Shown here in pieces: positions 1-64,000 of a stretch of 64,000 nucleotides of DNA; positions within the stretch are counted from its first letter, which is position 1; every line of letters begins with the position of its first letter. Both the position numbers and the translations under genes were made by a program. The DNA is from Sulfolobales archaeon. Its GTDB lineage: Archaea; Thermoproteota; Thermoprotei_A; Sulfolobales; AG1. Under the pieces are notes generated by a model, which saw only the letters and a list, made by a program, of their open reading frames with translations, ran no database searches and was not told where the DNA came from. The stretch covers positions 256,001-320,000 of the forward strand of contig JAWBYA010000002.1 in assembly GCA_038867615.1 (NCBI GenBank), written 5' to 3'.

Positions 1-71
1 AATAAAGGCCCGCTTGTTACCAAGAGCCCGAGACTTAGATATGGTTATAAGTTACCTTCGAATCACTATTC

Positions 72-1061
72 TTGGTTAAGATGCCCAGATGCGATATATG
101 TAGCGCTAGAGATGCTGTTGTCTACCAAGCCCATACGGGGCTGAGGCTGTGTAAGGTCTGTTTCTTTTCAAACGTTGTTGCTAGGGTTTCTAAAGAGATC
201 TTTAGATACGGTATGATTAAGCATGGCGATAGGATCTTGATAGGCATCTCTGGGGGTAAGGATAGCTTTGTGCTTCTAGACATACTCTCACAGATCCACG
301 ATCCGTCGAGGCTTGGTGGAGTAACGATTGTTGAGGGGATAGAGGGCTATAATAGAGCTGAGCATATAGCTGAGATCAAGAGAACAGCTATGGAAAGGGG
401 TGTAGAGCTGCATGTGGTATCTATCAAGGAGCTTTGGGGAGCCTCTGTAGATGAGATGGTTCGGATGTCCATAGAGAAGGGGCAGAGGATCTCTCCATGC
501 ACCTATTGCGGTATTCATAGGAGGAAAAGTCTGAATCTCATGGCTAGGGAGCTCGGCTATAGTAAGGTAGCCACGGCCCATAACCTAGACGATGAGGTCC
601 AGACCATAGTGATCAATATACTCAGGGGAGATATAGCTAGGCTCTACATGAACCACCCCCTAAGACCCAAAGGATCTGGGCTCTTCATAGACAAGATCAA
701 ACCTCTGAGAAAGATCTATGAGTGGGAGACGGCTAAATATGCATATCTAGCCGGCTTCAAACCCCAAGATGTTGAATGCCCCTACCTAGAGCTCTTCCCC
801 TCGCTCAGAGCTAGGGTTAGGGATATGATCTATAGGATTGAGGCTTCAAAACCAGGCTCTATGCTAAGACTGCTCGAATGGTTTGACAATACGTTCAACC
901 CATCAAAGCAGAACAATAGAGAGACGCCAAAGCTAGGTTTATGCTCGATCTGTGGAGAGCCAACATCGCCTAACAGATCTATATGCAAGTCATGCGAACT
1001 CCAGATAAGATCCCTTGGTGAGGTAAAGATCGCTAAGAATGTTTTGAAAACACAGCCATAG
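72..1061 (+). CDS. tRNA 2-thiolation protein, TtuA/Ncs6 (TIGR00269-like)
   Basis: N-terminal CxxC/CxxC, PP-loop SGGKDS, CTYC, TAHNLDD, C-terminal Zn finger CSICG...CKSC. Confidence 0.9.
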   Translation: MVKMPRCDICSARDAVVYQAHTGLRLCKVCFFSNVVARVSKEIFRYGMIKHGDRILIGISGGKDSFVLLDILSQIHDPSRLGGVTIVEGIEGYNRAEHIAEIKRTAMERGVELHVVSIKELWGASVDEMVRMSIEKGQRISPCTYCGIHRRKSLNLMARELGYSKVATAHNLDDEVQTIVINILRGDIARLYMNHPLRPKGSGLFIDKIKPLRKIYEWETAKYAYLAGFKPQDVECPYLELFPSLRARVRDMIYRIEASKPGSMLRLLEWFDNTFNPSKQNNRETPKLGLCSICGEPTSPNRSICKSCELQIRSLGEVKIAKNVLKTQP

Positions 1062-1122
1062 GGATGCGATATTCCAGCATCTTAATAAACCGCCCAACCC
1101 CCACTTACTGAGGGATGAGCTT

Positions 1123-1578
1123 ATGGGAGCTGAGAGCTCTAGCGAGAAGCAAGAGAAAGGATCCGGGGTTGTCGAGCTAAGACTCAGGGGGGTTGTTGAG
1201 GGCTTTGGAGAAGGGATCCTGCTTGTCATAGATGATTTTATTTCGTTCCTAGGAGATCTAGATCCTAAGAAAGGAGTTCTTAGGAAAAAGGGATACGAGG
1301 ACGTAGAGGTTAGGGATAAGATCCTCGTGTTCAGAGGATCTAGAGGCTCTACTGTAGGTACATATGTTATCTACTCGATCTCTAAGGCTGGTTTAGCCCC
1401 GAGGGCCATGATAGTTGACAAGGCAGACCAGGTGGTGATAACGGGATGCGTGGTGGGCAATATTACCCTTGGAGAAACCCTTGGATTCAGAGTAAAAGAT
1501 CTCGCTAGCTATAACGGTCGACACGCAGTTGTGAGAATAAAGGGAAACGAGGGAGTTCTGGAGATCCATAGTAGTTGA
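1123..1578 (+). CDS. DUF126 / aconitase X swivel subunit (probable phosphomevalonate dehydratase small subunit)
   Basis: ISFLGDLDPKKG and RGSTVGTYVI motifs typical of DUF126. Confidence 0.8.
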   Translation: MGAESSSEKQEKGSGVVELRLRGVVEGFGEGILLVIDDFISFLGDLDPKKGVLRKKGYEDVEVRDKILVFRGSRGSTVGTYVIYSISKAGLAPRAMIVDKADQVVITGCVVGNITLGETLGFRVKDLASYNGRHAVVRIKGNEGVLEIHSS

Positions 1579-1656
1579 TACATGCAACTAAGGCTATGTT
1601 GCTTACAAGGCACTATATATCCCCTCTAGCCCTTATCTACTGATGAGGAGCGGGTA

Positions 1657-3519
1657 TTGAGGCTACTGGCAATAGCTCTTCTCCTCCTCATACTCTCAGC
1701 GACACAGCTATCATTGCTAAGCGCTAGTACTAATACCAATACTACTAATTGTGTCAGAATAGATGTCCCAGCAGTGGAGGGTCAGAGTGGGAAGGGCAGT
1801 GTTGTTAGCGTAGCTGTATGTATAAACCCAGGCGGTAATAGCCTGAGGATCTATGGTACAGATAAGATCGAGGCCGACACGCTCATATCGATCATAACAG
1901 CATACATCATAGCCCAGCTACTATCAAACAAACCCCCAAGCAGCTATGATATAGATATCAGCTTCGAGAAAAACGTACAAGACGTATCAGGTCCATCTGC
2001 AGGAGCTATTATGACGTTAGCACTCTACAGCCTGCTAAACAACAGTGAATACAACGGCCTGTCTGGCACAGGTGCTATAAATCTAGACGGCAGTATAGAG
2101 GCTGTTGGCGGTATACCGCAGAAGCTCTCCGCTCTAAGAACTTCTGGGCATAAAGAGGTATTCTTACCAATAGCTAATTATATTCAGTACAGACAGCTAA
2201 TAGAATCACAATTCAGGGATCTAAAAGTGCTCCCGGTAAGCAGTATTGTAGATCTTCTCAATACGCCGCCGCCCCGCTGGTCCCTAGAGGCTGGGGAGGA
2301 GTATGTAATATATGTTATATCAAACGTATCAAGAGATCATGAAGCCGTTATGAAGGATCTTCTGGAAAGGCTTTCGAACATTTATATAAGCAGGGTATCT
2401 GATACAGGTTCCACGGAATATAGATTAGTAATGAGTATAGTGGATAAGGTTAGAAGAAACCCCCCGAGCAATGGGTATGCTTTGATAAACCTATACTACC
2501 TATCACTGGTTCAGCTTATCCAAGCTATAGTGGATAGAGATCTCAACGGGTATGGTAGGATCCTGATCCAGCGGGCTGTTGAGGAGTATAACAAATCGAT
2601 AGACAGGCTTGCCACGGTCTTCTCAGATATACCCAGATCTATGGATCTCGACAGGTTCCTACTATACCTACTGATCTTTGAGAGAGCTGTAAACCTGGCC
2701 AGCTATGATGGTGTGGTTAAGGCTTACACAAGTAGCGGTGATACAGGATCTATAGCCAGGGTAGCGGGCACGCTATATGGAAGAGCCCTCTCAATAGATT
2801 ACTGGCTAGATGTGCTGGGTAACATGACGCATAGCACAGGAGCAACTGTGGAACTGGATAGTGCCTATGGTGTGTCTAGAAACATCCTCCGGATTCTCGG
2901 TGTCTCCAGAATATCTGATACTGCTGTTTCGAACCTAACTAAGATCATAGGCCCTAGAGTAGATCTTGCTGCCCTAGAGACCCTGAACACCGTTTATACT
3001 CTATACTCGTATCTACAGAACTACTCATACACAGTGAGAGGGTCGACATTATCCCAGATTATTAGTCGGGGAGCGGGGACTGGGGCGAGCTCCAACGCCT
3101 TAGATCAGCTGAAAACAAGCGGCTATATAACAAACATGCTCGGAATCATGCATAGCGGCATGGCTAGGAGCATCTATAGCTTCCCACTGTGGGTTCTCAA
3201 CAACACAGATCCACAGTCACAAGATACAGGAATCCTTGTCAGCTCCTTACTATCAACAAGCGCCTCCGCTCTGTCTCTCAACATGCTCTACATGATCCTC
3301 TCTAAAAGGGTTAGCACACCACTCAGTCTAGAGCTTAGCGGTGAGGCTAAGAACGTTCTACAAGGCCCCGCAGAAAGGAGATATCCCGCTGATATCCCAA
3401 TAATAGAGCTGGAGAGACTATCACAACTCCTAACCTTAGCATCTATAGCCATCTCTACTATAACATTATTAATATACATTGCTTTATCCAGAAGCGGTAA
3501 ACCAAACCCAAAGCCGTAG
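1657..3519 (+). CDS. Secreted, membrane-anchored S16 (Lon C-domain) serine protease
   Basis: Signal peptide, SGPSAG catalytic Ser, VGGIPQK Lys, C-terminal TM helix; the stop codon lies inside repeat copy A. Confidence 0.8.
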   Translation: MRLLAIALLLLILSATQLSLLSASTNTNTTNCVRIDVPAVEGQSGKGSVVSVAVCINPGGNSLRIYGTDKIEADTLISIITAYIIAQLLSNKPPSSYDIDISFEKNVQDVSGPSAGAIMTLALYSLLNNSEYNGLSGTGAINLDGSIEAVGGIPQKLSALRTSGHKEVFLPIANYIQYRQLIESQFRDLKVLPVSSIVDLLNTPPPRWSLEAGEEYVIYVISNVSRDHEAVMKDLLERLSNIYISRVSDTGSTEYRLVMSIVDKVRRNPPSNGYALINLYYLSLVQLIQAIVDRDLNGYGRILIQRAVEEYNKSIDRLATVFSDIPRSMDLDRFLLYLLIFERAVNLASYDGVVKAYTSSGDTGSIARVAGTLYGRALSIDYWLDVLGNMTHSTGATVELDSAYGVSRNILRILGVSRISDTAVSNLTKIIGPRVDLAALETLNTVYTLYSYLQNYSYTVRGSTLSQIISRGAGTGASSNALDQLKTSGYITNMLGIMHSGMARSIYSFPLWVLNNTDPQSQDTGILVSSLLSTSASALSLNMLYMILSKRVSTPLSLELSGEAKNVLQGPAERRYPADIPIIELERLSQLLTLASIAISTITLLIYIALSRSGKPNPKP

Positions 3520-3770
3520 CCAGCTGTTTCGGATTTCATGAGGGTTTATATGGATTGATATTAAACCCGTAGTTCTGCAATAATGGAACATTATATAAGC
3601 CCTGTTATTCTATGGGATGCCGCCCAGCAATGAGGGTGGCTATAAAGACCCAAGTGGGCGGGTTAAATAAAAACCAGGATGTGGGGGTTTCCCCACAGCA
3701 TTGAGCTGAGGCCGAGGAAGCCATGGGAAGAGCGGTTGATATCAAAAATCAACCGCAATGAAGCCCGAAC
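3511..3770 (+). mobile_element. Dispersed non-autonomous element, copy A (internally deleted)
   Basis: Starts AAGCCGTAGCCAGCTG, ends ATGAAGCCCGAAC; first ~190 bp nearly identical to 59549-59740; hairpins GGGTTTA/TAAACCC, TGTGGGG/CCCCACA, GCGGTTGAT/ATCAACCGC. Confidence 0.85.
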
Positions 3771-4040
3771 CCCGCATAACCCCTAACAAACCTACATAGC
3801 CTTTCATTTCGATCATCACTGAGTGCTGAAAAAGCTCGCCTCCAGGTAAATCTTTCCCAAGAGTTATCAGGACCCAGAGATCTATTGATCACGAATCCTG
3901 ACTGCTTGAAAGTATGTATCATTAAAGACAGTCTCGTGGTTGGAAGCAAGTGATCATAAACCTTAACTAAATCCCCGCTTGACTCCAAGGCCCCATATGG
4001 GGTGATATTAGTCCCCTTGGGATCTTGGTAATGGTGAAGC

Positions 4041-5363
4041 ATGCTAACCTATGAGCATATGATAAAGGATCCTGTCCATGGATACATAGGGATCACTCGG
4101 GCGGAGAAATGCATAATAGATACTGGGGCTTTTCAGAGGCTTAGGAGAACGTTACAGCTGCCAACCTCTGTCTATGTATATCCAGGGGCTGTGCACACCA
4201 GGTTTGCCCATAGCATTGGCGCTATGCATATAGCCAGCGCGTTTGGCGAGAATATAGCGCAAAGGCTAGGGCTTGTGGGTAGGGATGAGGGTTCCAGGCT
4301 TATCCAGTTCCTCAGACTTGCTCTACTCCTACACGATATAGGCCACGGCCCTTTCTCCCACAGCTTTGAGGAGACGATCCTATACCCAATGGGGGTTAAT
4401 CACGAGATAGTGGGCTCCAGGATCATTGAAAGCAATGACGAGATAGCCTCATGCATAGAGGAGAACAAGGATCTAGGATTTACACCAAAAGATCTTTCAA
4501 GAGCATTGCTAGCCGTTGGAAGCGAGGACTGGCCAGTGCTGGGATACAGTGGTGTTGATCAGGAGATGGAGAAGAGCCTCTTCTATGTGCTTAAAGGGCC
4601 CTTCGCCGCGGATCTCCTAGACTATCTGATCAGGGACTCATACTACACAGGAGCTGGATACGGCTCGGGGATAGATTGGGAGAGGATAGCTAGAAGCACC
4701 ATCCCGCTCCACAGGAGGCTAGGAATACTGGATAAGGCTGTCGATGCATACGAACATGTCCTCATAGCCAGGTTCCACATGTTTGCCACGGTGTATTATC
4801 ATAAGACTACGAGGGCTGTTGAGCAGCTTGTATCGAGACTCCTTGAGGAGAGTAAAAGCTATATTGATTATAGGGAGATGGTGAACAACCCCTCCAGATA
4901 TGTTGAGCTAGACGACACCTATATACTTGGAAACCCCTCTATAAGGGATCTCGAGCCATGCAGAATGCTTCTAAACAGAAAAATACCCTACACTGTTGTT
5001 GAGGAGAAAAGGCTACAGATACCTAGGAGAAACCCCCTCATGATGCTAGCCCTCGATAGGGGTTTTCTTAACAAGCTCCTGCTAGAAAAGCTTGGGAGCA
5101 ACTATAGCGGGGTTGTCTATATAGACACACCACGCCTACCCCTCAACCCGATGCTCAGGGATGATGAGGTTCTAGTGATCTCCGGGGATAGGCGTGTGAT
5201 CAAGGGATTCGAGGAGATGAGCTTTGGAACACTCTCCCACAGTGTCGCTATAGTTAGGCTCTATATGGATAAGAGGCATCTCGATAAGAGGGAGCAGGCG
5301 GTAAAGACATTTAGAGAGATCATCGAGACAAGCTCTATGGAGACCCTCAGGTCTTTCTACTAA
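4041..5363 (+). CDS. HD-domain phosphohydrolase (dNTP triphosphohydrolase-like, COG1078)
   Basis: DPVHG, FQRLRR, HTRFAHSIG, LLHDIGHGPFSH, DLLDYLIRD, VYYHK. Confidence 0.9.
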   Translation: MLTYEHMIKDPVHGYIGITRAEKCIIDTGAFQRLRRTLQLPTSVYVYPGAVHTRFAHSIGAMHIASAFGENIAQRLGLVGRDEGSRLIQFLRLALLLHDIGHGPFSHSFEETILYPMGVNHEIVGSRIIESNDEIASCIEENKDLGFTPKDLSRALLAVGSEDWPVLGYSGVDQEMEKSLFYVLKGPFAADLLDYLIRDSYYTGAGYGSGIDWERIARSTIPLHRRLGILDKAVDAYEHVLIARFHMFATVYYHKTTRAVEQLVSRLLEESKSYIDYREMVNNPSRYVELDDTYILGNPSIRDLEPCRMLLNRKIPYTVVEEKRLQIPRRNPLMMLALDRGFLNKLLLEKLGSNYSGVVYIDTPRLPLNPMLRDDEVLVISGDRRVIKGFEEMSFGTLSHSVAIVRLYMDKRHLDKREQAVKTFREIIETSSMETLRSFY

Positions 5364-5382
5364 GGGTTCTGATGAGATATCG

Positions 5383-8222
<2,840 letters not shown>

Positions 8223-8315
8223 TCAGAATACTATCACGCTATTAACTTATTAAACTAGTCTTTTTCCTTTGCTAAGAGGAAATGCTAAGATATTTACCCC
8301 TTCACGCTTACTTCT

Positions 8316-10319
8316 TTGGTGTGTTTCTTGGTTGTGCGTGATGTTAAAAAGATCCTTGTTGTCGGTGCTGGCACAATGGGGCACGGTATAGCTGAGGTAG
8401 CCGCCATAGCTGGTTATAATGTGACTCTCGTTGACATATCTAAAGAGATCCTTGATAGGGCGCTAGAGAGGATCAGATGGAGCCTCTCGAAACTGAGGGA
8501 GAAGGGGAGCATTAGGGAGGATGTCGAGACGATAATGTCTAGAATAAAAACCTCGCTAGATCTAGAGGAGTCTGCTAGAGAAGCTGATTTCGTGATAGAA
8601 GCAGCACCTGAAAATATAGAGCTGAAGAAACAGATATTCTCAAGACTTGATAGGAGTGCAAGGCCGGGCGTGATCCTTGCTACGAATACCTCCTCACTAC
8701 CAATAGGAGAGATAGCCTCGGCGACATCGAGGCCTGAGATGGTTATTGGTATGCACTTCTTCAACCCACCACCATTAATGCCCCTAGTTGAGATTGTCAG
8801 AGGCCCCCAGACCTCTGATGAAACACTCAAGATCACCGTAGAGATTGCTAAGAAGATGGGCAAGGAGATCGTGATCGTTAACAAGGACATCCCAGGCTTT
8901 ATCGTTAACAGGCTCCTCTCAAGACTCATAGAGCAAGCATGCTACATGGTTGAGGAGGAGGGCTTCTCGATCCAGGCTATAGATAGTGCCCTAAGATACA
9001 GGGCTGGGCTTCCAATGGGTGTTTTCGAGCTTGTCGACTTCACAGGAATAGATGTTGTTGCCTTTATATTCAGCGAGATGAGTGCTAGAGGGTTTAAAGC
9101 CAGGGTATGTAGATCTATCGCTGAGAAGCTAGAGAAGAAAGAACTTGGAATGAAGAGCGGTAAGGGTTTCTACACATATCAAGCACCAGGTGTATATTCA
9201 AGACCATCTATACCGAGGGAGGAGGGTGAGAGGGTTGATATCATTGGGCTCTTCGCACCAATGGTTAACGAGGCTGCATTCCTGCTAGAGAATGGATATG
9301 TAGACTCGCCAGGAACCATCGATACTGCTGTGAAGCTAGGCCTCGGCTACCCACGCGGTGTACTTGAAATGGCTGACCAGTGGGGTGTCGATGCTGTTGT
9401 TGAAAGGCTTAGAGCAATAAGCTCGAAAGAATCTATGAAGCATAATGCTCCTACAGGGTTGCTACTAAAAATGGTCTCCGAGAACAAACTAGGTGTAAAA
9501 ACGGGAAGCGGTTTCTACACATACGCCGGCGTTGAGGAGAAGAGGCTGAAGACGATCACGGTGAGGAAGGAGAACAGGATTGCGTGGATAGTGCTCAGCA
9601 GACCTGAGAGGCTTAACGCTATATCCCCCGAGATGATAGACGAGATCTCTAGAACTATAGAAGAGCTAGAAACGGATGAAAGTGTGAGGGTTATAGTGAT
9701 AACTGGGAGCGGGAGGGCCTTCTCAGCCGGTGCCGATATAACCGCGTTCACAAGCGCGAATCCCGTGAATGCATATATATACTCTAAAAGATTCCAGGAG
9801 GCGCTCAACAAGATCGAGACTACCCCGAAACCGGTGATAGCAGCTATCAATGGCTACGCACTCGGCGGAGGGCTTGAGCTGGCTATGGCATGTGATCTCA
9901 GAATAGCTTCCGAGAACGCTGTCTTAGGGCAGCCGGAGATAAACCTTGGCCTCATACCAGGGGCTGGCGGGACACAGAGGCTCACGAGAATTGTTGGTGT
10001 TGGAAGGGCTAAGGAGATAGTAATGCTTGGCGACCTGATACCTGCGAAGGAGGCTGAGAGGATCGGTCTTGTTAATAGGGTAGTGCCCCACAACATGCTT
10101 GAGAACGAGGTGAGGGCCTTAGCATCTAAGCTTGCTGAGAAGCCCCCAATAGCCATCATGATGAGCAAGGCTGCTATACATCTTGGAGGCGAGGCCCCAC
10201 TAGACTCTGGACTAGCCCTTGAGAGAGCATTGTTCTCGATCCTGTTCTCTACGGAGGATCTCATAGAGGGTGTGTCAGCCTTCCTCCAGAAAAGAAAGCC
10301 AGAGTTCAAGGGGAAGTAG
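8316..10319 (+). CDS. Bifunctional 3-hydroxyacyl-CoA dehydrogenase / enoyl-CoA hydratase
   Basis: GAGTMG Rossmann motif, NTSS, GMHFFNP; C-terminal crotonase FSAGADI, GGGLELA, PEI. Confidence 0.93.
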   Translation: MVCFLVVRDVKKILVVGAGTMGHGIAEVAAIAGYNVTLVDISKEILDRALERIRWSLSKLREKGSIREDVETIMSRIKTSLDLEESAREADFVIEAAPENIELKKQIFSRLDRSARPGVILATNTSSLPIGEIASATSRPEMVIGMHFFNPPPLMPLVEIVRGPQTSDETLKITVEIAKKMGKEIVIVNKDIPGFIVNRLLSRLIEQACYMVEEEGFSIQAIDSALRYRAGLPMGVFELVDFTGIDVVAFIFSEMSARGFKARVCRSIAEKLEKKELGMKSGKGFYTYQAPGVYSRPSIPREEGERVDIIGLFAPMVNEAAFLLENGYVDSPGTIDTAVKLGLGYPRGVLEMADQWGVDAVVERLRAISSKESMKHNAPTGLLLKMVSENKLGVKTGSGFYTYAGVEEKRLKTITVRKENRIAWIVLSRPERLNAISPEMIDEISRTIEELETDESVRVIVITGSGRAFSAGADITAFTSANPVNAYIYSKRFQEALNKIETTPKPVIAAINGYALGGGLELAMACDLRIASENAVLGQPEINLGLIPGAGGTQRLTRIVGVGRAKEIVMLGDLIPAKEAERIGLVNRVVPHNMLENEVRALASKLAEKPPIAIMMSKAAIHLGGEAPLDSGLALERALFSILFSTEDLIEGVSAFLQKRKPEFKGK

Positions 10320-11124
10320 AGAAGCTAGGAAGAATAGCTGGTGCTCTCACCAGACTCTCATGGAGAGAGCCCGAGTATATTTTTAACCCCTCAACACCCT
10401 CTTCCCTAAGGATCCTATTTACATCATCACCACCTATAGAGCCTGGGTCTCTGCTCTTCGAAGCTATCACATAGCTTACGGCATATCCGAATGAGGGAAC
10501 CCATATTGAGTATCCTCTGACATATCTATATACGTTCCCCATGTTCTTAAAGATCTCCTGGTAGTATTCTGGGTAGTAGAAGGAGCATCCAGCCTGGGTA
10601 ACTACAACCCCTTTATCGCTTGTCAATGAATAGAGCTTTCTATAGAAATCCTCTGTATATAGCTTCCTACCTATCTCGGGTCCGTAGGGGTCCGTCAGAT
10701 CAACGATAACAACATCGAAGATCTCTTTTGTTTTCTCAACATATTCAAGACCATCCATTATAACAACACTCGCCCTGGGATCGTTGAAGCTGTTTCTATG
10801 TATCCTTCCCAGGTATTTCTTAGCCAGCTCAACCAGCTCACCATCTATGTCAACCATAACAGCCCTCCTAACACTCCTATACCTCAGAACCTCTCTCAGC
10901 GTGTAACCCTCGCCACCGCCTATTATTAAAACACTCCCAGGCGATCCGTGTGTAACCATTGCTGGGTGTACAAGGGCTTCGTGATATATAGCCTCGTCGG
11001 CCTCTGTTGATTGCACCAGCCCATCGAGTATTAATGAGAGACCATATTCTTCGAAGACTACTATCTCTACCTCTTGATACTTAGTCCTACCCCTATATAG
11101 TATTTCCTTCACACCCATTACCAA
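10306..11124 (-). CDS. speE: Polyamine aminopropyltransferase (spermidine synthase family)
   Basis: LDGLVQ, YHEALVH, IIGGGEG, VDID, DLTDP; the true start may lie about 16 codons upstream. Confidence 0.92.
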   Translation of the reverse strand: MVMGVKEILYRGRTKYQEVEIVVFEEYGLSLILDGLVQSTEADEAIYHEALVHPAMVTHGSPGSVLIIGGGEGYTLREVLRYRSVRRAVMVDIDGELVELAKKYLGRIHRNSFNDPRASVVIMDGLEYVEKTKEIFDVVIVDLTDPYGPEIGRKLYTEDFYRKLYSLTSDKGVVVTQAGCSFYYPEYYQEIFKNMGNVYRYVRGYSIWVPSFGYAVSYVIASKSRDPGSIGGDDVNRILREEGVEGLKIYSGSLHESLVRAPAILPSFSTSP

Positions 11125-11256
11125 CGATGTGGATCTTGATACTGGTTGGATATAGATCAGTCTGTCCCTAAAGGCTACTCACCACAAGAATCTCTCTACC
11201 ATTGGATAAAAGAACCTATTTAATTATACCTCTAGCTATTATGGTGTGGAATACAC

Positions 11257-12609
11257 ATGGATCCTGTGGGGGTTGATAAAGATCTCTCGGTACTCCACCT
11301 AGGAGTAGATGATCTTGATACTTTTGGGTGGGGATGTACTACGTTCTATATATATAGGCTCCTTAAGGAGCTATCAAGAACCCCCCTAGGATCTAGAGTA
11401 AAGCTTATCGACTACCCCTTACTAGCCAGGCTCAACCCCTCTATCCCGTTTAAGACAAGGGGGAACGGGGCACTCTCCCTACACATTGCGGGGGAGGAGC
11501 GAGACCTGGCAGAGATTATAGAGATCGCGCTAGCACTTCTCGACTCGAGATCGATGCCTGGTAGGGAGCCGGGAGTTGTATCGATAATCGGTAAGATCGA
11601 TAAGATGCTGGCTAGAAAGATATATATACACCTCTTGACAGATGTAGCAGATATAACCTATGCAGTGAGGGTTATAGAAAAACTCGGCGGAAAGATCCAT
11701 ATTGGTGGGAGGGGCGTTATAGGCGCCCTCGGATCCATAGCATACCACCTCTACGAGGGTGACTGCACATACGAGCTTCTAGCATACTCAGAAGATATTG
11801 AGAATGTGCACATAGATCGAGATAGTGTTGTTGAAATGGATAGGCTTACAAGCCCTCTCACATTCAACAACATAGATCGAGAGACAGGGAAGATCCTGAT
11901 CAAGCCCTCAACAGGAGCTCCAGTAGCGCTGGGGATAAGGGGCGAGAGCCCCTCAATACTGGTTAAGGCCTATGGGATACTTGGTGCTAGGGGGCTTGAG
12001 GGTTACATGATCCTGAGGACTAACCAGGCTACAGATCAGCACCTGATCCCGAGGAGCATTAGCGACGCCAAATACTATAGGACAGGGCTTTTTAAGGGAG
12101 TAGTTGTTGATAACCCTAAGATCATGAGGGGTGGAGATGTGCTTCTAAGGATCTCTGATGGTACTGAGATCACTGTGGCTATCTATAAAGAGATAGGGGA
12201 GGCTAACAAGGTTGCGAGGGAGCTGGTTAAAGGCGATATAATAGCTGTTGGGGGTTCTGTCAAACCATGGCTCTTGGAATGGTCGGAAACCCCTGTGATC
12301 AATGCTGAGGAGCTTAGGATCTTGAAGCTTGCTGAGAAGCATATCGAGATCCCTCCTAAATGCCCGGCATGTGGTGGGAGTATGGAGAGCATGGGTAGTG
12401 GTAAGGGTTATAGGTGTAGGAGGTGCGGGTATAGAGATAGGAGTGTGTCGAAGGTAAAGGTGAGGGTTGAGAGAAATATCAAGATCGGGGTCTATAAACC
12501 TCCTCCACGCAATATGAAGCATTTATCAAAACCACTGTCGAGGATAGGTTTTGAGAAGATCTGTAGAGCTGCGAGCCCGAGTGGCGGTATAAGCTCTGTG
12601 ATCCTCTGA
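11257..12609 (+). CDS. tiaS: tRNA(Ile2) 2-agmatinylcytidine synthetase
   Basis: GVDDLD, RLNPSIPFKTRGNG, GRGVIGA, TNQATDQH, OB fold, CPACG...CRRCG ribbon. Confidence 0.9.
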   Translation: MDPVGVDKDLSVLHLGVDDLDTFGWGCTTFYIYRLLKELSRTPLGSRVKLIDYPLLARLNPSIPFKTRGNGALSLHIAGEERDLAEIIEIALALLDSRSMPGREPGVVSIIGKIDKMLARKIYIHLLTDVADITYAVRVIEKLGGKIHIGGRGVIGALGSIAYHLYEGDCTYELLAYSEDIENVHIDRDSVVEMDRLTSPLTFNNIDRETGKILIKPSTGAPVALGIRGESPSILVKAYGILGARGLEGYMILRTNQATDQHLIPRSISDAKYYRTGLFKGVVVDNPKIMRGGDVLLRISDGTEITVAIYKEIGEANKVARELVKGDIIAVGGSVKPWLLEWSETPVINAEELRILKLAEKHIEIPPKCPACGGSMESMGSGKGYRCRRCGYRDRSVSKVKVRVERNIKIGVYKPPPRNMKHLSKPLSRIGFEKICRAASPSGGISSVIL

Positions 12610-12618
12610 GTATAACCT

Positions 12619-13554
12619 TTACTCCCCGCCAAAGATTCTCTCGAGGATCTTTTCTGGATCGTATTGCTCAAGATCATCGTAACCCTGACCAACACCAACA
12701 AATACTATCGGCTTTCCTATCGATGCTATTATACTTATAGCAGAGCCCCCGGTGGCGTTGGCATCTAGCTTTGTTAGTATCGCTGCATCAACACCCACGT
12801 ATTTATCAAACTCCCTAGCCTGGTTAACCGCATCGTTTCCCGTGAGAGAATCTAATACAAGGATCTTTAGGTCTGGCTTCGAGACCCTCACGATCTTCTT
12901 GATCTCCTCCATGAGATCCCTATCAGTATGCTGCCTCCCAGCAGTATCTATGAGAACCACATCATAGCCCTGTTTCTCAGCATGCCTCACAGCATCGTAG
13001 ACAACTGCACCGGGGTCTGAGCCATATTTAGCCCTGAAGAAGGGAACACCTAGCCTGGAGCAGTGGATTGCAAGCTGCTCCTGAGCCCCAGCCCTGAAGG
13101 TATCACCAGCCACTACCAATACCTTTAAACCATGTTTTGTGAAGAACCTAGCCACCTTAGCTATGGTTGTGGTTTTCCCAACGCCATTCACGCCCATGAA
13201 TACCAGTTTCAGGGGTTTCCTCTCAGCTGCTAGTTTCACGAGATCTCCCTTCCACACACCCCTCAATAGTATTTCTTTTATAGCCTCTCTCAGCTTATCC
13301 TCAACAACAGCGTCTAGATCCTCAAACCTGCTTATCCTAACACCATCCAGCCTTTTAGCAACACCTATCACTATCTCTTCTGCAACCTCGTATGCTATGT
13401 CAGCCTCTACGAGTCTCAACACAAGCTCGTCGGATCTCTTAGCTACATCGTCGTATCTAATCTCTCTCGAAGCTATTGCTCCCAGCGCTTCAGAAATACC
13501 TTTAGATATAGCGGATCTAATAGATCCGAAAACGTTTTTTAAAGCCTTGAACAA
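12619..13554 (-). CDS. ftsY: SRP receptor FtsY
   Basis: GVNGVGKTTT, DTFRAGA, DTAGR, TKLD. Confidence 0.95.
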   Translation of the reverse strand: MFKALKNVFGSIRSAISKGISEALGAIASREIRYDDVAKRSDELVLRLVEADIAYEVAEEIVIGVAKRLDGVRISRFEDLDAVVEDKLREAIKEILLRGVWKGDLVKLAAERKPLKLVFMGVNGVGKTTTIAKVARFFTKHGLKVLVVAGDTFRAGAQEQLAIHCSRLGVPFFRAKYGSDPGAVVYDAVRHAEKQGYDVVLIDTAGRQHTDRDLMEEIKKIVRVSKPDLKILVLDSLTGNDAVNQAREFDKYVGVDAAILTKLDANATGGSAISIIASIGKPIVFVGVGQGYDDLEQYDPEKILERIFGGE

Positions 13555-13555
13555 A

Positions 13556-14044
13556 CTAACCGCTCCCGGGCTGCTCTCTCCTCTGCTCAGCAGCCCTCTT
13601 CTCAGCCTCCTCTATGAGCTGGCTCAATGTTGCTCTGAGCTTCTCGTATAAAGCGTATGCTGACGAGATCTCCTGGTTGATGGCGTTGAGAGTGTTTCTA
13701 AGATCCCCCTCCTTTGCAGTCACGATCTTTATAGCCTCTTCTATGGGAAGCTCCATGAGGAAATCGCCTCCAATGCTTGCAACAACCCTATCCTTACCCG
13801 TTATTATACCCCTGGCCATAACATGCCCCCTTCTATCCAGTGCTAGCAAGGCTTCCTCACCCTTGTATTGTTTTAGCTGTTCGAGCGCCTCCCTAGCTAT
13901 CCTCAGTTCTTCAAGCTCTGCTAGCACTATGTTTGCATTCTGCTGGAGAGATCTTATATACTCCTCGATCCTGTTTATATCGCTTACAAGCCTCTCAACA
14001 GCCTCTCTATAGGTTATCCTCGGCCCCTGAGCCCTACTTGACAA
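13556..14044 (-). CDS. pfdA: Prefoldin alpha subunit
   Basis: Coiled coil-beta hairpin-coiled coil pattern, SIGG motif, position between L18ae and ftsY. Confidence 0.85.
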   Translation of the reverse strand: MSSRAQGPRITYREAVERLVSDINRIEEYIRSLQQNANIVLAELEELRIAREALEQLKQYKGEEALLALDRRGHVMARGIITGKDRVVASIGGDFLMELPIEEAIKIVTAKEGDLRNTLNAINQEISSAYALYEKLRATLSQLIEEAEKRAAEQRREQPGSG

Positions 14045-14300
14045 TCTCCCACCCTTCTATCCTCGACAGATCCCTTATGAAGCTATTCCTAGCCTCCTCT
14101 GGGGTTATCTCCTCAACACTCATGATCTTTATATTAGCCCTCTTAATCCCATGCCTGCTACCCATAACAGAGTATACATACTCGATCGCGTGTTCCTTTT
14201 TAATGGCTCTCACTTCTAGCGAGAACTTCCTCCACTCGGGATACTTATCACTGCTGAAGAGCGCGAGCCCCTGGATCCTGTAGATCTTCACCTCGCTCAT
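14034..14300 (-). CDS. rpl18a: 50S ribosomal protein L18ae/LX (eL20)
   Basis: VYSVMGSRHGIKRANIKI motif and operon context. Confidence 0.9.
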   Translation of the reverse strand: MSEVKIYRIQGLALFSSDKYPEWRKFSLEVRAIKKEHAIEYVYSVMGSRHGIKRANIKIMSVEEITPEEARNSFIRDLSRIEGWEIVK

Positions 14301-14983
14301 CCAGTCTCCCCACCAAGTATTCTACTTATCCTTAATATTTCAGGGCCAGTTGTTCTCGAACCAACTATAACACCATAATCATTAGCCACAATACCTGATT
14401 TAACAAAGAAAACACCGAAGTTGACGGAGGAAACATCCACGGCCACTTTGAATAGATCTGATAGGTATCTAAGCTCTTCCTCTTTAGCATCTGGATGTAT
14501 AACCCCGCCCCTGTTAGTCATAACAGCCGCAGAGCCTACTGTCATAAGCCCCGCGATTGTGCCCCTCACAACGACCTCAACCTCTAGGGTTTCTTTCACA
14601 AGTCTTGCCACCTCATCATCCAAATCCCTATGGATCATTGCTGCCCTCGAGTTGGCCACAACAATATTGCCAAGAGCATTTGGGGGAGCCTTTATAATAG
14701 CTATGTTCCCGCTAAAGCCCTCCCTAATAGCTCTAAGCTCCTCATCCCTTATAGTCCTCGGAACCAGGATCCCTTTGTCATTCCCAGCCACCATCACTCC
14801 AGGAAGCATTGTATCCCCAACCTTTGTTTTAACAACCCTCTTCACCCTCAGAACCCTTAGCAACATCTCCTCAAATCCCTGATCAACAAGGGGGGGTGCT
14901 ATTGCAAGCTCGTTGTTTGCGAAAACATAGACGCCTATGTTAGGGTTACCCATTATGTCGGCCTTCTCAACCGCTATAGCCAT
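14297..14983 (-). CDS. eif6: Translation initiation factor aIF6
   Basis: NIGVY, GNDKG, ALGN, SVNFG, TTGPE repeats. Confidence 0.93.
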   Translation of the reverse strand: MAIAVEKADIMGNPNIGVYVFANNELAIAPPLVDQGFEEMLLRVLRVKRVVKTKVGDTMLPGVMVAGNDKGILVPRTIRDEELRAIREGFSGNIAIIKAPPNALGNIVVANSRAAMIHRDLDDEVARLVKETLEVEVVVRGTIAGLMTVGSAAVMTNRGGVIHPDAKEEELRYLSDLFKVAVDVSSVNFGVFFVKSGIVANDYGVIVGSRTTGPEILRISRILGGETG

Positions 14984-15004
14984 CCCTACTCCCTGGTGCT
15001 TGGG

Positions 15005-15289
15005 CTATTTTGAGGATCTCTTAACCGGTACTGCTAGCAATACCTTGTAGATCTTCTCATCGATCTTTATAATCTTTACAGCAACCCTCCTGGGGGGTTT
15101 CTCGATCTTGTAGCTAAATATGTGTTCATTAACCATGTTATCCACAATAACCCTTTCGGCTCCGAAGTGCCTCTTAACAAACTCCCTTATGAGTCTAATA
15201 GCCCTCTTGCCCCTTGTCCTTCTACTCCCTCCCCAGTATACCCTGCTGAGGGGTATGACATAGACCGCCTCATCCTTCTCCTTCACCAT
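15005..15289 (-). CDS. rpl31e: 50S ribosomal protein L31e
   Basis: YVIPL, RAIRLIREFVKRH, KPPRRV. Confidence 0.92.
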   Translation of the reverse strand: MVKEKDEAVYVIPLSRVYWGGSRRTRGKRAIRLIREFVKRHFGAERVIVDNMVNEHIFSYKIEKPPRRVAVKIIKIDEKIYKVLLAVPVKRSSK

Positions 15290-15298
15290 CTACACCAC

Positions 15299-15457
15299 CT
15301 ACACATCCTTCAGCTTGCTCCTCCTCCAATGCCTAAGCCTAGGTCTATATCTTATCTTCCTCATAGTCTTGGCTATAACCCATACTGGTATGGGAGAGTT
15401 GCTCTTCTCCCTATTTATCAGCCTGAGCTTCTTTGCAAGAGGCTTTGTCCTCGCCAT
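15299..15457 (-). CDS. rpl39e: 50S ribosomal protein L39e (missing from the ORF track)
   Basis: Manual translation [52 protein letters not shown]. Confidence 0.93.
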
Positions 15458-15458
15458 A

Positions 15459-15830
15459 TCACCACCCCTTCTCCTTAATATTTATCTTAATATCTCTCCT
15501 CGTCCTCTCAAATAGGTTTTGGAGGATTGTCTTTAGCTCATCATCAGAGATCGGGATCTTTATCCTACCGCTCTGTGCAAGCGCTATCAACTGATCCTCT
15601 ATGGATTTTACAAGCTCTGGCTTAACAAGCCTGAGGTTGGCAAGCCTCTCCCTAGCCTCGTATGTCAGGATCCTCCTCAGAAGCTCTTGCCTCAGAGCCT
15701 CCTCAGCAGCCTCCCTCTCCTTCCTAACCCTCTCCTGCTCAGCCCTCCTAGCAAGCTCAGCCATCTTCCTCCTCTTTATAAGCTCGAGCTCCTCATCGGA
15801 GATCTCGTACTCACCGCCCTCTATACTCAT
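15459..15830 (-). CDS. PDCD5-like DNA-binding protein
   Basis: [19 protein letters not shown]...LIALAQSG; between S19e and L39e. Confidence 0.92.
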
Positions 15831-15835
15831 ACCAC

Positions 15836-16315
15836 TTACCCCCTTAGCGCTCTAGGCCTGTATTTAATAAGCTCAGGATGCTTATTAACAGCCTCTCTGA
15901 ATACCTCGAGTGCTACCGAATCGAGATAGGACCTACCCTTCGAAGTAAGGATCCTTCCCCTCCTGGTTCTTGCAACAAACCCTGCCCTCTCAAGCTGCTG
16001 CAGGATCTTCCTTATAATAGAGCCGCTAGCCCTTCTAAAATGAGGAGGCGCAACTCCTCTCCTCTTTCTCCCACCATATATTATTCTGAACCTCTCAATA
16101 CCGATCGGCTCTCCCGCTATATATAGCTTTCTAAGTATAGATGCCGCTCTATAGTACCACCACTCATTATTCTCAGGCGGCCTCTCCTTAGAAACCCCTG
16201 TCTTTACATATAAAGCCCAAGGAGGCTGGTGGATTGTTTCCCCGAAATCCTCTCTCAGCTTCTCAGCAAGCCTCTCTATGAAAAGATCCGCCGGAACCTC
16301 TCTAACACTAACCAC
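15836..16315 (-). CDS. rps19e: 30S ribosomal protein S19e
   Basis: VKTGVSKERPP, WWYYRAASILRK, YGGRKRRG. Confidence 0.96.
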   Translation of the reverse strand: MVSVREVPADLFIERLAEKLREDFGETIHQPPWALYVKTGVSKERPPENNEWWYYRAASILRKLYIAGEPIGIERFRIIYGGRKRRGVAPPHFRRASGSIIRKILQQLERAGFVARTRRGRILTSKGRSYLDSVALEVFREAVNKHPELIKYRPRALRG

Positions 16316-16582
16316 TACGCCGACCCAATTTCTTAAAGCACCAGTGCTTAAAACAATTGATTAACGCATCAGGACATCTGCTCCCTGTGTTGTTACCGTT
16401 TTTGATATCTGTTATATTAAAAGCTTCTAAACCCACATGGAGATATGGCCAGGCCGAGCTAGGTTAGCAAATTACAGCACCAGGATTCTAGGCTAAACCT
16501 GTAAGTCCTAGATCTTTCCTAGAAATGTGATCAAGAAAGCAGTCCCGCATGGTTTGCGACACTTATGTTTTTAGGCTATAAC

Positions 16583-16640
16583 AGATCAGCCAGGGGTTCA
16601 CTCGTCACCACTCGGCTCTCGGCAAACTCTTCATCCTAAC
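16583..16640 (-). ncRNA. C/D-box guide sRNA (candidate)
   Basis: Minus strand reads GGATGA (C), AGAGTTTGCCGAGAG, CCGA (D'), GTGG, TGACGA (C'), GTGAACCCCTGG, CTGA (D); intergenic, AT-rich upstream. Confidence 0.7.
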
Positions 16641-16680
16641 TTATAATATTCCTCGAGAATAATATATCAAGGATATAGTA

Positions 16681-16929
16681 TTGAGCCTCCAGGGACTCGT
16701 TATAGGAAGCCTCCTCATATTCTTGGGATTGATCCTGGTGTTTATAGCTATAGCCATAGCTATTCCAGGATCGATGACGAAGGGCTTCGGAATAATAATC
16801 ATAGGGCCAATACCACTTATACTAAGCGATGGCATTAGCACTATCCTAATCATCTCTGCATTGTTGATAGCTGTATTAGTCATAGTCCTCTTACTATGGC
16901 TGAGAGGATATACTATGGCTAGGCAGTAA
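16681..16929 (+). CDS. DUF131 family small membrane protein
   Basis: GFGIIIIGPIPLI motif flanked by TM helices. Confidence 0.8.
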   Translation: MSLQGLVIGSLLIFLGLILVFIAIAIAIPGSMTKGFGIIIIGPIPLILSDGISTILIISALLIAVLVIVLLLWLRGYTMARQ

Positions 16930-16979
16930 CCAGGCTCTTCTACACAGGATCCTCTACTTGCTAAAAATCGCTCTGTAGA

Positions 16980-17150
16980 CTAGGATGCTGGTGCTCCTAT
17001 CATATACAGGATCTCTAATTCGAGCTTTAGAATATCCTCTTGGCTTATAACGGTATCCCTTGCCTCAGATACTCTTCTATCCTGGGCAAGCTTTCTCTTC
17101 TTTGAACGATTCTTAAAATACCCCACACCAATTTTCTTTAACCTGTACAT
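16980..17150 (-). CDS. Possible small basic hypothetical protein (56 aa)
   Basis: Manual ORF MYRLKKIGVGYFKNRSKKRKL...EILYMIGAPAS; no family recognised. Confidence 0.3.
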   Translation of the reverse strand: MYRLKKIGVGYFKNRSKKRKLAQDRRVSEARDTVISQEDILKLELEILYMIGAPAS

Positions 17151-17200
17151 CTGTCATCCCAAATAGATCTAGTTCCTATGAGTAATATAAAGGCTTGCAC

Positions 17201-17435
17201 TTATTCACTTCGACAACTGTCTAAAGCATTCTGGATGCATTCATACGCACTTTCTATCTTTGAGAACCTCTCTAGAAGCTGCCTCACGACATCTATACAT
17301 CTAAGCCTGTTGATAGCCATATACCTTATTATAGAGAGAAGATACGCCCTACCCTCTGATGTTAAAACCCCCCTCTTATCCAGGTAATCCCGCGTCTCAG
17401 CGATGATAGATAGATCTCTGAGTAGCTTCTCATAC
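17201..17435 (-). CDS. Hypothetical helical protein; start probably downstream of the ORF-track start
   Basis: ORF 17201-17548 overlaps the tRNA half at its 5' end; a purine-rich RBS-like stretch near 17445-17460 suggests a start near 17435 (approximate). Confidence 0.45.
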
Positions 17436-17489
17436 AAAACACACAGATCCCTCTCTCCCCGATCCCTGTGAAACCCTTGCCCCCAGCTA

Positions 17490-17505
17490 GTTAAACCTTT
17501 AAATC
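17490..17505 (+). promoter_or_regulatory. BRE/TATA-like promoter of the tRNA-Gln 5' half
   Basis: GTTAAACCTTTAAATC, TATA-like core about 25 nt upstream of tRNA position 1. Confidence 0.55.
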
Positions 17506-17526
17506 CTGATAAAGAATTATTATTGA

Positions 17527-17564
17527 AGCCGGGTCGTCTAGCGGCCAAGGATGCGGGGCTCTGG
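17527..17564 (+). tRNA. tRNA-Gln(CUG) 5' half only (positions 1-37); candidate split tRNA
   Basis: AGCCGGG TC GTCT AGCGGCCAA GGAT G CGGGG CT CTG G: A1 start, intact D arm, anticodon CTG at 17561-17563; no T arm or acceptor 3' strand follows. Confidence 0.8.
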
Positions 17565-17580
17565 CCCTCCGCGCCGCCCC

Positions 17581-17633
17581 CTGATGAGAAGAGGGTCTTC
17601 TGATCATGTGATGTGTGCTGGAACTCCTGATCC
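17581..17633 (+). ncRNA. C/D-box guide sRNA immediately after the tRNA half
   Basis: TGATGA (17582-87), 12 nt, CTGA (17600-03), TGATGT (17609-14), 12 nt, CTGA (17627-30): canonical archaeal double-guide geometry. Confidence 0.8.
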
Positions 17634-17653
17634 GGTTTATAGAAGATCCCTAA

Positions 17654-18292
17654 CTACCTATAACCGATCCTCTCGAGCATGCTCGATATAGCCCCCAAAG
17701 ACCTTTCAGCATATAGGCATGAGGGATCCTTATCACCGCATCCCCTCGATAGATGCTCCCTCAACACCCTCAGCTCCTCGAGAAGCGATTCCAAGTACCA
17801 CTTATTGCCAACATACCCCTCCCCCACGAGCTTCGGGCTACCCTCTGCAAAACCTTCTGGGTAGTACATGTCCCTAACTAGGTAGTAGCCGCTCACTATC
17901 ATGAGAGATCCTAGCCTTGTAGCCCCGGGATGGATCCCTCTGCTTAGTAGTGAGACAGTTTCATGATCCCTTACATATGGGATCATAACCCTCAGACCCT
18001 CACCAAAGATCCCCAGCAAATGCGGGAGGATCTCTCCTAAGGCGTTATAGAAATTCTCTGAGAGATCTGTTTCGTTAAACTCGACCCATGGTCTGTAGTT
18101 CTCCCTGCCAGTAAATACTACAAACCCTATCTCAAGACCCTTGATCCTGGATGTAACCTTATAAGCACCCCTGATCCTCCAACCCCTGCACTCAATGATC
18201 GTTGTTCCAGGGATTCTCCCAAGTTCCTGGCATATGCCTGCCTGGCCCACACGTAACCCTAGCAATATATATATCCTCGCAGGATTTAACAT
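17654..18292 (-). CDS. DUF1122 family protein
   Basis: FTGRENYRPWVE and RDMYYPEGFAEGSPKL motifs. Confidence 0.75.
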   Translation of the reverse strand: MLNPARIYILLGLRVGQAGICQELGRIPGTTIIECRGWRIRGAYKVTSRIKGLEIGFVVFTGRENYRPWVEFNETDLSENFYNALGEILPHLLGIFGEGLRVMIPYVRDHETVSLLSRGIHPGATRLGSLMIVSGYYLVRDMYYPEGFAEGSPKLVGEGYVGNKWYLESLLEELRVLREHLSRGCGDKDPSCLYAERSLGAISSMLERIGYR

Positions 18293-18361
18293 GGTAAGCC
18301 TACATGGATCTTTGATCCGCTGTCAACCATGATTCTATACGATCTAGTCTTGGTTAAGTGG

Positions 18362-19267
18362 TTAGAGAAATACTAGCCTGTCTATAAGCATCAATATAAA
18401 TATGATTGAGAGGTAGGGGCTGAGGATCTTGAATGTCTTGTAAGCCTCTATCCTATCGATCTTCTCCAGGTGTCTCCTCATGACCATTAGCAGCTTTATC
18501 GATAGTGCAGCACCTATTATTAGCGTTAGCCATGATCTATTGCCCGTGAGCACAAAATAGGCTATAATGAGGATCAGCATGAGGATCACGTGGATTATAG
18601 AACCCATAACACCAGCCCTAACACCCTTGACTATAGGCAGCATAGGTACCCCGGCCTTCTTATAATCGTCATAGTTATAGATAACTATATACCATATATG
18701 GGCGTTACTCCAAAGCGCGACAAGCGTTAAAAGGATAAAGGCTTCCGGCGATGGATAGCCTGTATACGCCATATATCCTCCAAAGGCCGGCATGCCCCCT
18801 GCAAAGCCCCCATAGATCACGCTCGTCCAGCTTCTCCTCTTAGTCAGCACCGTATATATACCTATATCTATCAAGAACCCAAGAATACCTGCTATGAAGA
18901 CCCACATATTTATCATATAGCTGATCGCAAGGCCTGGGATTAGGAACGCCATTGAAAGGATCGCTGCAACCCACTTCGAGATCATACCCCTGGGTATCAC
19001 TCTGCGCTTAGTCCTGGCCATAATGCTATCTATATCAGAGTCAAGAACCATGTTAATGCCCGTGGTTCCGAAGATCGTTAGCGATAGTGCGACTAACAGC
19101 TTAATGAGGGTAAGCAGATCTACCGAGGCTCCGGAAGCTATTAGATAGCCAAACAGTCCTGTGAATATTAGGAGCATGCTCTGCCTTATCTTGAAAAGAT
19201 CCGTTACAATGATCGCAGCGTCACGGCTCTTGGAAAGAAGTACCCCGCTAACCCTCACAAATATCAC
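18362..19267 (-). CDS. cyoE: Protoheme IX farnesyltransferase (heme o synthase)
   Basis: NMVLDSDIDSIMARTKRR, YTVLTKRR, DDYKKAGVPMLP, multiple TM helices. Confidence 0.92.
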   Translation of the reverse strand: MIFVRVSGVLLSKSRDAAIIVTDLFKIRQSMLLIFTGLFGYLIASGASVDLLTLIKLLVALSLTIFGTTGINMVLDSDIDSIMARTKRRVIPRGMISKWVAAILSMAFLIPGLAISYMINMWVFIAGILGFLIDIGIYTVLTKRRSWTSVIYGGFAGGMPAFGGYMAYTGYPSPEAFILLTLVALWSNAHIWYIVIYNYDDYKKAGVPMLPIVKGVRAGVMGSIIHVILMLILIIAYFVLTGNRSWLTLIIGAALSIKLLMVMRRHLEKIDRIEAYKTFKILSPYLSIIFILMLIDRLVFL

Positions 19268-19288
19268 AAGAATAATAACTGTTCGAAG

Positions 19289-20110
19289 CTATATAAGCGG
19301 GGGTTCTAACGTGGTTGGGAGGTCTGGGTTTGAGAGCACCACGGATCTACCATCTATATAGATCTTTATAGCCTTTATCAACACACCAGCCTCCAAGGCT
19401 CTCTTGAGAAGCCCTGGTAATATGGGGTCGATACTGCTAGGGCCAAAGATCTCTGCCTCTGGATGGCCTGCTATGAATACCAGGTATCTCTCATAACCAC
19501 TGCTATTTATAAGAGCCTCTATATGCCTCCTACCCCTAAGACTTATGGTATCAGGATACCTAGCACTCCTATCGCTTGGATGATAATAGACAGCACTCTT
19601 AAGCTCAACAAGGGCTTCTCTACCGCTGTGGGGAGATCTTAGTAGGAAGTCTATCTTAAGACCCCCTAGATCTAGATCCCTCCTAACAACCCTATAGCCA
19701 GCCAGCCATGGTATATAACCCCCCTCAACACTAAGAATAAAAACCCTCTCCTGCAGCTTCGTATCTATCAAAGTCCACCTATCCCCATCAACCTTTGTCC
19801 CAACAACCCTGAGAGGCGTTCTCGGCGAATCGATCTCGATACAGAGAACCTCAGCCCCTGGGAATAACAGATCCAGAAGCCTTCCAGTATTGTTTATATG
19901 AACCCTCGTATCCCTACCACCACATCTAGCAAGCCCAACAAACCTATTCTCCCTCCTAATAAAAACACACTCCGCCACACCAGCTATGCTCAGGATCCTC
20001 AGAGGCATCCCTATCAATAAGCTGTTTCCCTCACCAGTATTTAGAGCTATTGGGAGAACTAACTTAGCACAAAACGATGCAAGAGAACATCCGGGGAAGC
20101 GTTTCTCCAT
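19289..20110 (-). CDS. sfsA: DNA/RNA nuclease SfsA
   Basis: RRENRF, HINNTGRL, IDFLL, VELKS, YPDT..RGRRH; true start probably later (MPLRI). Confidence 0.9.
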   Translation of the reverse strand: MEKRFPGCSLASFCAKLVLPIALNTGEGNSLLIGMPLRILSIAGVAECVFIRRENRFVGLARCGGRDTRVHINNTGRLLDLLFPGAEVLCIEIDSPRTPLRVVGTKVDGDRWTLIDTKLQERVFILSVEGGYIPWLAGYRVVRRDLDLGGLKIDFLLRSPHSGREALVELKSAVYYHPSDRSARYPDTISLRGRRHIEALINSSGYERYLVFIAGHPEAEIFGPSSIDPILPGLLKRALEAGVLIKAIKIYIDGRSVVLSNPDLPTTLEPPLI

Positions 20111-20205
20111 GTATTAGGAACCTGGTGGTTTTAAAGAAACAGGGTCTGCTTAAACATGAATAATCCCTGCTAGTATAGAGGACTATTGAGCCTGGGATCT
20201 AGGAT

Positions 20206-20940
20206 CTATGTTCTCGAGATCTTTACCCTGTTGCCGGTGATCTCAACCCTTATTCTGGTTACACTCTTTACAGCTGGTATTGCTACATTGAATATTGGGA
20301 TGCCCCCAACCTCTGATTGGTGGACTATCGATGCATGGGCGTGTCCGTGGATCACTAGATCGGGTTTTGCACCAAGTATGACGTTCTCATAACCTCTGTG
20401 ACAGAGGTATGGGTAGGTGTTCTCAGGCTCTCCTTTGAGTGTCTTTGTTGTTGGTGCGTAGTGCATTAGGAGTATGAGGATCTCGCAGTCTGTCCTAAGC
20501 TTTAAAAGAGCCTCCATGGTGTTCTTAACCCTCTTTTCAAAGATCTCTGCTAGCTGGGGTAGGTTTCTCTTCTGCCAGCTTGTCAGCCTCTCCAAAGATC
20601 CCCTGGTTCCGTATACGCAGAGCTTTACACCATTAATGCTGTTCATCCAGGCCTCGTCATCGAGCCAGACTATATCGTTATACATACTCCTAAGCACCTG
20701 GATCTTCTCCATATATTCCTCATTACCAAACACAGAGACCATGGGAACTCCTGGGAATCTCGATGATAGGAAATCCCTCAAAGGCTTCATAGAGCCCACA
20801 TCGCCCTTATCGATCATATCGCCCCCCATGAGGATAATGTTTGGTTTATAGTTGAGCATAGACTTTACAGATGATATGAGCAGCGGGAGGAATCTTGGTG
20901 AGTGAACATCGCTCACAGCCATAATCTCTATAGCTGTCAA
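20206..20940 (-). CDS. Calcineurin-like metallophosphoesterase
   Basis: SDVH, GGD, GNEE, HYAP, HGHAH. Confidence 0.9.
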   Translation of the reverse strand: MTAIEIMAVSDVHSPRFLPLLISSVKSMLNYKPNIILMGGDMIDKGDVGSMKPLRDFLSSRFPGVPMVSVFGNEEYMEKIQVLRSMYNDIVWLDDEAWMNSINGVKLCVYGTRGSLERLTSWQKRNLPQLAEIFEKRVKNTMEALLKLRTDCEILILLMHYAPTTKTLKGEPENTYPYLCHRGYENVILGAKPDLVIHGHAHASIVHQSEVGGIPIFNVAIPAVKSVTRIRVEITGNRVKISRT

Positions 20941-20984
20941 CCGGACCCCGAGTCTATCTAGTTATAGAACAAGATATTTGAAGA

Positions 20985-21270
20985 GCTCGGGCTTCATAGA
21001 GGTTAACATTGTTTGACGCTATCTACCCAGCCCTTGACTTCTGTCAAAGCAGCCCAACCCACGATCCTTCTATATCAATATGTAGGGGAAACCCTGCACT
21101 CCGGCTTTCTACCCAGCCTGCTTGGGTCTTTACATATATTTATATTGTTGATGGATTAGCTGTAAAGCATATCAAGATCTTATTTATAGGCAGGTCTAGG
21201 AGGATCTAGCAGATAGCCTCTATGATCATTTATAAATATTAGTGAAAAACGAAACAGCCTGCCATGGCTT
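20985..21270 (-). mobile_element. Dispersed element, degenerate copy F
   Basis: Minus strand begins AAGCCATGGCAGGCTGTTTCGTTTTTCA, contains AAGACCCAAG...GGGTTTCCCC and GTGGGTTGGG, ends ATGAAGCCCGAGC. Confidence 0.7.
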
Positions 21271-21333
21271 GTGTAGCAGCTTATAAGGATAGAAGTGCTT
21301 CTCATAATGGGTGGTTAGAGAATTCCGTTCTCA

Positions 21334-21540
21334 ATGATCGGGGTCAATGCTAAGGGGCATGGTGGTTGGAGAACCTATAGATGTTCTATATGTGCTACAA
21401 CCCTCCTGGTTGGGGATGCAACGATCTATTTCTGCCCTCGATGCTCTCAGACCAGGCATGCTAGGTTCTGCAGTGCTTGTGCTAGGAGAACACATCATAG
21501 GTGCCCCTACTGTGGAACAGATCTCAGGATCTATATCTAG
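21334..21540 (+). CDS. Small zinc-finger protein with four CxxC pairs
   Basis: CSIC, CPRC, CSAC, CPYC in 68 aa. Confidence 0.7.
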   Translation: MIGVNAKGHGGWRTYRCSICATTLLVGDATIYFCPRCSQTRHARFCSACARRTHHRCPYCGTDLRIYI

Positions 21541-21886
21541 CACACCCTCTATTGTTAGATATAATGATGGTTACTGGGCCTCTATTGTTCATGAAAACAG
21601 GTTTACAATAATATCGAGCGATATACCCCCCGTAAGGTGTCCTAGCACTGGTGAATGCTCTCTAGAAGTTGTTGAGCTGGATAGAGAGATCCTGTCTAGG
21701 ATCTCATCGATCCTAGGAATAGGGGTTGAGAAGATCCTCATGCTGTGTGTGAGCCTTATGGGTATCTGCTCTGGCGTAACAATAAAGATCCTGGTCTTGG
21801 GAGAGCCTGGGGAGGTTGTGAAGCTATTCAGCGATAAGAGGGGAGAGGTATTCAGGCTACTGGCTGAGACCTATGGATCCCCGTAG
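21347..21886 (+). CDS. Hypothetical protein; probably only the part after ~21550 is real
   Basis: Fills the gap between the Zn-finger gene and the Nudix gene and overlaps the Nudix start; start uncertain. Confidence 0.45.
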   Translation: MLRGMVVGEPIDVLYVLQPSWLGMQRSISALDALRPGMLGSAVLVLGEHIIGAPTVEQISGSISSTPSIVRYNDGYWASIVHENRFTIISSDIPPVRCPSTGECSLEVVELDREILSRISSILGIGVEKILMLCVSLMGICSGVTIKILVLGEPGEVVKLFSDKRGEVFRLLAETYGSP

Positions 21887-22421
21887 CCCTATCGACACAA
21901 TACTCGAGGCGATCGATCAAGATAGCTCGGGGGACTGCCTATACCGAGACTACGATGCCGCAGTAGCAATTATATACGAGGCTCCAAGCGATACCCTCAT
22001 ACTAATAGAGAGGATCGAGAGGGAAGGAGATCCCTGGTCAGGCCACATAGCATTCCCAGGAGGCTTTAGAAGAGCAGGCGAGAATAGCTATGAGACAGCT
22101 GTTAGAGAGGCTATGGAGGAGATCCATGCCGACCTCGAGAGAGAGATCCATTTGGGGAGCATGGGCATATGGATCACAAGGGGATCGGTAAGAGTCGTAC
22201 CCCACCTATTCCTTGCAAGAGAACCCCTCAAAACCTCTCCCGGAAGCGAGATCAAAAGGATCCTTAGAATCAGGATCACAGACCTAACCGAAATACCATG
22301 CCCAGAATCCATCCGAGTACCACCATGCCTCCACGCACCCACCTGCGGTAATAAAGTTATATGGGGGCTGACGGCAAGAATATTGGCGAAGTTGATGAAG
22401 CACGAGCGATCTGAGAGGTGA
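21873..22421 (+). CDS. Nudix hydrolase, CoA pyrophosphatase type
   Basis: DPWSGHIAFPGG, Nudix box ETAVREAMEE, IWGLT. Confidence 0.9.
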   Translation: MDPRSPIDTILEAIDQDSSGDCLYRDYDAAVAIIYEAPSDTLILIERIEREGDPWSGHIAFPGGFRRAGENSYETAVREAMEEIHADLEREIHLGSMGIWITRGSVRVVPHLFLAREPLKTSPGSEIKRILRIRITDLTEIPCPESIRVPPCLHAPTCGNKVIWGLTARILAKLMKHERSER

Positions 22422-22424
22422 TGT

Positions 22425-22661
22425 CGCCGGCAACTGATCATGGTTTACTGTTTACAAGAAACGATATTAAGTTCGTAGCTCTGCAAGAACATAGGCTCTA
22501 TGTATTTATGGTAGAGCTGGGGCGAGTTTTTCCACAGCATTGAGTCAGCGAGTATCTATGAAGAGAGGCTGTGGGTTGGGGTTTCTCTGGACGAGTGGAG
22601 GCCGAGGAAGACGAGGAAAAGCGGTTGGTACAAAAATACCAAACCGCAATGAAGCTCGATC
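22425..22661 (+). mobile_element. Dispersed element, copy B (left end decayed)
   Basis: CCACAGCATTGAGTCAGCGAGTATCTATGAAGAGAGGCTGTGGGTTGGGG nearly identical to the reverse complement of copy C; ends ATGAAGCTCGATC. Confidence 0.8.
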
Positions 22662-22708
22662 CTAGCAACTGATCCCCCATATTAACCATTGATGGGTACA
22701 AATGGGTA

Positions 22709-23965
22709 ATGGGTGTTTTTTATATTTTACCACACGTTAAACAAAATAGATGGTGTTTCATGGTAAAGAAAGGTAGCGCTAGACTGGGTTCTGAGATGAT
22801 AACGATTGCCCAGTACTTAATAGATACTGCATATTTTGATGAGATGAAAAACCTGGCACTGGGTATTGGTAAGCACTATGTAGCCCTCGACATGGTTGTG
22901 AGGAGAGTAATTGAGAGAGACTTTCTGGGAATGGGGTTCAGCCCCTATCTAATGAACCTGGATAGATATACTATTGTAGCAACACTCAAAGAGGTACCAA
23001 AAAGCGGGGAGGAGTTCTGGAAAATAGTGTCATCACTACCATATAACGTCTGGCTAAGATACGCGGGGATCCAGCATATACCTAAAAAGACCCTCATAAT
23101 AACGTACATAATACCGGCCAGAAGCTCTATAGATAGTGTTGTGTCCCTCCTCGAAAAACACCCCGCACTAGATCCCAAGAAGGGTATAGAGGTCTATAGA
23201 TTCAGGCATACATTTTACACAAAGCCAAGGAGATTCAGCAGCTACTTCAACAAAGGGGTCTTGATGACCATGAGCAGTGCAAAGAACCTCATAGCCAAAG
23301 AACTAGAGGTGAGAGAACCCGTAGAATCTACAGAGTTTGTGAGGAGAAGAAAAGATCCTATAGATCTATTAGATGTGATAATAATGTCATACCTAGAAGC
23401 AAAATACCTAGTAACACCTGTATGGACATATAGAAAAATTGGTGCTCTAAAATTCCACGAGGAAGTGCTTGAGAAGCACTTCAAGAGACATATAAAGGAT
23501 AGATACTACCTAGGAGTTTATCTAAAGAGACCACCAAACCCAGGGGTAGTTAACACGGTGTTGATAGCTGTGATCAGTGGGAGAGACGCCATAGGACTAG
23601 CATACAGACTAACCAGAACACCATATGCGGCTGCAACCTGCGATCGCGGTAAGAGGAATAAATGCCTTCTCCAGTTCTTCTGCAGAGAAGAAGATCTAGC
23701 AGTAATAACAGAGATCCTGAACACCTATAACATCGATATAGAGAAATACATATTCACATTTCGAGGAACAGGTTCTCCAAGCTTCCATGATAAAAGGACA
23801 CTATCCTTCGCAGCTTATGATGAGAGCTCGAAGAGATGGTTTGGGCTTGATGAGGCTGTTGAGATGGCGCCAAGGATTGTTCCAAGTATAATTAAGAAGT
23901 ATTTTAAACCGGAAAGGATCCCGAGGGAACTTATTCCTCCATGGATGCAGGAGGAATCAAAATAG
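22709..23965 (+). CDS. Hypothetical 418-aa protein, possibly a tandem Lrp/AsnC-like regulator
   Basis: Long ORF; internal DLLDVIIMSYLE resembles an Lrp wHTH helix 1; likely start ATG 22760. Confidence 0.55.
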   Translation: MGVFYILPHVKQNRWCFMVKKGSARLGSEMITIAQYLIDTAYFDEMKNLALGIGKHYVALDMVVRRVIERDFLGMGFSPYLMNLDRYTIVATLKEVPKSGEEFWKIVSSLPYNVWLRYAGIQHIPKKTLIITYIIPARSSIDSVVSLLEKHPALDPKKGIEVYRFRHTFYTKPRRFSSYFNKGVLMTMSSAKNLIAKELEVREPVESTEFVRRRKDPIDLLDVIIMSYLEAKYLVTPVWTYRKIGALKFHEEVLEKHFKRHIKDRYYLGVYLKRPPNPGVVNTVLIAVISGRDAIGLAYRLTRTPYAAATCDRGKRNKCLLQFFCREEDLAVITEILNTYNIDIEKYIFTFRGTGSPSFHDKRTLSFAAYDESSKRWFGLDEAVEMAPRIVPSIIKKYFKPERIPRELIPPWMQEESK

Positions 23966-24123
23966 TATAGTTCTCGTTGCTTAAAACACGACCCAGTTAT
24001 TAGGGTCGCTGAACTGCTTTATCCTGTACATTTTCTCTACGCTCTTAACTCTTTTTGAAACAACTACTTTTTCTATTTCTATTACTTTCATCTATATCAC
24101 CGTAGCTGTGGGTTAGATTTTTG

Positions 24124-24600
24124 TTAGTGTTCAAGTGTGCTGTGTGTAGGGGGGTTATTTGTGTTCTTGACCTTCTTCACTATCTTGATTTCCTCTATTG
24201 CTGTTTGTGGGTATTGTCCTTCTTCGTCTTTCTCGTATTCTTTAACCATGTCCCATATTGTTATTAGTGTTGTTGCTATTGCTGTTAGTGCTTCTATCTC
24301 TACTCCTGTTTTGTATGTTGTTTTTACTCTTGCTCTTGCTTCTATCTCTGTCTCTCCGATCTCTATGTCTATGTTTACTGAGGTTAGTGGTATTGGGTGT
24401 GTTAGTGGTATTATCTCTGGCGTTCTTTTTGCTGCCAGTATTCCTGCTGTTTTTGCTATCGCTACCACGTCTCCTTTTCTTATCTCTCCCCTCTTTATTC
24501 TCTCTATGGTTTCTCTCCTCAGCTTTATCCTCCCCACTGCTTCTGCTTCTCTATAGACCTCTGTCTTGGCTGTTATGTCAACCATGCTCATTCTACTCAC
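24124..24600 (-). CDS. moaC: Cyclic pyranopterin monophosphate synthase
   Basis: MVDITAK, KGDV, AAKRTPEIIPLTHP, TGVEIEAL, IWDMVK. Confidence 0.95.
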   Translation of the reverse strand: MSRMSMVDITAKTEVYREAEAVGRIKLRRETIERIKRGEIRKGDVVAIAKTAGILAAKRTPEIIPLTHPIPLTSVNIDIEIGETEIEARARVKTTYKTGVEIEALTAIATTLITIWDMVKEYEKDEEGQYPQTAIEEIKIVKKVKNTNNPPTHSTLEH

Positions 24601-24871
24601 CTGGTTCTACCGATTCTATTAGGCTTTTCAGGAGCCTTACCCTTATATTACTCCACACGACCCTATATATTCTCATCCTCCCTATGCTTATCTCCTCAAC
24701 CATTCCTAGTCTTGAGAGCTCCTCTAGGTATCTCCTAGCCACGCTGTGGTGAACCCCTGTCTCCCTCGAGATCCTTGTTATATTCGACTCACCAACCGTT
24801 AATAGGTGTCTCAGGATCCTCACCCTAGCCCTGCTTCCAAGGATCTCTTCAAGCTCGCTGCCCCTTACCAC
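24593..24871 (-). CDS. ArsR-like winged-helix protein
   Basis: LGSRARVRIL...NITRISRETG...LEEL..G pattern; overlaps cdc6 and moaC. Confidence 0.8.
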   Translation of the reverse strand: MVRGSELEEILGSRARVRILRHLLTVGESNITRISRETGVHHSVARRYLEELSRLGMVEEISIGRMRIYRVVWSNIRVRLLKSLIESVEPGE

Positions 24872-26072
24872 CGAGCCTCACCTTTATTAGCTCGTCAACC
24901 CTCTTCTCAAGCGGGTCTAGGGGAGCGCCTCCGATCCCTATCATTGTTGTCCTCCCCCTCATACCCTTACCACTAGGCTTGGCCTCAACAATACCCATTC
25001 TCCTCATATTAACAACATACTCGTATAGCTGTGTATGCCTCCTAGGCTTCTCATCATAGAGCCTACATATATCCCTATACTCGTTCTCAACAGAACCCAT
25101 GGTTACATATGGTGCTTGGGATCTCCTGAGGCTTCTTATAAGCGCCTTGAGGACTAGGAGCTCGTGAAGGCTTAGGTATTGCAGAGAGTCCGAGATTGTA
25201 ACAACATCCGGTGCTACATAACCCCTAGCCCTCCTAACATGCTCGACACTAACAACCTGGGATCCCTCGGAATCCGCTGCCTCACCAGCTAGGAGGAGGG
25301 TCTCTATAGCGGCCCTGGCATTCCCAGAACCGCCTTTATCGCTTCCCTCGAGATCCGCTATATAGCCTATAACATCATCCCCAACAGTCCCTGGGTGGAA
25401 GGCCTCATCCCTCCTCTGGCGCAGTATATCCCTAAGCTCTCTAGACCTATATGGCTCGAAGCTAACTATATATCTCGTAACATAGCTATATGTTGCCGAA
25501 TCCACTTTAGAGAGACCCGAGAGGCTCCTCATAATCAATATATAGTTGATCCTCTTGGTGAGCTCGGGATGCTCATCATAAACCCTCATCAGAAAGTAGA
25601 CAGCATCACTCCCAGCAGCGTCTACGAAATAATCGAACTCGTCGAGGACTATTAGGAGAAACGATCTCTGCCTATCTATGTATTGATGAACATAGCCAAA
25701 GATCTCATGGGGTGAGAAACCCCTCTGGGATATGGGTACATCAGCCTGCCTAGCAATCTCGGATACAACCTCATAGAGCGTTCTATCCCTGTGACAGTTT
25801 ATATGGACATACCTAACATCGACACCCCTCCTCCTAGCTATAGACCTGAGCTCCGTACCAAAAACCCTGGTAGTAACAGTCTTCCCAGTCCCCACGCCGC
25901 CTACAACGACGGCCTTTATACTAGCCTCGCCCGGATTGACTATAAGGGGTTTGAAGATCTCGGCGAGCCTTCTCAACTGATTCTCTCTATGGGGTAGGCT
26001 TGGGGGTACATATTCAGGGTAGAGAGCCTCTTTCCTCCTAAATACGGAGGGCTTTATAAAAGCCTCCTCCAT
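24849..26072 (-). CDS. cdc6: Orc1/Cdc6 family protein, Cdc6-2 (Orc1-2) type
   Basis: YVPPSLPHRE, GGVGTGKT, VHINC, LDEFD, GNARAAI, C-terminal wHTH GMRGRT. Confidence 0.92.
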   Translation of the reverse strand: MEEAFIKPSVFRRKEALYPEYVPPSLPHRENQLRRLAEIFKPLIVNPGEASIKAVVVGGVGTGKTVTTRVFGTELRSIARRRGVDVRYVHINCHRDRTLYEVVSEIARQADVPISQRGFSPHEIFGYVHQYIDRQRSFLLIVLDEFDYFVDAAGSDAVYFLMRVYDEHPELTKRINYILIMRSLSGLSKVDSATYSYVTRYIVSFEPYRSRELRDILRQRRDEAFHPGTVGDDVIGYIADLEGSDKGGSGNARAAIETLLLAGEAADSEGSQVVSVEHVRRARGYVAPDVVTISDSLQYLSLHELLVLKALIRSLRRSQAPYVTMGSVENEYRDICRLYDEKPRRHTQLYEYVVNMRRMGIVEAKPSGKGMRGRTTMIGIGGAPLDPLEKRVDELIKVRLGGKGQRA

Positions 26073-26321
26073 TATTCTCCTTGCACTCTCCAGAGAAGCC
26101 CCTTATAGAGGATCGTACTGAGGTATATATTCTACATGGGTGGCCAAAACTTTCATTCACGATATGCTATGTATTACCATGGCTCGTAATATAGCGAGCC
26201 CAGTCGATCCTGAGTGGAGGCTAAGCAGCACCTCGAAGTAATACGAACACCCATATAGATCTATGTATACTTTTGTGCACAAAAGAGTTTTTAGGCAGCA
26301 TATCTGATTATAAAGGGAGCC

Positions 26322-26906
26322 TTGTCAACCCCCAAGAGATTCGTACCGGTTTCTGAAAGCATATTGAGAGAGGCTATGAGGATCTCTGAGAGAAGTGGCG
26401 TGCCTGTCAGAGACCTCGTAGAAAAGATCCTAGATACTGTCGTTGGTTATATGAGGTACAAACCAGACCTCCTAGAAGCAATCCACATGCTCGACGCGCT
26501 AGAGGATCTCAGAAGGATAGGGTGTGTGATGCTCCCACAAAGCATTGTGAAAAAGATCCTAGAGGCAGCGCCTGAGAGCGATTTTAGAGAGATAGTAGAG
26601 GAACTGGGTAAAGCAGCAGCATGGTATGGTGTTGTTGCCAAGGCTAAGAGAGGAGCCAATATAGATGATATCCAGGTGGCGCTCCAGATATGGTTACCAA
26701 ACATAGATATACATATAACCAAGATTGAGAATAACCCCGGAAAGTTTAAGCTGGTTATATCACCTCCCCTCAACATATCCTCAGAGAGACTCTCAGCGAT
26801 CCTAGAGACTATTGTGAAGAACATTGTAGCCTCGATGGGGGGTAGCATATCGAGCATATCAAACTCAAGCGGCGTTATATCGATGGTGATAAGCATTGCC
26901 GAGTAG
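26322..26906 (+). CDS. Ribbon-helix-helix protein with uncharacterised C-terminal domain
   Basis: KRFVPVSESILREAMRISERSGVPVRDLVEKIL fits an RHH pattern. Confidence 0.6.
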   Translation: MSTPKRFVPVSESILREAMRISERSGVPVRDLVEKILDTVVGYMRYKPDLLEAIHMLDALEDLRRIGCVMLPQSIVKKILEAAPESDFREIVEELGKAAAWYGVVAKAKRGANIDDIQVALQIWLPNIDIHITKIENNPGKFKLVISPPLNISSERLSAILETIVKNIVASMGGSISSISNSSGVISMVISIAE

Positions 26907-27456
26907 GAGAACCGTTGGGCTTGACAGAGATCTTATGGAAAAGCTGAAAGAAGTGACGAGAAAAAGAGGCATGGGCCTGTCACCATATCTTAGGAAGCTT
27001 TTATCAGAAGCAATAGAGCTCGAGAGACTTGGTTACTACGCTCCAAGGGCCCTTAAGGAGAAAAGGATCCAGGTTCTTTTGGAGATGTTTAACTTCTACT
27101 ATGTACCCTCCGATATAAATGTCAACAAGGACCCCAGGGCCTATGGGAGGAGACTGGGAGAGGCTATGAAGGAGATAGGGGGCGATGTATACTCAGTAAT
27201 AGAGTATCTAGGGCTTATGCATAAAATAGCTATCGCGCATGATGATAGGATAACTATAGTCAACACTGGAGGAATCGGAGAGGGAAACGCGCAGAAAACA
27301 ATAATAGCAGAGATCTTGAAAGGCATGGCTGAAGGCTCAGGACTGCCGATCGAAGAGCGCGGGGCGACAGCAATTATAGAGATGCCGAAAGAGCTTAAAG
27401 AGGAGCTGAGGAGAAAAGCCCAGAATGAGATCGAGAGGCAGAGGGGGAGGAGGTAA
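26896..27456 (+). CDS. Ribbon-helix-helix (CopG-like) protein with uncharacterised C-terminal domain
   Basis: RRTVGLDRDLMEKLKEVTRKRGMGLSPYLRKLLSEAIE. Confidence 0.7.
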   Translation: MPSRRTVGLDRDLMEKLKEVTRKRGMGLSPYLRKLLSEAIELERLGYYAPRALKEKRIQVLLEMFNFYYVPSDINVNKDPRAYGRRLGEAMKEIGGDVYSVIEYLGLMHKIAIAHDDRITIVNTGGIGEGNAQKTIIAEILKGMAEGSGLPIEERGATAIIEMPKELKEELRRKAQNEIERQRGRR

Positions 27457-27515
27457 TATCAATAACATCGAGCCGGGTTTAAAAAATAAGAAGATATAGA
27501 GACCATGAGATCCTC

Positions 27516-30077
27516 CTATCTAGCGTAGAGCGCGTTGAAGAACAGCTTAAACGTACCATGGGTCTGGGCCCTGAATATTGGTCTGAAGCCATAGAGCAGA
27601 GCCCTACCCTTGCCAACCCTAGCCTCTATAAGGGCTGGCTTCCTGCTAAGGATATTCTCTCCTATGAGCCACCCGCTCCTCAGTATATCCCTCTCTGGAT
27701 AGGTTACAACAGATACGTAGTCCTCGTTATTATGGGATGGTATGACCTCTAGCACGGGTTTGTCGACAAGCATTATATAGGCTATCCTCGGCATTCCATA
27801 GCCCAGTGGATGCTCCATATTCACGACTGCTCTGAGCATAGATCCTGGGCAGAAGAACTGCCTCGTATCAGTTATCTCCTCAGTCAAATCTCTTACCGCG
27901 AGACCTAGACCCTTGTAGGCAAGCTCCACAGCGCTGCCCATCATTATTATCTCACCACCGCTCTCTACAAACTCCTTAAGCCTCTGGATCCCCTCCTTAC
28001 CAAAACCACTCCTATACTCCGGCGGGTAGGGTGGGAGCTTGAATGGCCTCTTTAACCTCTTGCTCATCTCCTCCTCTATATTCTCGCCAACCATCATTGG
28101 GAGGGTATCGTCGGGGAATACTATGGTGTCTACATACTCTCTCAGCTTTCCACTCTTTATAACATCATCCCTTATGATCGTGTATTGATAGCCGTAGTTG
28201 TCGAGAACATATCTAGTCCAGCCCTCCTCCATGTTGCCTCCATAGTATCTCTGATAGATACCTATCCTCAGCATCTTTACCTCGTAGTGGTTTGGATAGC
28301 TTGCGAGGAGATCCCTGTTAACAGCTATTGGCTGAACACCGACCTGTGAGGCAGCCTCTAACAGGAGATCGTATGTGTTTCCAGAATCCTCAACATAGAA
28401 TGCACCTGGGGGTATCTCCACACCACCAGCCTCGATCCCATCCCTAAACCTCCAGATCTTCACACCAGCAGCCAAGAGCCTATTAACAACTCTGTAGGAG
28501 TCGTTAAGCCTTGGATCTATAACATATCCATGAGCCTTCTCAAGCCTCACCGCCGGCGGGGCTACCGATGATATCTGGGCAATCTTAGCGCTGATGGGCT
28601 CTGTGACCTCTATAACCGTAACACCCATGAAATCAGCAACAGTATCTGTAGCTATGTCATAAGGCCTCACGGGCTTGCCATCCTTATCCCTCGTGACATC
28701 TATATCTGGGTATAGGTATCTCTCAAGAAGCCTCTTAGCCAGAGGCCTCCTCGGCTGTGAGAGTGGGACTAGATAGCTACCCTCGGGATATATTACAGAT
28801 CCGGCTTTAATTGGCTCAAGCACCCTATAGATCTTCACGCCGAGCTTTAGCAAGAGATCTATAAGCTTCAGAGTCGTTAGAGGATCATGCCCACCCTCCG
28901 GTATTATGAAGCCATATGGAGGCTCTCTAAGACCTCTCTCAATATTCCTCAAAGCCTTTAGATAAGCGTTTCTCAGAAACATCTCTCTATTGATTGCCAC
29001 TGCATAGAGGATTGCTATCGATGATAAGAGCTGCTGCCTAACAATATCGCTAAGCCTCCACCACCCACCTGGCCATGGGTTCGGGTAGTTCATATAAGGT
29101 CTATCGGCAAACCTACCCCTCCCATAACCCCTTAGCTGGTGTGGATGTATATAGATCGGTGTTGCTATCTTCGCCGAAGCAGACTCAGTAAGGATCCCAA
29201 CTATATTCATGAAATAAGCTATGGTCTGGAAGGCCGAGACAAAGTCGGGCGTGAAGGGTGCTCCTGTCTCAACACCCCTTATACCCTCCATCTCAAGCCT
29301 TGTAGCAGCATATGTTCCGAGGAACTGTGTCTCCCTCCAAGTTATTGGGTCGACGTCTGGGTATATGGGATCCATCTCTGGTGAGAGGAAGAACCTCGCT
29401 CCATAGCTACCCATGTGGTGGTGATCTATATATACCTGGGGACACCAATCGTGGTAGGCTATCTTTGCAAAGAACCTGCTCTCGACAAGGTTGAGCATAT
29501 AGGCGTCTCTATTATTATCATGCCCACAGTATGTGTGGTAGAGCCATGGTAGCGGTGTCCCCTCATACTCTGTCCCTAGGTATTTATTATAGTAATCAAC
29601 AACCATAACCTGCCCGTCTGGGTTGAAGGACGGGAATAGTATCACAACAACGTTCTCAAGGATCTTGAGGGTCTCTTCATCGTTGGAAGAGGCTAGCCTA
29701 TAGAGGAGCTCAATACTAGTCTGGGTACCCCCAACCTCTGTGGCATGGATACTGTTGGTTATAACAACAACAGCCCTCCCCTCACTAACGAGCTTCTCAA
29801 GCTCCTCTCTTTCCAGGGGTTTATCAGGGTTAGCAAGTTTGCATGAGATCTCCCTTATCCTCTCCAGCCTCTCCATATTCTCAGGCGATGATATGAAGGC
29901 AACTATAAAGCTATTACCCCCCGGGGTCTTGCCCATCTCTATAACCTTAACCCTGTTGCTCTCAGAAGCTACCTTATAGTAGTACTCAACAATCCTATCC
30001 CATCTAGCAAGCTTTCTATCCTCGCCTATCTTGAAGCCGAAGAACTCTTCAGGTCTCGTTACCAAACAAAACACCAT
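27516..30077 (-). CDS. M14 zinc carboxypeptidase with C-terminal GATase-like domain
   Basis: IHATE, NPDG, DNNRD, DHHHMG; EGWTR and FVESGG in the C domain. Confidence 0.88.
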   Translation of the reverse strand: MVFCLVTRPEEFFGFKIGEDRKLARWDRIVEYYYKVASESNRVKVIEMGKTPGGNSFIVAFISSPENMERLERIREISCKLANPDKPLEREELEKLVSEGRAVVVITNSIHATEVGGTQTSIELLYRLASSNDEETLKILENVVVILFPSFNPDGQVMVVDYYNKYLGTEYEGTPLPWLYHTYCGHDNNRDAYMLNLVESRFFAKIAYHDWCPQVYIDHHHMGSYGARFFLSPEMDPIYPDVDPITWRETQFLGTYAATRLEMEGIRGVETGAPFTPDFVSAFQTIAYFMNIVGILTESASAKIATPIYIHPHQLRGYGRGRFADRPYMNYPNPWPGGWWRLSDIVRQQLLSSIAILYAVAINREMFLRNAYLKALRNIERGLREPPYGFIIPEGGHDPLTTLKLIDLLLKLGVKIYRVLEPIKAGSVIYPEGSYLVPLSQPRRPLAKRLLERYLYPDIDVTRDKDGKPVRPYDIATDTVADFMGVTVIEVTEPISAKIAQISSVAPPAVRLEKAHGYVIDPRLNDSYRVVNRLLAAGVKIWRFRDGIEAGGVEIPPGAFYVEDSGNTYDLLLEAASQVGVQPIAVNRDLLASYPNHYEVKMLRIGIYQRYYGGNMEEGWTRYVLDNYGYQYTIIRDDVIKSGKLREYVDTIVFPDDTLPMMVGENIEEEMSKRLKRPFKLPPYPPEYRSGFGKEGIQRLKEFVESGGEIIMMGSAVELAYKGLGLAVRDLTEEITDTRQFFCPGSMLRAVVNMEHPLGYGMPRIAYIMLVDKPVLEVIPSHNNEDYVSVVTYPERDILRSGWLIGENILSRKPALIEARVGKGRALLYGFRPIFRAQTHGTFKLFFNALYAR

Positions 30078-30461
30078 GGTGTTGTACTATAGTTAAGATA
30101 TATCCTTACCTCTAGATCTTTAGCATCATCATAGATAAACAGGAATAGAAAGCCGGCTAGCGACGCATTACAGATCATAGAGACCTATCGATAATCACTA
30201 GACAGACCCACAGCTCTACAACAATGCTTCATAGCCCATACCAGACTCTAATAGCTATACAGACATAGCCGTTGAAGCACCATCATAATGACCTAGAAGC
30301 TAGAACTATACTCAGAGAGCAGAGTGCATCGTTAATAAACCGTTAACTCATATATTCCGCTAAACCTTAGCAATGCTACAACGCTACAGGCTCGATTCCG
30401 TGGGGATCGGGGTAACGTCCAAGAAACAATAGTTACCAAAGAACCATCTGATTTTGGAGAC

Positions 30462-30716
30462 TCATTTCTCAAGCCCTGTACCTACTCTTTTATAGTTGAG
30501 GTTAACGGCCTTCGTATCTTCGCCTATGCTTTCGACGTTGACAAAGCCGTTTATCTCAAGGTATAGTAGGAGTGATACGAACTCCTTGTATGACATATCA
30601 TAGCTCTTCCTCAAATGCTCATACAGCTCTCTATCCTTCATCGCCCCTCCTCTCTCTAGCAAGAGCTCTATAGCCCTTCTAGCAACAAGGTGTTTTGAGA
30701 ACACCAAAGACCCCAC
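30462..30716 (-). CDS. Small winged-helix protein downstream of cdc48
   Basis: MKDRELYEHL...LLYLEINGFVNV. Confidence 0.7.
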   Translation of the reverse strand: MGSLVFSKHLVARRAIELLLERGGAMKDRELYEHLRKSYDMSYKEFVSLLLYLEINGFVNVESIGEDTKAVNLNYKRVGTGLEK

Positions 30717-30761
30717 CCCGGAGTCACATTACTTCTTAAACAATAAACTGTGTGTTGGTTT

Positions 30762-33071
30762 TTAAGCATATATCGGTGGCGTCATAACCTGCTTTGGAAG
30801 TCTCTGCTTAAACCTCTCTCTCCAACCCTCATAGAATTTGATCATGTCGTCAGAGAGCGTTGGCCTGATCTTTGACATAGCATGGATGAAATGCCTCATA
30901 TAAACCCTAGAGGCTGAAAGATCCTCTCTCAATGCATAGAGAGCAGCCTCCCTAACCATTGCAGCGATATCGGCTCCCGTATAGCCTTCGGCGGATCTAG
31001 CTATATACTCCAGATCTACATCCTCCGCTAATGGCATCTTCCTAGTATGAACCTTAAGGATCTCTAGCCTTGATTTATAGTCAGGTGGTGGGACATATAT
31101 AATCTTATCAAGCCTCCCAGGTCTGAGAAGAGCTGGGTCTATTAGATCAGGCCTGTTAGTAGCACCTATAACCACGACGTTGTTGAGCTTCTCAATACCA
31201 TCTATCTCTGTTAATAGCTGGCTAACAATCCTCTCAGTAACCCTTGTCCCCTCATCGATAGAGCCTCTATGAGGTACTATAGAGTCTATCTCATCGAAAA
31301 GGATCACCGTGGGGGCATAGATCCTCGCCTTCCTAAAGATCTCCCTTATAGCTTTCTCACTCTCACCAACCCATTTGCTAAGGATCTCCGGTCCTCTCAC
31401 CGATATGAAGTTAGCACCGCTCTCAGTAGCAACAGCCTTTGCTAATAGCGTTTTACCAACACCTGGAGGCCCGTAGAGAAGAATACCCTTAGGAGGCTCA
31501 ATACCAAGCCTCCTGAAAGCGTCTGGGTATTTTAGAGGCCATTCAACAGCCTCCCTCAGCTCCTGCTTAACCTCCTCTAACCCTCCTATATCGCTCCACC
31601 TAACCTCCGGGATCTCTACATAGACCTCTCTGAAGCCGCTGGGTATTATCTCTTTGAAAGCCTGCATGAAGTCCTGCTGTGTCACATACATAGACTCAAG
31701 GATCTCAGGATCTATTGTATCGCTCTGCCAATCTATCTTAGGCAGGTATCTCCTCAGCGCGTGGAGCGCTGCTTCTTTAACAAGTGCTGCTAGATCTGCC
31801 CCGGTATAGCCATGGGTTATCTCCGCAATCTTCCTGAGATCTACATCCTCGGCTAGAGGCATGTTCCTCGTATGTATTGTGAGTATCTCAAACCTGCCCT
31901 GCTTATCTGGAAGAGGTATCTCTATCTCCCTATCAAACCTGCCAGGCCTCCTTAGAGCTGGATCGACTGCGTGAGGCCTATTAGTAGCCCCAATAACGAT
32001 CACATCCCCTCTACCCTTAAGCCCATCCATAAGTGTTAGGAGCTGTGCCACAACCCTCCTCTCAACCTCACCCATAACCTCGTCCCTCTTCGGGGCTATC
32101 GCGTCTATCTCGTCTATGAATATTATTGCTGGCGCGTTCTTCTGAGCCTCCTCGAAGATCTCTCTCAACCTCTGCTCGCTCTCACCATAGAACTTGCTCA
32201 TAATCTCTGGACCATTTATAGCTATGAAGTGGGCGTTAGCCTCATTAGCTATAGCCTTTGCTAATAGCGTTTTACCAACACCTGGAGGCCCGTAGAGAAG
32301 AATACCCTTAGGAGGCTCAATACCAAGCCTCCTGAAGATCTCTGGGTGCTTTAGGGGTAGCTCGACAAGCTCCCTCACCTTCCCTATAATATTGCCCAAA
32401 CCACCTATATCATCGTAGGTAACCCTTGCAACTTTAATATTGCTTACAGGTCTATCGAGTATCTGTAACACTGTATCCTTTGTTATTATAACAACACCAG
32501 GAGGTCTCGTCTGGATCACTACGAAGGGCATTGGCTGTCCAAGCAGGGGGACATAGACTATATCGCCCTCAACAACAGGGGTCTCCTCAAGCCTCTTCTT
32601 AACATAGTTAACAAAGCTGGGCTCTATGCTTGTGAATGTAACATTACTCTGCGCAGGACCGATCTTGACTGCCTGTGCGTTTTTGGGAGAGGCCCTCCTA
32701 ATAATAACCCTATCCCCGATCGAGATCCCGGCGTTCTTTCTAACAACAGCATCCATCCTTATAATATCCGGCTCATCCTCACCATAGCTAGGCCACGCTA
32801 TAGCTGCTGTCTTCTTCCTCCCCTCGATCTCCACTACCTCTCCAGGGTTTATCCCTAGCTCTTTCATCACACTAATATCGATCTTAACCTTGATCTTGCT
32901 ATTATCCTTAACCTTAAGCTCAGCAACCCTTAGATAGGCCTCCTTCCTTCTCCTAACACCTGGACCCTGGCTACCAGCCTCTCCAGAGCTCCCCTCGGGA
33001 GGAGGATCCGGTGATCCGGGTCCAGGCGTCTTTTCAACTCCGCTCATGCTACCACTTCTCCACTCTCTCAT
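30762..33071 (-). CDS. cdc48: CDC48/VCP AAA+ ATPase, paralog 2
   Basis: Two AAA modules; C-terminal IYA HbYX motif; Gly/Pro/Ser-rich N-terminal extension. Confidence 0.95.
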
Positions 33072-33251
33072 ATTTATAGCGGTTAAAGGTTAATATGAAT
33101 TAACCGGTAGAACTTGTATTTATATTTCATCAGATGGACAATCCTCTGATAACGATGCCCGGGATATTGCTGGATATCGAATAACCTCTGCCCCCAGATA
33201 TACCACTGAATTAAATGCAAAGAATCCTGGTATTATGTAAATATTTTTCAA

Positions 33252-35033
33252 CTATATAGAATTATCCTCGAGCGCCTCCCTCCTCCTCCTAGATTCGAAC
33301 TCCTCCGGAGTTCCTCTAGTCACGATCTCATATAGAACAGCCTCCTTACCTTCCTTAGGTCTTAGGAGTCTTCCCAGTCTCTGGATAAACTGCCTCTTAG
33401 ACCCTGTACCAGCTACTATTATCCCCACGTTAGCATCAGGTATATCTATACCCTCATCACCAACAGTTGTTAATACGAGAACCCTCTCCAAGCCTTCCCT
33501 GAATAGCTGGAAATTCCTCTCCCTAATCTTCTTCTCAGTCTCGCCAGTAACTACGGGGGCTTTGAGCTCTTTCCCTATCTCCTCGGCTTGGTCTATGTAT
33601 TGGGTGAAAACCAGGATCTTAGATCCCTTCTCCTTCTCCCTGGAGACGATCTCCTTTACCTTCTCCAGCTTTCTCTTAGCGTTATGTATTAGCTGTCTCA
33701 GCTCGCTCCTAACTTTGAGTGCCTCGACCGCCATAGGATCGCCGCTTTTCGCAGCCTTCAACAGATCCTCGAACTCCATGCCCCTTGACAGCTCTCTATA
33801 CTTCTTTCTAAGTTCTTCAAACTTCTTTTTCTCCTCAGGGGTTAGATCCACTTTAACGACCTCGATCCTGTATGGAGATAGATAGCCCGCCTCTATGAGC
33901 TCCTGGGGGCTTTTGTGATAAACCACACCTCCCATTAGTGGGAAGAGCTCTTCATGCCTCCCATCCTCTCTAGTGACTGTTGCTGATAAGCCAAGCCTGT
34001 ATGGTGAGAACATGCCGAGAGCTATAGCCCTGAACTTATCCGCTGGTAGGTGGTGGACCTCGTCTATAATGACCATCGGGAAGTAGGGGTATAGCTTATC
34101 TATATGCCTAAATGCTGTCTGGTAGGTGGCTATGGTTATCGGAGCGATCCTCTTCTCATCAGAGTAGTATAGCCCAACATGCTCCGGCCGGATGGAGGCC
34201 ATACGTATAAAATGATCCCTCCACTGGAGCATCTGCTCCCTAGTAAAGGCTACCACAAGAACCCATACGGGTTTTCTTGCAACCGCTGCAACACCAACCA
34301 CGGTCTTTCCAGAACCTGTAGGGAGGGATACGATCCCTCTATAGTTATTAGCAACCCATGCCGAGACAGCCTCCTCCTGATACTCCCTCAGCTTAACCGA
34401 TACTGAGGGTTTTATGGGGAGATATCTATCCATCGAGAACCCTGTTCTATCCTCAACCCTCACGCCACGCGAGACCAGATGCTCCTTAACCTTAACATAG
34501 TATGCTGGATATGTTACGAAAACCTTACCAGATCTATCATACCTTAAAAGCCCCCTTATATCCTCAATATAGCTACCCAGAAAGCCTCTGGGCTCTATAA
34601 CTAGCCTCGACCCCTGGCTTCTAAGAATAGCCTTTGGATGAGATCCAGAGATCTTCTCCCTCACATAGCCTATGATCTCTTCGAGCTCTTTCTCAGATAT
34701 GCCGGGGCTTGCTTTTTTCACAACCTCTCCAACGTACTCCTCATCATACCCTCTCTCAATGATCTTAGAAGGATTTATAGCGAATAGAGAACCGCTTGAA
34801 GGGCTTCTACCTAGATAATCAGCTATCTCTAGCAGCTCCCTAAACTCCTCATCACCAAGCCATCTCCTAACATGTATAATTGGCCTCTTACTCTCGCCCA
34901 AGAGGTGTTCCAAACCTAAAGATAATATTGTCTCGGAATGATTAAAATAAAAGCCTGGGTTCTTCAAAACCTTCTCTACATGGCCCCGGGGTTTAGGAGG
35001 TAACCCTACTCCAGGCATAGTATACAATTGCAT
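33252..35033 (-). CDS. XPB/Rad25-like SF2 helicase
   Basis: LREYQ, PTGSGKT, DEVHH, SAT, RED, QRLGR. Confidence 0.88.
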   Translation of the reverse strand: MQLYTMPGVGLPPKPRGHVEKVLKNPGFYFNHSETILSLGLEHLLGESKRPIIHVRRWLGDEEFRELLEIADYLGRSPSSGSLFAINPSKIIERGYDEEYVGEVVKKASPGISEKELEEIIGYVREKISGSHPKAILRSQGSRLVIEPRGFLGSYIEDIRGLLRYDRSGKVFVTYPAYYVKVKEHLVSRGVRVEDRTGFSMDRYLPIKPSVSVKLREYQEEAVSAWVANNYRGIVSLPTGSGKTVVGVAAVARKPVWVLVVAFTREQMLQWRDHFIRMASIRPEHVGLYYSDEKRIAPITIATYQTAFRHIDKLYPYFPMVIIDEVHHLPADKFRAIALGMFSPYRLGLSATVTREDGRHEELFPLMGGVVYHKSPQELIEAGYLSPYRIEVVKVDLTPEEKKKFEELRKKYRELSRGMEFEDLLKAAKSGDPMAVEALKVRSELRQLIHNAKRKLEKVKEIVSREKEKGSKILVFTQYIDQAEEIGKELKAPVVTGETEKKIRERNFQLFREGLERVLVLTTVGDEGIDIPDANVGIIVAGTGSKRQFIQRLGRLLRPKEGKEAVLYEIVTRGTPEEFESRRRREALEDNSI

Positions 35034-35080
35034 TTGACAGATTCAGCATATAATGCGGGGCTAATGAGTGAAAAATAACT

Positions 35081-35131
35081 ATGGGAAGAGCGGTTGATAT
35101 CAAGCAATATCAATGGCTATGAAGCCCGAAC
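35081..35131 (+). repeat. Isolated right-end fragment of the dispersed element
   Basis: ATGGGAAGAGCGGTTGATATCAA...ATGAAGCCCGAAC matches the right end of copy A. Confidence 0.8.
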
Positions 35132-35200
35132 CCCGTGATAGATTGGGATAGCCTAATATAATGACTGAGGATTAAATGTAGCGGGACGAGAAACACGTAG

Positions 35201-36043
35201 GTGGGGGTCTTGTTATGCGTTAGATGCGATAACTCCAGGATAGTTTATTCAAGAGAAGATGTTATAGACATAGGTTGGGGAATGATCCTTGTAAAAAACC
35301 TCGCCCTAGGCATCTCATCTATGGGGACAGGGGATCTCTGCACAGCTATTAAGAGGTCTTTCATAACAGCTGTTGGGAGGGTTATAGAGGCTCCGAGCGG
35401 TAGTGGTAGAGAGCTTGTTGGGAGATCCGTGTTTTACAGACCAAAGATGGTTAATGACTCTGTGTGCTCATTCTCGCCAGGAGATCCTGGAGATGTTGTT
35501 GAGGTGGGAGGCGAGCTCCAGGGTGTTGAGGGTATAATAGCTATGGAGGTGCAGCTGGCGCTCAAATACTCCAGGATCCTGGGTCCTGCACCTCTAGTAA
35601 TAGGGGGAGGTTTTGAGGCCTATATAGCTCTATACGTTCTGCAATCCATTGGTGTGAGGGGCGCAACTATAGGGAGAACTTTTAGGGGTGTTGAAGCAAT
35701 AAGCCTTAGTAGCGATACTGCTACCTCGAGGATCTTTAGCAGCATATATATAGCTGGGACGGCTGATGAAGATGAGAAGAAGATCCTCAAGATCCTTGCC
35801 TCTAGAGGTAGGATCGATATATATTACCACCCATTACTAGCAGGCGAGGAGATATCGATACCGCTGGGTAGCGGGATAAAGATAAGATCCCTGGGCTACT
35901 CACACCCCCGAGCAAAAGCAATAAAACTGTCTAGAAAGATCAGGAAAACAGCTAAGGGCTATAAATACCTCGAGGCCGGGTTCGATGAAGAACCACCACT
36001 GCTGGCAGACTTCCTAATCCTATCACTATCAGACTCAGACTAG
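35201..36043 (+). CDS. Hypothetical protein, possibly a divergent MDR (GroES + Rossmann) fold
   Basis: ILVKNLALGIS, AVGRVIE, LVGRSV, PLVIGGG. Confidence 0.5.
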   Translation: MGVLLCVRCDNSRIVYSREDVIDIGWGMILVKNLALGISSMGTGDLCTAIKRSFITAVGRVIEAPSGSGRELVGRSVFYRPKMVNDSVCSFSPGDPGDVVEVGGELQGVEGIIAMEVQLALKYSRILGPAPLVIGGGFEAYIALYVLQSIGVRGATIGRTFRGVEAISLSSDTATSRIFSSIYIAGTADEDEKKILKILASRGRIDIYYHPLLAGEEISIPLGSGIKIRSLGYSHPRAKAIKLSRKIRKTAKGYKYLEAGFDEEPPLLADFLILSLSDSD

Positions 36044-36079
36044 GAATCTATACCGATATAAGAGCCCCGGTATAGATAT

Positions 36080-37372
36080 ATGAGGGGATGTAAATCGCCG
36101 GACATAGACTTCCTGATTATAGGTGCCGGGATAATCGGGCTATCAACAGCCTATCATATTAAGTCAATGAACCCCGGCTCGAGAGTTGTTGTTATTGAGA
36201 AAAATCCCGGGCCGGGTATGGGGGATACGTCTAGATCTGCTGCTATGTTTAGAGTCTTCTTCAGCTCGAAGACAAACATGATCCTGGCTAAAAGCTCTGT
36301 CGAGTATTTCGAGCATGTTGAGAAAAACATAGGATGGGATCTTGGTATTAAGTACCTAGGCTACCTCTTTCTAGTAGATTCTGAAGAGCTTGAGGATATG
36401 AAGCCTGCGCTTGACGAGGCTGAGAGGCTTGGAGGCAGCTATAGGATTATTGATAGAGATTCTCTGAAAAACCAAGGTTTCAATGTAGATGTATCAACAG
36501 ACCCTGAGGCCAGCTTGATGGGGTTGCCAGACATAGAGGCTGGGATATATATACCAAAGGCTGGTACGCTCGACCCAGACTCTCTGGTTAGGTACTATGA
36601 GCATGCGTTCAAATCACTCGGCGGAGAGATCCTTTATAACACTGAGGTGAAGAGAATCGTGCTAGGCCCCAAGAACCCCCTCGGCATACCTGGCGAGCCA
36701 TTTGCGTGGCAAGACATAGAGGCTAAGGGTGTCGAGACATCCTCAGGATATATAGAGGCTAGAAGCATAGTTGTTGCTGCAGGCGCATATACCAGGGAGC
36801 TTTTAGAACCCATAGGAATCGATCCTATAGTTAATCCCAAAAAGAGACAGATCTTCGTTATAAGGGCTAACACAAAAGGACTCGCAGATCTCCTCAACAC
36901 GAAGGGATATAATGCGTATAACGTGATCCCGTTCACAATACTCCCCAGAGGTGTGTATATAAAGCCAGAGATCGGGGAGAAGAGCTTCTGGGTAGGTCTT
37001 TCAGATAACCTAGGAAGACCGTATGGGTTGGAGGAGTTAAAGGCTGAGGAGAGCTTCTATAGATACTCAATCCACCCTGTGCTAACCAAATACCTACCCC
37101 AGTTCTCCCAAGCATACCCTGATGCAATGTGGGCAGGCTATTACGATATAAACCCGATCGACGGACAACCAGTGATATTCATGGTAGGAAATATAGAGAT
37201 TGTTGCAGGAACCTCGGGCTCTGGGATAATGAAGGCAGACGCTATAGGGAGGATAGCATCAGCCCTAGCCCTAGGATATGATGAGGTAGAACTCTATGGC
37301 GGTATAAGGATTAGGAGCGATATGTTTGGGCTTGCCAGGAGATACATAGACCCAGAGAAACTGATCCTCTAG
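36080..37372 (+). CDS. FAD-dependent oxidoreductase, DAO/proline dehydrogenase family
   Basis: IIGAGIIG, TSRSAA, VAAGAY, WAGYY, SGSGIMKA. Confidence 0.9.
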   Translation: MRGCKSPDIDFLIIGAGIIGLSTAYHIKSMNPGSRVVVIEKNPGPGMGDTSRSAAMFRVFFSSKTNMILAKSSVEYFEHVEKNIGWDLGIKYLGYLFLVDSEELEDMKPALDEAERLGGSYRIIDRDSLKNQGFNVDVSTDPEASLMGLPDIEAGIYIPKAGTLDPDSLVRYYEHAFKSLGGEILYNTEVKRIVLGPKNPLGIPGEPFAWQDIEAKGVETSSGYIEARSIVVAAGAYTRELLEPIGIDPIVNPKKRQIFVIRANTKGLADLLNTKGYNAYNVIPFTILPRGVYIKPEIGEKSFWVGLSDNLGRPYGLEELKAEESFYRYSIHPVLTKYLPQFSQAYPDAMWAGYYDINPIDGQPVIFMVGNIEIVAGTSGSGIMKADAIGRIASALALGYDEVELYGGIRIRSDMFGLARRYIDPEKLIL

Positions 37373-37436
37373 ACCCTGGACTAATATAGCCTCTGTATTC
37401 ACAACACTATATAGACTCGACCTCTAGATCTAAGGT

Positions 37437-37687
37437 GTTCGGGCTTCATAGCAGTTGATTTTTATACCAACCGCTTTTCCTCGTCTCCCTCGGCCCCCAC
37501 CCATCCAGAGAAACCCCAACCCACAGCCTCTCTTCATAGATACTCGCTGACTCATTGCTGTGGGGAAACCCCACATCCCAGCTCAACCGTAAAATAACAG
37601 AACTTATACTATGTTCCCACAGAACCAAGAGCTTAACACCAAATCCATACAAACCATCATGAAAACCGAAACAGCTGGTCACGGCTT
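37437..37687 (-). mobile_element. Dispersed element, copy C
   Basis: Minus strand AAGCCGTGACCAGCTGTTTCGG...GATGTGGGGTTTCCCCACAGC...ATGAAGCCCGAAC. Confidence 0.85.
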
Positions 37688-37701
37688 GGGGATTCTGAGA
37701 A

Positions 37702-38787
37702 CTATTCAAGCCTATACCTAAGTATCGCTATTGCATCGCCAAACGTCTTTTTGATCCACTCGCCCTCTGGTAACGAGCTGCTTATGAAGTGAACCTCAGC
37801 CCCTCTACTCTTGGCCAGCTTCTCCAGCTCGTCAGCCTCGCTGGATTCCTCGAGTATAACTATCCTCCTAACAGCCCCCATCTCTAGGGCTTTCTTTATC
37901 TCGCTAACTCCGTAGAGGGCTAGCCCATCATCTTTAGCCAGGTGGATCTTGAACTCCTCTACGGCGCTTATAGCATCTATATATCTTTGACCCTTTATCG
38001 CGTTAGAGGCCTTCATAATGATCTCTCTCACTCCCGGCTCGCCTTGATATGACACATCATAAGGCTCTCCTATAATGAGGCTCTTCAATCTATAGTCTAG
38101 ATAGTCTCCTCTCACAAAATCCAGTTTAGCATAACCAGGCCCTCCGATCAAGATCCCTTTAAGCTTCTTCTCTTCTAGCAGTGGTATGAAATACCTAGAA
38201 GCCCTCTCGCCAACTTTTTTGTAGAAATCCTCCACCATCTGTTCTATGATCCTGTCGTATCTCCTCTGACTCTGCCCGCCCTTCGAATGCTTTCCCGGTA
38301 TATAGTCCTCTATCTCCTCAAGTATTAGGAAACCGCTTGGCTTTAGAACCGCTATTGTAGCCTGATCCCTCTCAATAATGATGATCCCATATACCTCTGA
38401 CTCCTCAACCATCGGCTCTAGGAATTCTGTGTGGAACCACTTATCGGTTCTATAGTAATAGAGGGGTACGGGGTCTGGGGGAGAGAATACAAAGGAAACC
38501 TGATCACCTGTGTCTGGGTTGACACCTGCGAAGATGACAAGACCGTTCTGAGGAATCTTCGGTATCTTTGAGAGCCTATCTATAGCCATGGATAGGGCTG
38601 TCTCGACAGCATCCCTCGTCCTCTTCAGCTTTATATTCTGTGCTATTGATAGCTCTCTTCTAAGAACCTCGAGAACATCTGCTACAGGTCTTCCCGGAGG
38701 TATATAGAGGCTGAGGAGTATTGTTGCGCTAGCCTGCCATGTCTTTAAATATGATATTATCTGCTTCAGCTTCCTTCTATCAACCAT
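37702..38787 (-). CDS. prf1: Peptide chain release factor aRF1
   Basis: NIKLK, GKHSKGGQSQRRY. Confidence 0.96.
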   Translation of the reverse strand: MVDRRKLKQIISYLKTWQASATILLSLYIPPGRPVADVLEVLRRELSIAQNIKLKRTRDAVETALSMAIDRLSKIPKIPQNGLVIFAGVNPDTGDQVSFVFSPPDPVPLYYYRTDKWFHTEFLEPMVEESEVYGIIIIERDQATIAVLKPSGFLILEEIEDYIPGKHSKGGQSQRRYDRIIEQMVEDFYKKVGERASRYFIPLLEEKKLKGILIGGPGYAKLDFVRGDYLDYRLKSLIIGEPYDVSYQGEPGVREIIMKASNAIKGQRYIDAISAVEEFKIHLAKDDGLALYGVSEIKKALEMGAVRRIVILEESSEADELEKLAKSRGAEVHFISSSLPEGEWIKKTFGDAIAILRYRLE

Positions 38788-38848
38788 GAGCTCGCTAAAT
38801 AGAAATCCCCAATAATATTCTGGCTACTGGGTGGTTTAAATGTTACCT

Positions 38849-39709
38849 CTATTCATAAATAGCTGTTGCTGATGCGTACCCAACTACCCAGGCTTTCTCG
38901 CCTGTCACGTCTCCCGATGTAGCGTATTTAAAGATCCTTGCCCTCTTATACCCCCAGATCTTTGCTAGATATATGAAAACCATCGTCGGTCCTGGACCGC
39001 ATGCTGTGACGTTTCTCTCTATTATATATCTATAAAAACCCTCCGGATCGAGTCTCTCAACATACGAGAGAGCCTCAAGATCCTTCTTCACCGTTGGTTC
39101 GTGAGGCTCGTAGTGAGACCAATCAGTTGAGGCTATATAGATCACATCCCTCCCGAGGGTCTCAACGGCCTTTGCTATAGCATTAGCAAGATCCCTGGCT
39201 GCCTCTATTGTTTGCATAGCCATGGCTATTGGTACTATCTTGAAACTAGATCCGAATATATGTTGGAGGAATGGTACTTGAACCTCTATCGAGTGCTCGT
39301 TCTCGTGGGGTATATCGTCTATGTCGAGGAAACTACTGTTCCTCGCTATCGCCTTCGCAAGCTCGCTATCAACCTCAACCTCGCCTAAAGGCGTCTCCCA
39401 GATATAGTCAATAACCGTAGCCACCATCGAGCCTATACCGCTATGGTTGGGCCCTGCTATTATAAAGGTACCCGGGTTTCCTGAGAGCGATATGTGGTAA
39501 TACGTATGAGAAGCGACGGGACCGCTGTACATATAGCCGGCATGAGGTGCTATGAAGAGCCTCGCACGCCTATCCCTCGGAGCATCTCTAATAGGTAGTT
39601 TGCCAACACCTAGGGGGTGGTTATAGGACCACTCGATTCTATTGATAAGCTGCTCTCTATCAGCCTCGTAAAAATACCCAGCAACTGCTGGGTATCTTCT
39701 CTTCTTCAA
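38849..39709 (-). CDS. MEMO1 family protein (AmmeMemoRadiSam B)
   Basis: [34 protein letters not shown]. Confidence 0.93.
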
Positions 39710-40380
39710 ATCACCACCTTTGCTTCGAACTCTTCGAGGGGTACAGGGAGCTCCTGCGTAGCGCCTAGCTGTCCTCTCTCCCTGAGAACCTGTCTTGTTA
39801 AGAGATAGTATAGCAATGCTAGTGATTTCCTACCCTTGTTATTACCCGGTATAACAAGATCTATCCCTGAGATCCTGGCATCGGTGCTTATAAAGGCAAC
39901 CACAGGCACTCCGATCTCCATAGCCTCTGTGAGAGCCTGTGTATCAACCCTGGGGTCTGATATTATAACAACCTCAGGCTCTATATAGCCGCTGAAGCGG
40001 GGGTTTGTGAATGTACCGGGCATAAACCTCCCCAGCACGGCTTTGCCTCCTGTTAGTTTTGCGAACATCTCCACAGGCTTGAAGCTATACTGCCTCCCAC
40101 CAACGGCTACCACAGAGCTTGGCTCAAATGTCGCTATGAATTTCGCTGCAACCCTTATCCTCTCATCTATCTTCCTCACATCGAGGATATAGAGACCGTC
40201 AGGCCTAACCCTGTATATGAATTTCTCAAGCTGCTTGTTGGAGAAATACGTTCCTATATGTACTCCTGACGAGAGGTACAGATCTACCGGGACTAGGAGC
40301 TCCACGGTAGCGTATTTAGTAGCCATTGCAGATTCTCTCTGTATCTCTTCAGAGCCTCCCGCCTCCTCATAGCTGCTCAT
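39706..40380 (-). CDS. rps2: 30S ribosomal protein S2
   Basis: [23 protein letters not shown]. Confidence 0.96.
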
Positions 40381-40391
40381 AAACCCACCAC

Positions 40392-40592
40392 CTATAGTTT
40401 TCTCGAGTAGTATATTATATCGTTTACAAGGGGTACGTGGGCTAGAAGTATCCTTCTACAGCAATACCTCTTAACACCAAGATCATCGAGAACCTTCTTC
40501 GGATCCTCACCAGCAGCAATCCTTCTAGAGAACTCCTCCCAGTGTCTCGATACAGGGTAGCCGCATGTAAAGCAACGGACAGGAATGATCAT
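40392..40592 (-). CDS. rpoN: RNA polymerase subunit Rpo10 (N)
   Basis: [17 protein letters not shown]. Confidence 0.97.
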
Positions 40593-40596
40593 AGAA

Positions 40597-41022
40597 TCAC
40601 CTGTATGACTTCTGCCTAAACCTCCTAGCCGAGTATCTCATCCACTTCTCAGGCTCTGTACCTCTGGGATCGCCTGAGAGCATTGTCCTATCATACTCTC
40701 TGAAGATCTTCACAACCTCTTGGAGATCGCTAAAGAAAGAAACAAGCCCCCTAGCTATAGCCATTCTACATGCTTCTGCCTGGGACATGAAGCCACCGCC
40801 AGATACCCTGACATCTATATCTATGCTCTCCCTGATCTTCTTACCAAGCAGTAGGAGGGGCTCCATGATCTTTATCCTAGCCACCTCTATAGGGATCAGC
40901 TCGACAGGTGTCCCATTGATCCTGACCCTACCACTCCCCCTCCTAATAACAGCCCTAGCTATAGCTGTTTTTCTCCTCCCAGTAGCTATAACTATTTTCT
41001 CCTGCTCGCTCATCCTCTCCAC
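40597..41022 (-). CDS. rps9: 30S ribosomal protein S9
   Basis: [21 protein letters not shown]. Confidence 0.96.
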
Positions 41023-41495
41023 CCAAGCTCCCTAGCTATATCTCCTAGATAAACATATCTACCGCCAAGCCTCGACGCATCGGCTATCTCCAGCTTTACC
41101 TTAGGTAGTTTCGAGAGCTCTTCTGGAGCACCTATATATACCTTGAGTCTTTTTAAAGCCTCCATACCCTTTGTACGTTCTTTTGGAAGCATACCCCTCA
41201 CTGTCCTCTTAATAATATTGATAGGTGTTCTGGGCCTCCTAATACCACTTCTATAGGGGTTTCTATGTGTTCTAACTTTTAGTAAGAGCTTATAACCCTC
41301 GATGACTCTTTTTCTCTCGCCAGATACTACTGCCTTCTCAGCATTTATAACATACACTCTATACCCGTCTAGCAGGAGTTTTGCTATTATGGTGCACATC
41401 CTACCCAGTATTGCTTTTTCAGCATCTATAACGACAGTCTTCCCGGATCCTGCTGTTCTAGAGATCTCCTCCAATACAGATCTAAGTGTGCTCAT
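41010..41495 (-). CDS. rpl13: 50S ribosomal protein L13
   Basis: IDAEKAILGR, NAEKAVVSG, RTVRGMLP. Confidence 0.96.
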   Translation of the reverse strand: MSTLRSVLEEISRTAGSGKTVVIDAEKAILGRMCTIIAKLLLDGYRVYVINAEKAVVSGERKRVIEGYKLLLKVRTHRNPYRSGIRRPRTPINIIKRTVRGMLPKERTKGMEALKRLKVYIGAPEELSKLPKVKLEIADASRLGGRYVYLGDIARELGWRG

Positions 41496-41854
41496 GCTAG
41501 GATCCTCACCCCTCTACCTTCTGGATTCTCCTTTAATAGATCTAATAGATGCATATGCCTAGAACCCGACGACCTGATCTTCTCTAGAGCTGTTTTTGAG
41601 AACTGTGCAGCGGCTATTGTTACCCTCTTCCTAAGGATCCCCCCGCCCAGAACCTTACCCGGGACTACTACTATGTCTCCTTCCTCGGCATATCTCTCGA
41701 TCTTTGATAGATTCACAACAACCCTGGATCTCGAGCTCTTGGAAAGCATCTCGGCTACATATCTCCATATGGGGGCTTTATTCCTAGTCGATGCTTTTAA
41801 GAGCTCGTCGATCGTTATCCTCACAACATAGTTAGTGGGTCCTGTTCTCCTCAT
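41492..41854 (-). CDS. rpl18e: 50S ribosomal protein L18e
   Basis: TGPTN, VNLSKI, VVPGKVLG. Confidence 0.95.
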   Translation of the reverse strand: MRRTGPTNYVVRITIDELLKASTRNKAPIWRYVAEMLSKSSRSRVVVNLSKIERYAEEGDIVVVPGKVLGGGILRKRVTIAAAQFSKTALEKIRSSGSRHMHLLDLLKENPEGRGVRILA

Positions 41855-41856
41855 GC

Positions 41857-42747
41857 CTAGCCACCTTTGAGGCTTTTCACCTGATCTATTAAGTGATCTA
41901 TCTTGCTTATAAGTATATCTATAGCTTGGAGCGCTATGGTCTTAACACTCAGCTGACCAGCTGATTCGTAGAACAATATATACTCGTCGGATCTCGGTTT
42001 CACATCTATCGACTCTGGAGGGCATTTCTTGACACACTGCATGCACAGAGTACACTTATATACATCACTCACCTCTATCCTACCCTCCTCTTTATTGAAA
42101 CTCAGGATCTTTACAGGACATACCTCAACACATTTCTCAGCCTCTGAAAACATATCCTCAGAAACCCTGTTTGTAGATATGTTGGCAACATACCTGGTCC
42201 CAGCAACCGTTACCGGGCTCCACTTAATATGCTCAATACCTCTTCCAAGCCTTATCCTCGCATCAAAAGCTATCCTCTGGCCAGGACCTATCACTGTTAT
42301 AGGGATCTCCGGGTATGAGGGTCTTATATCAGGATCATCTGTCCTCAGATCCCCTGCACGAACCACTATGGGTTCAGACCCAGCCTCTCCCTGGAACCTC
42401 ATTATGGTGAAGCAACCCCCGCATTCTTTAGACATCTCCTCAGGAGTCATCCCAGAGGGTTCCTGGAAGCATCTATAACACTCATCAGGGGATCGGAGCT
42501 TTATGAGAGCATCCTCCGAGAGTATCGGTAGCATAGCAAGCCTGTGAGCTATTATTTCATCATATATCGGGGTATTGTTCTCATAAAATATAACATCCTC
42601 AACAGCTGCTGTCGGAACTTCTAGCTGCATGATCCTCCTAACAGCGTTAAGCACAGGAAGCGGTATACCTCTTACCACCAGCTCTACGGATATCTCGTCT
42701 CTCCTAAGAACATCTACCTCTATTTTGCCAAAACCCTGTGCAGGCAA
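41857..42747 (-). CDS. rpoD: RNA polymerase subunit Rpo3 (D) with ferredoxin-like Fe-S domain
   Basis: NAVRR, DEIIAHRL, EHIKWSP, CVEVCP...CTLCMQCVKKC. Confidence 0.95.
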   Translation of the reverse strand: MPAQGFGKIEVDVLRRDEISVELVVRGIPLPVLNAVRRIMQLEVPTAAVEDVIFYENNTPIYDEIIAHRLAMLPILSEDALIKLRSPDECYRCFQEPSGMTPEEMSKECGGCFTIMRFQGEAGSEPIVVRAGDLRTDDPDIRPSYPEIPITVIGPGQRIAFDARIRLGRGIEHIKWSPVTVAGTRYVANISTNRVSEDMFSEAEKCVEVCPVKILSFNKEEGRIEVSDVYKCTLCMQCVKKCPPESIDVKPRSDEYILFYESAGQLSVKTIALQAIDILISKIDHLIDQVKSLKGG

Positions 42748-42756
42748 CGCGGATCC

Positions 42757-43158
42757 CTAGACCCTCCTACCCCTTCTACCACCAGGTCTTCTAGTAGTAT
42801 CGTGGGGTATTGGTGTCACATCCTCTATTCTCCCAATAACAAAGCCAGCCCTGGCTAAAGCCCTTATAGCCGGCTGTGCCCCCGGACCAGGTGTCTTTGG
42901 TCCATGACCACCGGGGGCTCTTACCTTAATATGGATTGCTGTGAAACCCTTCTCCATAGCCTCCTGGGCTACTTTATAAGCAACCATCATTGCTGCATAT
43001 GGAGACGGCTTCTCCCTATCAGCCTTAACCACAACACCACCCGAGCCCTTAGCTATTGTCTCGGCTCCCGAGAGGTCTGTTATATGCACATGCGTGTTGT
43101 TGAAAGAAGCATATATATGGGCTATACCCCATCTAAGCTCTCTAGAAGCCAGCGACAT
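42757..43158 (-). CDS. rps11: 30S ribosomal protein S11
   Basis: [27 protein letters not shown]. Confidence 0.97.
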
Positions 43159-43162
43159 GTTC

Positions 43163-43666
43163 TCACCCAGCCTCTGCGACTCTTGCTCTGTAGAAGCCTA
43201 TAAGTTCCTCCTCATCTCTCGATACCAGATGGCCAGGTGATGTAACCCTCCTCCCGGCTATTGCTATATGTCCGTGGACTATGAGCTGTCTAGCAGCATG
43301 GATGCTCTTTGCAAGACCTTTTTTATAAACCATGGTTTGGAGTCTTCTCTCAAGAACATCGCTTATGCCTATCCCCAGTATATCGTCTAGAGATGCTGTG
43401 GAGCTCTTTAGAAGCCCCATGTGGTATAGCTTGTTTACAAGCTCAGCCTCCTCCTTAGCCCTAACATCTGGCGGAAGTGCTAGTAGAGATCTAGCCCTAG
43501 CCCTTATTCTTCTCAGAAGCGTCTGGGCTCTCCAGATCTCCCTCTTATTCCTCAAACCATACTCACCCATAAGCTTCATCTCCTCCTCAAGCCTAGTCTT
43601 GATCCATGGGTGGCCTGGTCTCTCCCACTTCTTCCTAGACTTCTTCGGATCACCCATAGTGCTCAC
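43163..43666 (-). CDS. rps4: 30S ribosomal protein S4
   Basis: [31 protein letters not shown]. Confidence 0.97.
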
Positions 43667-43670
43667 CAGC

Positions 43671-44156
43671 CTATTTCTGCTGTTGTCCCTCTTTCTTCTT
43701 TCTAACGCCTACCGTGATCCCTGTCCTACCTGTAGTGGCTGTCCTCTGACCCCTCACCTTAAGACCCAGAGCATGCCTTATCCCTTTCCAGCTCTTGGTT
43801 CTCTTCATCCTCTCAATATCCTCTCTAACTACGAGCAGAAGATCGCTTCCAACGAGATGGATATCTTTCCCACTCTCTAGATCCTTCCTCCTATTAAGCA
43901 TCCATGATGGAAAACCAAATGCAGCTAGATCCTTAACAGCAGCCTCTATCTTTGATAATGTCTCCTGATCAAGCCTCCCAAGCTTAGCCCTGGGATCTAT
44001 GCCGAGGCTCTTACAAATAGCAAGAGCAGTATTATACCCAATACCCTTGATTCTAGATAGTGCTAACGGCACCGGAAGCATCCCAGGGAGATCCGTGTTA
44101 ACGATTCTAACTATAAAAGCCGTCTCCTCGCTCACACACACCACACTAATACACAT
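43671..44156 (-). CDS. rps13: 30S ribosomal protein S13
   Basis: [19 protein letters not shown]; start probably GTG at VSEET. Confidence 0.96.
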
Positions 44157-44309
44157 ATAGCGAAGAGGATTATAAGCATGTCAACCGAGCGAGACGCCAC
44201 AGATCTAGAGAAACCGCATGATAATGTTAAGCAGTATATTCTATAGGCCTCAAACCAGAGACCTATTATAACAAAAGCTATAAACCCCCAAGAATACCAC
44301 CATATAGAG

Positions 44310-44383
<74 letters not shown>

Positions 44384-44390
44384 TCTCTAG

Positions 44391-44675
44391 GTTCAGGCTT
44401 CATAACAGTTGTCTCTTTTTAATCAACTGGTTTTCCTTGGCTTCACCGGCCCCAGGGATCCTTTCATTGGAGCCCTTATCACTGGCCTCCACCCATCCAG
44501 AGAAACCACAAACCCACAGCCCCCCTTCATAGCTTTGCTCTGGTTCATTGCTGTGGGGAAACCCCCATCTCAGCTCAACCGTAAAATAACAGAACTTATA
44601 CTATGTTCCACAGAGACAAACCCGATATAAACCCCTATAAACCCTCATGAAACGCGAAACAGCTGGCTCTGGCTT
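44391..44675 (-). mobile_element. Dispersed element, copy D (7 nt after the tRNA)
   Basis: Minus strand AAGCCAGAGCCAGCTGTTTCG...GGGGTTTCCCCACAGCAATGAACCAGAGC...ATGAAGCCTGAAC. Confidence 0.85.
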
Positions 44676-44752
44676 GAGAAAATGTTGACTAGGAGCAGGA
44701 AGCTTGGATCGTTATCCGCGTAATGCTATCAGCAAAGTTGCTTGTTGGTAGC

Positions 44753-46222
44753 CTATATTCTTCTTCTAAGCCTGGGATCTACCACAGGTTCTAGTGCTAA
44801 TGCTATCAGCACGAATGTCACTGCTGATAGTACTATTAATAGTCCTGGCGGTAATATCCACCACCATGCGATAGACACCGCGCCTTTGTCAAGTACTCTC
44901 GATAATATCTGCCCCCATGTTGGGATGCTAGGATCTCCCAGCCCTAGTAGGCTTAGCCCCGCCTCTGTCAATATCGCGGTTGGGACGAAGAATATCATCT
45001 GCGCGACTGTATATGGCATCACCTGGGGGATTATGTGTTTAAATATTATTCTTGTGTTCGATGCTCCAAGCGCTCTTGCCGCCTCTACGTATTGCTCTGC
45101 CTTTATAGATAGAACCATGGATCTTATTATGATCGCTAACCCAGCCCATCCAAACACTATGAGAGTTGCGATAATGATCTGGAGCCTTAGATAGGTTGGG
45201 GTTATGAATGTGAAGAGTATCAACAATGGTAAGAGGGGTATGTTGCCAAGGATATCTGCTGTTCTCTGAACAACCTCGTCGAGGATCCCTCCGTAGTACC
45301 CGGAGAACACGCCTAGGATCATGCCTATTACTGAGACCAAGGCTGATGTTACAAATCCTATTGCAAGGGCTACAGGGAAGCCGAAGAGAAGGGCTTGAGC
45401 CAGATCTCTTCCATCGAAATCCGTACCCATAATGCCATATGCCCTCCCAACCACGGCTAGGGATACCATGTCAACGGAATCTTGGGGGCTTGTTAACTGG
45501 ATCTCGACGGTAAATCTATATATACCATTAAGGGGTTCTAGAGACGATATATTACCAGGAGATGTTGGGGCGCCGAACATAACCCTCTCAACACCGATTT
45601 GAGCTAGATCCGCAGGGTTTATCGATAGCCCATATCTAGTTGATAAGAAGCTTGAGAGCTGACTAGCGATATACATATTACCATAGGCGTTGACATCCTT
45701 AGGAACAGGTGTATAGATCTTCTGACCCGCCAGCTCCTGCGGGATCCTTATTATTTCGAAATAGAGCTGATTAATCCTCCCATCAGGCCTCTCTAAAGAG
45801 ACGCTCAGGACAACCGGGATGCTTGGATTCCTCACCTGAATACCATAGATCGCTATCCTCACGTTCTGAGGATAAGTAGGGCTCTCATAGCTATATGTGA
45901 AGGTGTATGTCATAACCCTGACCTGATAGCCCCCATAGTTTAGCACCCTATCGCTTGAAGGCTGTTCGAGCTTTGTAACTGTGTGGGGTAGGAGAGACCT
46001 ATCGAATAGAGCTCTATACCAGTCGGGAGGCACCATTTTGGGGTAGTCCTTCCAGTAATCGCTATTGCTCCACACTCTTGTACCATAGTCTAGGGGCATT
46101 GTTAGCAGTGTATATATAGATGCGAGCACCATTAATCCTAAAAATACTATTCCTACCCTTCCTGTCCATGCCCTCCACACCAGCAGGAAAACCTCACCCA
46201 GTTTGGCTGACTGGAGTGACAT
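44753..46222 (-). CDS. Peptide ABC transporter permease, DppC/OppC type, with large extracellular loop
   Basis: GTDFDGRD, EAA motif YVEAARALGAS, HIIP, PTWG. Confidence 0.9.
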   Translation of the reverse strand: MSLQSAKLGEVFLLVWRAWTGRVGIVFLGLMVLASIYTLLTMPLDYGTRVWSNSDYWKDYPKMVPPDWYRALFDRSLLPHTVTKLEQPSSDRVLNYGGYQVRVMTYTFTYSYESPTYPQNVRIAIYGIQVRNPSIPVVLSVSLERPDGRINQLYFEIIRIPQELAGQKIYTPVPKDVNAYGNMYIASQLSSFLSTRYGLSINPADLAQIGVERVMFGAPTSPGNISSLEPLNGIYRFTVEIQLTSPQDSVDMVSLAVVGRAYGIMGTDFDGRDLAQALLFGFPVALAIGFVTSALVSVIGMILGVFSGYYGGILDEVVQRTADILGNIPLLPLLILFTFITPTYLRLQIIIATLIVFGWAGLAIIIRSMVLSIKAEQYVEAARALGASNTRIIFKHIIPQVMPYTVAQMIFFVPTAILTEAGLSLLGLGDPSIPTWGQILSRVLDKGAVSIAWWWILPPGLLIVLSAVTFVLIALALEPVVDPRLRRRI

Positions 46223-47277
46223 TAGTACCTCACCCTGGGGTCGAGGAATATGTATAAGATCTCTAGGATCATTCTAGCGATCACATAGATCATTGCGGTT
46301 ATATATGTAAGCCCAAGTATTATTGTTAGCTCCTGAGCCCCGATGGCATCGTAGAAAAGCCTCCCAAGCCCTGGCCAGTTGAATATCGTCTCTGTAAGTA
46401 TAGCTCCTCCAAGAGAGCCCGCCAGACCAAGTATAGCGTTGGTAGCTATTGGTGGAGCTGCTGCTCTCATTATATAGCCCCTCATGATAACCCTATCGGG
46501 AAGACCCTTTGCCTTCGCAACATATACGAAGTCCTCCTCAACAACCCTTATCACTATAGCCCTTGTTATATATATCCAAACACCTGATGTGGCTATTACA
46601 AAAGTTATTATTGGCAGTGCAGCGTGGCTAGCCATGTCGAGGAACCTCCCAACAGGATCTGCCGGCGGGTTTGGCGATAAAAGACCAGTTGGAGGTGGGA
46701 ATATCGGTATCCTGTAGACAAACACATATATTAAGAGCAATCCGAGCCACCATGCGGGAAGCGCATAGGATATAGCTGAGTAGAGGCTGAAGAACCTGTC
46801 TAGAACCCCTCCCCTTCTAAAGGCGAGAGCCGTACCAAGCACTAGCCCGAGGATTATGTTTATCACAGTTGCTGTTGTTAGGAACATGATTGTTGGCGGT
46901 ATTCTTTCAAGTATTATATCCCTAACATTATTGGATCCTGTGAAAGAGGTTATAGTCCCTGTCCTACCTAGATCGAGTTTGAGTATTGTTAGAGCCAGAG
47001 GAATAATCCTCTCATACCATGGCCTATCGAGACCATACGCTCTCACAAGCTCTTCTCTATACTTGGTAATCAGTGCTTCTATCTCACTCTGGTTAAGGGC
47101 ACCCCCAGCAGCTCTCTGTCTTAAAGCCTGGCTATAGGCTCTCACATCCTCATTAACTATCGCGCTGAGAACCTTGTCAGATGTTGGGCCAAGTATGATT
47201 GCTGTAACAAGCACAATACCTATAAGAGTTGCCGTGAGGGTTATAGCCCTTATTGCCAGGACTCGCGTGAGCCCCAT
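46222..47277 (-). CDS. Peptide ABC transporter permease, DppB/OppB type
   Basis: YGLDRP, FVYVAKAKGL, ETIFNWPGLG, DPRVR. Confidence 0.92.
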   Translation of the reverse strand: MGLTRVLAIRAITLTATLIGIVLVTAIILGPTSDKVLSAIVNEDVRAYSQALRQRAAGGALNQSEIEALITKYREELVRAYGLDRPWYERIIPLALTILKLDLGRTGTITSFTGSNNVRDIILERIPPTIMFLTTATVINIILGLVLGTALAFRRGGVLDRFFSLYSAISYALPAWWLGLLLIYVFVYRIPIFPPPTGLLSPNPPADPVGRFLDMASHAALPIITFVIATSGVWIYITRAIVIRVVEEDFVYVAKAKGLPDRVIMRGYIMRAAAPPIATNAILGLAGSLGGAILTETIFNWPGLGRLFYDAIGAQELTIILGLTYITAMIYVIARMILEILYIFLDPRVRY

Positions 47278-47359
47278 AATTGCACCAAACCATATGTATT
47301 ATCGTGTGCAGGGTATTAAGGAGAAAAAAGTTTTCTTTTTATAATATGTGGATCTTTCA

Positions 47360-50326
47360 TCACTTTCTTCTCATAAACACCAATGCTATAGTTACGATCT
47401 GGAGGATTACTAGGAATATTACTATATACATGAGAGTATTAACAGTATCCCTCAAATCCCTCACGCTGGCTTGAAGCGCAGATACTGTCTGTGACTGTTG
47501 CGAGGCGAATGTGTCAATCTTGTTGCTCACAGTATCTATCTTGGATGACAGGGTGCCGCCTAGGTTATTAACAGCTGTACCTAGATTGTTTACAGCACTA
47601 CCCAGCTGGGATATACTGTTACCAACAGCTGTACCTAGCTGGGATATACTGTTGCTCACCGCTGCTAAGCCTGCAGCGCTTGAAGCATTTATAGCCTGGA
47701 TCGCTTGCTGGAGATTCGCCACGGTTTCTTGAACGCTCTTCTGGAGGTTAGAGATCTCCTGCTCTATTGGGGCTGTAATGATCCCTGGATCGAAGACGCT
47801 TATGAACAGCGTTCTTGTGTCTACGAACGCTACTGCATCGCTATAAGCTATCACCGTAAGTTCGTATGGGAATCTTGCTGTTAGATCCCTTGTTAGTGTG
47901 GCTGGAAGTGCTATCACGAATCTAGACCCTGTTGCGAGGCTTCCCTGACCAACAGCTATGATCTGTCCTGTGACTGAGTCTCTCAATATATATTTAACAA
48001 ACAACGGCGGAGGACCGTTGAGGTCAACCAGCACGCTTGCCTCCTGCCCTCTCACAACCTGTGGGACGCCTATGTTCTCTACCCTAACAATCCTGGGCTC
48101 GCCAAATACCCATTTGCCTGGGGAGAACGGGTATGTCGGATCCCTGAAAGCCCTTAGCTCGGCTGACTGTGCCTCGGCTGAGAAGCTTGTAAGCATATAC
48201 GGTCCATTGCTTATCCATGCATTTCCGTAGGTTGCTATCCATGAGAGTGCAGCCCTATACCTAGCAGCAGCTTCATCTGGTGTTGCATATTGCTTGTTAC
48301 CTACGGTGAATACATTGGCTGGGAAGTATCTCTGGGTTGAGAATGTTTGAAGGGTTGAAGCTACATCAGCAACATGGCCAGATAGAACAAGGTTAAGCTG
48401 TGGAACCCTCTTGGCTGTTGCTGCTGATGTTGAGTATGCATAGGAACCCCTGGTGAACACGAGATGATCTTCCGCCAGAACTAGCTCGAATGGTAGATAG
48501 ATGTTTATAGTTGCAAAGCTAGCTATATATGCTGGTTCGAAGTGCCAGTAGTTCAGGTAGACCTCAAGCCTCTTGTTAGCCTCATCTATTCTATAACCAA
48601 CTATAGTATCAAGGGTAGACCTCCATAGAGAAGCCACAGCAGGCTCGGAAGCAGCCTTCGTAGCGTTATAGGTTATGTCGAAGAACTGGTAGAGCTGCGC
48701 CAACACATCAGCCCATGTGATCGTTATGTTGTGATGCCACCTAGCACCAATATAGTTAGACATGTCGAACACAACTTTGCTAGTAGCCTTAACACCAGGC
48801 CCGACAAGCTTCCACGCACCCCTCGATGCGTCCCATATAAATGCGTCGGAGGGCACGTCTAGCTTGCCTGTGGGACCTGCTGTCTGCACATCAAACGATG
48901 ATCTGAATGGTATTGGAAGCCCGTTGAATGGATGGAACCATGTCATGGGATCCCATGTACCATACATAACATCAACGCTATAGACATCCTGGAAGCCGCC
49001 TACCTGGTTCCACACTGTTCGTGCTGTGTATACCCAAAGATGACCCAGGTTAAGCGTCGTCTTGCCAGGTGCTCTCATCTCCCTCAGGCTCCACAGACCC
49101 CTCAGTCCCGCACCGACATCGTTGGTGTATCCCCTTATATCTGCTCTCAGGACATAGCTATCAAGTCTCGTAGCAACCCAAGCCCTCACACCTTCAGCTA
49201 TGCATAGCTCGACTCCTTTTCTATACAGGGAATCTCTATCCTCCTTGCTTGTGAAGTTACCACTATAGATCCTCTCTGTTATATCATCCAGAGTCGCATT
49301 CCTATAGTTCCAGAACGTAGCCTCAGCCCAGCCTGGCATGTAGCCGTACCAGGGGGCGCAGAACTGGGCTATGGATGCTGAGTCATACTTACTTATACCG
49401 GTCTTACCCCATCCTTCTGTATATATGTGCCACTTAAACTCTGCAGGATCTGTCCCGTATACCGTATCTATAGCCGGACCGAAGGTCATGTATAGCCTGT
49501 TAACCCTGAAGCCCAGGGTTTCAAGAGCTGTTGCCAGCTGATCTCCTACATCTCTCCTCTCATCCTCTACCCTTATTATAAAGTTAATCTGTACCGGGGT
49601 TCCTCCATAGCTCCACACACCGCCCACTTTCTGGAACCCTGCTTTGGTGAGCGCGCTGGCAACGATCTGCTCTGCAAGTTGTGGATTATATGCGAACTTA
49701 TACCTAAGCACTATATCGGAGATCAGTGGAAAATCTGGATCATATGAAGATAGGAATGTATACATAGGAGACGCCGAACCCCTATAGATCGTGCTAACTA
49801 TGTTATCCCTGTCTATCAGATAGTTCATCGCGACCCTGACATCTTTGAATGCAAATGGATTGGCGCCCTTGCCAGGATATGCTCCATACTCAACAAAAGT
49901 CTGACCCTTATCGGGATCATAGTAAACATTAACTATAGCCTCTGCAGATCCTCCTGTAAGCCTGGCAAGCTCGCTTAAAGATCTTCTAGTCTGATCACCA
50001 GATAGATTTGCTATATAGACAGGCGCCGGGTTGAATATAAAGTCTACAAGACCTGCGGGCGCGTTGAGCACCCTCAGGCTGGGATCCCTTTTAAGAACCT
50101 CTGCAGTAGCGGGAGGTATACCTCCGTATAGATAGACATCAATCCTTCCTGCCTGAAATGCCTGGGCAACCTCTGTTACTGGTACCCTCTGGATCCTTAG
50201 GGTATCTGTTGCAGGCCCTTTAACCACCTGAGCATCTACTTGAAGGATCGATAATGACATTGATACCGATGCTGTCAAGATCATTATTGGTAGTATATAT
50301 ATAGCTATTCTTTGCCACACATTCAT
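47360..50326 (-). CDS. Peptide ABC transporter substrate-binding protein (family 5) with coiled-coil stalk and C-terminal anchor
   Basis: Signal peptide, NPFAFKDVRVAMNYLIDR, WHH...ITWAD, NGPY, terminal TM helix followed by RRK. Confidence 0.88.
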   Translation of the reverse strand: MNVWQRIAIYILPIMILTASVSMSLSILQVDAQVVKGPATDTLRIQRVPVTEVAQAFQAGRIDVYLYGGIPPATAEVLKRDPSLRVLNAPAGLVDFIFNPAPVYIANLSGDQTRRSLSELARLTGGSAEAIVNVYYDPDKGQTFVEYGAYPGKGANPFAFKDVRVAMNYLIDRDNIVSTIYRGSASPMYTFLSSYDPDFPLISDIVLRYKFAYNPQLAEQIVASALTKAGFQKVGGVWSYGGTPVQINFIIRVEDERRDVGDQLATALETLGFRVNRLYMTFGPAIDTVYGTDPAEFKWHIYTEGWGKTGISKYDSASIAQFCAPWYGYMPGWAEATFWNYRNATLDDITERIYSGNFTSKEDRDSLYRKGVELCIAEGVRAWVATRLDSYVLRADIRGYTNDVGAGLRGLWSLREMRAPGKTTLNLGHLWVYTARTVWNQVGGFQDVYSVDVMYGTWDPMTWFHPFNGLPIPFRSSFDVQTAGPTGKLDVPSDAFIWDASRGAWKLVGPGVKATSKVVFDMSNYIGARWHHNITITWADVLAQLYQFFDITYNATKAASEPAVASLWRSTLDTIVGYRIDEANKRLEVYLNYWHFEPAYIASFATINIYLPFELVLAEDHLVFTRGSYAYSTSAATAKRVPQLNLVLSGHVADVASTLQTFSTQRYFPANVFTVGNKQYATPDEAAARYRAALSWIATYGNAWISNGPYMLTSFSAEAQSAELRAFRDPTYPFSPGKWVFGEPRIVRVENIGVPQVVRGQEASVLVDLNGPPPLFVKYILRDSVTGQIIAVGQGSLATGSRFVIALPATLTRDLTARFPYELTVIAYSDAVAFVDTRTLFISVFDPGIITAPIEQEISNLQKSVQETVANLQQAIQAINASSAAGLAAVSNSISQLGTAVGNSISQLGSAVNNLGTAVNNLGGTLSSKIDTVSNKIDTFASQQSQTVSALQASVRDLRDTVNTLMYIVIFLVILQIVTIALVFMRRK
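47560..47665 (-). repeat. In-frame 33-bp and 21-bp tandem repeats in the stalk of the binding protein
   Basis: AVSNSISQLGT/AVGNSISQLGS/AVNNLGT/AVNNLGG; DNA AGCTGGGATATACTGTT and AACAGCTGTACCTAG each occur twice. Confidence 0.8.
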
Positions 50327-50517
50327 CTAAAACACACCATCATCACTCACTACTCTAAGGGGTTAATATATTTGAATAACCACAACATAATTTTCTAGGA
50401 GAACTATAGAGCCAAAAATATATATATTTCCTATATTATTAAAATAGATCCTGGCTCTCCAGATCCTGAGGATAACCTTATATAAGGTTGCTATGATAGT
50501 TAGTTGGTGCACATCGC

Positions 50518-52176
50518 ATGGCCAAGTATGATGCTATAGTCATAGGTGCTGGACATAACGGGCTTGTGGCTGCATGCAATCTCGCAATGAGAGGGCTTAG
50601 AGTGGCTGTCTTTGAGAGAAATAGGTTTCTTGGGGGCATGGCCTCTTCGCCTGAGTTATGGCCTGGGTTTGCTGTCCCTATAGGCGCTTACGTGATAAGC
50701 CTTTTCAGGAGAGAGATCGCCGAGGAGCTTGGATTATTCGAGAGAGGTTTGAGAATAATACCAAAAGATCCCGGGTTGACTGTCTTTCTGGAGGGGGGAA
50801 AGGTTCTAAGCATATGGAGCGATTCTAAAAAGACCGCTAAGGAGATCTCGAGGATCTCTGAGAGAGACGCTGCTCAGTATGCTAGATGGAGCAAGTTCTG
50901 GGGATTTGTGGGAGCACTCCTAGATATTATATATATGAGTAAACCCCTCAGCCTTGAAGATACCCTGGAGCTTGCCAAGAAGGCTGTGAGTATTGCTAAG
51001 CATGGCGGAGAGGAGATCTCTAGATATGTTAACGACATCTCCTGGATTATTAGCGCACCAGCATCGAAGATCCTTGACGAGTATTTCGAGAGCGAGGAGG
51101 TTAAAGCAGCCCTCGTCGAGGACGCCCTAGTAGGTGAGATGATCTCTCCTAGCACCCCGGGATCCTCGATAGTCATGGCCCACCACTATATGGGGAACAT
51201 AACAGGGAATAGGGGTCAGTGGGGCTATGTAGAGGGTGGTATGGGATCCCTCTCAAAGATCCTTGCTAAGAGATGCTCAGAGCTTGGTGTCGAGATCCAT
51301 CTCGGAGTAGAGGTCGAGAGAATCGTTGTCACTAATGCTGGGTGGGTTAGGGGCGTTATAGCCGGTGGAAAGTTCTATGAATCCTGGATGGTTCTAAGCA
51401 GTGCTGATGTTAGGACAACAATGCTTAAGCTACTTGACCCCGAGGCTCCTGTTGATAAGGATCTTATTAGAAGGATTAAGAGCCTTAGGAGTGTCGGAGC
51501 CTCGTCAAAGATAGTTGTTGCCACAAGGAATCTTCCAAAACTTGTTGATAAATACTCGGGCTACGAGGATCTGGCATATAGATCCTCCGCAATAACGATC
51601 CCATCGATAGACTATGTCGAGAAAGCATACTCAGAAGCATTGATGGAGGGGATGAGCAGGAACCCCTGGGTCTCGGTAAACGTGCAGAGCTATTTAGATA
51701 GAACAGTAGCCCCAGAAGGATGGCACATAGCATCACTCTTTGTGCAATACACAAGTAGAAAGAGTCCTGGAAACTGGGGTGAGGAGGATAGAGAGAAGCT
51801 CGCTGAGAGAGTATTCACGGTGCTTGAGAACTACTATAGCGGCTTTAGGAAGAGCGCTGAGAAGATAATGATAATAACACCAAGGGATATCGAGGAAATG
51901 TTCCAAACACCAGGAGGAAATATCTTCCACATAAGCATGTCCCCAGACCAGCTATGGAGCAATAGACCAGATAGAGAGCTATCAAACTACAGAACACCAG
52001 TAAAAGGGCTCTACCTATGCGGCGCGGATACACACCCAGGAGGAGGGGTTAGCGGAGTACCAGGATACCTATGCTCAACAGAAGCCCTAATAGATGCCGG
52101 GATTGTTAGAAAGAAATTCAAATACCACGAAATACTCAGACTTGTGAAGGGAATCCTGTCGCTTAGAAGTTCGTGA
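50518..52176 (+). CDS. Phytoene-dehydrogenase-like NAD(P)/FAD oxidoreductase (COG1233)
   Basis: IGAGHNGL, GGMG, TPRDIE, GNIFH, LYLCGADTHPGGGVSG. Confidence 0.9.
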   Translation: MAKYDAIVIGAGHNGLVAACNLAMRGLRVAVFERNRFLGGMASSPELWPGFAVPIGAYVISLFRREIAEELGLFERGLRIIPKDPGLTVFLEGGKVLSIWSDSKKTAKEISRISERDAAQYARWSKFWGFVGALLDIIYMSKPLSLEDTLELAKKAVSIAKHGGEEISRYVNDISWIISAPASKILDEYFESEEVKAALVEDALVGEMISPSTPGSSIVMAHHYMGNITGNRGQWGYVEGGMGSLSKILAKRCSELGVEIHLGVEVERIVVTNAGWVRGVIAGGKFYESWMVLSSADVRTTMLKLLDPEAPVDKDLIRRIKSLRSVGASSKIVVATRNLPKLVDKYSGYEDLAYRSSAITIPSIDYVEKAYSEALMEGMSRNPWVSVNVQSYLDRTVAPEGWHIASLFVQYTSRKSPGNWGEEDREKLAERVFTVLENYYSGFRKSAEKIMIITPRDIEEMFQTPGGNIFHISMSPDQLWSNRPDRELSNYRTPVKGLYLCGADTHPGGGVSGVPGYLCSTEALIDAGIVRKKFKYHEILRLVKGILSLRSS

Positions 52177-52268
52177 AGAACAACAAAAACCCCACTAAGT
52201 TTTAAACCGCTTTTCTTGCTAGCGGAAGTCTCCCTATCGATATAGATAATATAGATACCCCGCCCTTT

Positions 52269-53315
52269 CTATCCGAACCACTTGTCGAGACCACGTGCAG
52301 CTGACGCTCTAGAGATAGCCTTGGAGAGCCTTTCTAGATTGTTCTCCACCCTTTCTCTAGAAAATTCATACTCCTCTACTAGTAGTTCTATTATCTTCTC
52401 GCGGTCAGGGGCTCTCCACTCGATACGAGGGATCTCTGATATAGGTGGGTTTAGAAAGAATTTTTTGATCTCCATAGGGTCTACGGGGAATCTTGCTCCC
52501 GGGAGCACCTTGAGAACCCTATCTATGCTCCCATAGCTCTTGACCAAGCTGTATGCCTTTTTAGGACCTATCCCCTCAACACCGTCTGGATTGAAATCCG
52601 TGCCCACCAGTATCGCTATGTCGATCAACTGTTCCCTCGTTATCTCTAAGGTTTTCATCAGAAGGTTAAGATCTATCACCTCAGGCTTGATCTCGACGTA
52701 GATCTCTTTTCCTGGAAGCTTCCTCTTACCACTCACAGCAAGGTTTCTGACAAGCCTCGGGCTACCAAATAATAGGGAATCGTAGTCCTGGCTCGCAGTA
52801 GCCCAGGCTATCCCCTTCATAGCCATATATGCCGCCTGGGCCTCTCCCTCAGACGGTGCCTGGACCCATGGTATCCCCATATAGTTTAGAAGCTTCTTAG
52901 AGGATTCAACCATATCGTTGGATAGCCTTGACGTGGCTTGTGCGTATTTCCTCATCTCTTCCTCATCCCCTTTTTCTCTAGCTATTCTAAGCCTCTCCTC
53001 AGCCTTCTGCTTAGCCATGCTCCTCCTAGCTATCTCTGCGGCCTTGATCTCGGGAGGCTTTCCGTCAAACACGTATACAGGCTTTATACCAGCCTCGACG
53101 AGATTTATTGTGCGGTAAAATAAGCCTGATAGATGGCTAGTAACCCTCCCCTTGCTATCCATGAGAGGAGTCCCATCAGGCTGTCTTATCGCTGCTAGGA
53201 ACTGGTAGAGTGCGTTATAAGCATCGATAGCTATGATCTTGCCGGAAAGCTCCCTAAGGTCGTTGATCTGCCTTATAGCTTTCTCGGGTATTAGATCTTT
53301 TAGATCTACGCCCAT
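52269..53315 (-). CDS. fen: Flap endonuclease 1
   Basis: MGVDL, DAYNALYQF, VFDG, EGEAQ, SQDYD, GTDF, C-terminal PIP-like LDKWF. Confidence 0.97.
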   Translation of the reverse strand: MGVDLKDLIPEKAIRQINDLRELSGKIIAIDAYNALYQFLAAIRQPDGTPLMDSKGRVTSHLSGLFYRTINLVEAGIKPVYVFDGKPPEIKAAEIARRSMAKQKAEERLRIAREKGDEEEMRKYAQATSRLSNDMVESSKKLLNYMGIPWVQAPSEGEAQAAYMAMKGIAWATASQDYDSLLFGSPRLVRNLAVSGKRKLPGKEIYVEIKPEVIDLNLLMKTLEITREQLIDIAILVGTDFNPDGVEGIGPKKAYSLVKSYGSIDRVLKVLPGARFPVDPMEIKKFFLNPPISEIPRIEWRAPDREKIIELLVEEYEFSRERVENNLERLSKAISRASAARGLDKWFG

Positions 53316-53606
53316 GTTCCATCACTTTCTATACAATCCTTGTAACACATCTATTGTAGACTGCTCCTCAGTCAACATTGGCGAAGAAGTATTGAGAGCC
53401 CCATTTATAATCATGATATATCTATCCAGACCACTATCACTATATGTTGGATATTCTCTAAAGATCCCCACAGAACCCATCCCACTGATAAATTGCCGAG
53501 AGAAATATATAATAATTATATCAGAGACTACCAACATGGCCCCCAATACACCTCCCAGTAAAACCCCTCTATTATGATCTATGACAGCAATAATTCATAA
53601 TAAGAT

Positions 53607-54971
53607 CTAGCTTCTTGTTTGTCCTATGGCTATGCTGTAGAGCCTATCCCTAACCTCTAGGGCTTTTCTATATGCTTCTTCAAGCCTCTTACTCACAGTC
53701 TCCCAATTCTCTGGCTTCTCTATCCCTACAAGCTTCTTTATCTTTGTATATGGCGATTCTCTATGATACGTCTTTAACTCCTCAACCTTGCCCTCAGGAT
53801 CTCTATACAGAACTTTTGGTTCGCTTATAACCTCACCAATAATCCTACTCTCTATACCTCTGCTCTTTAAAAGCCTCTCTATATCTTCTAGAATATCCTT
53901 CTCCGCTATGATGGCTATGCTGTCCAGCGAGATACCAAGAGGGTCTATATCCAGTTCTCTGAGCATCCTAAGCACCTCACTATCTATGAGGCTATAGATC
54001 TCCTCTAGATCTATTAAGAAACCGACCCCTGAGGATCTCGAGATCTCGTTAAGATCCCCCCTGATCCCCCCGTTGGTTATGTCAAACATGGCGTGGATCT
54101 TATCCACAACATCGCTTTCAATAATAGTCCTCAGGGCCCCAAGCGTATTGAAATTCAGGGTTCTTAGAACCACTTCAGGCTTACCGCCATATATTGCTGT
54201 TGTAGCCACAGTCCCGCCCCCAGCACCCATTGTCATGAGTATCTTATCACCAGGACGGGCATACCTCCTAGCCTTAGGTCTATTTTTAGATACACCAACA
54301 CACATCACGGTCCCAACAACCCTTGTCCCTATAACCATGTCGCCCCCTATCCTCAGGGTAGATCCACCTACTATCGGCGCCCCCAGGTATTTCGAGACAG
54401 CCGCGACGCCCGCTTCTAGGTCGAGTAGGTATGAGGGATCGCCGTCATCCCCAATCCTAAGATCTACGGCGAAAGACACAGGCACCGCCCCCTTAACCAT
54501 AACATCCCTAGCAGCAGCCCTAGCAGCATGGAACCCTGCTATGAGTGGGAAGTAGGAGAGCCTGCTATGTATGCCATCAACAGCAACCACGATCCACATA
54601 TCACCTATTCTAACCCACCCAGCATCGTCAAGATCCATCGCAGAACCCTCACTACTCCCCCAGCTGGCAACGCCCGCTAGGAGCCTGTGGAAAAAGAAAT
54701 CGCCAGAGCCTCTTGAGCCTATTCCAACAATACCCGCGGATACCCCGGAATCGCTGGGGCAGAGTATCCTCCTCAGTATAGGATCTATGTCACCACCACA
54801 AGCCTTGAGGGACGATAGTGTCTCATCATATACAGTTAATGCGTACTTCGAAGCCGTATCCCACTTTAGATCCTTGTAAAAGACAATCTCGTCAACAACC
54901 CTCCACAGGATCTCCTCCTTAGAGAGACCCCTAGATATCCCCTTCCTAACTATACCCTCGAGATCCGCCAT
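53607..54971 (-). CDS. AIR-synthase (PurM-like) related protein of unknown function
   Basis: GSRGSGDF, LDDAG, DGIHSRLS, GGSTLRIGGD, DITNGGIRGD. Confidence 0.85.
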   Translation of the reverse strand: MADLEGIVRKGISRGLSKEEILWRVVDEIVFYKDLKWDTASKYALTVYDETLSSLKACGGDIDPILRRILCPSDSGVSAGIVGIGSRGSGDFFFHRLLAGVASWGSSEGSAMDLDDAGWVRIGDMWIVVAVDGIHSRLSYFPLIAGFHAARAAARDVMVKGAVPVSFAVDLRIGDDGDPSYLLDLEAGVAAVSKYLGAPIVGGSTLRIGGDMVIGTRVVGTVMCVGVSKNRPKARRYARPGDKILMTMGAGGGTVATTAIYGGKPEVVLRTLNFNTLGALRTIIESDVVDKIHAMFDITNGGIRGDLNEISRSSGVGFLIDLEEIYSLIDSEVLRMLRELDIDPLGISLDSIAIIAEKDILEDIERLLKSRGIESRIIGEVISEPKVLYRDPEGKVEELKTYHRESPYTKIKKLVGIEKPENWETVSKRLEEAYRKALEVRDRLYSIAIGQTRS

Positions 54972-55045
54972 AAAGCCCCAAAAATAGTTATGCTAGGGCT
55001 CTATAAGGGGCTGGAGTACGAGAGTCTTTCGTAATAGATCAGGGC

Positions 55046-57121
55046 TTATCTGATATTCTGGGATTTAACATCATCGAATCTTCTCAATGCTTCTTCAGGA
55101 TCCTGGGTCGGTAGTGCGCATATAGTGCCATAACATATATAATATACAGGTTTTTCTCCCCACACTTTTCCTCTATATAGCTCCCTCAGAACCTTTGACC
55201 TCGGATTAGGCGCGCTCGCAGAGGTGACTCCTACCCAGTATCTCTTCCATAGATTCTTTATGAATAGCTCGTACCCCTGATCCTCTGAAACCAATGTTAC
55301 GGCAACCTGGTAGGATGGGTTCGCTATTGTATCTATATATGTTATCATTGCTGCGTATTGCTGCGGAACCTGGTCTATGTATCTAGATGATCTCCTAAAG
55401 ATCTCTAGGGCTTTCTCTCTATATGAGTTATCGCCGCTATAGAGGTAAAGCTTCGAATACAGATCTATTGTCGCTGAGGCACCACTCGGTATAACGTTAT
55501 CTACAAATGTTGATATAGCAATACTCCTCGAGCCAGGAGCGTCTGGGTTCTCGATAATCACGCCATCTTTTATGAATACCTTCTCGATGCTCTGCGAGAT
55601 CTCTACCGCTATTTCTAGGTATTTCTCGTCATTGGTAGCCATATATAGATCAACACATGCAGAGCCATATAGCGAGGTGTCGCTTAGATACCCCCACTTA
55701 CTAGCCTCTCCCTCATAGTATACATGGGCCACCCTATCACCGATCCACATTTTGCTCTTAATAACATCGGCAGCCTTTCTAGCCGCATCTAGGTATCTCT
55801 GATCCCATGTTACTAGATAGAGTCTCGCAAGCGCCATAATAGCCAGGGAATTCCAGTCTGCTAGGTGTTTCTCATCGATATGGGGTTTTGGCTTCCTCGA
55901 TAGCCTGTACTCGTACAGCTTTGCCTCGATCTCGCTATAGATCCTGAGGGCTTCGTCGTATGGTTTTTTAAGGAATCTTGCAAGATCCATAGGGCTCATA
56001 GCCCTCACTGGATGCATCCTCTCATGTATGAGGGTTGATTGGGACCAGCCATATATATTCTTAGCGATCTCTGCCATATCCTTTCCAAGGGCTTCTATAA
56101 GCTCCTCCTCGCTCCATAGATATGCTCCCCCCTCAACACCACCAGCCTCAGCATCTAGGGATGAGTAGAAAAGCCCCTCCCTACCCAACATGTTTTCGAA
56201 CATGAAGTCAGCAGTCTTTCTGGCTGTTACTATATATTCTAGAGATCCTGTCGCTCTATAGAGATCCACAAGGATCCTTGCGATCTGCGCGTTATCGTAG
56301 AGCATCTTCTCGAAGTGAGGGATCCTCCAACCCCTATCAACGGTATATCTGAAGAAACCCCCGGCCAGGTGATCCTGAAGCCCTAGCCTAACCATGCTGT
56401 TAGCCGTTCTCACAACCATCCTCAGTGCTGTGTCATCACCCCTCCTGAACCAGTATCTCAGGAGAAGGTCTAGGTAGGGTATCATAGGGAACTTAGACGA
56501 GAACCCAAAGCCTCCGAAGACAGGATCGAAGGACGCTGATATCTCTGTAAACGCCTTCTCAAATATGTCGTTAATATTTATGCCCTTATTAACCTCCCGC
56601 GCCGAGAGATAGCTGATCACAGCATTCTGGATCTCTTCTGCTGCTGCTAAAACCCTATCCCTATCACCCACCCATAGATCTTTGATCGCGTTGAGTATCT
56701 CAACCAGCCTATCTCTAGGAAAATACGTCCCTGCATAGAACACCCTGAGATCCGGTGTCAGGAAAGCGGTTAGAGGCCAGCCGCCTGAGCCTGTTATGGC
56801 TATTGTTGCCGTCATGTATATCTCATCAACATCCGGCATCTCCTCACGATCAACCTTTATTGGTACGAAATACGTGTTGAGTATCGATGCTACTTCAGGG
56901 TCTAGGAAGCTCTCCCTATGCATTACATGGCACCAATGGCACGACGAGTATCCTATGGATAGGAATATCGGTTTATTCTCAGCCATAGCTTTCTGGAAAG
57001 CCTCCTCTCCCCATTCATACCAATCTATAGGATCGCAGGCGTGGAGCCTGAGATACCTACTCTTGGAGTTAACAAGCCTGTTAGGCTTTCCACACATATG
57101 ATCACTGTAGCCCTGAAGCAT
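55046..57121 (-). CDS. Thioredoxin-domain protein YyaL/SPATA20 (DUF255)
   Basis: [42 protein letters not shown]. Confidence 0.93.
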
Positions 57122-57225
57122 ACCCTATCTCATCAATACCCGTTTGGGGGTTTTTATCCGTAGTGGTATAGTGCGTCTCTGACCTTTTATTAGCCCTGAA
57201 AACCAAGTATATCTAGGGATCTATC

Positions 57226-58023
57226 ATGGATGGTACTCAATTAGCCTTAATAATAGCCATACTGATCATAGTTCTGCCTTTCCTAGCAGCCTCTGTAAAG
57301 GTGGTGAGGGAGTATGAGAGGGCAGTGATCTTCAGGCTTGGGAGGCTTAAGGGGGCAGCAGGCCCAGGGATCTTCTTCATAATACCGATTGTCGATAAGC
57401 TCTTCAAAGTAGATCTCAGGATAAACACGATAGATTTTCCGAAACAAAACGTCATTACAAAGGATAATGTGAGCATTCTCATGGATGCTGTTGTGTATTA
57501 CAGGGTAGAGGATCCAGTTAAGGCTATTGTGAAGGTTGCTAACTATAACTATGCTGTTGTCCAGCTTGCAATGACAACTCTCAGGGATGTTACCGGGACT
57601 GTGGAGCTGGATGAGCTTCTAACACACAGAGAAGAGGTTAGTAAGAGGATACAGAAAATAGTGGACGATATAACAGAACCCTGGGGTATAAAGATAGTTG
57701 CAGTAACAATCAAGGATATCGTGCTTCCAGAGGAACTGGTTAGGGCTATATCTATGCAGGCCCAGGCCGAGAGGATTAGGAGGGCGAGGGTAATCGAGGC
57801 CGAGGGTGAAAGACAAGCTGCATCGATACTAGCAGAGGCGGCAAGCATGTATGCCAACAGCCCAATAGCTATAAGGCTTAGAGAGCTCCAAACCCTCGTC
57901 GAGGTTGCTAAGGAGAAGAACATGGTATTGATAGCTGATACTATTAGATCCGATCTCTCGGGTCTGGGGTTCCAGTTAGGAGCCGCAGCTTTCAGTAGAG
58001 GACAGCAAGGGACAAACAAATGA
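57226..58023 (+). CDS. Slipin/stomatin (SPFH) protein
   Basis: EYERAVIFRLGR, ITKDNV, TTLR, PWG, QAQAER. Confidence 0.95.
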   Translation: MDGTQLALIIAILIIVLPFLAASVKVVREYERAVIFRLGRLKGAAGPGIFFIIPIVDKLFKVDLRINTIDFPKQNVITKDNVSILMDAVVYYRVEDPVKAIVKVANYNYAVVQLAMTTLRDVTGTVELDELLTHREEVSKRIQKIVDDITEPWGIKIVAVTIKDIVLPEELVRAISMQAQAERIRRARVIEAEGERQAASILAEAASMYANSPIAIRLRELQTLVEVAKEKNMVLIADTIRSDLSGLGFQLGAAAFSRGQQGTNK

Positions 58024-59411
58024 ACGTAGCCTTTAGATCTAGAATGGTTCTTCCTATAGCAACAGGCCTCACTATCCTCTCCATAGTCCTGCTAATTATT
58101 CCAACGATCCAAGCGATGTTTCTGCCACCTTCACTACTCCATGGCCGGGAGTCTAGTAGCAGTATTATGCTTCAACAACAGGTCGAGATCGGAGAGGCTA
58201 TTGTTGCCGATATAAGAGGCACTGTGGATCAGGGGATGGGTAGGTATATAAAGAGCCTCATAGATAGGGCGCATAACGAGAGAGCCGCTCTCATAATCGA
58301 CGTTCAATCTCCAGGAGGTTTTCTAGGAGATACCATGGATATAGCTGATATGATATTTAACGCAAAGATCCCTATAATTGGCTATGCATCGGGAGATAGC
58401 TTCAGCGGGGCAACATTAATACTGATCCCAACCCACATACTTGCTGTCAACCCATCATCCCTGGTAGGGGATGCCCAGCCTGTCACAATAGATCAGACGG
58501 GCAGGCTTGTACCAATAACAGAGCCTAAGATCATCAACCCCCTTGTCAAGAAATTCGTGGACTATGCTGAGGCGCGTGGTAGGAATACCACCCTGGTTAA
58601 GATGTTCATACTAAACGCAACCGTAGTAAATGGCGATGAAGCTGTTAAGCTAGGGCTTGCAGACCTTACAGCCAGGAGCGTTAGCGAGCTGGTTGAAAAG
58701 CTGAGGGGTAAGATAATAACCATCAATGGGGTTGAATATAGACTCAATATATATCAATTAACACCTGCTGGTGAGTGCCTGAGCTGCAGGCTACTCAGCT
58801 TCCTCTCAGACCCCATGGTGGCTGGTGTATTCATAACAATAGGTGTGTTTAGCGCTATCTTCGCCATATCCTCTGGGCATCTAATAGCACTGCCATTCTC
58901 ACTCATATTCATACTCCTAGGACTGCTCGGCTCAGGCCTCCAAGTGGATCTCTTAACAATAGCACTGATACTGCTCGGAATCACATTCATAGCGGCAGGA
59001 ATAGCTATAGGTCATGCCGATGGCGGTATACTTATGACAGCTGGGATAGCTATGGCAGCGATCGGGACAGCCCTTCTACCGGTAACGGGGAGAGGAATAC
59101 TGATAGCTGGTTCGAGCAACATAATGGGCACGATCTATGGTTTCTCACTCGGAATCGGTATAGGTTCTGCCATAATAGGTGGGCTCATAGCATGGCAGCT
59201 AGTGCTACTCAGGAAGAAAAAATCCGAGATCTTCGAGATCGTTGGAAAAGAGGGTGTTGCCAGAGACGATATAGAACCGGGTAAAGAAGGATTTGTACTA
59301 GTTGAGGGCGAACTATGGCGAGCAGTCTCAGATGAGAAAATAAATGCTGGCGAAACCGTAATAGTTATTGATAAAAAAGGCTTTATACTCAAGGTAAAGA
59401 AGAAACAGTAG
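58020..59411 (+). CDS. NfeD / stomatin operon partner protease
   Basis: ClpP-like SPGG, TM region, C-terminal OB fold GFVLVEGELWRA. Confidence 0.9.
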   Translation: MNVAFRSRMVLPIATGLTILSIVLLIIPTIQAMFLPPSLLHGRESSSSIMLQQQVEIGEAIVADIRGTVDQGMGRYIKSLIDRAHNERAALIIDVQSPGGFLGDTMDIADMIFNAKIPIIGYASGDSFSGATLILIPTHILAVNPSSLVGDAQPVTIDQTGRLVPITEPKIINPLVKKFVDYAEARGRNTTLVKMFILNATVVNGDEAVKLGLADLTARSVSELVEKLRGKIITINGVEYRLNIYQLTPAGECLSCRLLSFLSDPMVAGVFITIGVFSAIFAISSGHLIALPFSLIFILLGLLGSGLQVDLLTIALILLGITFIAAGIAIGHADGGILMTAGIAMAAIGTALLPVTGRGILIAGSSNIMGTIYGFSLGIGIGSAIIGGLIAWQLVLLRKKKSEIFEIVGKEGVARDDIEPGKEGFVLVEGELWRAVSDEKINAGETVIVIDKKGFILKVKKKQ

Positions 59412-59548
59412 TCAGATGATCTCTTCACAGACAATAATAACGCTCCAATGAACCTGTGATTCACAACCATGTTTAGGGAAAGAAAAACAGGATAGAAATA
59501 CTAATAAACAGTAGATGTTCAAGGCTTCATAGCCACAAGCACTCCTCG

Positions 59549-59896
59549 AAGCCGTAGCCAGCTGCTTCGAGTTTCATGATGGTTTATAAGGATTGATATT
59601 AAACCCGTAGTTCTGCAATAATGGAACATTATATAAGCCCTGTTATTCTATGGGGATGCCCGCCCAACAATGAGGGTGGCTATAAAGACCCAAGTGGGCG
59701 GGTTAAATAAAAACCAGGATGTGGGGGTTTCCCCACAGCAATGAACCAGAGCAATGCAATGAAGGGGAGCTGTGGGTCGGGGTCACCCCGAACGGGTGGA
59801 GGCCAAGGATATGGGCCCCAATGAAAGGAGCCCTGAGGCCTATGAAGCCAAGGGAAGAGCAGTTGGTATAAAAATCAACCGCAATGAAGCCCGAAC
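59549..59896 (+). mobile_element. Dispersed element, copy E (longest, 348 bp)
   Basis: AAGCCGTAGCCAGCTG...TTATATAAG...GATGTGGGGGTTTCCCCACAGC...TCGGGGTCACCCCGA...ATGAAGCCCGAAC. Confidence 0.88.
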
Positions 59897-60214
59897 CCCA
59901 ACCACACTGCTTAGGTCTTTATCTATGCTTGCATTGTAGACGGGTATCTGCAAGCATTCTTGTTGGGCTTATCCATAGAAAAGGATCTAGTGAGGGGGTT
60001 TGTAACAGCCGTTATAGGTCTCCTTGAAACTTGAAACGGCTTGTTATGGCACAGGCTTTGGTAATTGTTGAAATTATAAAGCTTCCCCGGAATCAAGGAT
60101 AGGGCTATCCATTAGGTGTGATCACGATATTCATTCTCAGTATTAAGAGTCTTTATGATAACGAAACTAAACATTGAAGATTTAAAAGGGTTTTTCTTAT
60201 AAAATTTAGCAGCC

Positions 60215-61210
60215 TTGACTAGTGCTCGTGATCCTCTTGTAATTGTCGTTGAGAAAGATCTTGTAATGTCTCTACTCAGTAGCATTCCCTCTATCGCTGT
60301 ATTCGCATTCATCACGTTTATAATGATGCGGATAATTAACAATCCTATAGCAACCTACATAGCTATACTTATATGGGGAGTCGGGCTTCTACTGCTTATT
60401 AGATGGATACTGCTTATCACCGAAAAGAATAGGGTTCTGAGGGAGTTCTCCGATAAGTTGAAGATCTCTGGGCTCGCATCATCCCCGGGAGAGTTGCTAG
60501 AGCTCTATAGAGCCACCATTAAGGGTGAGATTAAAACAACCACAGCTACCGTGTCAATCTCTATCGGCGGTGGGGCTCATAGACATACAACAACTAAAAA
60601 GTATATTACCACCAAGAGTTTTGAGAAGATCTCTGAGGTCTCTGCTGGGTATGATTTGAAGGAGCTAGGGGCTAGCAATATCCTAGCTATTTTCCCAACC
60701 AATGAGGGTTTTTTCGACGGAAAGATCCTAAGGATCTCTGGGGGTAGGTATAGAGATATAATCATCATACCAATAACACCCAGGATTACAATCCATAAGA
60801 TTGTTGAGGAAAAGATTGAAGGAGACGGCGAGCTATGCATCTACAGACTGGAGTTCAGAGGATGCAGGGTCGTTGGACACATAGCAACCCTAATGATAAA
60901 ACGAGCCAGATCGTATAGAGTTGAGATAAAAATCGGGGAGGAGATCCGTGGGAGCTTTATTGGGAAAGCCCCACTCAAGATCTACTCAGGAGGGGCGGGA
61001 TCCTTCGAAACAGAGCTACCAATATGTAGACCCCTCACCATAATAACACACGAAAAAACACTAGATATGAAGGATATAGCCAAGGAGATCAAGAGCATCC
61101 TCGGAGAGGAAAATACGATCCTCATAGGCTATAGAGAGAACACCTATATCTTAAGACTAGTGATAGACAGACCCTTAGCAAAAGATCTTGTGAAAGAGAT
61201 CCCATTATAA
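60215..61210 (+). CDS. Hypothetical membrane protein (2 TM helices plus soluble beta-rich domain)
   Basis: Two N-terminal hydrophobic helices; C-terminal LVIDRPLAKD. Confidence 0.7.
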   Translation: MTSARDPLVIVVEKDLVMSLLSSIPSIAVFAFITFIMMRIINNPIATYIAILIWGVGLLLLIRWILLITEKNRVLREFSDKLKISGLASSPGELLELYRATIKGEIKTTTATVSISIGGGAHRHTTTKKYITTKSFEKISEVSAGYDLKELGASNILAIFPTNEGFFDGKILRISGGRYRDIIIIPITPRITIHKIVEEKIEGDGELCIYRLEFRGCRVVGHIATLMIKRARSYRVEIKIGEEIRGSFIGKAPLKIYSGGAGSFETELPICRPLTIITHEKTLDMKDIAKEIKSILGEENTILIGYRENTYILRLVIDRPLAKDLVKEIPL

Positions 61211-61283
61211 CTGGATCACCACAGCTAATAACCCTAAAATAGAGAAAGCCGGTTTAACATTGCTTTCTGTATAATGCTAATGT

Positions 61284-62417
61284 TTAGGATCTCATCCCTA
61301 TTAGCTTCTTTAGTTTAGTATAGAGGCTTTTGTCGTGGTAGTCGTAGTTGAAGCTCTCTGTACTTTTAAGAATACCTAGTCCTGAGAGCATAAGGAGTGT
61401 TCTCTCGATACCTAGCTTCTCAATAATTCTGGTTATTGCTAGTTGTCGCTTAAGGCTTTCCACATAATTTCTAATTTCACCGGCATATCTTATAAGGGCC
61501 TCCATAGGCTCGTATATCCTTAGCTTTGATGCCAGTGTTTCTATCTGGACTGATGATGGGTGGAGACCGCCTCCGCTGAAGGGTTTTGTGAAATTGGATG
61601 CATCCCCAACAGCCACTATAGATCCTGTGTAGTGTTTTTCCAAGGGGCTTCCCCTAACCACTAGACCTCCGTACATTCTTGTTAGCAGGTTTTCCATCAA
61701 GAGTTTTCTCTTATAGAGAATCCTTAGGAAGAGGCTCAGCCTTCCATGATGAGTATCTCTTAGACGTGTTGCCATCCCAACTAGGGCTGTTCTTGAGTCT
61801 AGTGGTATTAGCCATCCGAAGAAGTCTCTAAATATCTCGTCATCCACAAACACGTATATCTCCTCCTCGTCTAAACCCCCATGGGTTTTTGCAAACCCCT
61901 GGATCCCTACTAAGAGCTCCGGCTTTCTAACAAGCCCAAGAGATCTTGAGAACTTCTGTTGAGAGCCCTCTGCGATAATCACAAGCGATCCTGTGTATCT
62001 ATGCACACCATGCTTGCTGCCAACAGTAACACTCTTATCGCTTATACCAAGAACCCTTGCTTTGGTATGTACTGCTGAGCCTTGGTTAATAGCCTCGGTC
62101 TCAAGGATCTTTTCTAAAAGAACCCTATCGAGTTTAACCACAGCCTGGTCTGGAACCAGGTTTACTATTTCCCCGCCTCTGAGTCTCTCCACCACTATAG
62201 ATCTATATCTCGCGATCATGCTCTCCTTAGCAGGGCTGCCAATAAGTCTAACAGTATCCTCGCTCACAAGCCCTGTGCAGTGAGGCGGTATACCTACGTG
62301 GGGATTCTCCTCAAAAACCACGGCCCCCGGGATCCTTGATGCTGTTAGCAACCCCGCAAAACCACCCCCGACTATCAGTGCTTCCACAGATCTCCTCATC
62401 CTATGTGTTACCCTCAC
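61284..62417 (-). CDS. Geranylgeranyl reductase family flavoprotein
   Basis: VGGGFAG, HCTGL, DRVLLE, FGWLIP, VGDA..TKPFSGGG. Confidence 0.85.
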   Translation of the reverse strand: MRVTHRMRRSVEALIVGGGFAGLLTASRIPGAVVFEENPHVGIPPHCTGLVSEDTVRLIGSPAKESMIARYRSIVVERLRGGEIVNLVPDQAVVKLDRVLLEKILETEAINQGSAVHTKARVLGISDKSVTVGSKHGVHRYTGSLVIIAEGSQQKFSRSLGLVRKPELLVGIQGFAKTHGGLDEEEIYVFVDDEIFRDFFGWLIPLDSRTALVGMATRLRDTHHGRLSLFLRILYKRKLLMENLLTRMYGGLVVRGSPLEKHYTGSIVAVGDASNFTKPFSGGGLHPSSVQIETLASKLRIYEPMEALIRYAGEIRNYVESLKRQLAITRIIEKLGIERTLLMLSGLGILKSTESFNYDYHDKSLYTKLKKLIGMRS

Positions 62418-62673
62418 GCCCGGCTTAGTATTATATTCCAGGCCTCATATATACTAGTTGGTAAAGCAACTAAGGCTTCTATAGATCCTCCTCACCCCTT
62501 TATACGATCTCTTAGATCCGTGTGGGGTTCTTGGTTGTTGATCCGCGTTGATGAATGGTTAGTTATACTCCTCTTGCTATGTATAAGCGTTAATATTGCT
62601 TAATTGTTTCTCCACAGTGGGTTCTAAGCTTATATGCTTAGTAGCGGTTTATTTATACGGACGGCGGATTTAT

Positions 62674-63048
62674 ATGGATCTTCCTGGTGTTATAACCATA
62701 ACTGTGGTTAGTATCGCCTTCCTCGCCCTCCCATTTATAGCATACCTGGTTGGGAGGATATTCTCGCCGCCCGTGGATTTCCCTACAAAGGTTGAGAGGT
62801 TTGAGAGCGGTAATCCTCCCTATGGTAGGGGTAGGGGTTATTTTCTCATGCAATATTATCCATATCTCCTCATGTTCATAGCTATGGAGTCATATGTTGT
62901 TCTCATAATATTCATAGCCCTCTCCACAGTTGCTGGGATTGTTCTTAACTCATTGTTATTGATAATCCTCTCAACCATCATTATTTTCCCATCTTTTCTA
63001 TATGCTCTTAAAAAAGCTGGGGTGATAGATCTATGGAAGGCGGATTAG
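62674..63048 (+). CDS. nuoA: NADH-quinone oxidoreductase subunit A
   Basis: KVERFESGNPP, MQYY..LLMFIAME, 3 TM helices; ATG 62674 preferred over the ORF-track start. Confidence 0.9.
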   Translation: MDLPGVITITVVSIAFLALPFIAYLVGRIFSPPVDFPTKVERFESGNPPYGRGRGYFLMQYYPYLLMFIAMESYVVLIIFIALSTVAGIVLNSLLLIILSTIIIFPSFLYALKKAGVIDLWKAD

Positions 63049-63590
63049 TATTCATAGGCGATTTGGATCTAACAACAAGGAAGGTGTTACGATGGCTTGT
63101 TGAGAGAAAGCCTTTAAAAGACATAGTGGAGTGGGCAACCGCGTTCTCACTATGGCCAGTCCACCTCATGACAAGCTGCTGTGGTGTTGAGCTGGGAGCT
63201 GCATATGCTCCTAGGTTCGATCTCGAGAGATACGGCTCACTGCCCTTTGTCTCTCCGAGACAGACCAACCTGATCGTTATAGAGGGAACGCTTACCAGGA
63301 AGATGGCGAGAGTTGCCAGGATCACTTGGGAGCAGATGGCGGATCCGAAGTTCGTTATAGCAATGGGGGCTTGTGCCATAGATGGAGGTCTCTTCTGGAA
63401 TAGCTATAATGTTGTCAGAGCTTCTGAGGTTATGCCCGTAGATATCTATATACCAGGATGTCCTCCCAGACCCGAGGCTCTTGCCAGGGCTATCCTGCTC
63501 CTCCAGCAGAGGATAAGGAAGAGAGGGCTCGCTAGGCATGATCTAGAGATGATAGAGAGCCCTATCAAGAGAATCGATGGTAGTAAATAG
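63033..63590 (+). CDS. nuoB: NADH-quinone oxidoreductase subunit B
   Basis: TSCCGVE, SPRQ, MGACA..GG, PGCPPRPE. Confidence 0.96.
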   Translation: MEGGLVFIGDLDLTTRKVLRWLVERKPLKDIVEWATAFSLWPVHLMTSCCGVELGAAYAPRFDLERYGSLPFVSPRQTNLIVIEGTLTRKMARVARITWEQMADPKFVIAMGACAIDGGLFWNSYNVVRASEVMPVDIYIPGCPPRPEALARAILLLQQRIRKRGLARHDLEMIESPIKRIDGSK

Positions 63591-63614
63591 CACCTGGTAT
63601 TGACGGTGTTAGAG

Positions 63615-64000
63615 ATGGCATCGCAGAGCGCAACAGGACCACAGGCTCAGCAATCACAAGAAAGGCTCCAGGCTATAAAGGCTCTCGATGAGCTCGCATC
63701 TAGGCTAAAGAACATACTGGGAAGCCTTACAGGATCTATCACCGTGGATAAGAAAAGCATGGCTATAAACATAGAGGTTGACAAGTCTAAGCTGCTTGAT
63801 GCGGCAAAGATCCTTAGAGGTCTTGGGTTCGAGCATGTGAAATCCCTCACAGGAGTCGATCATATGGAGACAGGGATCATAGAGCTCGTGATCCATATCG
63901 GGTCTTATAGGAAAGGGCTGAGGAGATTTATGGTGATACTGAGAACCAAGCTGGATAGGAAGGATCCTAGAGCACCAACCCTCATCAACATATGGCCAAG
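63615..64000 (+). CDS. nuoC: NADH-quinone oxidoreductase subunit C (or C/D), runs off the window
   Basis: Manual translation MASQSATG...LGFEHVKSLTGVD...PRAPTLINIWP; follows nuoB. Confidence 0.85.
   Translation, partial: MASQSATGPQAQQSQERLQAIKALDELASRLKNILGSLTGSITVDKKSMAINIEVDKSKLLDAAKILRGLGFEHVKSLTGVDHMETGIIELVIHIGSYRKGLRRFMVILRTKLDRKDPRAPTLINIWP

Follow-up and report, generated by a model that had tools for sequence, protein, structure and literature searches.

The 64-kb window, by which we mean the whole stretch of DNA analysed, contains a dispersed family of short related copies. A preliminary description listed six of them (A–F) and two fragments. All of these exist, and each of the six copies is recovered by a profile that was derived from 17 full-length copies of the genome. 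The left motif CCAGCTGTTTCG, allowing up to two mismatches, has 9 matches against 2.93 expected, a number reached by 1 of 100 shuffles. For the right motif ATGAAGCCCGAAC the 9 matches compare with an expectation of 1.02, and none of 100 shuffles gives as many. No tnpA or tnpB had been noticed in the window, and none of the genome's 5 PF07282 matches fall inside it. In an Rfam search of the window, tRNA alone reached the gathering score.

Copy E (59554–59899, + strand) is a full-length miniature of 346 bp and belongs to subtype I. Its profile match (59551–59899) includes the target GCC at 59551–59553. A TATA-like box, TTATATAAG, is located at 59629–59637 (+) and is followed by a hairpin, CCCGCCCA...TGGGCGGG (59659–59702, +), that originates from the segment of tnpB coding for the zinc ribbon. 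The main conserved structured region, a putative omega-RNA scaffold, spans 59714–59899 (+). It matches the last ~85 tnpB codons and contains the right-end hairpin (59859–59882, +). Provided that a transcript reads through the right end, the flank at 59900–59919 (+) would constitute the guide. The tail of E had been described as a stop-free peptide resembling TnpB C-termini. It corresponds to an open reading frame at 59719–59871 (+) and its peptide is 84.6% identical to residues 380–431 of the parent TnpB described below; a stop codon is present at 59869–59871, so the resemblance holds and the stop-free reading does not. A seventh, degenerate left-end copy, missed earlier, adjoins E in the opposite orientation (copy X, 59900–60050, − strand; profile match 59897–60050) and is older. 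The right-end tip of X appears to be the segment 59517–59553, which covers the fragment at 59517–59533, and E, as read by eye, appears to be nested in X.

Copy A (3516–3773, +; profile match 3513–3773) is a 258-bp member of subtype II. It covers profile positions 2–200 and 287–353, retaining the left end, the TATA and the zinc-ribbon hairpin and missing ~86 nt of the main scaffold. Its target GCC lies at 3513–3515 and its putative guide begins at 3774. Copy C (37434–37682, −; profile match 37434–37685) has 249 bp and belongs to subtype IV, with the left end, the TATA and the full 3′ scaffold; the target GCC is found, as reverse complement, at 37683–37685. Copy D (44388–44670, −; profile match 44390–44673) is also of subtype IV and has its target GCC (reverse complement) at 44671–44673. 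The right end of D is located 4 nt from a tRNA-Met (44310–44383, +), and in the relative G003 the site is occupied by a full-length subtype-I copy. Copy F (20985–21268, −; profile matches 20985–21041 and 21081–21268) is old and degenerate and is present at the same position in G003. Copy B (22427–22662, +; profile matches 22427–22500 and 22524–22662), degenerate and subtype-IV-like, is also common to G003. The other listed fragment is a solo right end comprising the right-end hairpin and GAACCCC (35077–35134, +; profile match).

Ends, target site and genome-wide family

In the 2.2-Mb genome the family comprises 103 loci: 54 two-ended miniatures, 2 tnpB parents, 20 right-end-only loci, 18 left-end-only loci and 9 internal pieces. 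The full scaffold is found in 39 of the two-ended miniatures, 28 of which have a TATA by pattern. In the other 15 of the 54 the scaffold is incomplete, and these nevertheless make up multi-copy subtypes (II and III). As these multiplied without scaffold parts, the scaffold is not needed for spread; a right end of 67–100 nt suffices in the spreading subtypes.

Both ends of the element differ from those first proposed. AAGCC had been read as left-end sequence. Its GCC is target DNA, retained in 3/3 empty sites, and therefore lies outside the element, which starts at GTAGCC. The right end had been drawn too short; in the alignment and over 75 right ends it continues 4 nt further to GAACCCC. The sequence after GAACCCC differs at every copy, as had been stated for the flanks. 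The reported absence of a target-site duplication (TSD) is borne out by 3/3 clean empty sites, which show insertion directly 3′ of (A)GCC without duplication. In 70 left flanks, G, C and C occur 63, 62 and 59 times, and the preceding base is G in only 2. The elements insert directly 3′ of 5′-HGCC-3′ without duplication, probably by recombination at a CC core. CC is found at both junctions (left ...GCC/GTAG, right ...ACCCC/), and at the copy A empty site the shared CC could be assigned to either side of the boundary, which is otherwise unambiguous. The two ends also have in common an imperfect subterminal inverted repeat (36 nt, 75%).

Copies A, C and E are missing at the matching sites of relatives. 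The empty site of A is found in G002 (L015), C is absent at the same site in G003, and one G003 copy is absent from the window at 61251/61252. In G003 the copy E locus is inverted and E is lacking. One metagenome variant, from run X9, has the same arrangement, with 59502 linked to 60136 on the opposite strand. Because of this rearrangement in G003, there is no clean empty site for E. Contigs from four metagenome runs break at the repeats.

The parent tnpB and the conserved scaffold

Internal deletion of a tnpB gene had been proposed as the origin of the copies. A full-length parent with both ends around tnpB is found at C1:11134–12700. It consists of the same left end as the miniatures, a 457-aa TnpB and the same right end; positions 50–100 (left end) and 214–400 (right half) of a copy E query flank the TnpB. 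The intact parental gene occupies C1:11373–12743, its frame continuing through the right end into the flank. A second, broken parent is located at C1:50094–51743. The TATA-like box of A and E has its homologue in the promoter region upstream of the parent tnpB. The copies are indeed internal deletions, in which the promoter TATA of tnpB is retained along with the structured region on the 3′ side that overlaps the end of the gene. Neither a DDE-transposase parent nor a TSD, the signs of the alternative origin that had been considered, was found.

The parent TnpB matches the zinc-ribbon (TNB) model PF07282 with 52 bits (cut-off 26.3). Its match to the NCBIfam model guided_TnpB (NF040570) has E = 1.6e-17 and 63.9 bits, below the cut-off of 100, and its PDB matches are Cas12f and TnpB chains. 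The RuvC-I and RuvC-II motifs can be read by eye as AWDSNE and ILEDL. In RuvC-III, a Gln occupies the alignment column that holds the catalytic Asp in two Cas12f/TnpB-like chains, and D-R-Q stands in place of D-R-D in 13/13 clade members read. The Gln at the canonical RuvC-III Asp makes the nuclease activity uncertain. Conserved RuvC-III rearrangements have been described in archaeal, serine-recombinase-linked TnpB branches (PMC10691335).

Of the subterminal hairpins described at both ends, the right one is supported and the left one is not. The DNA fold of the right end has z = −4.9 in the parent, and the left ends (z = −0.32, −1.20 and 0.04) fold no better than shuffles. The covariation noted earlier in the right hairpin is reproduced, with double changes in 5/10 pairs. 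The fold of the 3′ ~190 nt is likewise conserved, with compensatory changes in 17/42 pairs, which 0/500 shuffles reach. In the scaffold alignment 88.0% of 938 cells are paired, against 31.9–50.6% in slid controls, where 3–14 pairs have changes on both sides. Four lineages retain the zinc-ribbon hairpin with stems that differ in sequence. In another genus, the miniatures (L053, L054) have different deletion junctions and the same modules, namely the main scaffold and this hairpin, which is now non-coding and carries compensatory stem changes. This retention of two modules represents convergence through independent deletions. A conserved, structured scaffold that covers the end of tnpB and the right end and gives way to a variable flank is the layout of a putative omega-RNA. 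Rfam searches of copy E and of the parent, with E-values up to 10, gave no credible match, and no Rfam family for the scaffold. By eye, the scaffold also has a box C/D-like K-turn look (GGCC-AAUGAUA...CUGA-GGCC); the CUGA is not kept in L053-type sequences.

A serine recombinase in autonomous relatives

IS200/IS605 elements and PATEs (palindrome-associated transposable elements) are mobilised by a Y1 (HUH) TnpA and have subterminal hairpins at both ends. IS607 elements are excised as circular double-stranded DNA by a serine TnpA. The family had been assigned to IS200/IS605, an assignment that has to be revised. There are 0 matches to Y1 TnpA (PF01797) in the genome. In three autonomous relatives (L038, L065 and L066), left and right ends of this family, detected with nhmmer, surround tnpA and tnpB. 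The tnpA product matches PF00239 (Resolvase) with 92.8 bits and has an N-terminal HTH_17/MerR domain (residues 2–47), and the tnpB products are 60–71% identical to that of the parent. Since the tnpA enclosed by these ends encodes a MerR-HTH serine recombinase in 3/3 autonomous relatives, the family is IS607-type. It combines a serine tnpA beside tnpB, seen in the relatives only, with the lack of a TSD and a core dinucleotide at the target and the right end.

No cognate tnpA was found in this 94%-complete assembly, so the elements may no longer be excised, nor have any need of homing. The sole serine recombinase of the genome (C23:6616–7053) was rejected as a partner, as its catalytic domain is N-terminal and a MerR-type HTH is lacking; its contig contains no family ends. 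Y1 TnpA has a match in 4/31 relatives searched. It was rejected as well, as the one intact Y1 gene of the genus (in G004) sits in an element without these ends.

Proposed role of the miniatures and known systems

Taken as a whole, the interpretation in the preliminary description is partly supported. We consider it probable that the copies are MITE-like, gene-less IS607 derivatives, comparable to the PATEs of IS605, each putatively giving a guide RNA for TnpB in trans. Of the transposon itself, this genome has two tnpB-only copies, one intact and the other broken. Almost all of tnpB was lost from the miniatures by internal deletion. They consist of a left end of ~55 nt, the TATA of the tnpB promoter, the hairpin of the zinc-ribbon region and the final ~190 nt, in which the tnpB 3′ end and the right end would form the omega-RNA scaffold. 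A transcript starting from the TATA may cross the scaffold into the flank, providing each copy with its own guide, and the TnpB encoded at C1:11373–12743 would bind the miniature RNAs in trans. Upon scarless excision of a copy by a serine TnpA, the TnpB–RNA complex could recognise HGCC, a candidate TAM, and the guide match at the empty site. Cleavage and recombination with the sister chromosome would then restore the excised copy.

The miniatures might instead be inert, that is, plain non-autonomous remnants whose RNA is not used by TnpB and whose scaffold was kept through recent deletion or a cis need for the right end. The absence of tnpA from the genome is compatible with this, as is the multiplication of subtypes II and III without scaffold parts. 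In the stems of dispersed copies in this genome, single-sided changes kept the pair 123 times and broke it 125 times, and double changes kept it 30 times and broke it 12 times; copies here decay about neutrally. Second targets of the 75 would-be guides are at chance level, with a 15-nt match in 31/75 compared to 24–37/75 for random 20-mers (five draws). Inert remnants nevertheless seem unlikely to us, given that the whole ~190-nt scaffold is kept in 39/54 copies though a far shorter right end suffices, and that conservation peaks in the 15-nt block with the TATA (0.96 identity in 17 full-length copies). Furthermore, the independent deletions in another genus spared the same modules, and the stem of the now non-coding hairpin changed there in a compensatory manner.

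Single-strand movement as IS200/IS605-type PATEs, with a Y1 TnpA recognising subterminal hairpins, is very improbable. The serine recombinase in all three autonomous relatives, the lack of Y1 matches in the genome and the placement of the G004 Y1 gene argue against it, as does the left end, and the subterminal inverted repeat suits a double-strand-binding recombinase. What it would explain is insertion 3′ of a short motif without a TSD, the strong right-end hairpin and the Y1 TnpA in four relatives. We give almost no credence to domestication by the host, in which the copies would be guide or regulatory RNA genes and a nuclease-altered TnpB would serve RNA-guided DNA binding, not homing. The Gln throughout the TnpB clade and the many promoter-bearing scaffolds per one intact tnpB would be expected from it. 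However, the insertions are polymorphic between close relatives, the copies decay, the guides are merely flanks with second targets not above chance, and the same TnpB clade is found in autonomous transposons with tnpA. Returning to gene-less IS607 derivatives that supply guides, a more tentative possibility is that ~40 promoter-bearing miniatures constitute a dispersed trans guide-RNA library for one intact D-R-Q, HGCC-targeting TnpB of an archaeal, serine-recombinase-linked clade, and were shaped independently in two genera so as to retain no more than promoter, hairpin and scaffold. If so, the miniatures would parasitise nuclease homing and not merely the transposase.

Among the closest counterparts are IS607-family transposons with TnpB and an omega-RNA over the right end, such as the IStron of Clostridium botulinum (10.1101/2023.11.20.567912). 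The IStron shares an N-terminal-HTH serine TnpA followed by tnpB, the absence of a TSD, a core dinucleotide and an omega-RNA scaffold, putative here, overlapping the tnpB 3′ end. In that study, the dinucleotide is common to the target and the right end, and omega-RNA supplied in trans works for IS607 TnpB. The core is CC within HGCC here and GG within TGGG in the IStron. Our elements further differ in having no intron, archaeal hyperthermophile-like hosts, a D-R-Q RuvC-III and a tnpB frame that runs into the flank, and this genome has tnpB-only and gene-less forms only.

Stand-alone omega-RNAs and the PATEs of Haloquadratum walsbyi and Geobacillus stearothermophilus are further counterparts; such elements are stated to “often encode omega-RNAs”, on which TnpB made elsewhere must act in trans (PMC3119063, 10.1101/2023.03.14.532601, PMC10691335). 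They too are gene-less through core deletion and without a TSD, and some keep the C-terminal coding region. While PATEs are IS200/IS605 elements with a Y1 TnpA and palindromes at both ends, the present copies are IS607-type with a right hairpin only. Staphylothermus marinus, a Desulfurococcaceae-type archaeon in which IS607 is mostly reduced to one ORF, has multi-copy MITEs of ~260 nt that resemble the region upstream of one-ORF IS607 elements; the account of these MITEs offers no RNA or TnpB interpretation (PMC2678158). Copy E has no DNA match in the complete small genomes among 31 relatives, a set that possibly leaves out S. marinus. In Halobacterium salinarum, IS1341-type tnpB genes give rise to sotRNAs at their 3′ end, and VNG_R0052 is an expressed RNA from a fused left-end/right-end PATE (PMC4615843). 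Expression has been demonstrated for these RNAs, while it is presumed for the miniatures.

Gene-less IS605/IS607 derivatives and stand-alone trans omega-RNAs are already published, and this is no new kind of system. The combination of a hairpin, tnpB and no TSD need not mean IS605, and compact-editor mining could take an interest in this TnpB clade from thermophiles, in which the putative TAM is rich in C and RuvC-III is unusual. Beside the known systems, the family provides a clean archaeal case of gene-less IS607 derivatives with a promoter and a putative omega-RNA scaffold, for which ends, empty sites, target motif and covariation are all available.

Copies of the family and their tnpB parents

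A Pfam search of the genome finds five TnpB zinc-ribbon genes. Two of these (C1:12309 and C1:51361) are each followed immediately downstream by a match to the right half of E, the full-length miniature at 59554-59899 on the plus strand, and a match to E's left end lies a further 1.2–1.4 kb upstream of both right-half matches. A full-length parent with both ends flanking tnpB, which the preliminary description had proposed to seek by means of E, is therefore present at C1:11134-12700. Its 457-aa open frame ends ...WGFPHSNEPEEIYEGELWVGVTLNGWRPRIWAPMIGALRPMKPREERLISFDINRYEARTP..., which is the tail peptide previously read in E and likened to crenarchaeal TnpB C-termini. Positions 59713-59868 are 84.6% identical to residues 380-431 of the parent TnpB (tblastn). 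In the second parent, tnpB is broken into two frames. The genome holds a single intact cognate tnpB, whose product shares only 39% identity with the most similar other TnpB.

Alignment with both parents shows E to be made up of the left ~55 nt, the TATA region, the zinc-ribbon hairpin and the last ~190 nt. The TATA region is the stretch preceding tnpB in the parents, with AACATTATATAAG shared, and the hairpin comes from the zinc-ribbon coding part of the gene. Sequence comparison thus confirms the tnpB origin of the miniatures. The tnpB frame has no stop within the element; the right end is read as R-Y-E-A-R-T-P and the frame closes in the flank (L001:1892-1938; L002:1883-1887; the end of the frame in L005), so that the last residues of TnpB vary with the insertion site.

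The six miniatures A–F and the 35.1-kb fragment, all listed previously, were recovered, with corrected ends, by a family profile built from 17 full-length copies of the genome. The profile also matches a degenerate left-end copy, X (59897-60050, minus strand). Within the window, both end motifs are well in excess of chance: the left-end motif occurs 9 times (2.93 expected), as does the right-end motif (1.02 expected), and for the latter 0 of 100 shuffles reach this count. In repeat finding, A pairs with E at 95–98%, while B, C and D pair with E on the opposite strand. E appears to be nested within the older, opposite-strand copy X (59503-60136). The relative G003 and one metagenome variant (run X9) have 59898-60136 in inverted orientation and lack 59503-59897. 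Elsewhere in the window, two pairs of ~300-nt direct repeats (D1 and D2; 6162-7621 and 30918-32377), 64–79% alike and ~24 kb apart, look like duplicated genes.

The window corresponds to C2:256001-320000. Across the whole assembly (2.22 Mb, 28 contigs, 46% G+C), blastn with E gives 117 pieces, 19 of which are at least 330 bp long, all delimited by query positions 50-400. The 134 nhmmer pieces merge to 103 loci, comprising the 2 tnpB-bearing parents, 54 two-ended miniatures, 20 right-end-only and 18 left-end-only copies, and 9 internal fragments. Four recurrent subtypes can be distinguished among the miniatures: subtype I of ~350 bp (such as E), subtype II with profile positions 2-200 and 287-353 (A), subtype III with 2-175 and 255-353, and subtype IV with 2-100 and 165-353 (C and D). 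All five other genomes in the genus carry the family, which occurs in 10 of the 31 genomes searched, this one included.

An IS607-type family and its mobility

The elements had been ascribed to IS200/IS605, which would call for a Y1 transposase. No Y1 TnpA was matched in the genome, and the Y1 gene of the relative G004 belongs to another element. The sole serine recombinase of the genome (C23:6595-7206; L006:1480-2091) is likewise rejected as partner: it is a 203-aa protein of the resolvase/invertase type, encoded near a contig end beside small unrelated ORFs, and its contig lacks the family ends. It may have been left by a plasmid or virus. The family was identified through relatives of the parent TnpB fetched from public genomes. 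The L038 locus has the order family left end, 197-aa tnpA, tnpB, family right end, and its tnpA product combines an N-terminal MerR-type HTH with a resolvase catalytic domain (92.8 bits). Searched against 31 relatives, this protein has matches in 20 and none in the present genome. The best matches (81% and 78% identity) are in G027 and G030, where tnpA again lies between family ends and adjoins tnpB (L065, L066). On the basis of these gene arrangements, the family is re-assigned to IS607. In a separate record from a Desulfurococcaceae MAG, a second, different IS607-type tnpA of 215 aa (L036:390-1037, minus strand) sits head-to-head with a truncated copy of the miniature family's tnpA.

The ends of the elements fit the same assignment. 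CC is found at both junctions, target-site duplications are absent, and the ends form an imperfect subterminal inverted repeat (36 nt, 75%), in line with IS607 in a preprint (10.1101/2023.11.20.567912). Hairpins had been proposed at both ends; the right one shows strong covariation, while the left one is not significant in a fold test, which also agrees with the preprint. The lack of duplication, already suspected, is borne out by three empty sites. The window is syntenic with a G003 contig at ~93% identity, where C is absent (2 nt versus 259 in the window); one G003 copy is missing from the window at 61251/61252, and A is absent in the relative G002. The sequence is ...(A)GCC|flank at each of the three empty sites and ...GCC|GTAGCC......GAACCCC|flank at filled sites. 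Immediately preceding the element, the bases G, C and C occur in 63, 62 and 59 of 70 left flanks, and the base ahead of this triplet is G in only 2 of the 70; no conservation was seen in 75 right flanks.

F and B are common to the window and G003. The D site (44388-44670), 4 nt from a tRNA-Met gene, carries subtype IV here versus a full-length subtype I in G003 (contig C1). Since its subtype-IV junction also occurs in other copies, conversion between dispersed copies seems likelier than a local deletion. Sites at which copies are absent from, shared with or different between relatives show that the family was active around their divergence.

A conserved structure in the miniatures and tnpB 3' ends

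The structured region was aligned in 24 sequences, which represent miniatures as well as tnpB 3' ends and come from this genome, from its genus and from more distant records. Under an 8-helix structure, 88.0% of 938 cells are paired. Covariation, which the preliminary description had suggested testing, is evident as both-sided changes in 17 of 42 pairs, a number reached by 0 of 500 shuffles; with partners slid by 1–3 columns, 31.9–50.6% of cells are paired and 3–14 such pairs remain. The signal is strongest in a hairpin closed by GGCC/GGCC and in the right-end hairpin. The zinc-ribbon hairpin upstream is retained with four different stem sequences and is closed in the minimum-energy fold of 11 of 14 sequences. 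Miniatures of another genus (L053, L054) keep it, with deletion junctions different from those seen here. The putative RNA of E has a fold z of -2.36, and no Rfam family matches. At 59795-59845, and at the same place in other copies, AAUGAUA and CUGA flank the best-covarying hairpin within the GGCC/GGCC stem. This arrangement resembles a box C/D K-turn; CUGA is not kept in more distant copies.

Several findings, the single intact cognate tnpB and the RuvC-III motif described below among them, call for caution. Within this genome, the copies decay about neutrally. In the 35 copies whose right half is complete, single-sided stem changes kept the pair 123 times and broke it 125 times, and C>T (107) and G>A (95) changes are about equally frequent. 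Parts of the scaffold are missing from 15 of the 54 two-ended copies, which yet make up multi-copy subtypes. Second targets of 75 would-be guides were not above chance.

Proposed function and relation to known systems

The clade's TnpB has an unusual RuvC-III motif. A Gln aligns with the catalytic Asp of two solved Cas12f/TnpB-like chains. All 13 clade members have D-R-Q, with Gln at the canonical Asp position, whereas all 5 other TnpBs that carry the usual motif among the loci examined have Asp (D-R-Q-x-L-A-S-x-N-I versus the typical D-R-D-x-N-A-A-x-N-I). The motif occurs in L001:565-1938 (C1:11373-12746) and in L005, L036-L039, L065 and L066. Elements of the clade are nonetheless mobile and tnpA-linked. 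PMC10691335 describes RuvC-III rearrangements that are conserved, some of them found almost only in archaea and associated with serine recombinases, and takes this conservation as a sign of activity.

The observation of a miniature family is real and well resolved. We infer an RNA function; the best reading is that the miniatures are IS607 derivatives whose promoter and scaffold could yield locus-specific omega-RNAs. Such an RNA would be used by TnpB encoded at another locus, and together they may help a miniature to return to its own site after scarless excision, a homing model demonstrated for bacterial IS605 and IS607.

The concept itself is already in print. PATEs, gene-less derivatives of tnpB elements, are reported to 'often encode omega-RNAs' for use in trans, and stand-alone omega-RNAs work in trans (PMC10691335). 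Haloarchaeal PATEs are described as products of core deletion of tnpB elements, and Halobacterium expresses an RNA that derives from a PATE (PMC4615843). MITEs of ~260 nt related to one-ORF IS607 elements appear in a Desulfurococcaceae genome paper (PMC2678158).

Follow-up and report, generated by a model that had tools for sequence, protein, structure and literature searches.

A probable split tRNA-Gln(CUG) gene in a Sulfolobales archaeon and the box C/D sRNA behind its 5′ half

Split tRNA genes are central to a long argument about tRNA origins, which weighs assembly from two half-molecules against a late splitting of the genes, from introns. An orphan 5′ half of a tRNA-Gln(CUG) gene in the genome of a Sulfolobales archaeon raises the question of whether it is one part of such a split gene or the remnant of an intact one, and of what the sequence behind it encodes. 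The window, which is the whole 64,000-nt stretch that was analysed (G000:C2:256001-320000, where G000 is the genome under study), contains the half gene in the following arrangement.

17498-17504, plus strand: TATA box TTTAAAT, centred 26 nt upstream of tRNA position 1 (A1), read from the sequence.
17527-17564, plus strand: 5′ exon of tRNA-Gln(CUG), positions 1-37, AGCCGGGTCGTCTAGCGGCCAAGGATGCGGGGCTCTGG, read from the sequence and matched with blastn-short; the anticodon CTG lies at 17561-17563.
17565-17580, plus strand: trailer CCCTCCGCGCCGCCCC, the predicted 5′ part of a trans-intron, from comparison with the leader of a 3′ half and a complement search.
17581-17630, plus strand: box C/D sRNA, with boxes and guides read from the sequence and Rfam matches below the gathering thresholds.
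17581-17587, plus strand: C box, (C)TGATGA.
17588-17599, plus strand: D′ guide, GAAGAGGGTCTT, 12 nt.
17600-17603, plus strand: D′ box, CTGA, with a 5-nt spacer to the C′ box.
17609-17614, plus strand: C′ box, TGATGT.
17615-17626, plus strand: D guide, GTGCTGGAACTC, 12 nt.
17627-17630, plus strand: D box, CTGA.

The 5′ exon comprises the acceptor 5′ strand, the D arm, the 5′ strand of the anticodon stem and the anticodon loop (CU-CUG-G) through G37. Its 38 nucleotides match, without exception, the 5′ part of tRNA-Gln(CUG) genes that are intact in relatives, indicating that the half is neither a chance resemblance nor a decayed copy. This is consistent with an earlier note on the same DNA, which had described an undecayed tRNA-Gln(CUG) half behind a TATA-like box and had read it as a candidate split tRNA. 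The note also described the tail at 17565-17580 correctly; what it missed was the box C/D sRNA that begins at 17581 and a second 5′ half, that of tRNA-Gln(UUG). Four further genomes from the same genus (g1) retain the TATA box in slightly altered form. ARAGORN and Rfam at the gathering threshold reported neither the half gene nor, in agreement with the earlier note, a matching 3′ half in the 64-kb window, where their sole tRNA call was a tRNA-Met at 44310-44383; for a half gene such silence is expected. The neighboring genes are housekeeping genes (DUF1122, UbiA, ribosomal protein S19e and SfsA), and no integrase or mobile-element gene was found among those flanking the half gene. An open reading frame of 115 aa on the minus strand overlaps the half gene, has no family match and is probably spurious. 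A promoter scan, which applied sigma-70 and bacterial terminator models to what is an archaeon, returned one minus-strand match and no terminators, an outcome with little bearing on this locus.

The G000 assembly consists of 28 contigs (2.22 Mb, 94.4% complete, 0.27% contaminated), with rRNA genes truncated at contig ends. Genome-wide, the pattern of a T arm followed by CCCGGCT occurs in two places, the tRNA-Cys gene and an unannotated piece of contig C5. The latter reads GGGGCGGCGCG-CCGG-GGAG-AA-C-CCCCG-TGAC-CGGGG-TTCGAAT-CCCCG-CCCGGCT-A-CCA, with the exon starting at C38 and the CCA encoded. The earlier note had predicted, elsewhere in the genome, a 3′ half preceded by a GC-rich leader complementary to the tail and by a bulge-helix-bulge (BHB) segment, and the C5 piece is such a half, including the anticipated exon end (...GGTTCGAATCC...CCCGGCT). 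In detail the forecast was partly off: of the leader proposed (GGGGCGGCGCGGAGG), 11 of 15 bases agree with the actual one (GGGGCGGCGCGCCGG) and the rest do not, and the BHB segment is GGAG-AA rather than AGAG-NN, a difference of one base. Together with a further 5′ half on contig C9, the partner pieces are as follows.

C5:102549-102556: TATA-like box AATAAAAG, ~27 nt upstream of the first G of the leader.
G000:C5:102579-102637: leader and shared 3′ half, from the pattern search and blastn-short.
G000:C9:3025-3079: second 5′ half, tRNA-Gln(UUG), with its trailer (exon C9:3025-3062), from blastn-short at 32/34 identity.

The leader GGGGCGGCGCG is the exact 11-nt complement of trailer positions 17570-17580, and on both strands of the genome this 11-mer occurs twice, once as the leader and once as the reverse complement of the window tail. 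Blastn-short searches with each half returned one full-length match apiece, plus the UUG 5′ half. The latter differs from the CUG half at positions 9, 20 and 34 (anticodon TTG), and its tail, CCAGGCTGCGCCGCCCC, contains a 10-nt complement to the same C5 leader. Thus, one 3′ half would serve both Gln isoacceptors, with the three loci placed on three contigs (CUG 5′ half, C2; UUG 5′ half, C9; 3′ half, C5). When the exons are joined in silico, ARAGORN calls tRNA-Gln(ctg) and tRNA-Gln(ttg), and the joined CUG product is identical at 76 of 76 positions to the intact gene of a relative (G038).

A canonical 3-4-3 BHB at position 37/38 can be drawn from the paired halves. In this predicted structure C32-U33-C34-U35 pairs with the leader GGAG to form the 4-bp central helix, which is flanked by a 5′ bulge (G36-G37^C, the third base being C17565) and a 3′ bulge (A-A^C38). 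Beyond the bulges lie a 2-bp outer helix that includes trailer residues CC (17566-67), a 2x2 internal loop that includes TC (17568-69) and an 11-bp helix between CGCGCCGCCCC (17570-17580) and the leader at G000:C5:102579-102589. For the UUG pair the BHB is the minimum free energy fold in RNAcofold (-74.6 kcal/mol). For the CUG pair the BHB reaches -71.8 kcal/mol with the anticodon stem enforced, while an alternative minimum, in which the tail imitates the 3′ strand of the anticodon stem, is 1.4 kcal/mol better (-73.2 kcal/mol). ViennaRNA places the BHB region in a slightly shifted register. A shuffled-leader control gave observed energies of -35.8 and -35.0 against shuffle means of -28.2 and -26.7 (minimum -41.7); because such shuffles are a weak control for G + C-rich strands, this comparison was replaced by one between cognate and non-cognate pairs. 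In a relative (G034, locus L009), 37/38 is occupied by a cis intron of 22 nt whose ends, CCCTCC...GGGGAGAA, are the same. This homology between the putative trans-BHB and the cis intron of relatives is the strongest structural argument for a split gene.

An intact tRNA-Gln gene was sought in several ways. None of the 44 tRNAs called by ARAGORN with introns allowed, and none of the 44 matches to the Rfam tRNA model (E ≤1), is a tRNA-Gln in the whole of G000, nor did blastn-short with either half recover an intact tRNA-Gln gene. The ARAGORN and Infernal output for this genome lacks His, Asp and two Pro tRNAs too, which makes the silence of these tools by itself a weak argument; the blastn data and the relatives weigh more. 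Among the eight genomes of g1 and a second genus, g3 (G000, 94.4% complete, plus seven relatives), no intact Gln gene was found. In G000, one further 5′ fragment resembles tRNA-Asp and three 3′ ends are orphans; a brief examination established no complementarity to a partner for any of them. No C/D boxes were found in the 59-nt tRNA-Trp intron of G000.

To place the pieces in context we compared 40 genomes with G000. Of the six g1 genomes, G000 included, five contain the CUG half with its tail and sRNA, the exception (G004) being 81% complete; all six have the UUG half, and five have the 3′ half with its leader. The CUG exon is invariant (38/38) in all five genomes that have it, and in each of them tail and leader are exact complements over 11-13 nt. 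Both g3 genomes contain all three pieces, built on a different helix (tail CCGCCACCGCC, leader GGCGGTGGCGG). The six genomes of a third genus, g2, are more varied: UUG is intact or intron-bearing in five, orphan CUG 5′ halves are found in three (G008, G010 and G012) and orphan 3′ halves with leaders in five, and G011 contains two intact UUG genes with no CUG gene, half or other split piece found. The G010 helix is again unrelated (TCACAACTGCCCTCCC with GGGAGGGCAGTTGTGA), and G012 and G008 differ by a compensatory pair (CCGTCTC with GAGACGG in the former, CCGCCTC with GAGGCGG in the latter). Overall, every one of the 24 cognate tail/leader pairs, drawn from 14 genomes and in seven cases from outside the family, has an exact complement of 10-16 nt, on helices of several unrelated sequences. 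By contrast, 263 of 336 non-cognate combinations show a complement of 7 nt or less, the long ones falling within groups that share a helix. Mean duplex energies are -36.7 kcal/mol for cognate (n = 17) and -26.4 kcal/mol for non-cognate pairs (n = 109). Such covariation of tail and leader next to an invariant exon points to selection on the pairing.

These data bear on two ways in which the half could be something other than a split gene. tRNA genes are common integration targets, and the half could be a pseudogene or an att remnant, with an intact tRNA-Gln(CUG) gene residing in the ~5.6% of the genome that is unassembled, as might be supposed for a genome in 28 contigs whose rRNA genes are truncated at contig ends. 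Such a remnant would have had to stay identical to functional orthologs at 38 of 38 positions, next to no integrase or mobile element, and the complementarity of tail and leader would have had to persist while both changed across genera. It would also leave the 3′ half, which has a TATA box of its own, as a second orphan, and an intact gene would have to be missing from all eight g1 and g3 genomes. We therefore regard a remnant as highly improbable. That the junction at ~17565 joins a tRNA gene to unrelated sequence through misassembly, a concern the earlier note had raised and for which nothing more than the draft state of the genome speaks, is scarcely credible: four other g1 assemblies show this junction too, as does g3 with a different tail, and a metagenome contig from an independent DNA run (X5, record 12) covers 17538-17677 with no differences. 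The window thus very probably contains the 5′-half gene of a split tRNA-Gln(CUG), whose product would be completed by trans-splicing, and the candidate put forward in the earlier note is supported to that extent.

The sequence directly behind the trailer has the boxes and guides of a C/D sRNA. Its best Rfam match, to sR20, scores 28.4 bits (E 5e-4) against a gathering threshold of 44, followed by sR3 with 20.9 against 41; the C/D families of Rfam are lineage-specific. Boxes and guides are conserved across g1, g2 and g3, while the D′-C′ spacer and the flanks diverge. The D guide pairs at 12 of 12 positions, two of them G:U, with LSU (23S) rRNA GAGUUCCGGCGC of G010 and G001 and at 11 of 12 positions with the LSU of G000, a partial sequence, in a region that corresponds by interpolation to approximately position 2055-2066 of the Rfam archaeal LSU model. 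In archaeal C/D RNPs the methylated base is paired to the fifth nucleotide upstream of box D. By this rule the second U of AAGUU in AAGUUCCGGCGC of 23S rRNA is the predicted methylation site. For the D′ guide, comparison with the 16S and 23S rRNAs of G010 and G001, the partial rRNAs of G000 and the 44 tRNAs called by ARAGORN turned up no target; its best pairing in this set was 10 of 12 with two G:U or eight contiguous pairs. Guiding of the host tRNA finds no support either, as neither guide pairs with the 44 called tRNAs over more than eight contiguous pairs, and no match to the Gln exons, which are not among these 44, was seen when these were compared by eye.

How this sRNA is transcribed is suggested by its spacing. 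In g1, 0-3 nt separate the G + C-only tail from the C box, with 0 nt in G000, which leaves no room for an sRNA promoter. An sRNA motif lies downstream of a tRNA-Gln exon at at least nine loci in the survey described below, and in other lineages at least seven loci (L057, L064, L086, L131, L153, L104 and L122, several labelled Ignisphaera or Desulfurococcaceae) contain an orthologous sRNA 10-35 nt downstream of a tRNA-Gln gene that is intact or has an intron. In G000 no complete tRNA is found directly upstream of the sRNA, only the 5′ half. Because the same sRNA trails an intact tRNA-Gln elsewhere, the sRNA here probably depends on the half-gene promoter. RNA-derived data add the following. Among contigs from an RNA library (X20), one of 218 nt (depth 14.2) covers 17529-17631 in the variant of a relative and spans exon, tail and sRNA; it continues for 115 nt beyond the D box and so could represent DNA carry-over. 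Another, of 74 nt, corresponds to an uninterrupted tRNA-Gln(CUG) of ambiguous source organism, the same form being present in the DNA run X5 from a similar community, and the X20 contigs do not separate a spliced tRNA of the G000 organism from intact genes of other community members. A raw-read metatranscriptome (X21) yielded no reads with ~3% of the run covered, and X24 yielded no contigs.

Two alternatives concern the relation between the half gene and the sRNA. The halves may be trans-spliced while the sRNA is an independent neighbor with its own start, one that tRNA splicing does not release. Many archaeal C/D sRNAs are described as expressed without recognizable promoters (PMC3491384). 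In g3 an AT-rich spacer of ~35 nt precedes the sRNA and holds a TATA-like ATATATTAA ~23 nt before the C box, making independent transcription possible there, and in g2, at all three loci seen, the other strand carries the sRNA ~70 nt upstream, preceded by an AT-rich region of its own. Against this, a TATA box 26 nt upstream of the sRNA in g1 would fall inside the tRNA exon, where none is seen, and the loci with the sRNA behind a complete tRNA-Gln have the layout of a dicistronic precursor. We consider an independent sRNA in G000 unlikely, and it is much less plausible still that the CUG half is a mere promoter or leader module for the sRNA, with Gln(UUG) reading both codons and Gln(CUG) unmade. 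For the latter, G011, with its two UUG genes, indicates that life without Gln(CUG) may be possible in the family; a promoter would, however, need neither an exon that is invariant in five of five g1 genomes nor a tail complementary to the leader over 11-13 nt, and a pure promoter role is very unlikely.

Our preferred reading is that two tRNAs are encoded jointly by three genes, each with a TATA-like box before it. These genes would be the 5′ half of Gln(CUG) with trailer and sRNA (17527-17630), the 5′ half of Gln(UUG) with trailer (C9:3025-3079) and the leader with the 3′ half (C5). Either 5′-half trailer would anneal to the common leader through a 10-11 bp G + C helix, after which the acceptor and anticodon stems could form and a helix-bulge-helix-bulge-helix would arise at 37/38. 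A splicing endonuclease of (alpha-beta)2 type would cut both bulges and RtcB would join the exons to give mature tRNA-Gln. The genome contains candidates for these enzymes: open frames of 198 and 162 aa match tRNA_int_endo (PF01974) with 112 and 31.3 bits, consistent with the catalytic and structural (alpha and beta) subunits of the endonuclease, and one match to RtcB scores 576.9 bits. The candidate endonuclease pair lies at G000:C1:316186-316440 and C2:116528-116761 and the RtcB gene at C5:117134-118438. The sRNA would most likely be transcribed from the half-gene promoter, and the same endonuclease cut would free a trailer-sRNA fragment, which, once trimmed, would become part of an RNP that guides methylation of 23S rRNA. 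Co-transcription of the sRNA with the half gene and its release by the endonuclease are, on balance, probable. In a stricter proposal, the making of an rRNA-methylation guide and tRNA trans-splicing are coupled. The sRNA would then have no promoter of its own and be made solely as a 3′ extension of the CUG 5′-half transcript, EndA would release it from a BHB that forms only once the separate 3′ half anneals, and RtcB could also join leader to trailer, giving the sRNA a G + C hairpin cap. We advance this coupling tentatively, as a possibility that leans slightly toward doubt. In the simplest history, the ancestor may have been a dicistronic gene in which a tRNA-Gln with a 37/38 intron was followed by the sRNA. 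Had the 3′ exon, and with it the distal intron half, then been lost from the locus or relocated, exon, trailer and sRNA would have been left under one promoter as a frozen intermediate.

The closest known system is that of Nanoarchaeum equitans, whose split tRNA-Glu(UUC) and tRNA-Glu(CUC) are described as assembled at 37/38 from two 5′ halves and one 3′ half (PMC4033280, PMC4390854, PMC3218864). Both systems combine two synonymous 5′ halves of different anticodon with one common 3′ half, and in both the trailer and leader are G + C-rich and complementary, and the BHB is placed at 37/38; the separate promoters of N. equitans have putative counterparts here in the TATA-like boxes. They differ in isotype, which here is Gln, in the C/D sRNA fused here to one 5′ half and in the host, a free-living Desulfurococcales-type crenarchaeon of 2.2 Mb as compared to a reduced symbiont. 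N. equitans also has a trans-spliced tRNA-Gln(UUG), joined at 32/33 rather than 37/38 (PMC3218864); the position, the single isoacceptor and the unrelated lineage indicate an independent event. Other split tRNAs described are iMet, His and Lys in N. equitans, Gly, Glu and Ala in Caldivirga maquilingensis, Asp in Aeropyrum pernix as well as Thermosphaera aggregans, and Lys in Staphylothermus. Split tRNA genes are rare; a 2014 review counts 29 in seven genomes (PMC4033280). The splits of A. pernix, T. aggregans and Staphylothermus resemble those considered here in belonging to the same broad order and in being recent, sporadic and intron-derived, some of their halves lying ~100-150 nt apart; they differ in isotype and, as described, lack a common half. 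Our searches found no published split tRNA-Gln in the Desulfurococcales, for which the supplements of Chan et al. 2011 and GtRNAdb are places that might list such cases, and no report in which a tRNA half carries a C/D sRNA.

The sRNA itself has analogs among C/D sRNAs encoded in tRNA introns, namely in tRNA-Trp of Euryarchaeota and tRNA-Met of N. equitans, and in the dicistronic tRNA-Val-sRNA8 of N. equitans (PMC3491384), whose layout is matched by the whole tRNA-Gln plus sRNA loci of relatives. Those sRNAs, and by our proposal the present one, are carried on the transcript of a tRNA, from which a nuclease of tRNA processing releases them. The present case differs in that the carrier is a 5′ half alone and the guides have no match to the host tRNA. 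RNase Z could not free the sRNA here, because the sRNA lies beyond the predicted trans-intron trailer helix. The authors who described the long intervening sequence of the A. pernix tRNA-Asp are reported to have sought a C/D sRNA in it and found none. A C/D sRNA fused to a 5′ half would tie the production of an rRNA-modification guide to tRNA splicing.

The locus adds to the known cases a tRNA-Gln, split family-wide, whose two isoacceptors appear to rely on one common 3′ half. To survey its distribution more widely, we used an exact-pattern scan of species-representative genomes that returned at least 119 loci, with the following counts, where "no 3′ exon" means none within the flank, usually 160 nt.

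CUG: intact, at least 21; with intron, at least 32; no 3′ exon in the flank, at least 9.
UUG: intact, at least 15; with intron, at least 28; no 3′ exon in the flank, at least 14, of which two (L062 and L081) are evidently misses of the regular expression.

Split tRNA-Gln genes are found across at least five of the order's families and appear to stem from independent and recent events. In G021 the halves lie 267 kb apart and share a long helix with a longest exact complement of 13 nt, while its congener G031 has both Gln genes intact, as judged by coordinates. G023 and G033 each combine two 5′ halves with one common 3′ half, with purine-rich leaders. In G029 the halves are 756 nt apart, with a TATA-like box ahead of the 3′ half, and its congener G019 has a 37-nt cis intron; in G028 the UUG halves are 156 nt apart, a distance comparable to those of the known splits of the order. 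The relatives thus range from genes with no intron, through short cis introns with the same boundaries and halves separated by 156 or 756 nt, to halves 267 kb apart or on separate contigs, and this graded series directly supports late, intron-derived splits. Were the coupling reading true, the same intron broken independently in at least five families would form a natural series for the origin of split genes. Because standard finders give no tRNA-Gln for these genomes, their annotations could be misread as incompleteness or as missing decoding capacity.

The Sulfolobales archaeon assembly (G000) carries a second tRNA-Gln 5' half, whose partner is the same 3' half as that used by the tRNA-Gln(CUG) 5' half in the window. 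In contrast to the CUG half, it is not followed by a C/D sRNA.

G000:C9:3025-3079, outside the window: tRNA-Gln(UUG) 5'-half gene, with the tail CCAGGCTGCGCCGCCCC

In genomes G010, G011 and G012 of the related genus g2, the tRNA-Gln gene or half is preceded, ~70 nt upstream and on the opposite strand, by the orthologous C/D sRNA, and at these loci (L040, L043 and L045) the two have an AT-rich intergenic region in common. Thus, the linkage between tRNA-Gln and the sRNA outlasts a change in orientation. Among the matches listed, a complete, named Ignicoccus genome record (locus L115) contains a tRNA-Gln(CUG) 5' half that runs into CCCGCCGCTGCCCGGCTCG..., and the next 160 nt hold no 3' exon; therefore, a cultured, closed Ignicoccus genome also seems to carry a split tRNA-Gln. 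This genome would provide the easiest setting in which to test trans-splicing.

Within the window, the 5'-half gene is overlapped on the opposite strand by an open reading frame that has no Pfam match and is probably not a gene, and which automatic annotation could nevertheless call, thereby masking the tRNA half.

Window 17201-17548, minus strand: 115-aa open reading frame with a TTG start

The His, Asp, Pro(GGG), Pro(CGG) and Gln tRNAs are absent from the ARAGORN and Infernal output for G000, and additional disrupted tRNA genes are therefore likely in this genome. Four further tRNA pieces were located, the two on C2 lying outside the window.

G000:C2:58285-58350, plus strand: Asp/Glu-like 5' fragment with a G+C-rich tail after the sequence GCCGCGGTAGTATAGCCCGG...GCGGGCC
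G000:C2:139499-139560, minus strand: orphan 3' end, GCCCG-TGAC-T arm-CCGCGGC-G-CCA, with a TATA-like box in front
G000:C3:267207-267231, minus strand: orphan T-arm and acceptor end, CCGGG-TTCAAAT-CCCGG-CCGCCGC-A
G000:C10:78-102, minus strand: orphan T-arm and acceptor end, CCGGG-TTCAAAT-CCCGG-CCGCCGC-A

The two C2 pieces, between which complementarity was sought and none established, may be parts of another tRNA (Asp or His) that is split or encoded in several pieces. A simple pattern search returned no 5' partner for the orphan ends on C3 and C10.

The tRNA-Trp gene of G000 contains an intron and adjoins the gene for the tRNA splicing endonuclease, EndA (C1:316186-316440).

G000:C1:317891-318026: tRNA-Trp gene with a 59-nt intron at 37/38

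Inspection of this intron revealed no C or D boxes, whereas euryarchaeal tRNA-Trp introns have them. Finally, the 16S rRNA match in the relative G001 (G001:C14:15775-18122) spans ~2.35 kb compared to the 1478 positions of the model, which suggests that this rRNA gene holds an intron or insertion.

Follow-up and report, generated by a model that had tools for sequence, protein, structure and literature searches.

A C/D box sRNA directly behind the 5' half of a split tRNA-Gln(CUG) gene in a Sulfolobales archaeon

Introduction

C/D box guide RNAs (sRNAs) are borne in tRNA introns in the euryarchaeal pre-tRNA-Trp and in the tRNA-Met intron of N. equitans. In the DNA analyzed here (the window, 64,000 nucleotides from a Sulfolobales archaeon), the 5' half of a split tRNA-Gln(CUG) is followed on the same strand by a GC-rich tail and, almost without interval, by box C of a C/D sRNA. 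The locus raises the question of how an sRNA so placed is transcribed, how it is freed from the tRNA half, and how the two came to lie together. An earlier note, made from the sequence of the window, had offered three answers: a split version of the tRNA-Trp intron design, an sRNA that has captured a tRNA promoter, or an RNP that helps the two tRNA halves assemble. The locus was compared with the rest of its genome (G000), with the genomes of relatives, with metagenome contigs and with RNA libraries. The genus of the window is referred to as g1, and two related genera as g2 and g3.

Structure of the locus

Over the window, ARAGORN called only the tRNA-Met at 44310-44383 and did not call the split half at 17527-17564. 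Rfam with gathering thresholds likewise returned that tRNA-Met only, and nothing at 17527-17633. The features of the locus and of its partner are collected in Table 1. The 5' exon is 38 nt long, with one extra base in the D loop. The C at 17581 is the only unpaired nucleotide between the tail helix and box C, so that the coordinates confirm the earlier placing of box C 1 nt past the GC-rich helix; they bear out equally its description of all four boxes with 12-nt guides (17582-17630). The stop codon of the convergent DUF1122 gene is reached 23 nt beyond box D. Upstream of the half, the TATA-like element is the putative promoter for the unit of half, tail and sRNA, and AT-rich boxes (aagctttataa / cctttaaa) are found at equal distance upstream in relatives and in metagenome contigs.

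Table 1. Coordinates of the tRNA half, the C/D sRNA and the partner half (window positions unless a contig is named)
Feature	Position	Strand	Remarks
TATA-like element CTTTAAAT	17497-17504	+	Read from sequence; 22 nt upstream of tRNA position 1
5' exon, split tRNA-Gln(CUG)	17527-17564	+	AGCCGGG...CTCTGG; positions 1-37, anticodon CTG, ends in G37
GC-rich tail CCCTCCGCGCCGCCCCC	17565-17581	+	17 nt; 5' part of the "intron"
Tail helix strand CGCGCCGCCCC	17570-17580	+	Pairs with leader GGGGCGGCGCG of the 3' half, contig C5
Box C TGATGA	17582-17587	+	Sequence, Rfam in E-value mode, conservation
D' guide GAAGAGGGTCTT	17588-17599	+	12 nt; matches 23S UGACCCUCUU
Box D' CTGA	17600-17603	+	Sequence, conservation
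D'-C' spacer TCATG	17604-17608	+	5 nt, variable among relatives
Box C' TGATGT	17609-17614	+	Sequence, conservation
D guide GTGCTGGAACTC	17615-17626	+	12 nt; matches 23S AAGUUCCGGCGC
Box D CTGA	17627-17630	+	Sequence, conservation
DUF1122 protein gene, convergent neighbor (context)	17654-18292	-	PF06557, E=4.3e-22
Leader GGGGCGGCGCGCCGGGGAGAA of the 3' half	C5:102579-102599		11 bases are the exact complement of tail 17570-17580
3' exon of tRNA-Gln	C5:102600-102635		Encoded CCA directly after

The partner half and the splicing junction

No intact tRNA-Gln gene was found by ARAGORN in the genome (a 94% complete draft of 2.22 Mb), so the half is apparently needed by the cell. No partner emerged from a search with the reverse complement of the entire 18-nt tail and up to 3 mismatches; a search for an acceptor 3' strand behind a T-arm instead located a 3' half of tRNA-Gln at G000:C5:102579-102638. 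The tRNA-Asp(gtc) with a 134-nt intron that ARAGORN placed at C5:102408-102637 was discarded as an artefact built on this real 3' half. When the exons were joined in silico, ARAGORN called a tRNA-Gln(ctg) cloverleaf. A second 5' half, that of tRNA-Gln(UUG), lies at G000:C9:3025-3062 and gives tRNA-Gln(ttg) when joined; because its tail carries GCGCCGCCCC, the two 5' halves (CUG and UUG) have the single 3' half on C5 in common.

Two 5' halves with one 3' half were also observed more widely, in g1 and g3, and g2 retains an intact or intron-bearing UUG gene. CCA is encoded after the discriminator in the 3' halves (L045-L056) of g1, g3 and the split outgroups, and not in those of g2.

Tail and leader form a perfect 11-bp helix, which is present in the minimum free energy (MFE) structure of the cofolded halves. 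This structure (-85.8 kcal/mol) includes the acceptor stem, the D arm and the T arm as well, but is without an anticodon stem or bulge-helix-bulge and has a local hairpin in the anticodon region instead. A bulge-helix-bulge junction (hBHBh') drawn by hand came to -65.0 kcal/mol versus -74.2 kcal/mol for the MFE fold without the sRNA, and is thus ~9 kcal/mol less stable. In the drawn junction CGGGG pairs with CCCCG in the anticodon stem and CUCU with GGAG in the central helix, and the bulges read GG↓C and AA↓C. Beyond these come a CC/GG pair, then a 2x2 loop within h', and last the 11-bp helix. Each stem position in the drawing is a standard pair, in a model that ranks below the MFE fold. In genus g2 the bulge-helix-bulge is present as the strict motif. 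Judged from its sequence and from its partner, 17527-17564 is a real 5' half of a split tRNA-Gln(CUG).

The enzymes expected for joining the halves are encoded in the genome, with two paralogues of the splicing endonuclease (EndA) and RtcB. In G005 (L209/L221) and G023 (L220/L222), RtcB is found in ORFs of 952 and 954 aa whose match is split (residues 4-103 and 101-485), which is consistent with an intein-sized insertion.

Split tRNA-Gln genes in relatives

Tail and leader covary in 13 genomes, which represent five lineages at genus or family level, the sequences differing and complementarity being kept (CGCGCCGCCCC/GGGGCGGCGCG, CCGCCACCGCC/GGCGGTGGCGG, CCGCCACCGTCTC/GAGACGGTGGCGG and TCACAACTGCCCTCCC/GGGAGGGCAGTTGTGA). 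The mean duplex energy of a genome's own tail and leader is -36.9 kcal/mol, with all 13 pairs at or below -30.6, compared with a mean of -24.0 kcal/mol for cross-lineage pairs, of which 8/126 reach -30.6, the weakest own value.

Ten outgroup loci of tRNA-Gln(CUG) were compared within the order. Three are intact, four carry an 18-24-nt cis intron at 37/38, and three are split, with matching 3' halves found for all three. The cis intron of G034 has the same ends as the tail and leader here (CCCTCCG...GGGGAGAA).

The outgroup splits, each at 37/38 with matching tail and leader, are L011+L185 (G021), L012+L188 (G023) and L016+L186 (G033); they represent two other families of the order, single-contig genomes included. 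No C/D-like element was found beside the split Gln halves of these two families. In G021 another tRNA-like sequence (...GGTTCAAATCCCCGCGGGCCCGCCA) ends ~20 nt before the start of the 3' half (L185, C1 ~665740-665900), and the locus may be a dicistron of a tRNA and a tRNA half. In G011 the locus beside the divergent sRNA (L019/L058, C33) is an intact tRNA-Gln(UUG), the last ~15 upstream bases of which match those of a second UUG copy (L033, C64). Neither a CUG half nor a free 3' half was found in G011, where, from these sequences, the split gene looks to have been replaced by a copy of an intact one.

The C/D sRNA and its targets

A strict four-box pattern gave 2 matches in the 2.22-Mb genome and none in any of 10 mononucleotide shuffles. 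In E-value mode, Rfam returned sub-threshold matches to sR20 (RF01140; 28.4 bits versus a gathering threshold of 44, E=5e-4) and sR3 (RF01133; 20.9 bits versus 41). The likeness to these families consists of box spacing and, in the alignment, partly similar guides; as both scores lie under gathering, the sRNA is a member of neither by the Rfam criterion. Conservation of the boxes and guide cores extends over g1, g2 and g3, among homologues found with search patterns that themselves required several boxes and guide cores. The D'-C' spacer varies among the relatives (TCATG, CCATG, GGATCG, TATA, GCGTA, GTAG and TAATGG) and the boxes are fixed. A lack of box conservation in relatives had been named in the earlier note as an outcome that would refute its reading; the boxes are kept in three genera.

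The sub-threshold Rfam scores might be taken to mean that the four boxes are a chance match or a dead gene. This is hardly credible in view of the empty shuffled genomes, of the boxes and guide cores kept in three genera and 11 metagenome contigs while spacer and flanks vary, and of the two 23S rRNA matches described below, which adjoin each other. By its boxes, guides and conservation, 17582-17630 is a real four-box C/D sRNA.

Both guides match 23S rRNA and not the tRNA. The D' guide is joined to 23S UGACCCUCUU by 9 uninterrupted Watson-Crick pairs, which put C1920 (helix 69, 3' strand) at N+5. The D guide forms 9 Watson-Crick and 2 G-U pairs with 23S AAGUUCCGGCGC, with U1956 at N+5 (E. coli numbering for both, by alignment to E. 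coli 23S). In the organism's own partly assembled 23S, 36 nt separate the two sites, and three relatives have them too. A match of a single guide is common among shuffled guides (216/2000 and 437/2000 for the two guides), but both members of a shuffled pair matched within 700 nt in only 8/2000 cases. Domain IV helices 68-71 of 23S are described as a conserved methylation hotspot in passages of PMC7994747, and the C1920 and U1956 targets fall inside it. Fibrillarin (C3:32240-32914) and Nop5 (C3:33608-34285) are encoded in the genome. From these matches the guides are predicted to direct 2'-O-methylation of 23S C1920 and U1956.

The rRNA operon of the organism is partly assembled at contig ends (C4:226170-227290 and C9:47278-48314), covering 23S ~1875-2973 and 16S ~4-982. 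The 23S genes of G003 (L026) and G001 (L027) are 3658 and 4226 nt long and diverge from the organism's own 23S right after CUCUUA (~E. coli 1927), next to the site matched by the D' guide, a divergence suggestive of rRNA introns at ~1927 in both.

A C/D RNP so close to a splice junction might also act on its own precursor, the D' guide pairing with GGCCCTC at the exon/tail junction and either methylating it or aiding assembly of the halves. Clouet d'Orval reportedly found in 2001 that the tRNA carrying the tRNA-Trp intron is itself methylated under the guidance of that intron. The 7-bp pairing (one G-U) pointed out in the earlier note can be drawn, but 483 of 2000 shuffled guides pair with the junction equally well, which places it at chance level. 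Its N+5 nucleotide would be the first intron base, an uncompensated T>A change in G005 (CCCACC) costs it a base pair, and both g2 and g3 lack it. The D' guide moreover has a better, conserved match in 23S. Action on the precursor is accordingly a most improbable reading, and the proposal of an RNP that helps the halves assemble is without support, the guides matching 23S and the cis pairing being at chance level.

Linkage and promoter elements among relatives

In g1, half, tail and sRNA are arranged as in the window, with box C 1-3 nt past the helix, in 5/6 genomes (G000, G001, G002, G003 and G005); in G004 (81% complete) only the UUG half was seen. All 11 metagenome contigs found by a fusion pattern keep box C 1-3 nt past the helix, a pattern that itself required several such features. 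Their tails are 17-19 nt long, the boxes are fixed, the D'-C' spacer is variable and the flanks are unrelated. In g3 the sRNA lies behind the tail after a 25-33-nt spacer, within which the TATA-like CATATATTA stands 22-28 nt before box C. In g2 it is divergent from the 5' half, being placed on the other strand ~65-70 nt upstream. A single inversion of the half gene would suffice to turn this divergent layout into the tandem one, whichever of the two came first.

Species genomes were scanned with a loose pattern, the >=80 loci listed being mostly bacterial chance matches, and at least 14 four-box homologues were obtained; among the matches listed, 2 are fused, 1 is in tandem with a spacer, 2 are divergent and 9 are unlinked to tRNA-Gln. 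The MAGs holding the listed homologues are labeled Desulfurococcaceae, Desulfurococcales, Sulfolobales, Thermosphaera and Thermoproteota. A pairing of the sRNA 3' flank (CCGG) with the leader was considered and dropped, the flank being unconserved.

The 55 nt upstream of box C are made up of tRNA body and GC tail. Between -45 and -13 from box C, the AT-richest 8-mer contains 4/8 A/T in 5/5 g1 genomes versus 7-8/8 A/T in the 14 other homologues (2/2 in g3, 4/4 in g2 and 8/8 in the outgroups). The five g1 genomes thus have no AT-rich, promoter-like element upstream of box C, and of the three options in the earlier note the capture of a tRNA promoter by the sRNA fits best, an AT-rich 8-mer being present in 0/5 g1 genomes versus 14/14 other homologues. 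A tree of RtcB (one gene; 25 rows, 381 columns) has the topology (g2,(g3,g1)) with support of 96-100. Taken with the layouts in g2, g3 and the outgroups, this tree indicates that the promoter-less fused state was derived on the branch to g1.

The sRNA might nevertheless be transcribed alone from a non-canonical promoter within the half or the tail, its abutment with the tRNA half reflecting genome compaction. Archaeal C/D sRNAs are described in a passage of PMC7994747, citing Tripp 2017, as often being without a recognizable promoter, ~20% having a TATA-like motif. A passage of the same source, however, ascribes promoter-less sRNAs to co-transcription with an upstream gene, as in the explanation preferred here. 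The scarcity of A/T in the tRNA body and tail of all five g1 genomes and an RNA-library contig that spans the junction (see Expression) also count against separate transcription, which is considered quite unlikely.

As another alternative, the locus may be a relic of an intron-borne C/D sRNA. The 37/38 intron of an ancestral tRNA-Gln(CUG) would have held the sRNA and the gene would have broken after it, or one rearrangement, its breakpoint in the intron, would have both split the gene and joined it to the sRNA gene. Opening a tRNA-Trp-type intron behind box D would give the present order of exon, bulge, helix strand, sRNA, helix strand, bulge and exon, and the G034 cis intron at 37/38 has the same ends. 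A single breakpoint would also produce the layout of g3, in which sRNA and promoter follow the tail directly, and in N. equitans C/D sRNAs flank split protein genes according to part of PMC3491384. On the other hand, the cis introns of the relatives (4 intron-bearing among the 10 outgroup loci) are 18-24 nt long with no sRNA inside, and the sRNA is unlinked to tRNA-Gln in 9/14 homologues among the matches listed. Because no C/D element accompanies the split tRNA-Gln(CUG) halves of two other families, the split may be older than the linkage, and in g2 the sRNA lies upstream of the half, away from the break. The layout of a split tRNA-Trp-type intron, as first proposed, is matched, but intron-borne descent is unsupported by the short cis introns and the mostly unlinked sRNA, and is judged decidedly improbable.

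Expression

A 218-nt assembled contig in hot-spring RNA library X20 (record 7) bridges half, tail and sRNA and covers 17529-17631, with 53 nt preceding the junction of tail and box C and 50 nt following it. The contig derives from a close relative (4 substitutions, 2 indels), and downstream it matches loci L225, L227 and L230. Because it is an assembled contig, its ends, including those in the conserved tRNA body, say nothing on transcript starts or ends. Junction-spanning molecules are present in the library, tentatively as RNA, DNA carry-over being possible. A second RNA run (X22) yielded nothing. A joined form of the tRNA in X20 was rejected as evidence of trans-splicing, since it was also found in DNA run X7, where other organisms carry intact genes. 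From the arrangement of the sequence, half and sRNA are probably made as one transcript.

Discussion

The comparisons show two real, conserved genes that abut each other with no promoter-like element in between, a partner for the tRNA half, and guides that match rRNA. The likely explanation is a two-in-one gene, in which a split-tRNA half and a C/D sRNA are co-transcribed from a shared promoter, a formerly independent sRNA gene having lost its own. The promoter upstream of 17527 would drive a precursor of at least ~105 nt containing the tRNA-Gln(CUG) 5' half, the 17-nt GC tail and the C/D sRNA. [quoted passage not shown] The splicing endonuclease would then cut between G37 and C and between AA and C38, and RtcB would ligate the exons to give tRNA-Gln. 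Assembly with L7Ae, Nop5 and fibrillarin would protect the leftover tail-sRNA piece while its flanks are trimmed, and the released sRNA would guide 2'-O-methylation of 23S C1920 and U1956. Co-transcription, the order of the cuts and the methylation itself we infer. In evolution, an independent sRNA gene would have come to adjoin the 5' half in the family, with spacer and promoter being lost in g1.

It is unlikely, on the same evidence, that the junction preserves the breakpoint of the tRNA-Gln(CUG) split, that the fused RNA does more than ride along, or both. If the breakpoint reading were true, the locus would directly exemplify a split tRNA gene bordered by a C/D sRNA gene, a placement that Randau had proposed for N. 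equitans on the basis of its split protein genes. A fused RNA that does more might take either of two forms. Once the endonuclease has cut, RtcB may ligate the tail-sRNA piece to the leader of the 3' half, so that the guide RNA becomes trans-spliced and hairpin-capped, and the C/D RNP may serve as a 3' cap that stabilizes the tRNA half and ties the supply of guide to that of tRNA-Gln.

The proposed two-in-one gene was compared with three known systems. Dicistrons of a complete tRNA and a C/D sRNA, from which RNase Z frees the sRNA, are described in parts of PMC3491384 and PMC7994747 for N. equitans, I. hospitalis, T. tenax and plants. As in the dicistrons of those accounts, the sRNA here lies directly behind tRNA sequence on the same strand, has no promoter of its own, and is expected to be freed by tRNA processing. 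The dicistrons differ in that the upstream tRNA is complete and cleavage by RNase Z at its 3' end makes the 5' end of the sRNA, whereas here only a 5' half stands upstream, and its sequence contains no acceptor 3' strand or discriminator at which RNase Z would act. Because the acceptor 3' strand is missing, the available cut is that of the splicing endonuclease, 17 nt upstream of box C, and it needs the transcript of a second locus. In function the unit may be analogous to the dicistrons, with a cut that must differ.

In the split tRNAs of N. equitans, Caldivirga and the Desulfurococcales, as here, the halves are separate, tail and leader are GC-rich and complementary, and the split is at 37/38. 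Two 5' halves (CUG and UUG) with one 3' half are found as for N. equitans tRNA-Glu, to judge from passages of PMC3218864 and PMC4090602. A tRNA-Gln(CUG) split at 37/38 is absent from the split-tRNA table in the passages of PMC3218864 covered here, and the same source gives the N. equitans tRNA-Gln(UUG) as split at 32/33. No tRNA half with a guide RNA in its tail, or fused to a C/D sRNA, was found in a full-text literature search that extended over main texts.

The third system is the pre-tRNA-Trp type. Here too the sRNA would lie beyond the helix of a bulge-helix-bulge at 37/38 and be freed by the splicing endonuclease. In that type, however, there is one transcript, the intron is excised whole (and circularized), and the guides target the host tRNA, whereas the present halves are on different contigs and form two transcripts, and the guides match 23S rRNA. 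The organism's own tRNA-Trp gene (G000:C1:317891-318026) has a 59-nt intron at the canonical site, in which no C/D boxes are recognizable. The arrangement is a new twist on two known archaeal arrangements and not a new kind.

Split tRNA genes and promoter-less C/D sRNAs both serve as windows on the breakup, movement and processing of archaeal RNA genes. In this organism one transcript would carry a tRNA half together with an sRNA guiding two methylations in that part of 23S which lies at the subunit interface. To be released, the guide would require assembly in trans with the transcript of another locus, and no such tRNA-sRNA fusion occurs in the portion of the literature covered here. The sRNA is on the opposite strand in g2, in tandem and with a promoter in g3, and fused in g1, and these three stages constitute a natural series for the loss of an sRNA promoter. 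The arrangement also permits asking whether split genes are marked at their borders by C/D sRNA genes.
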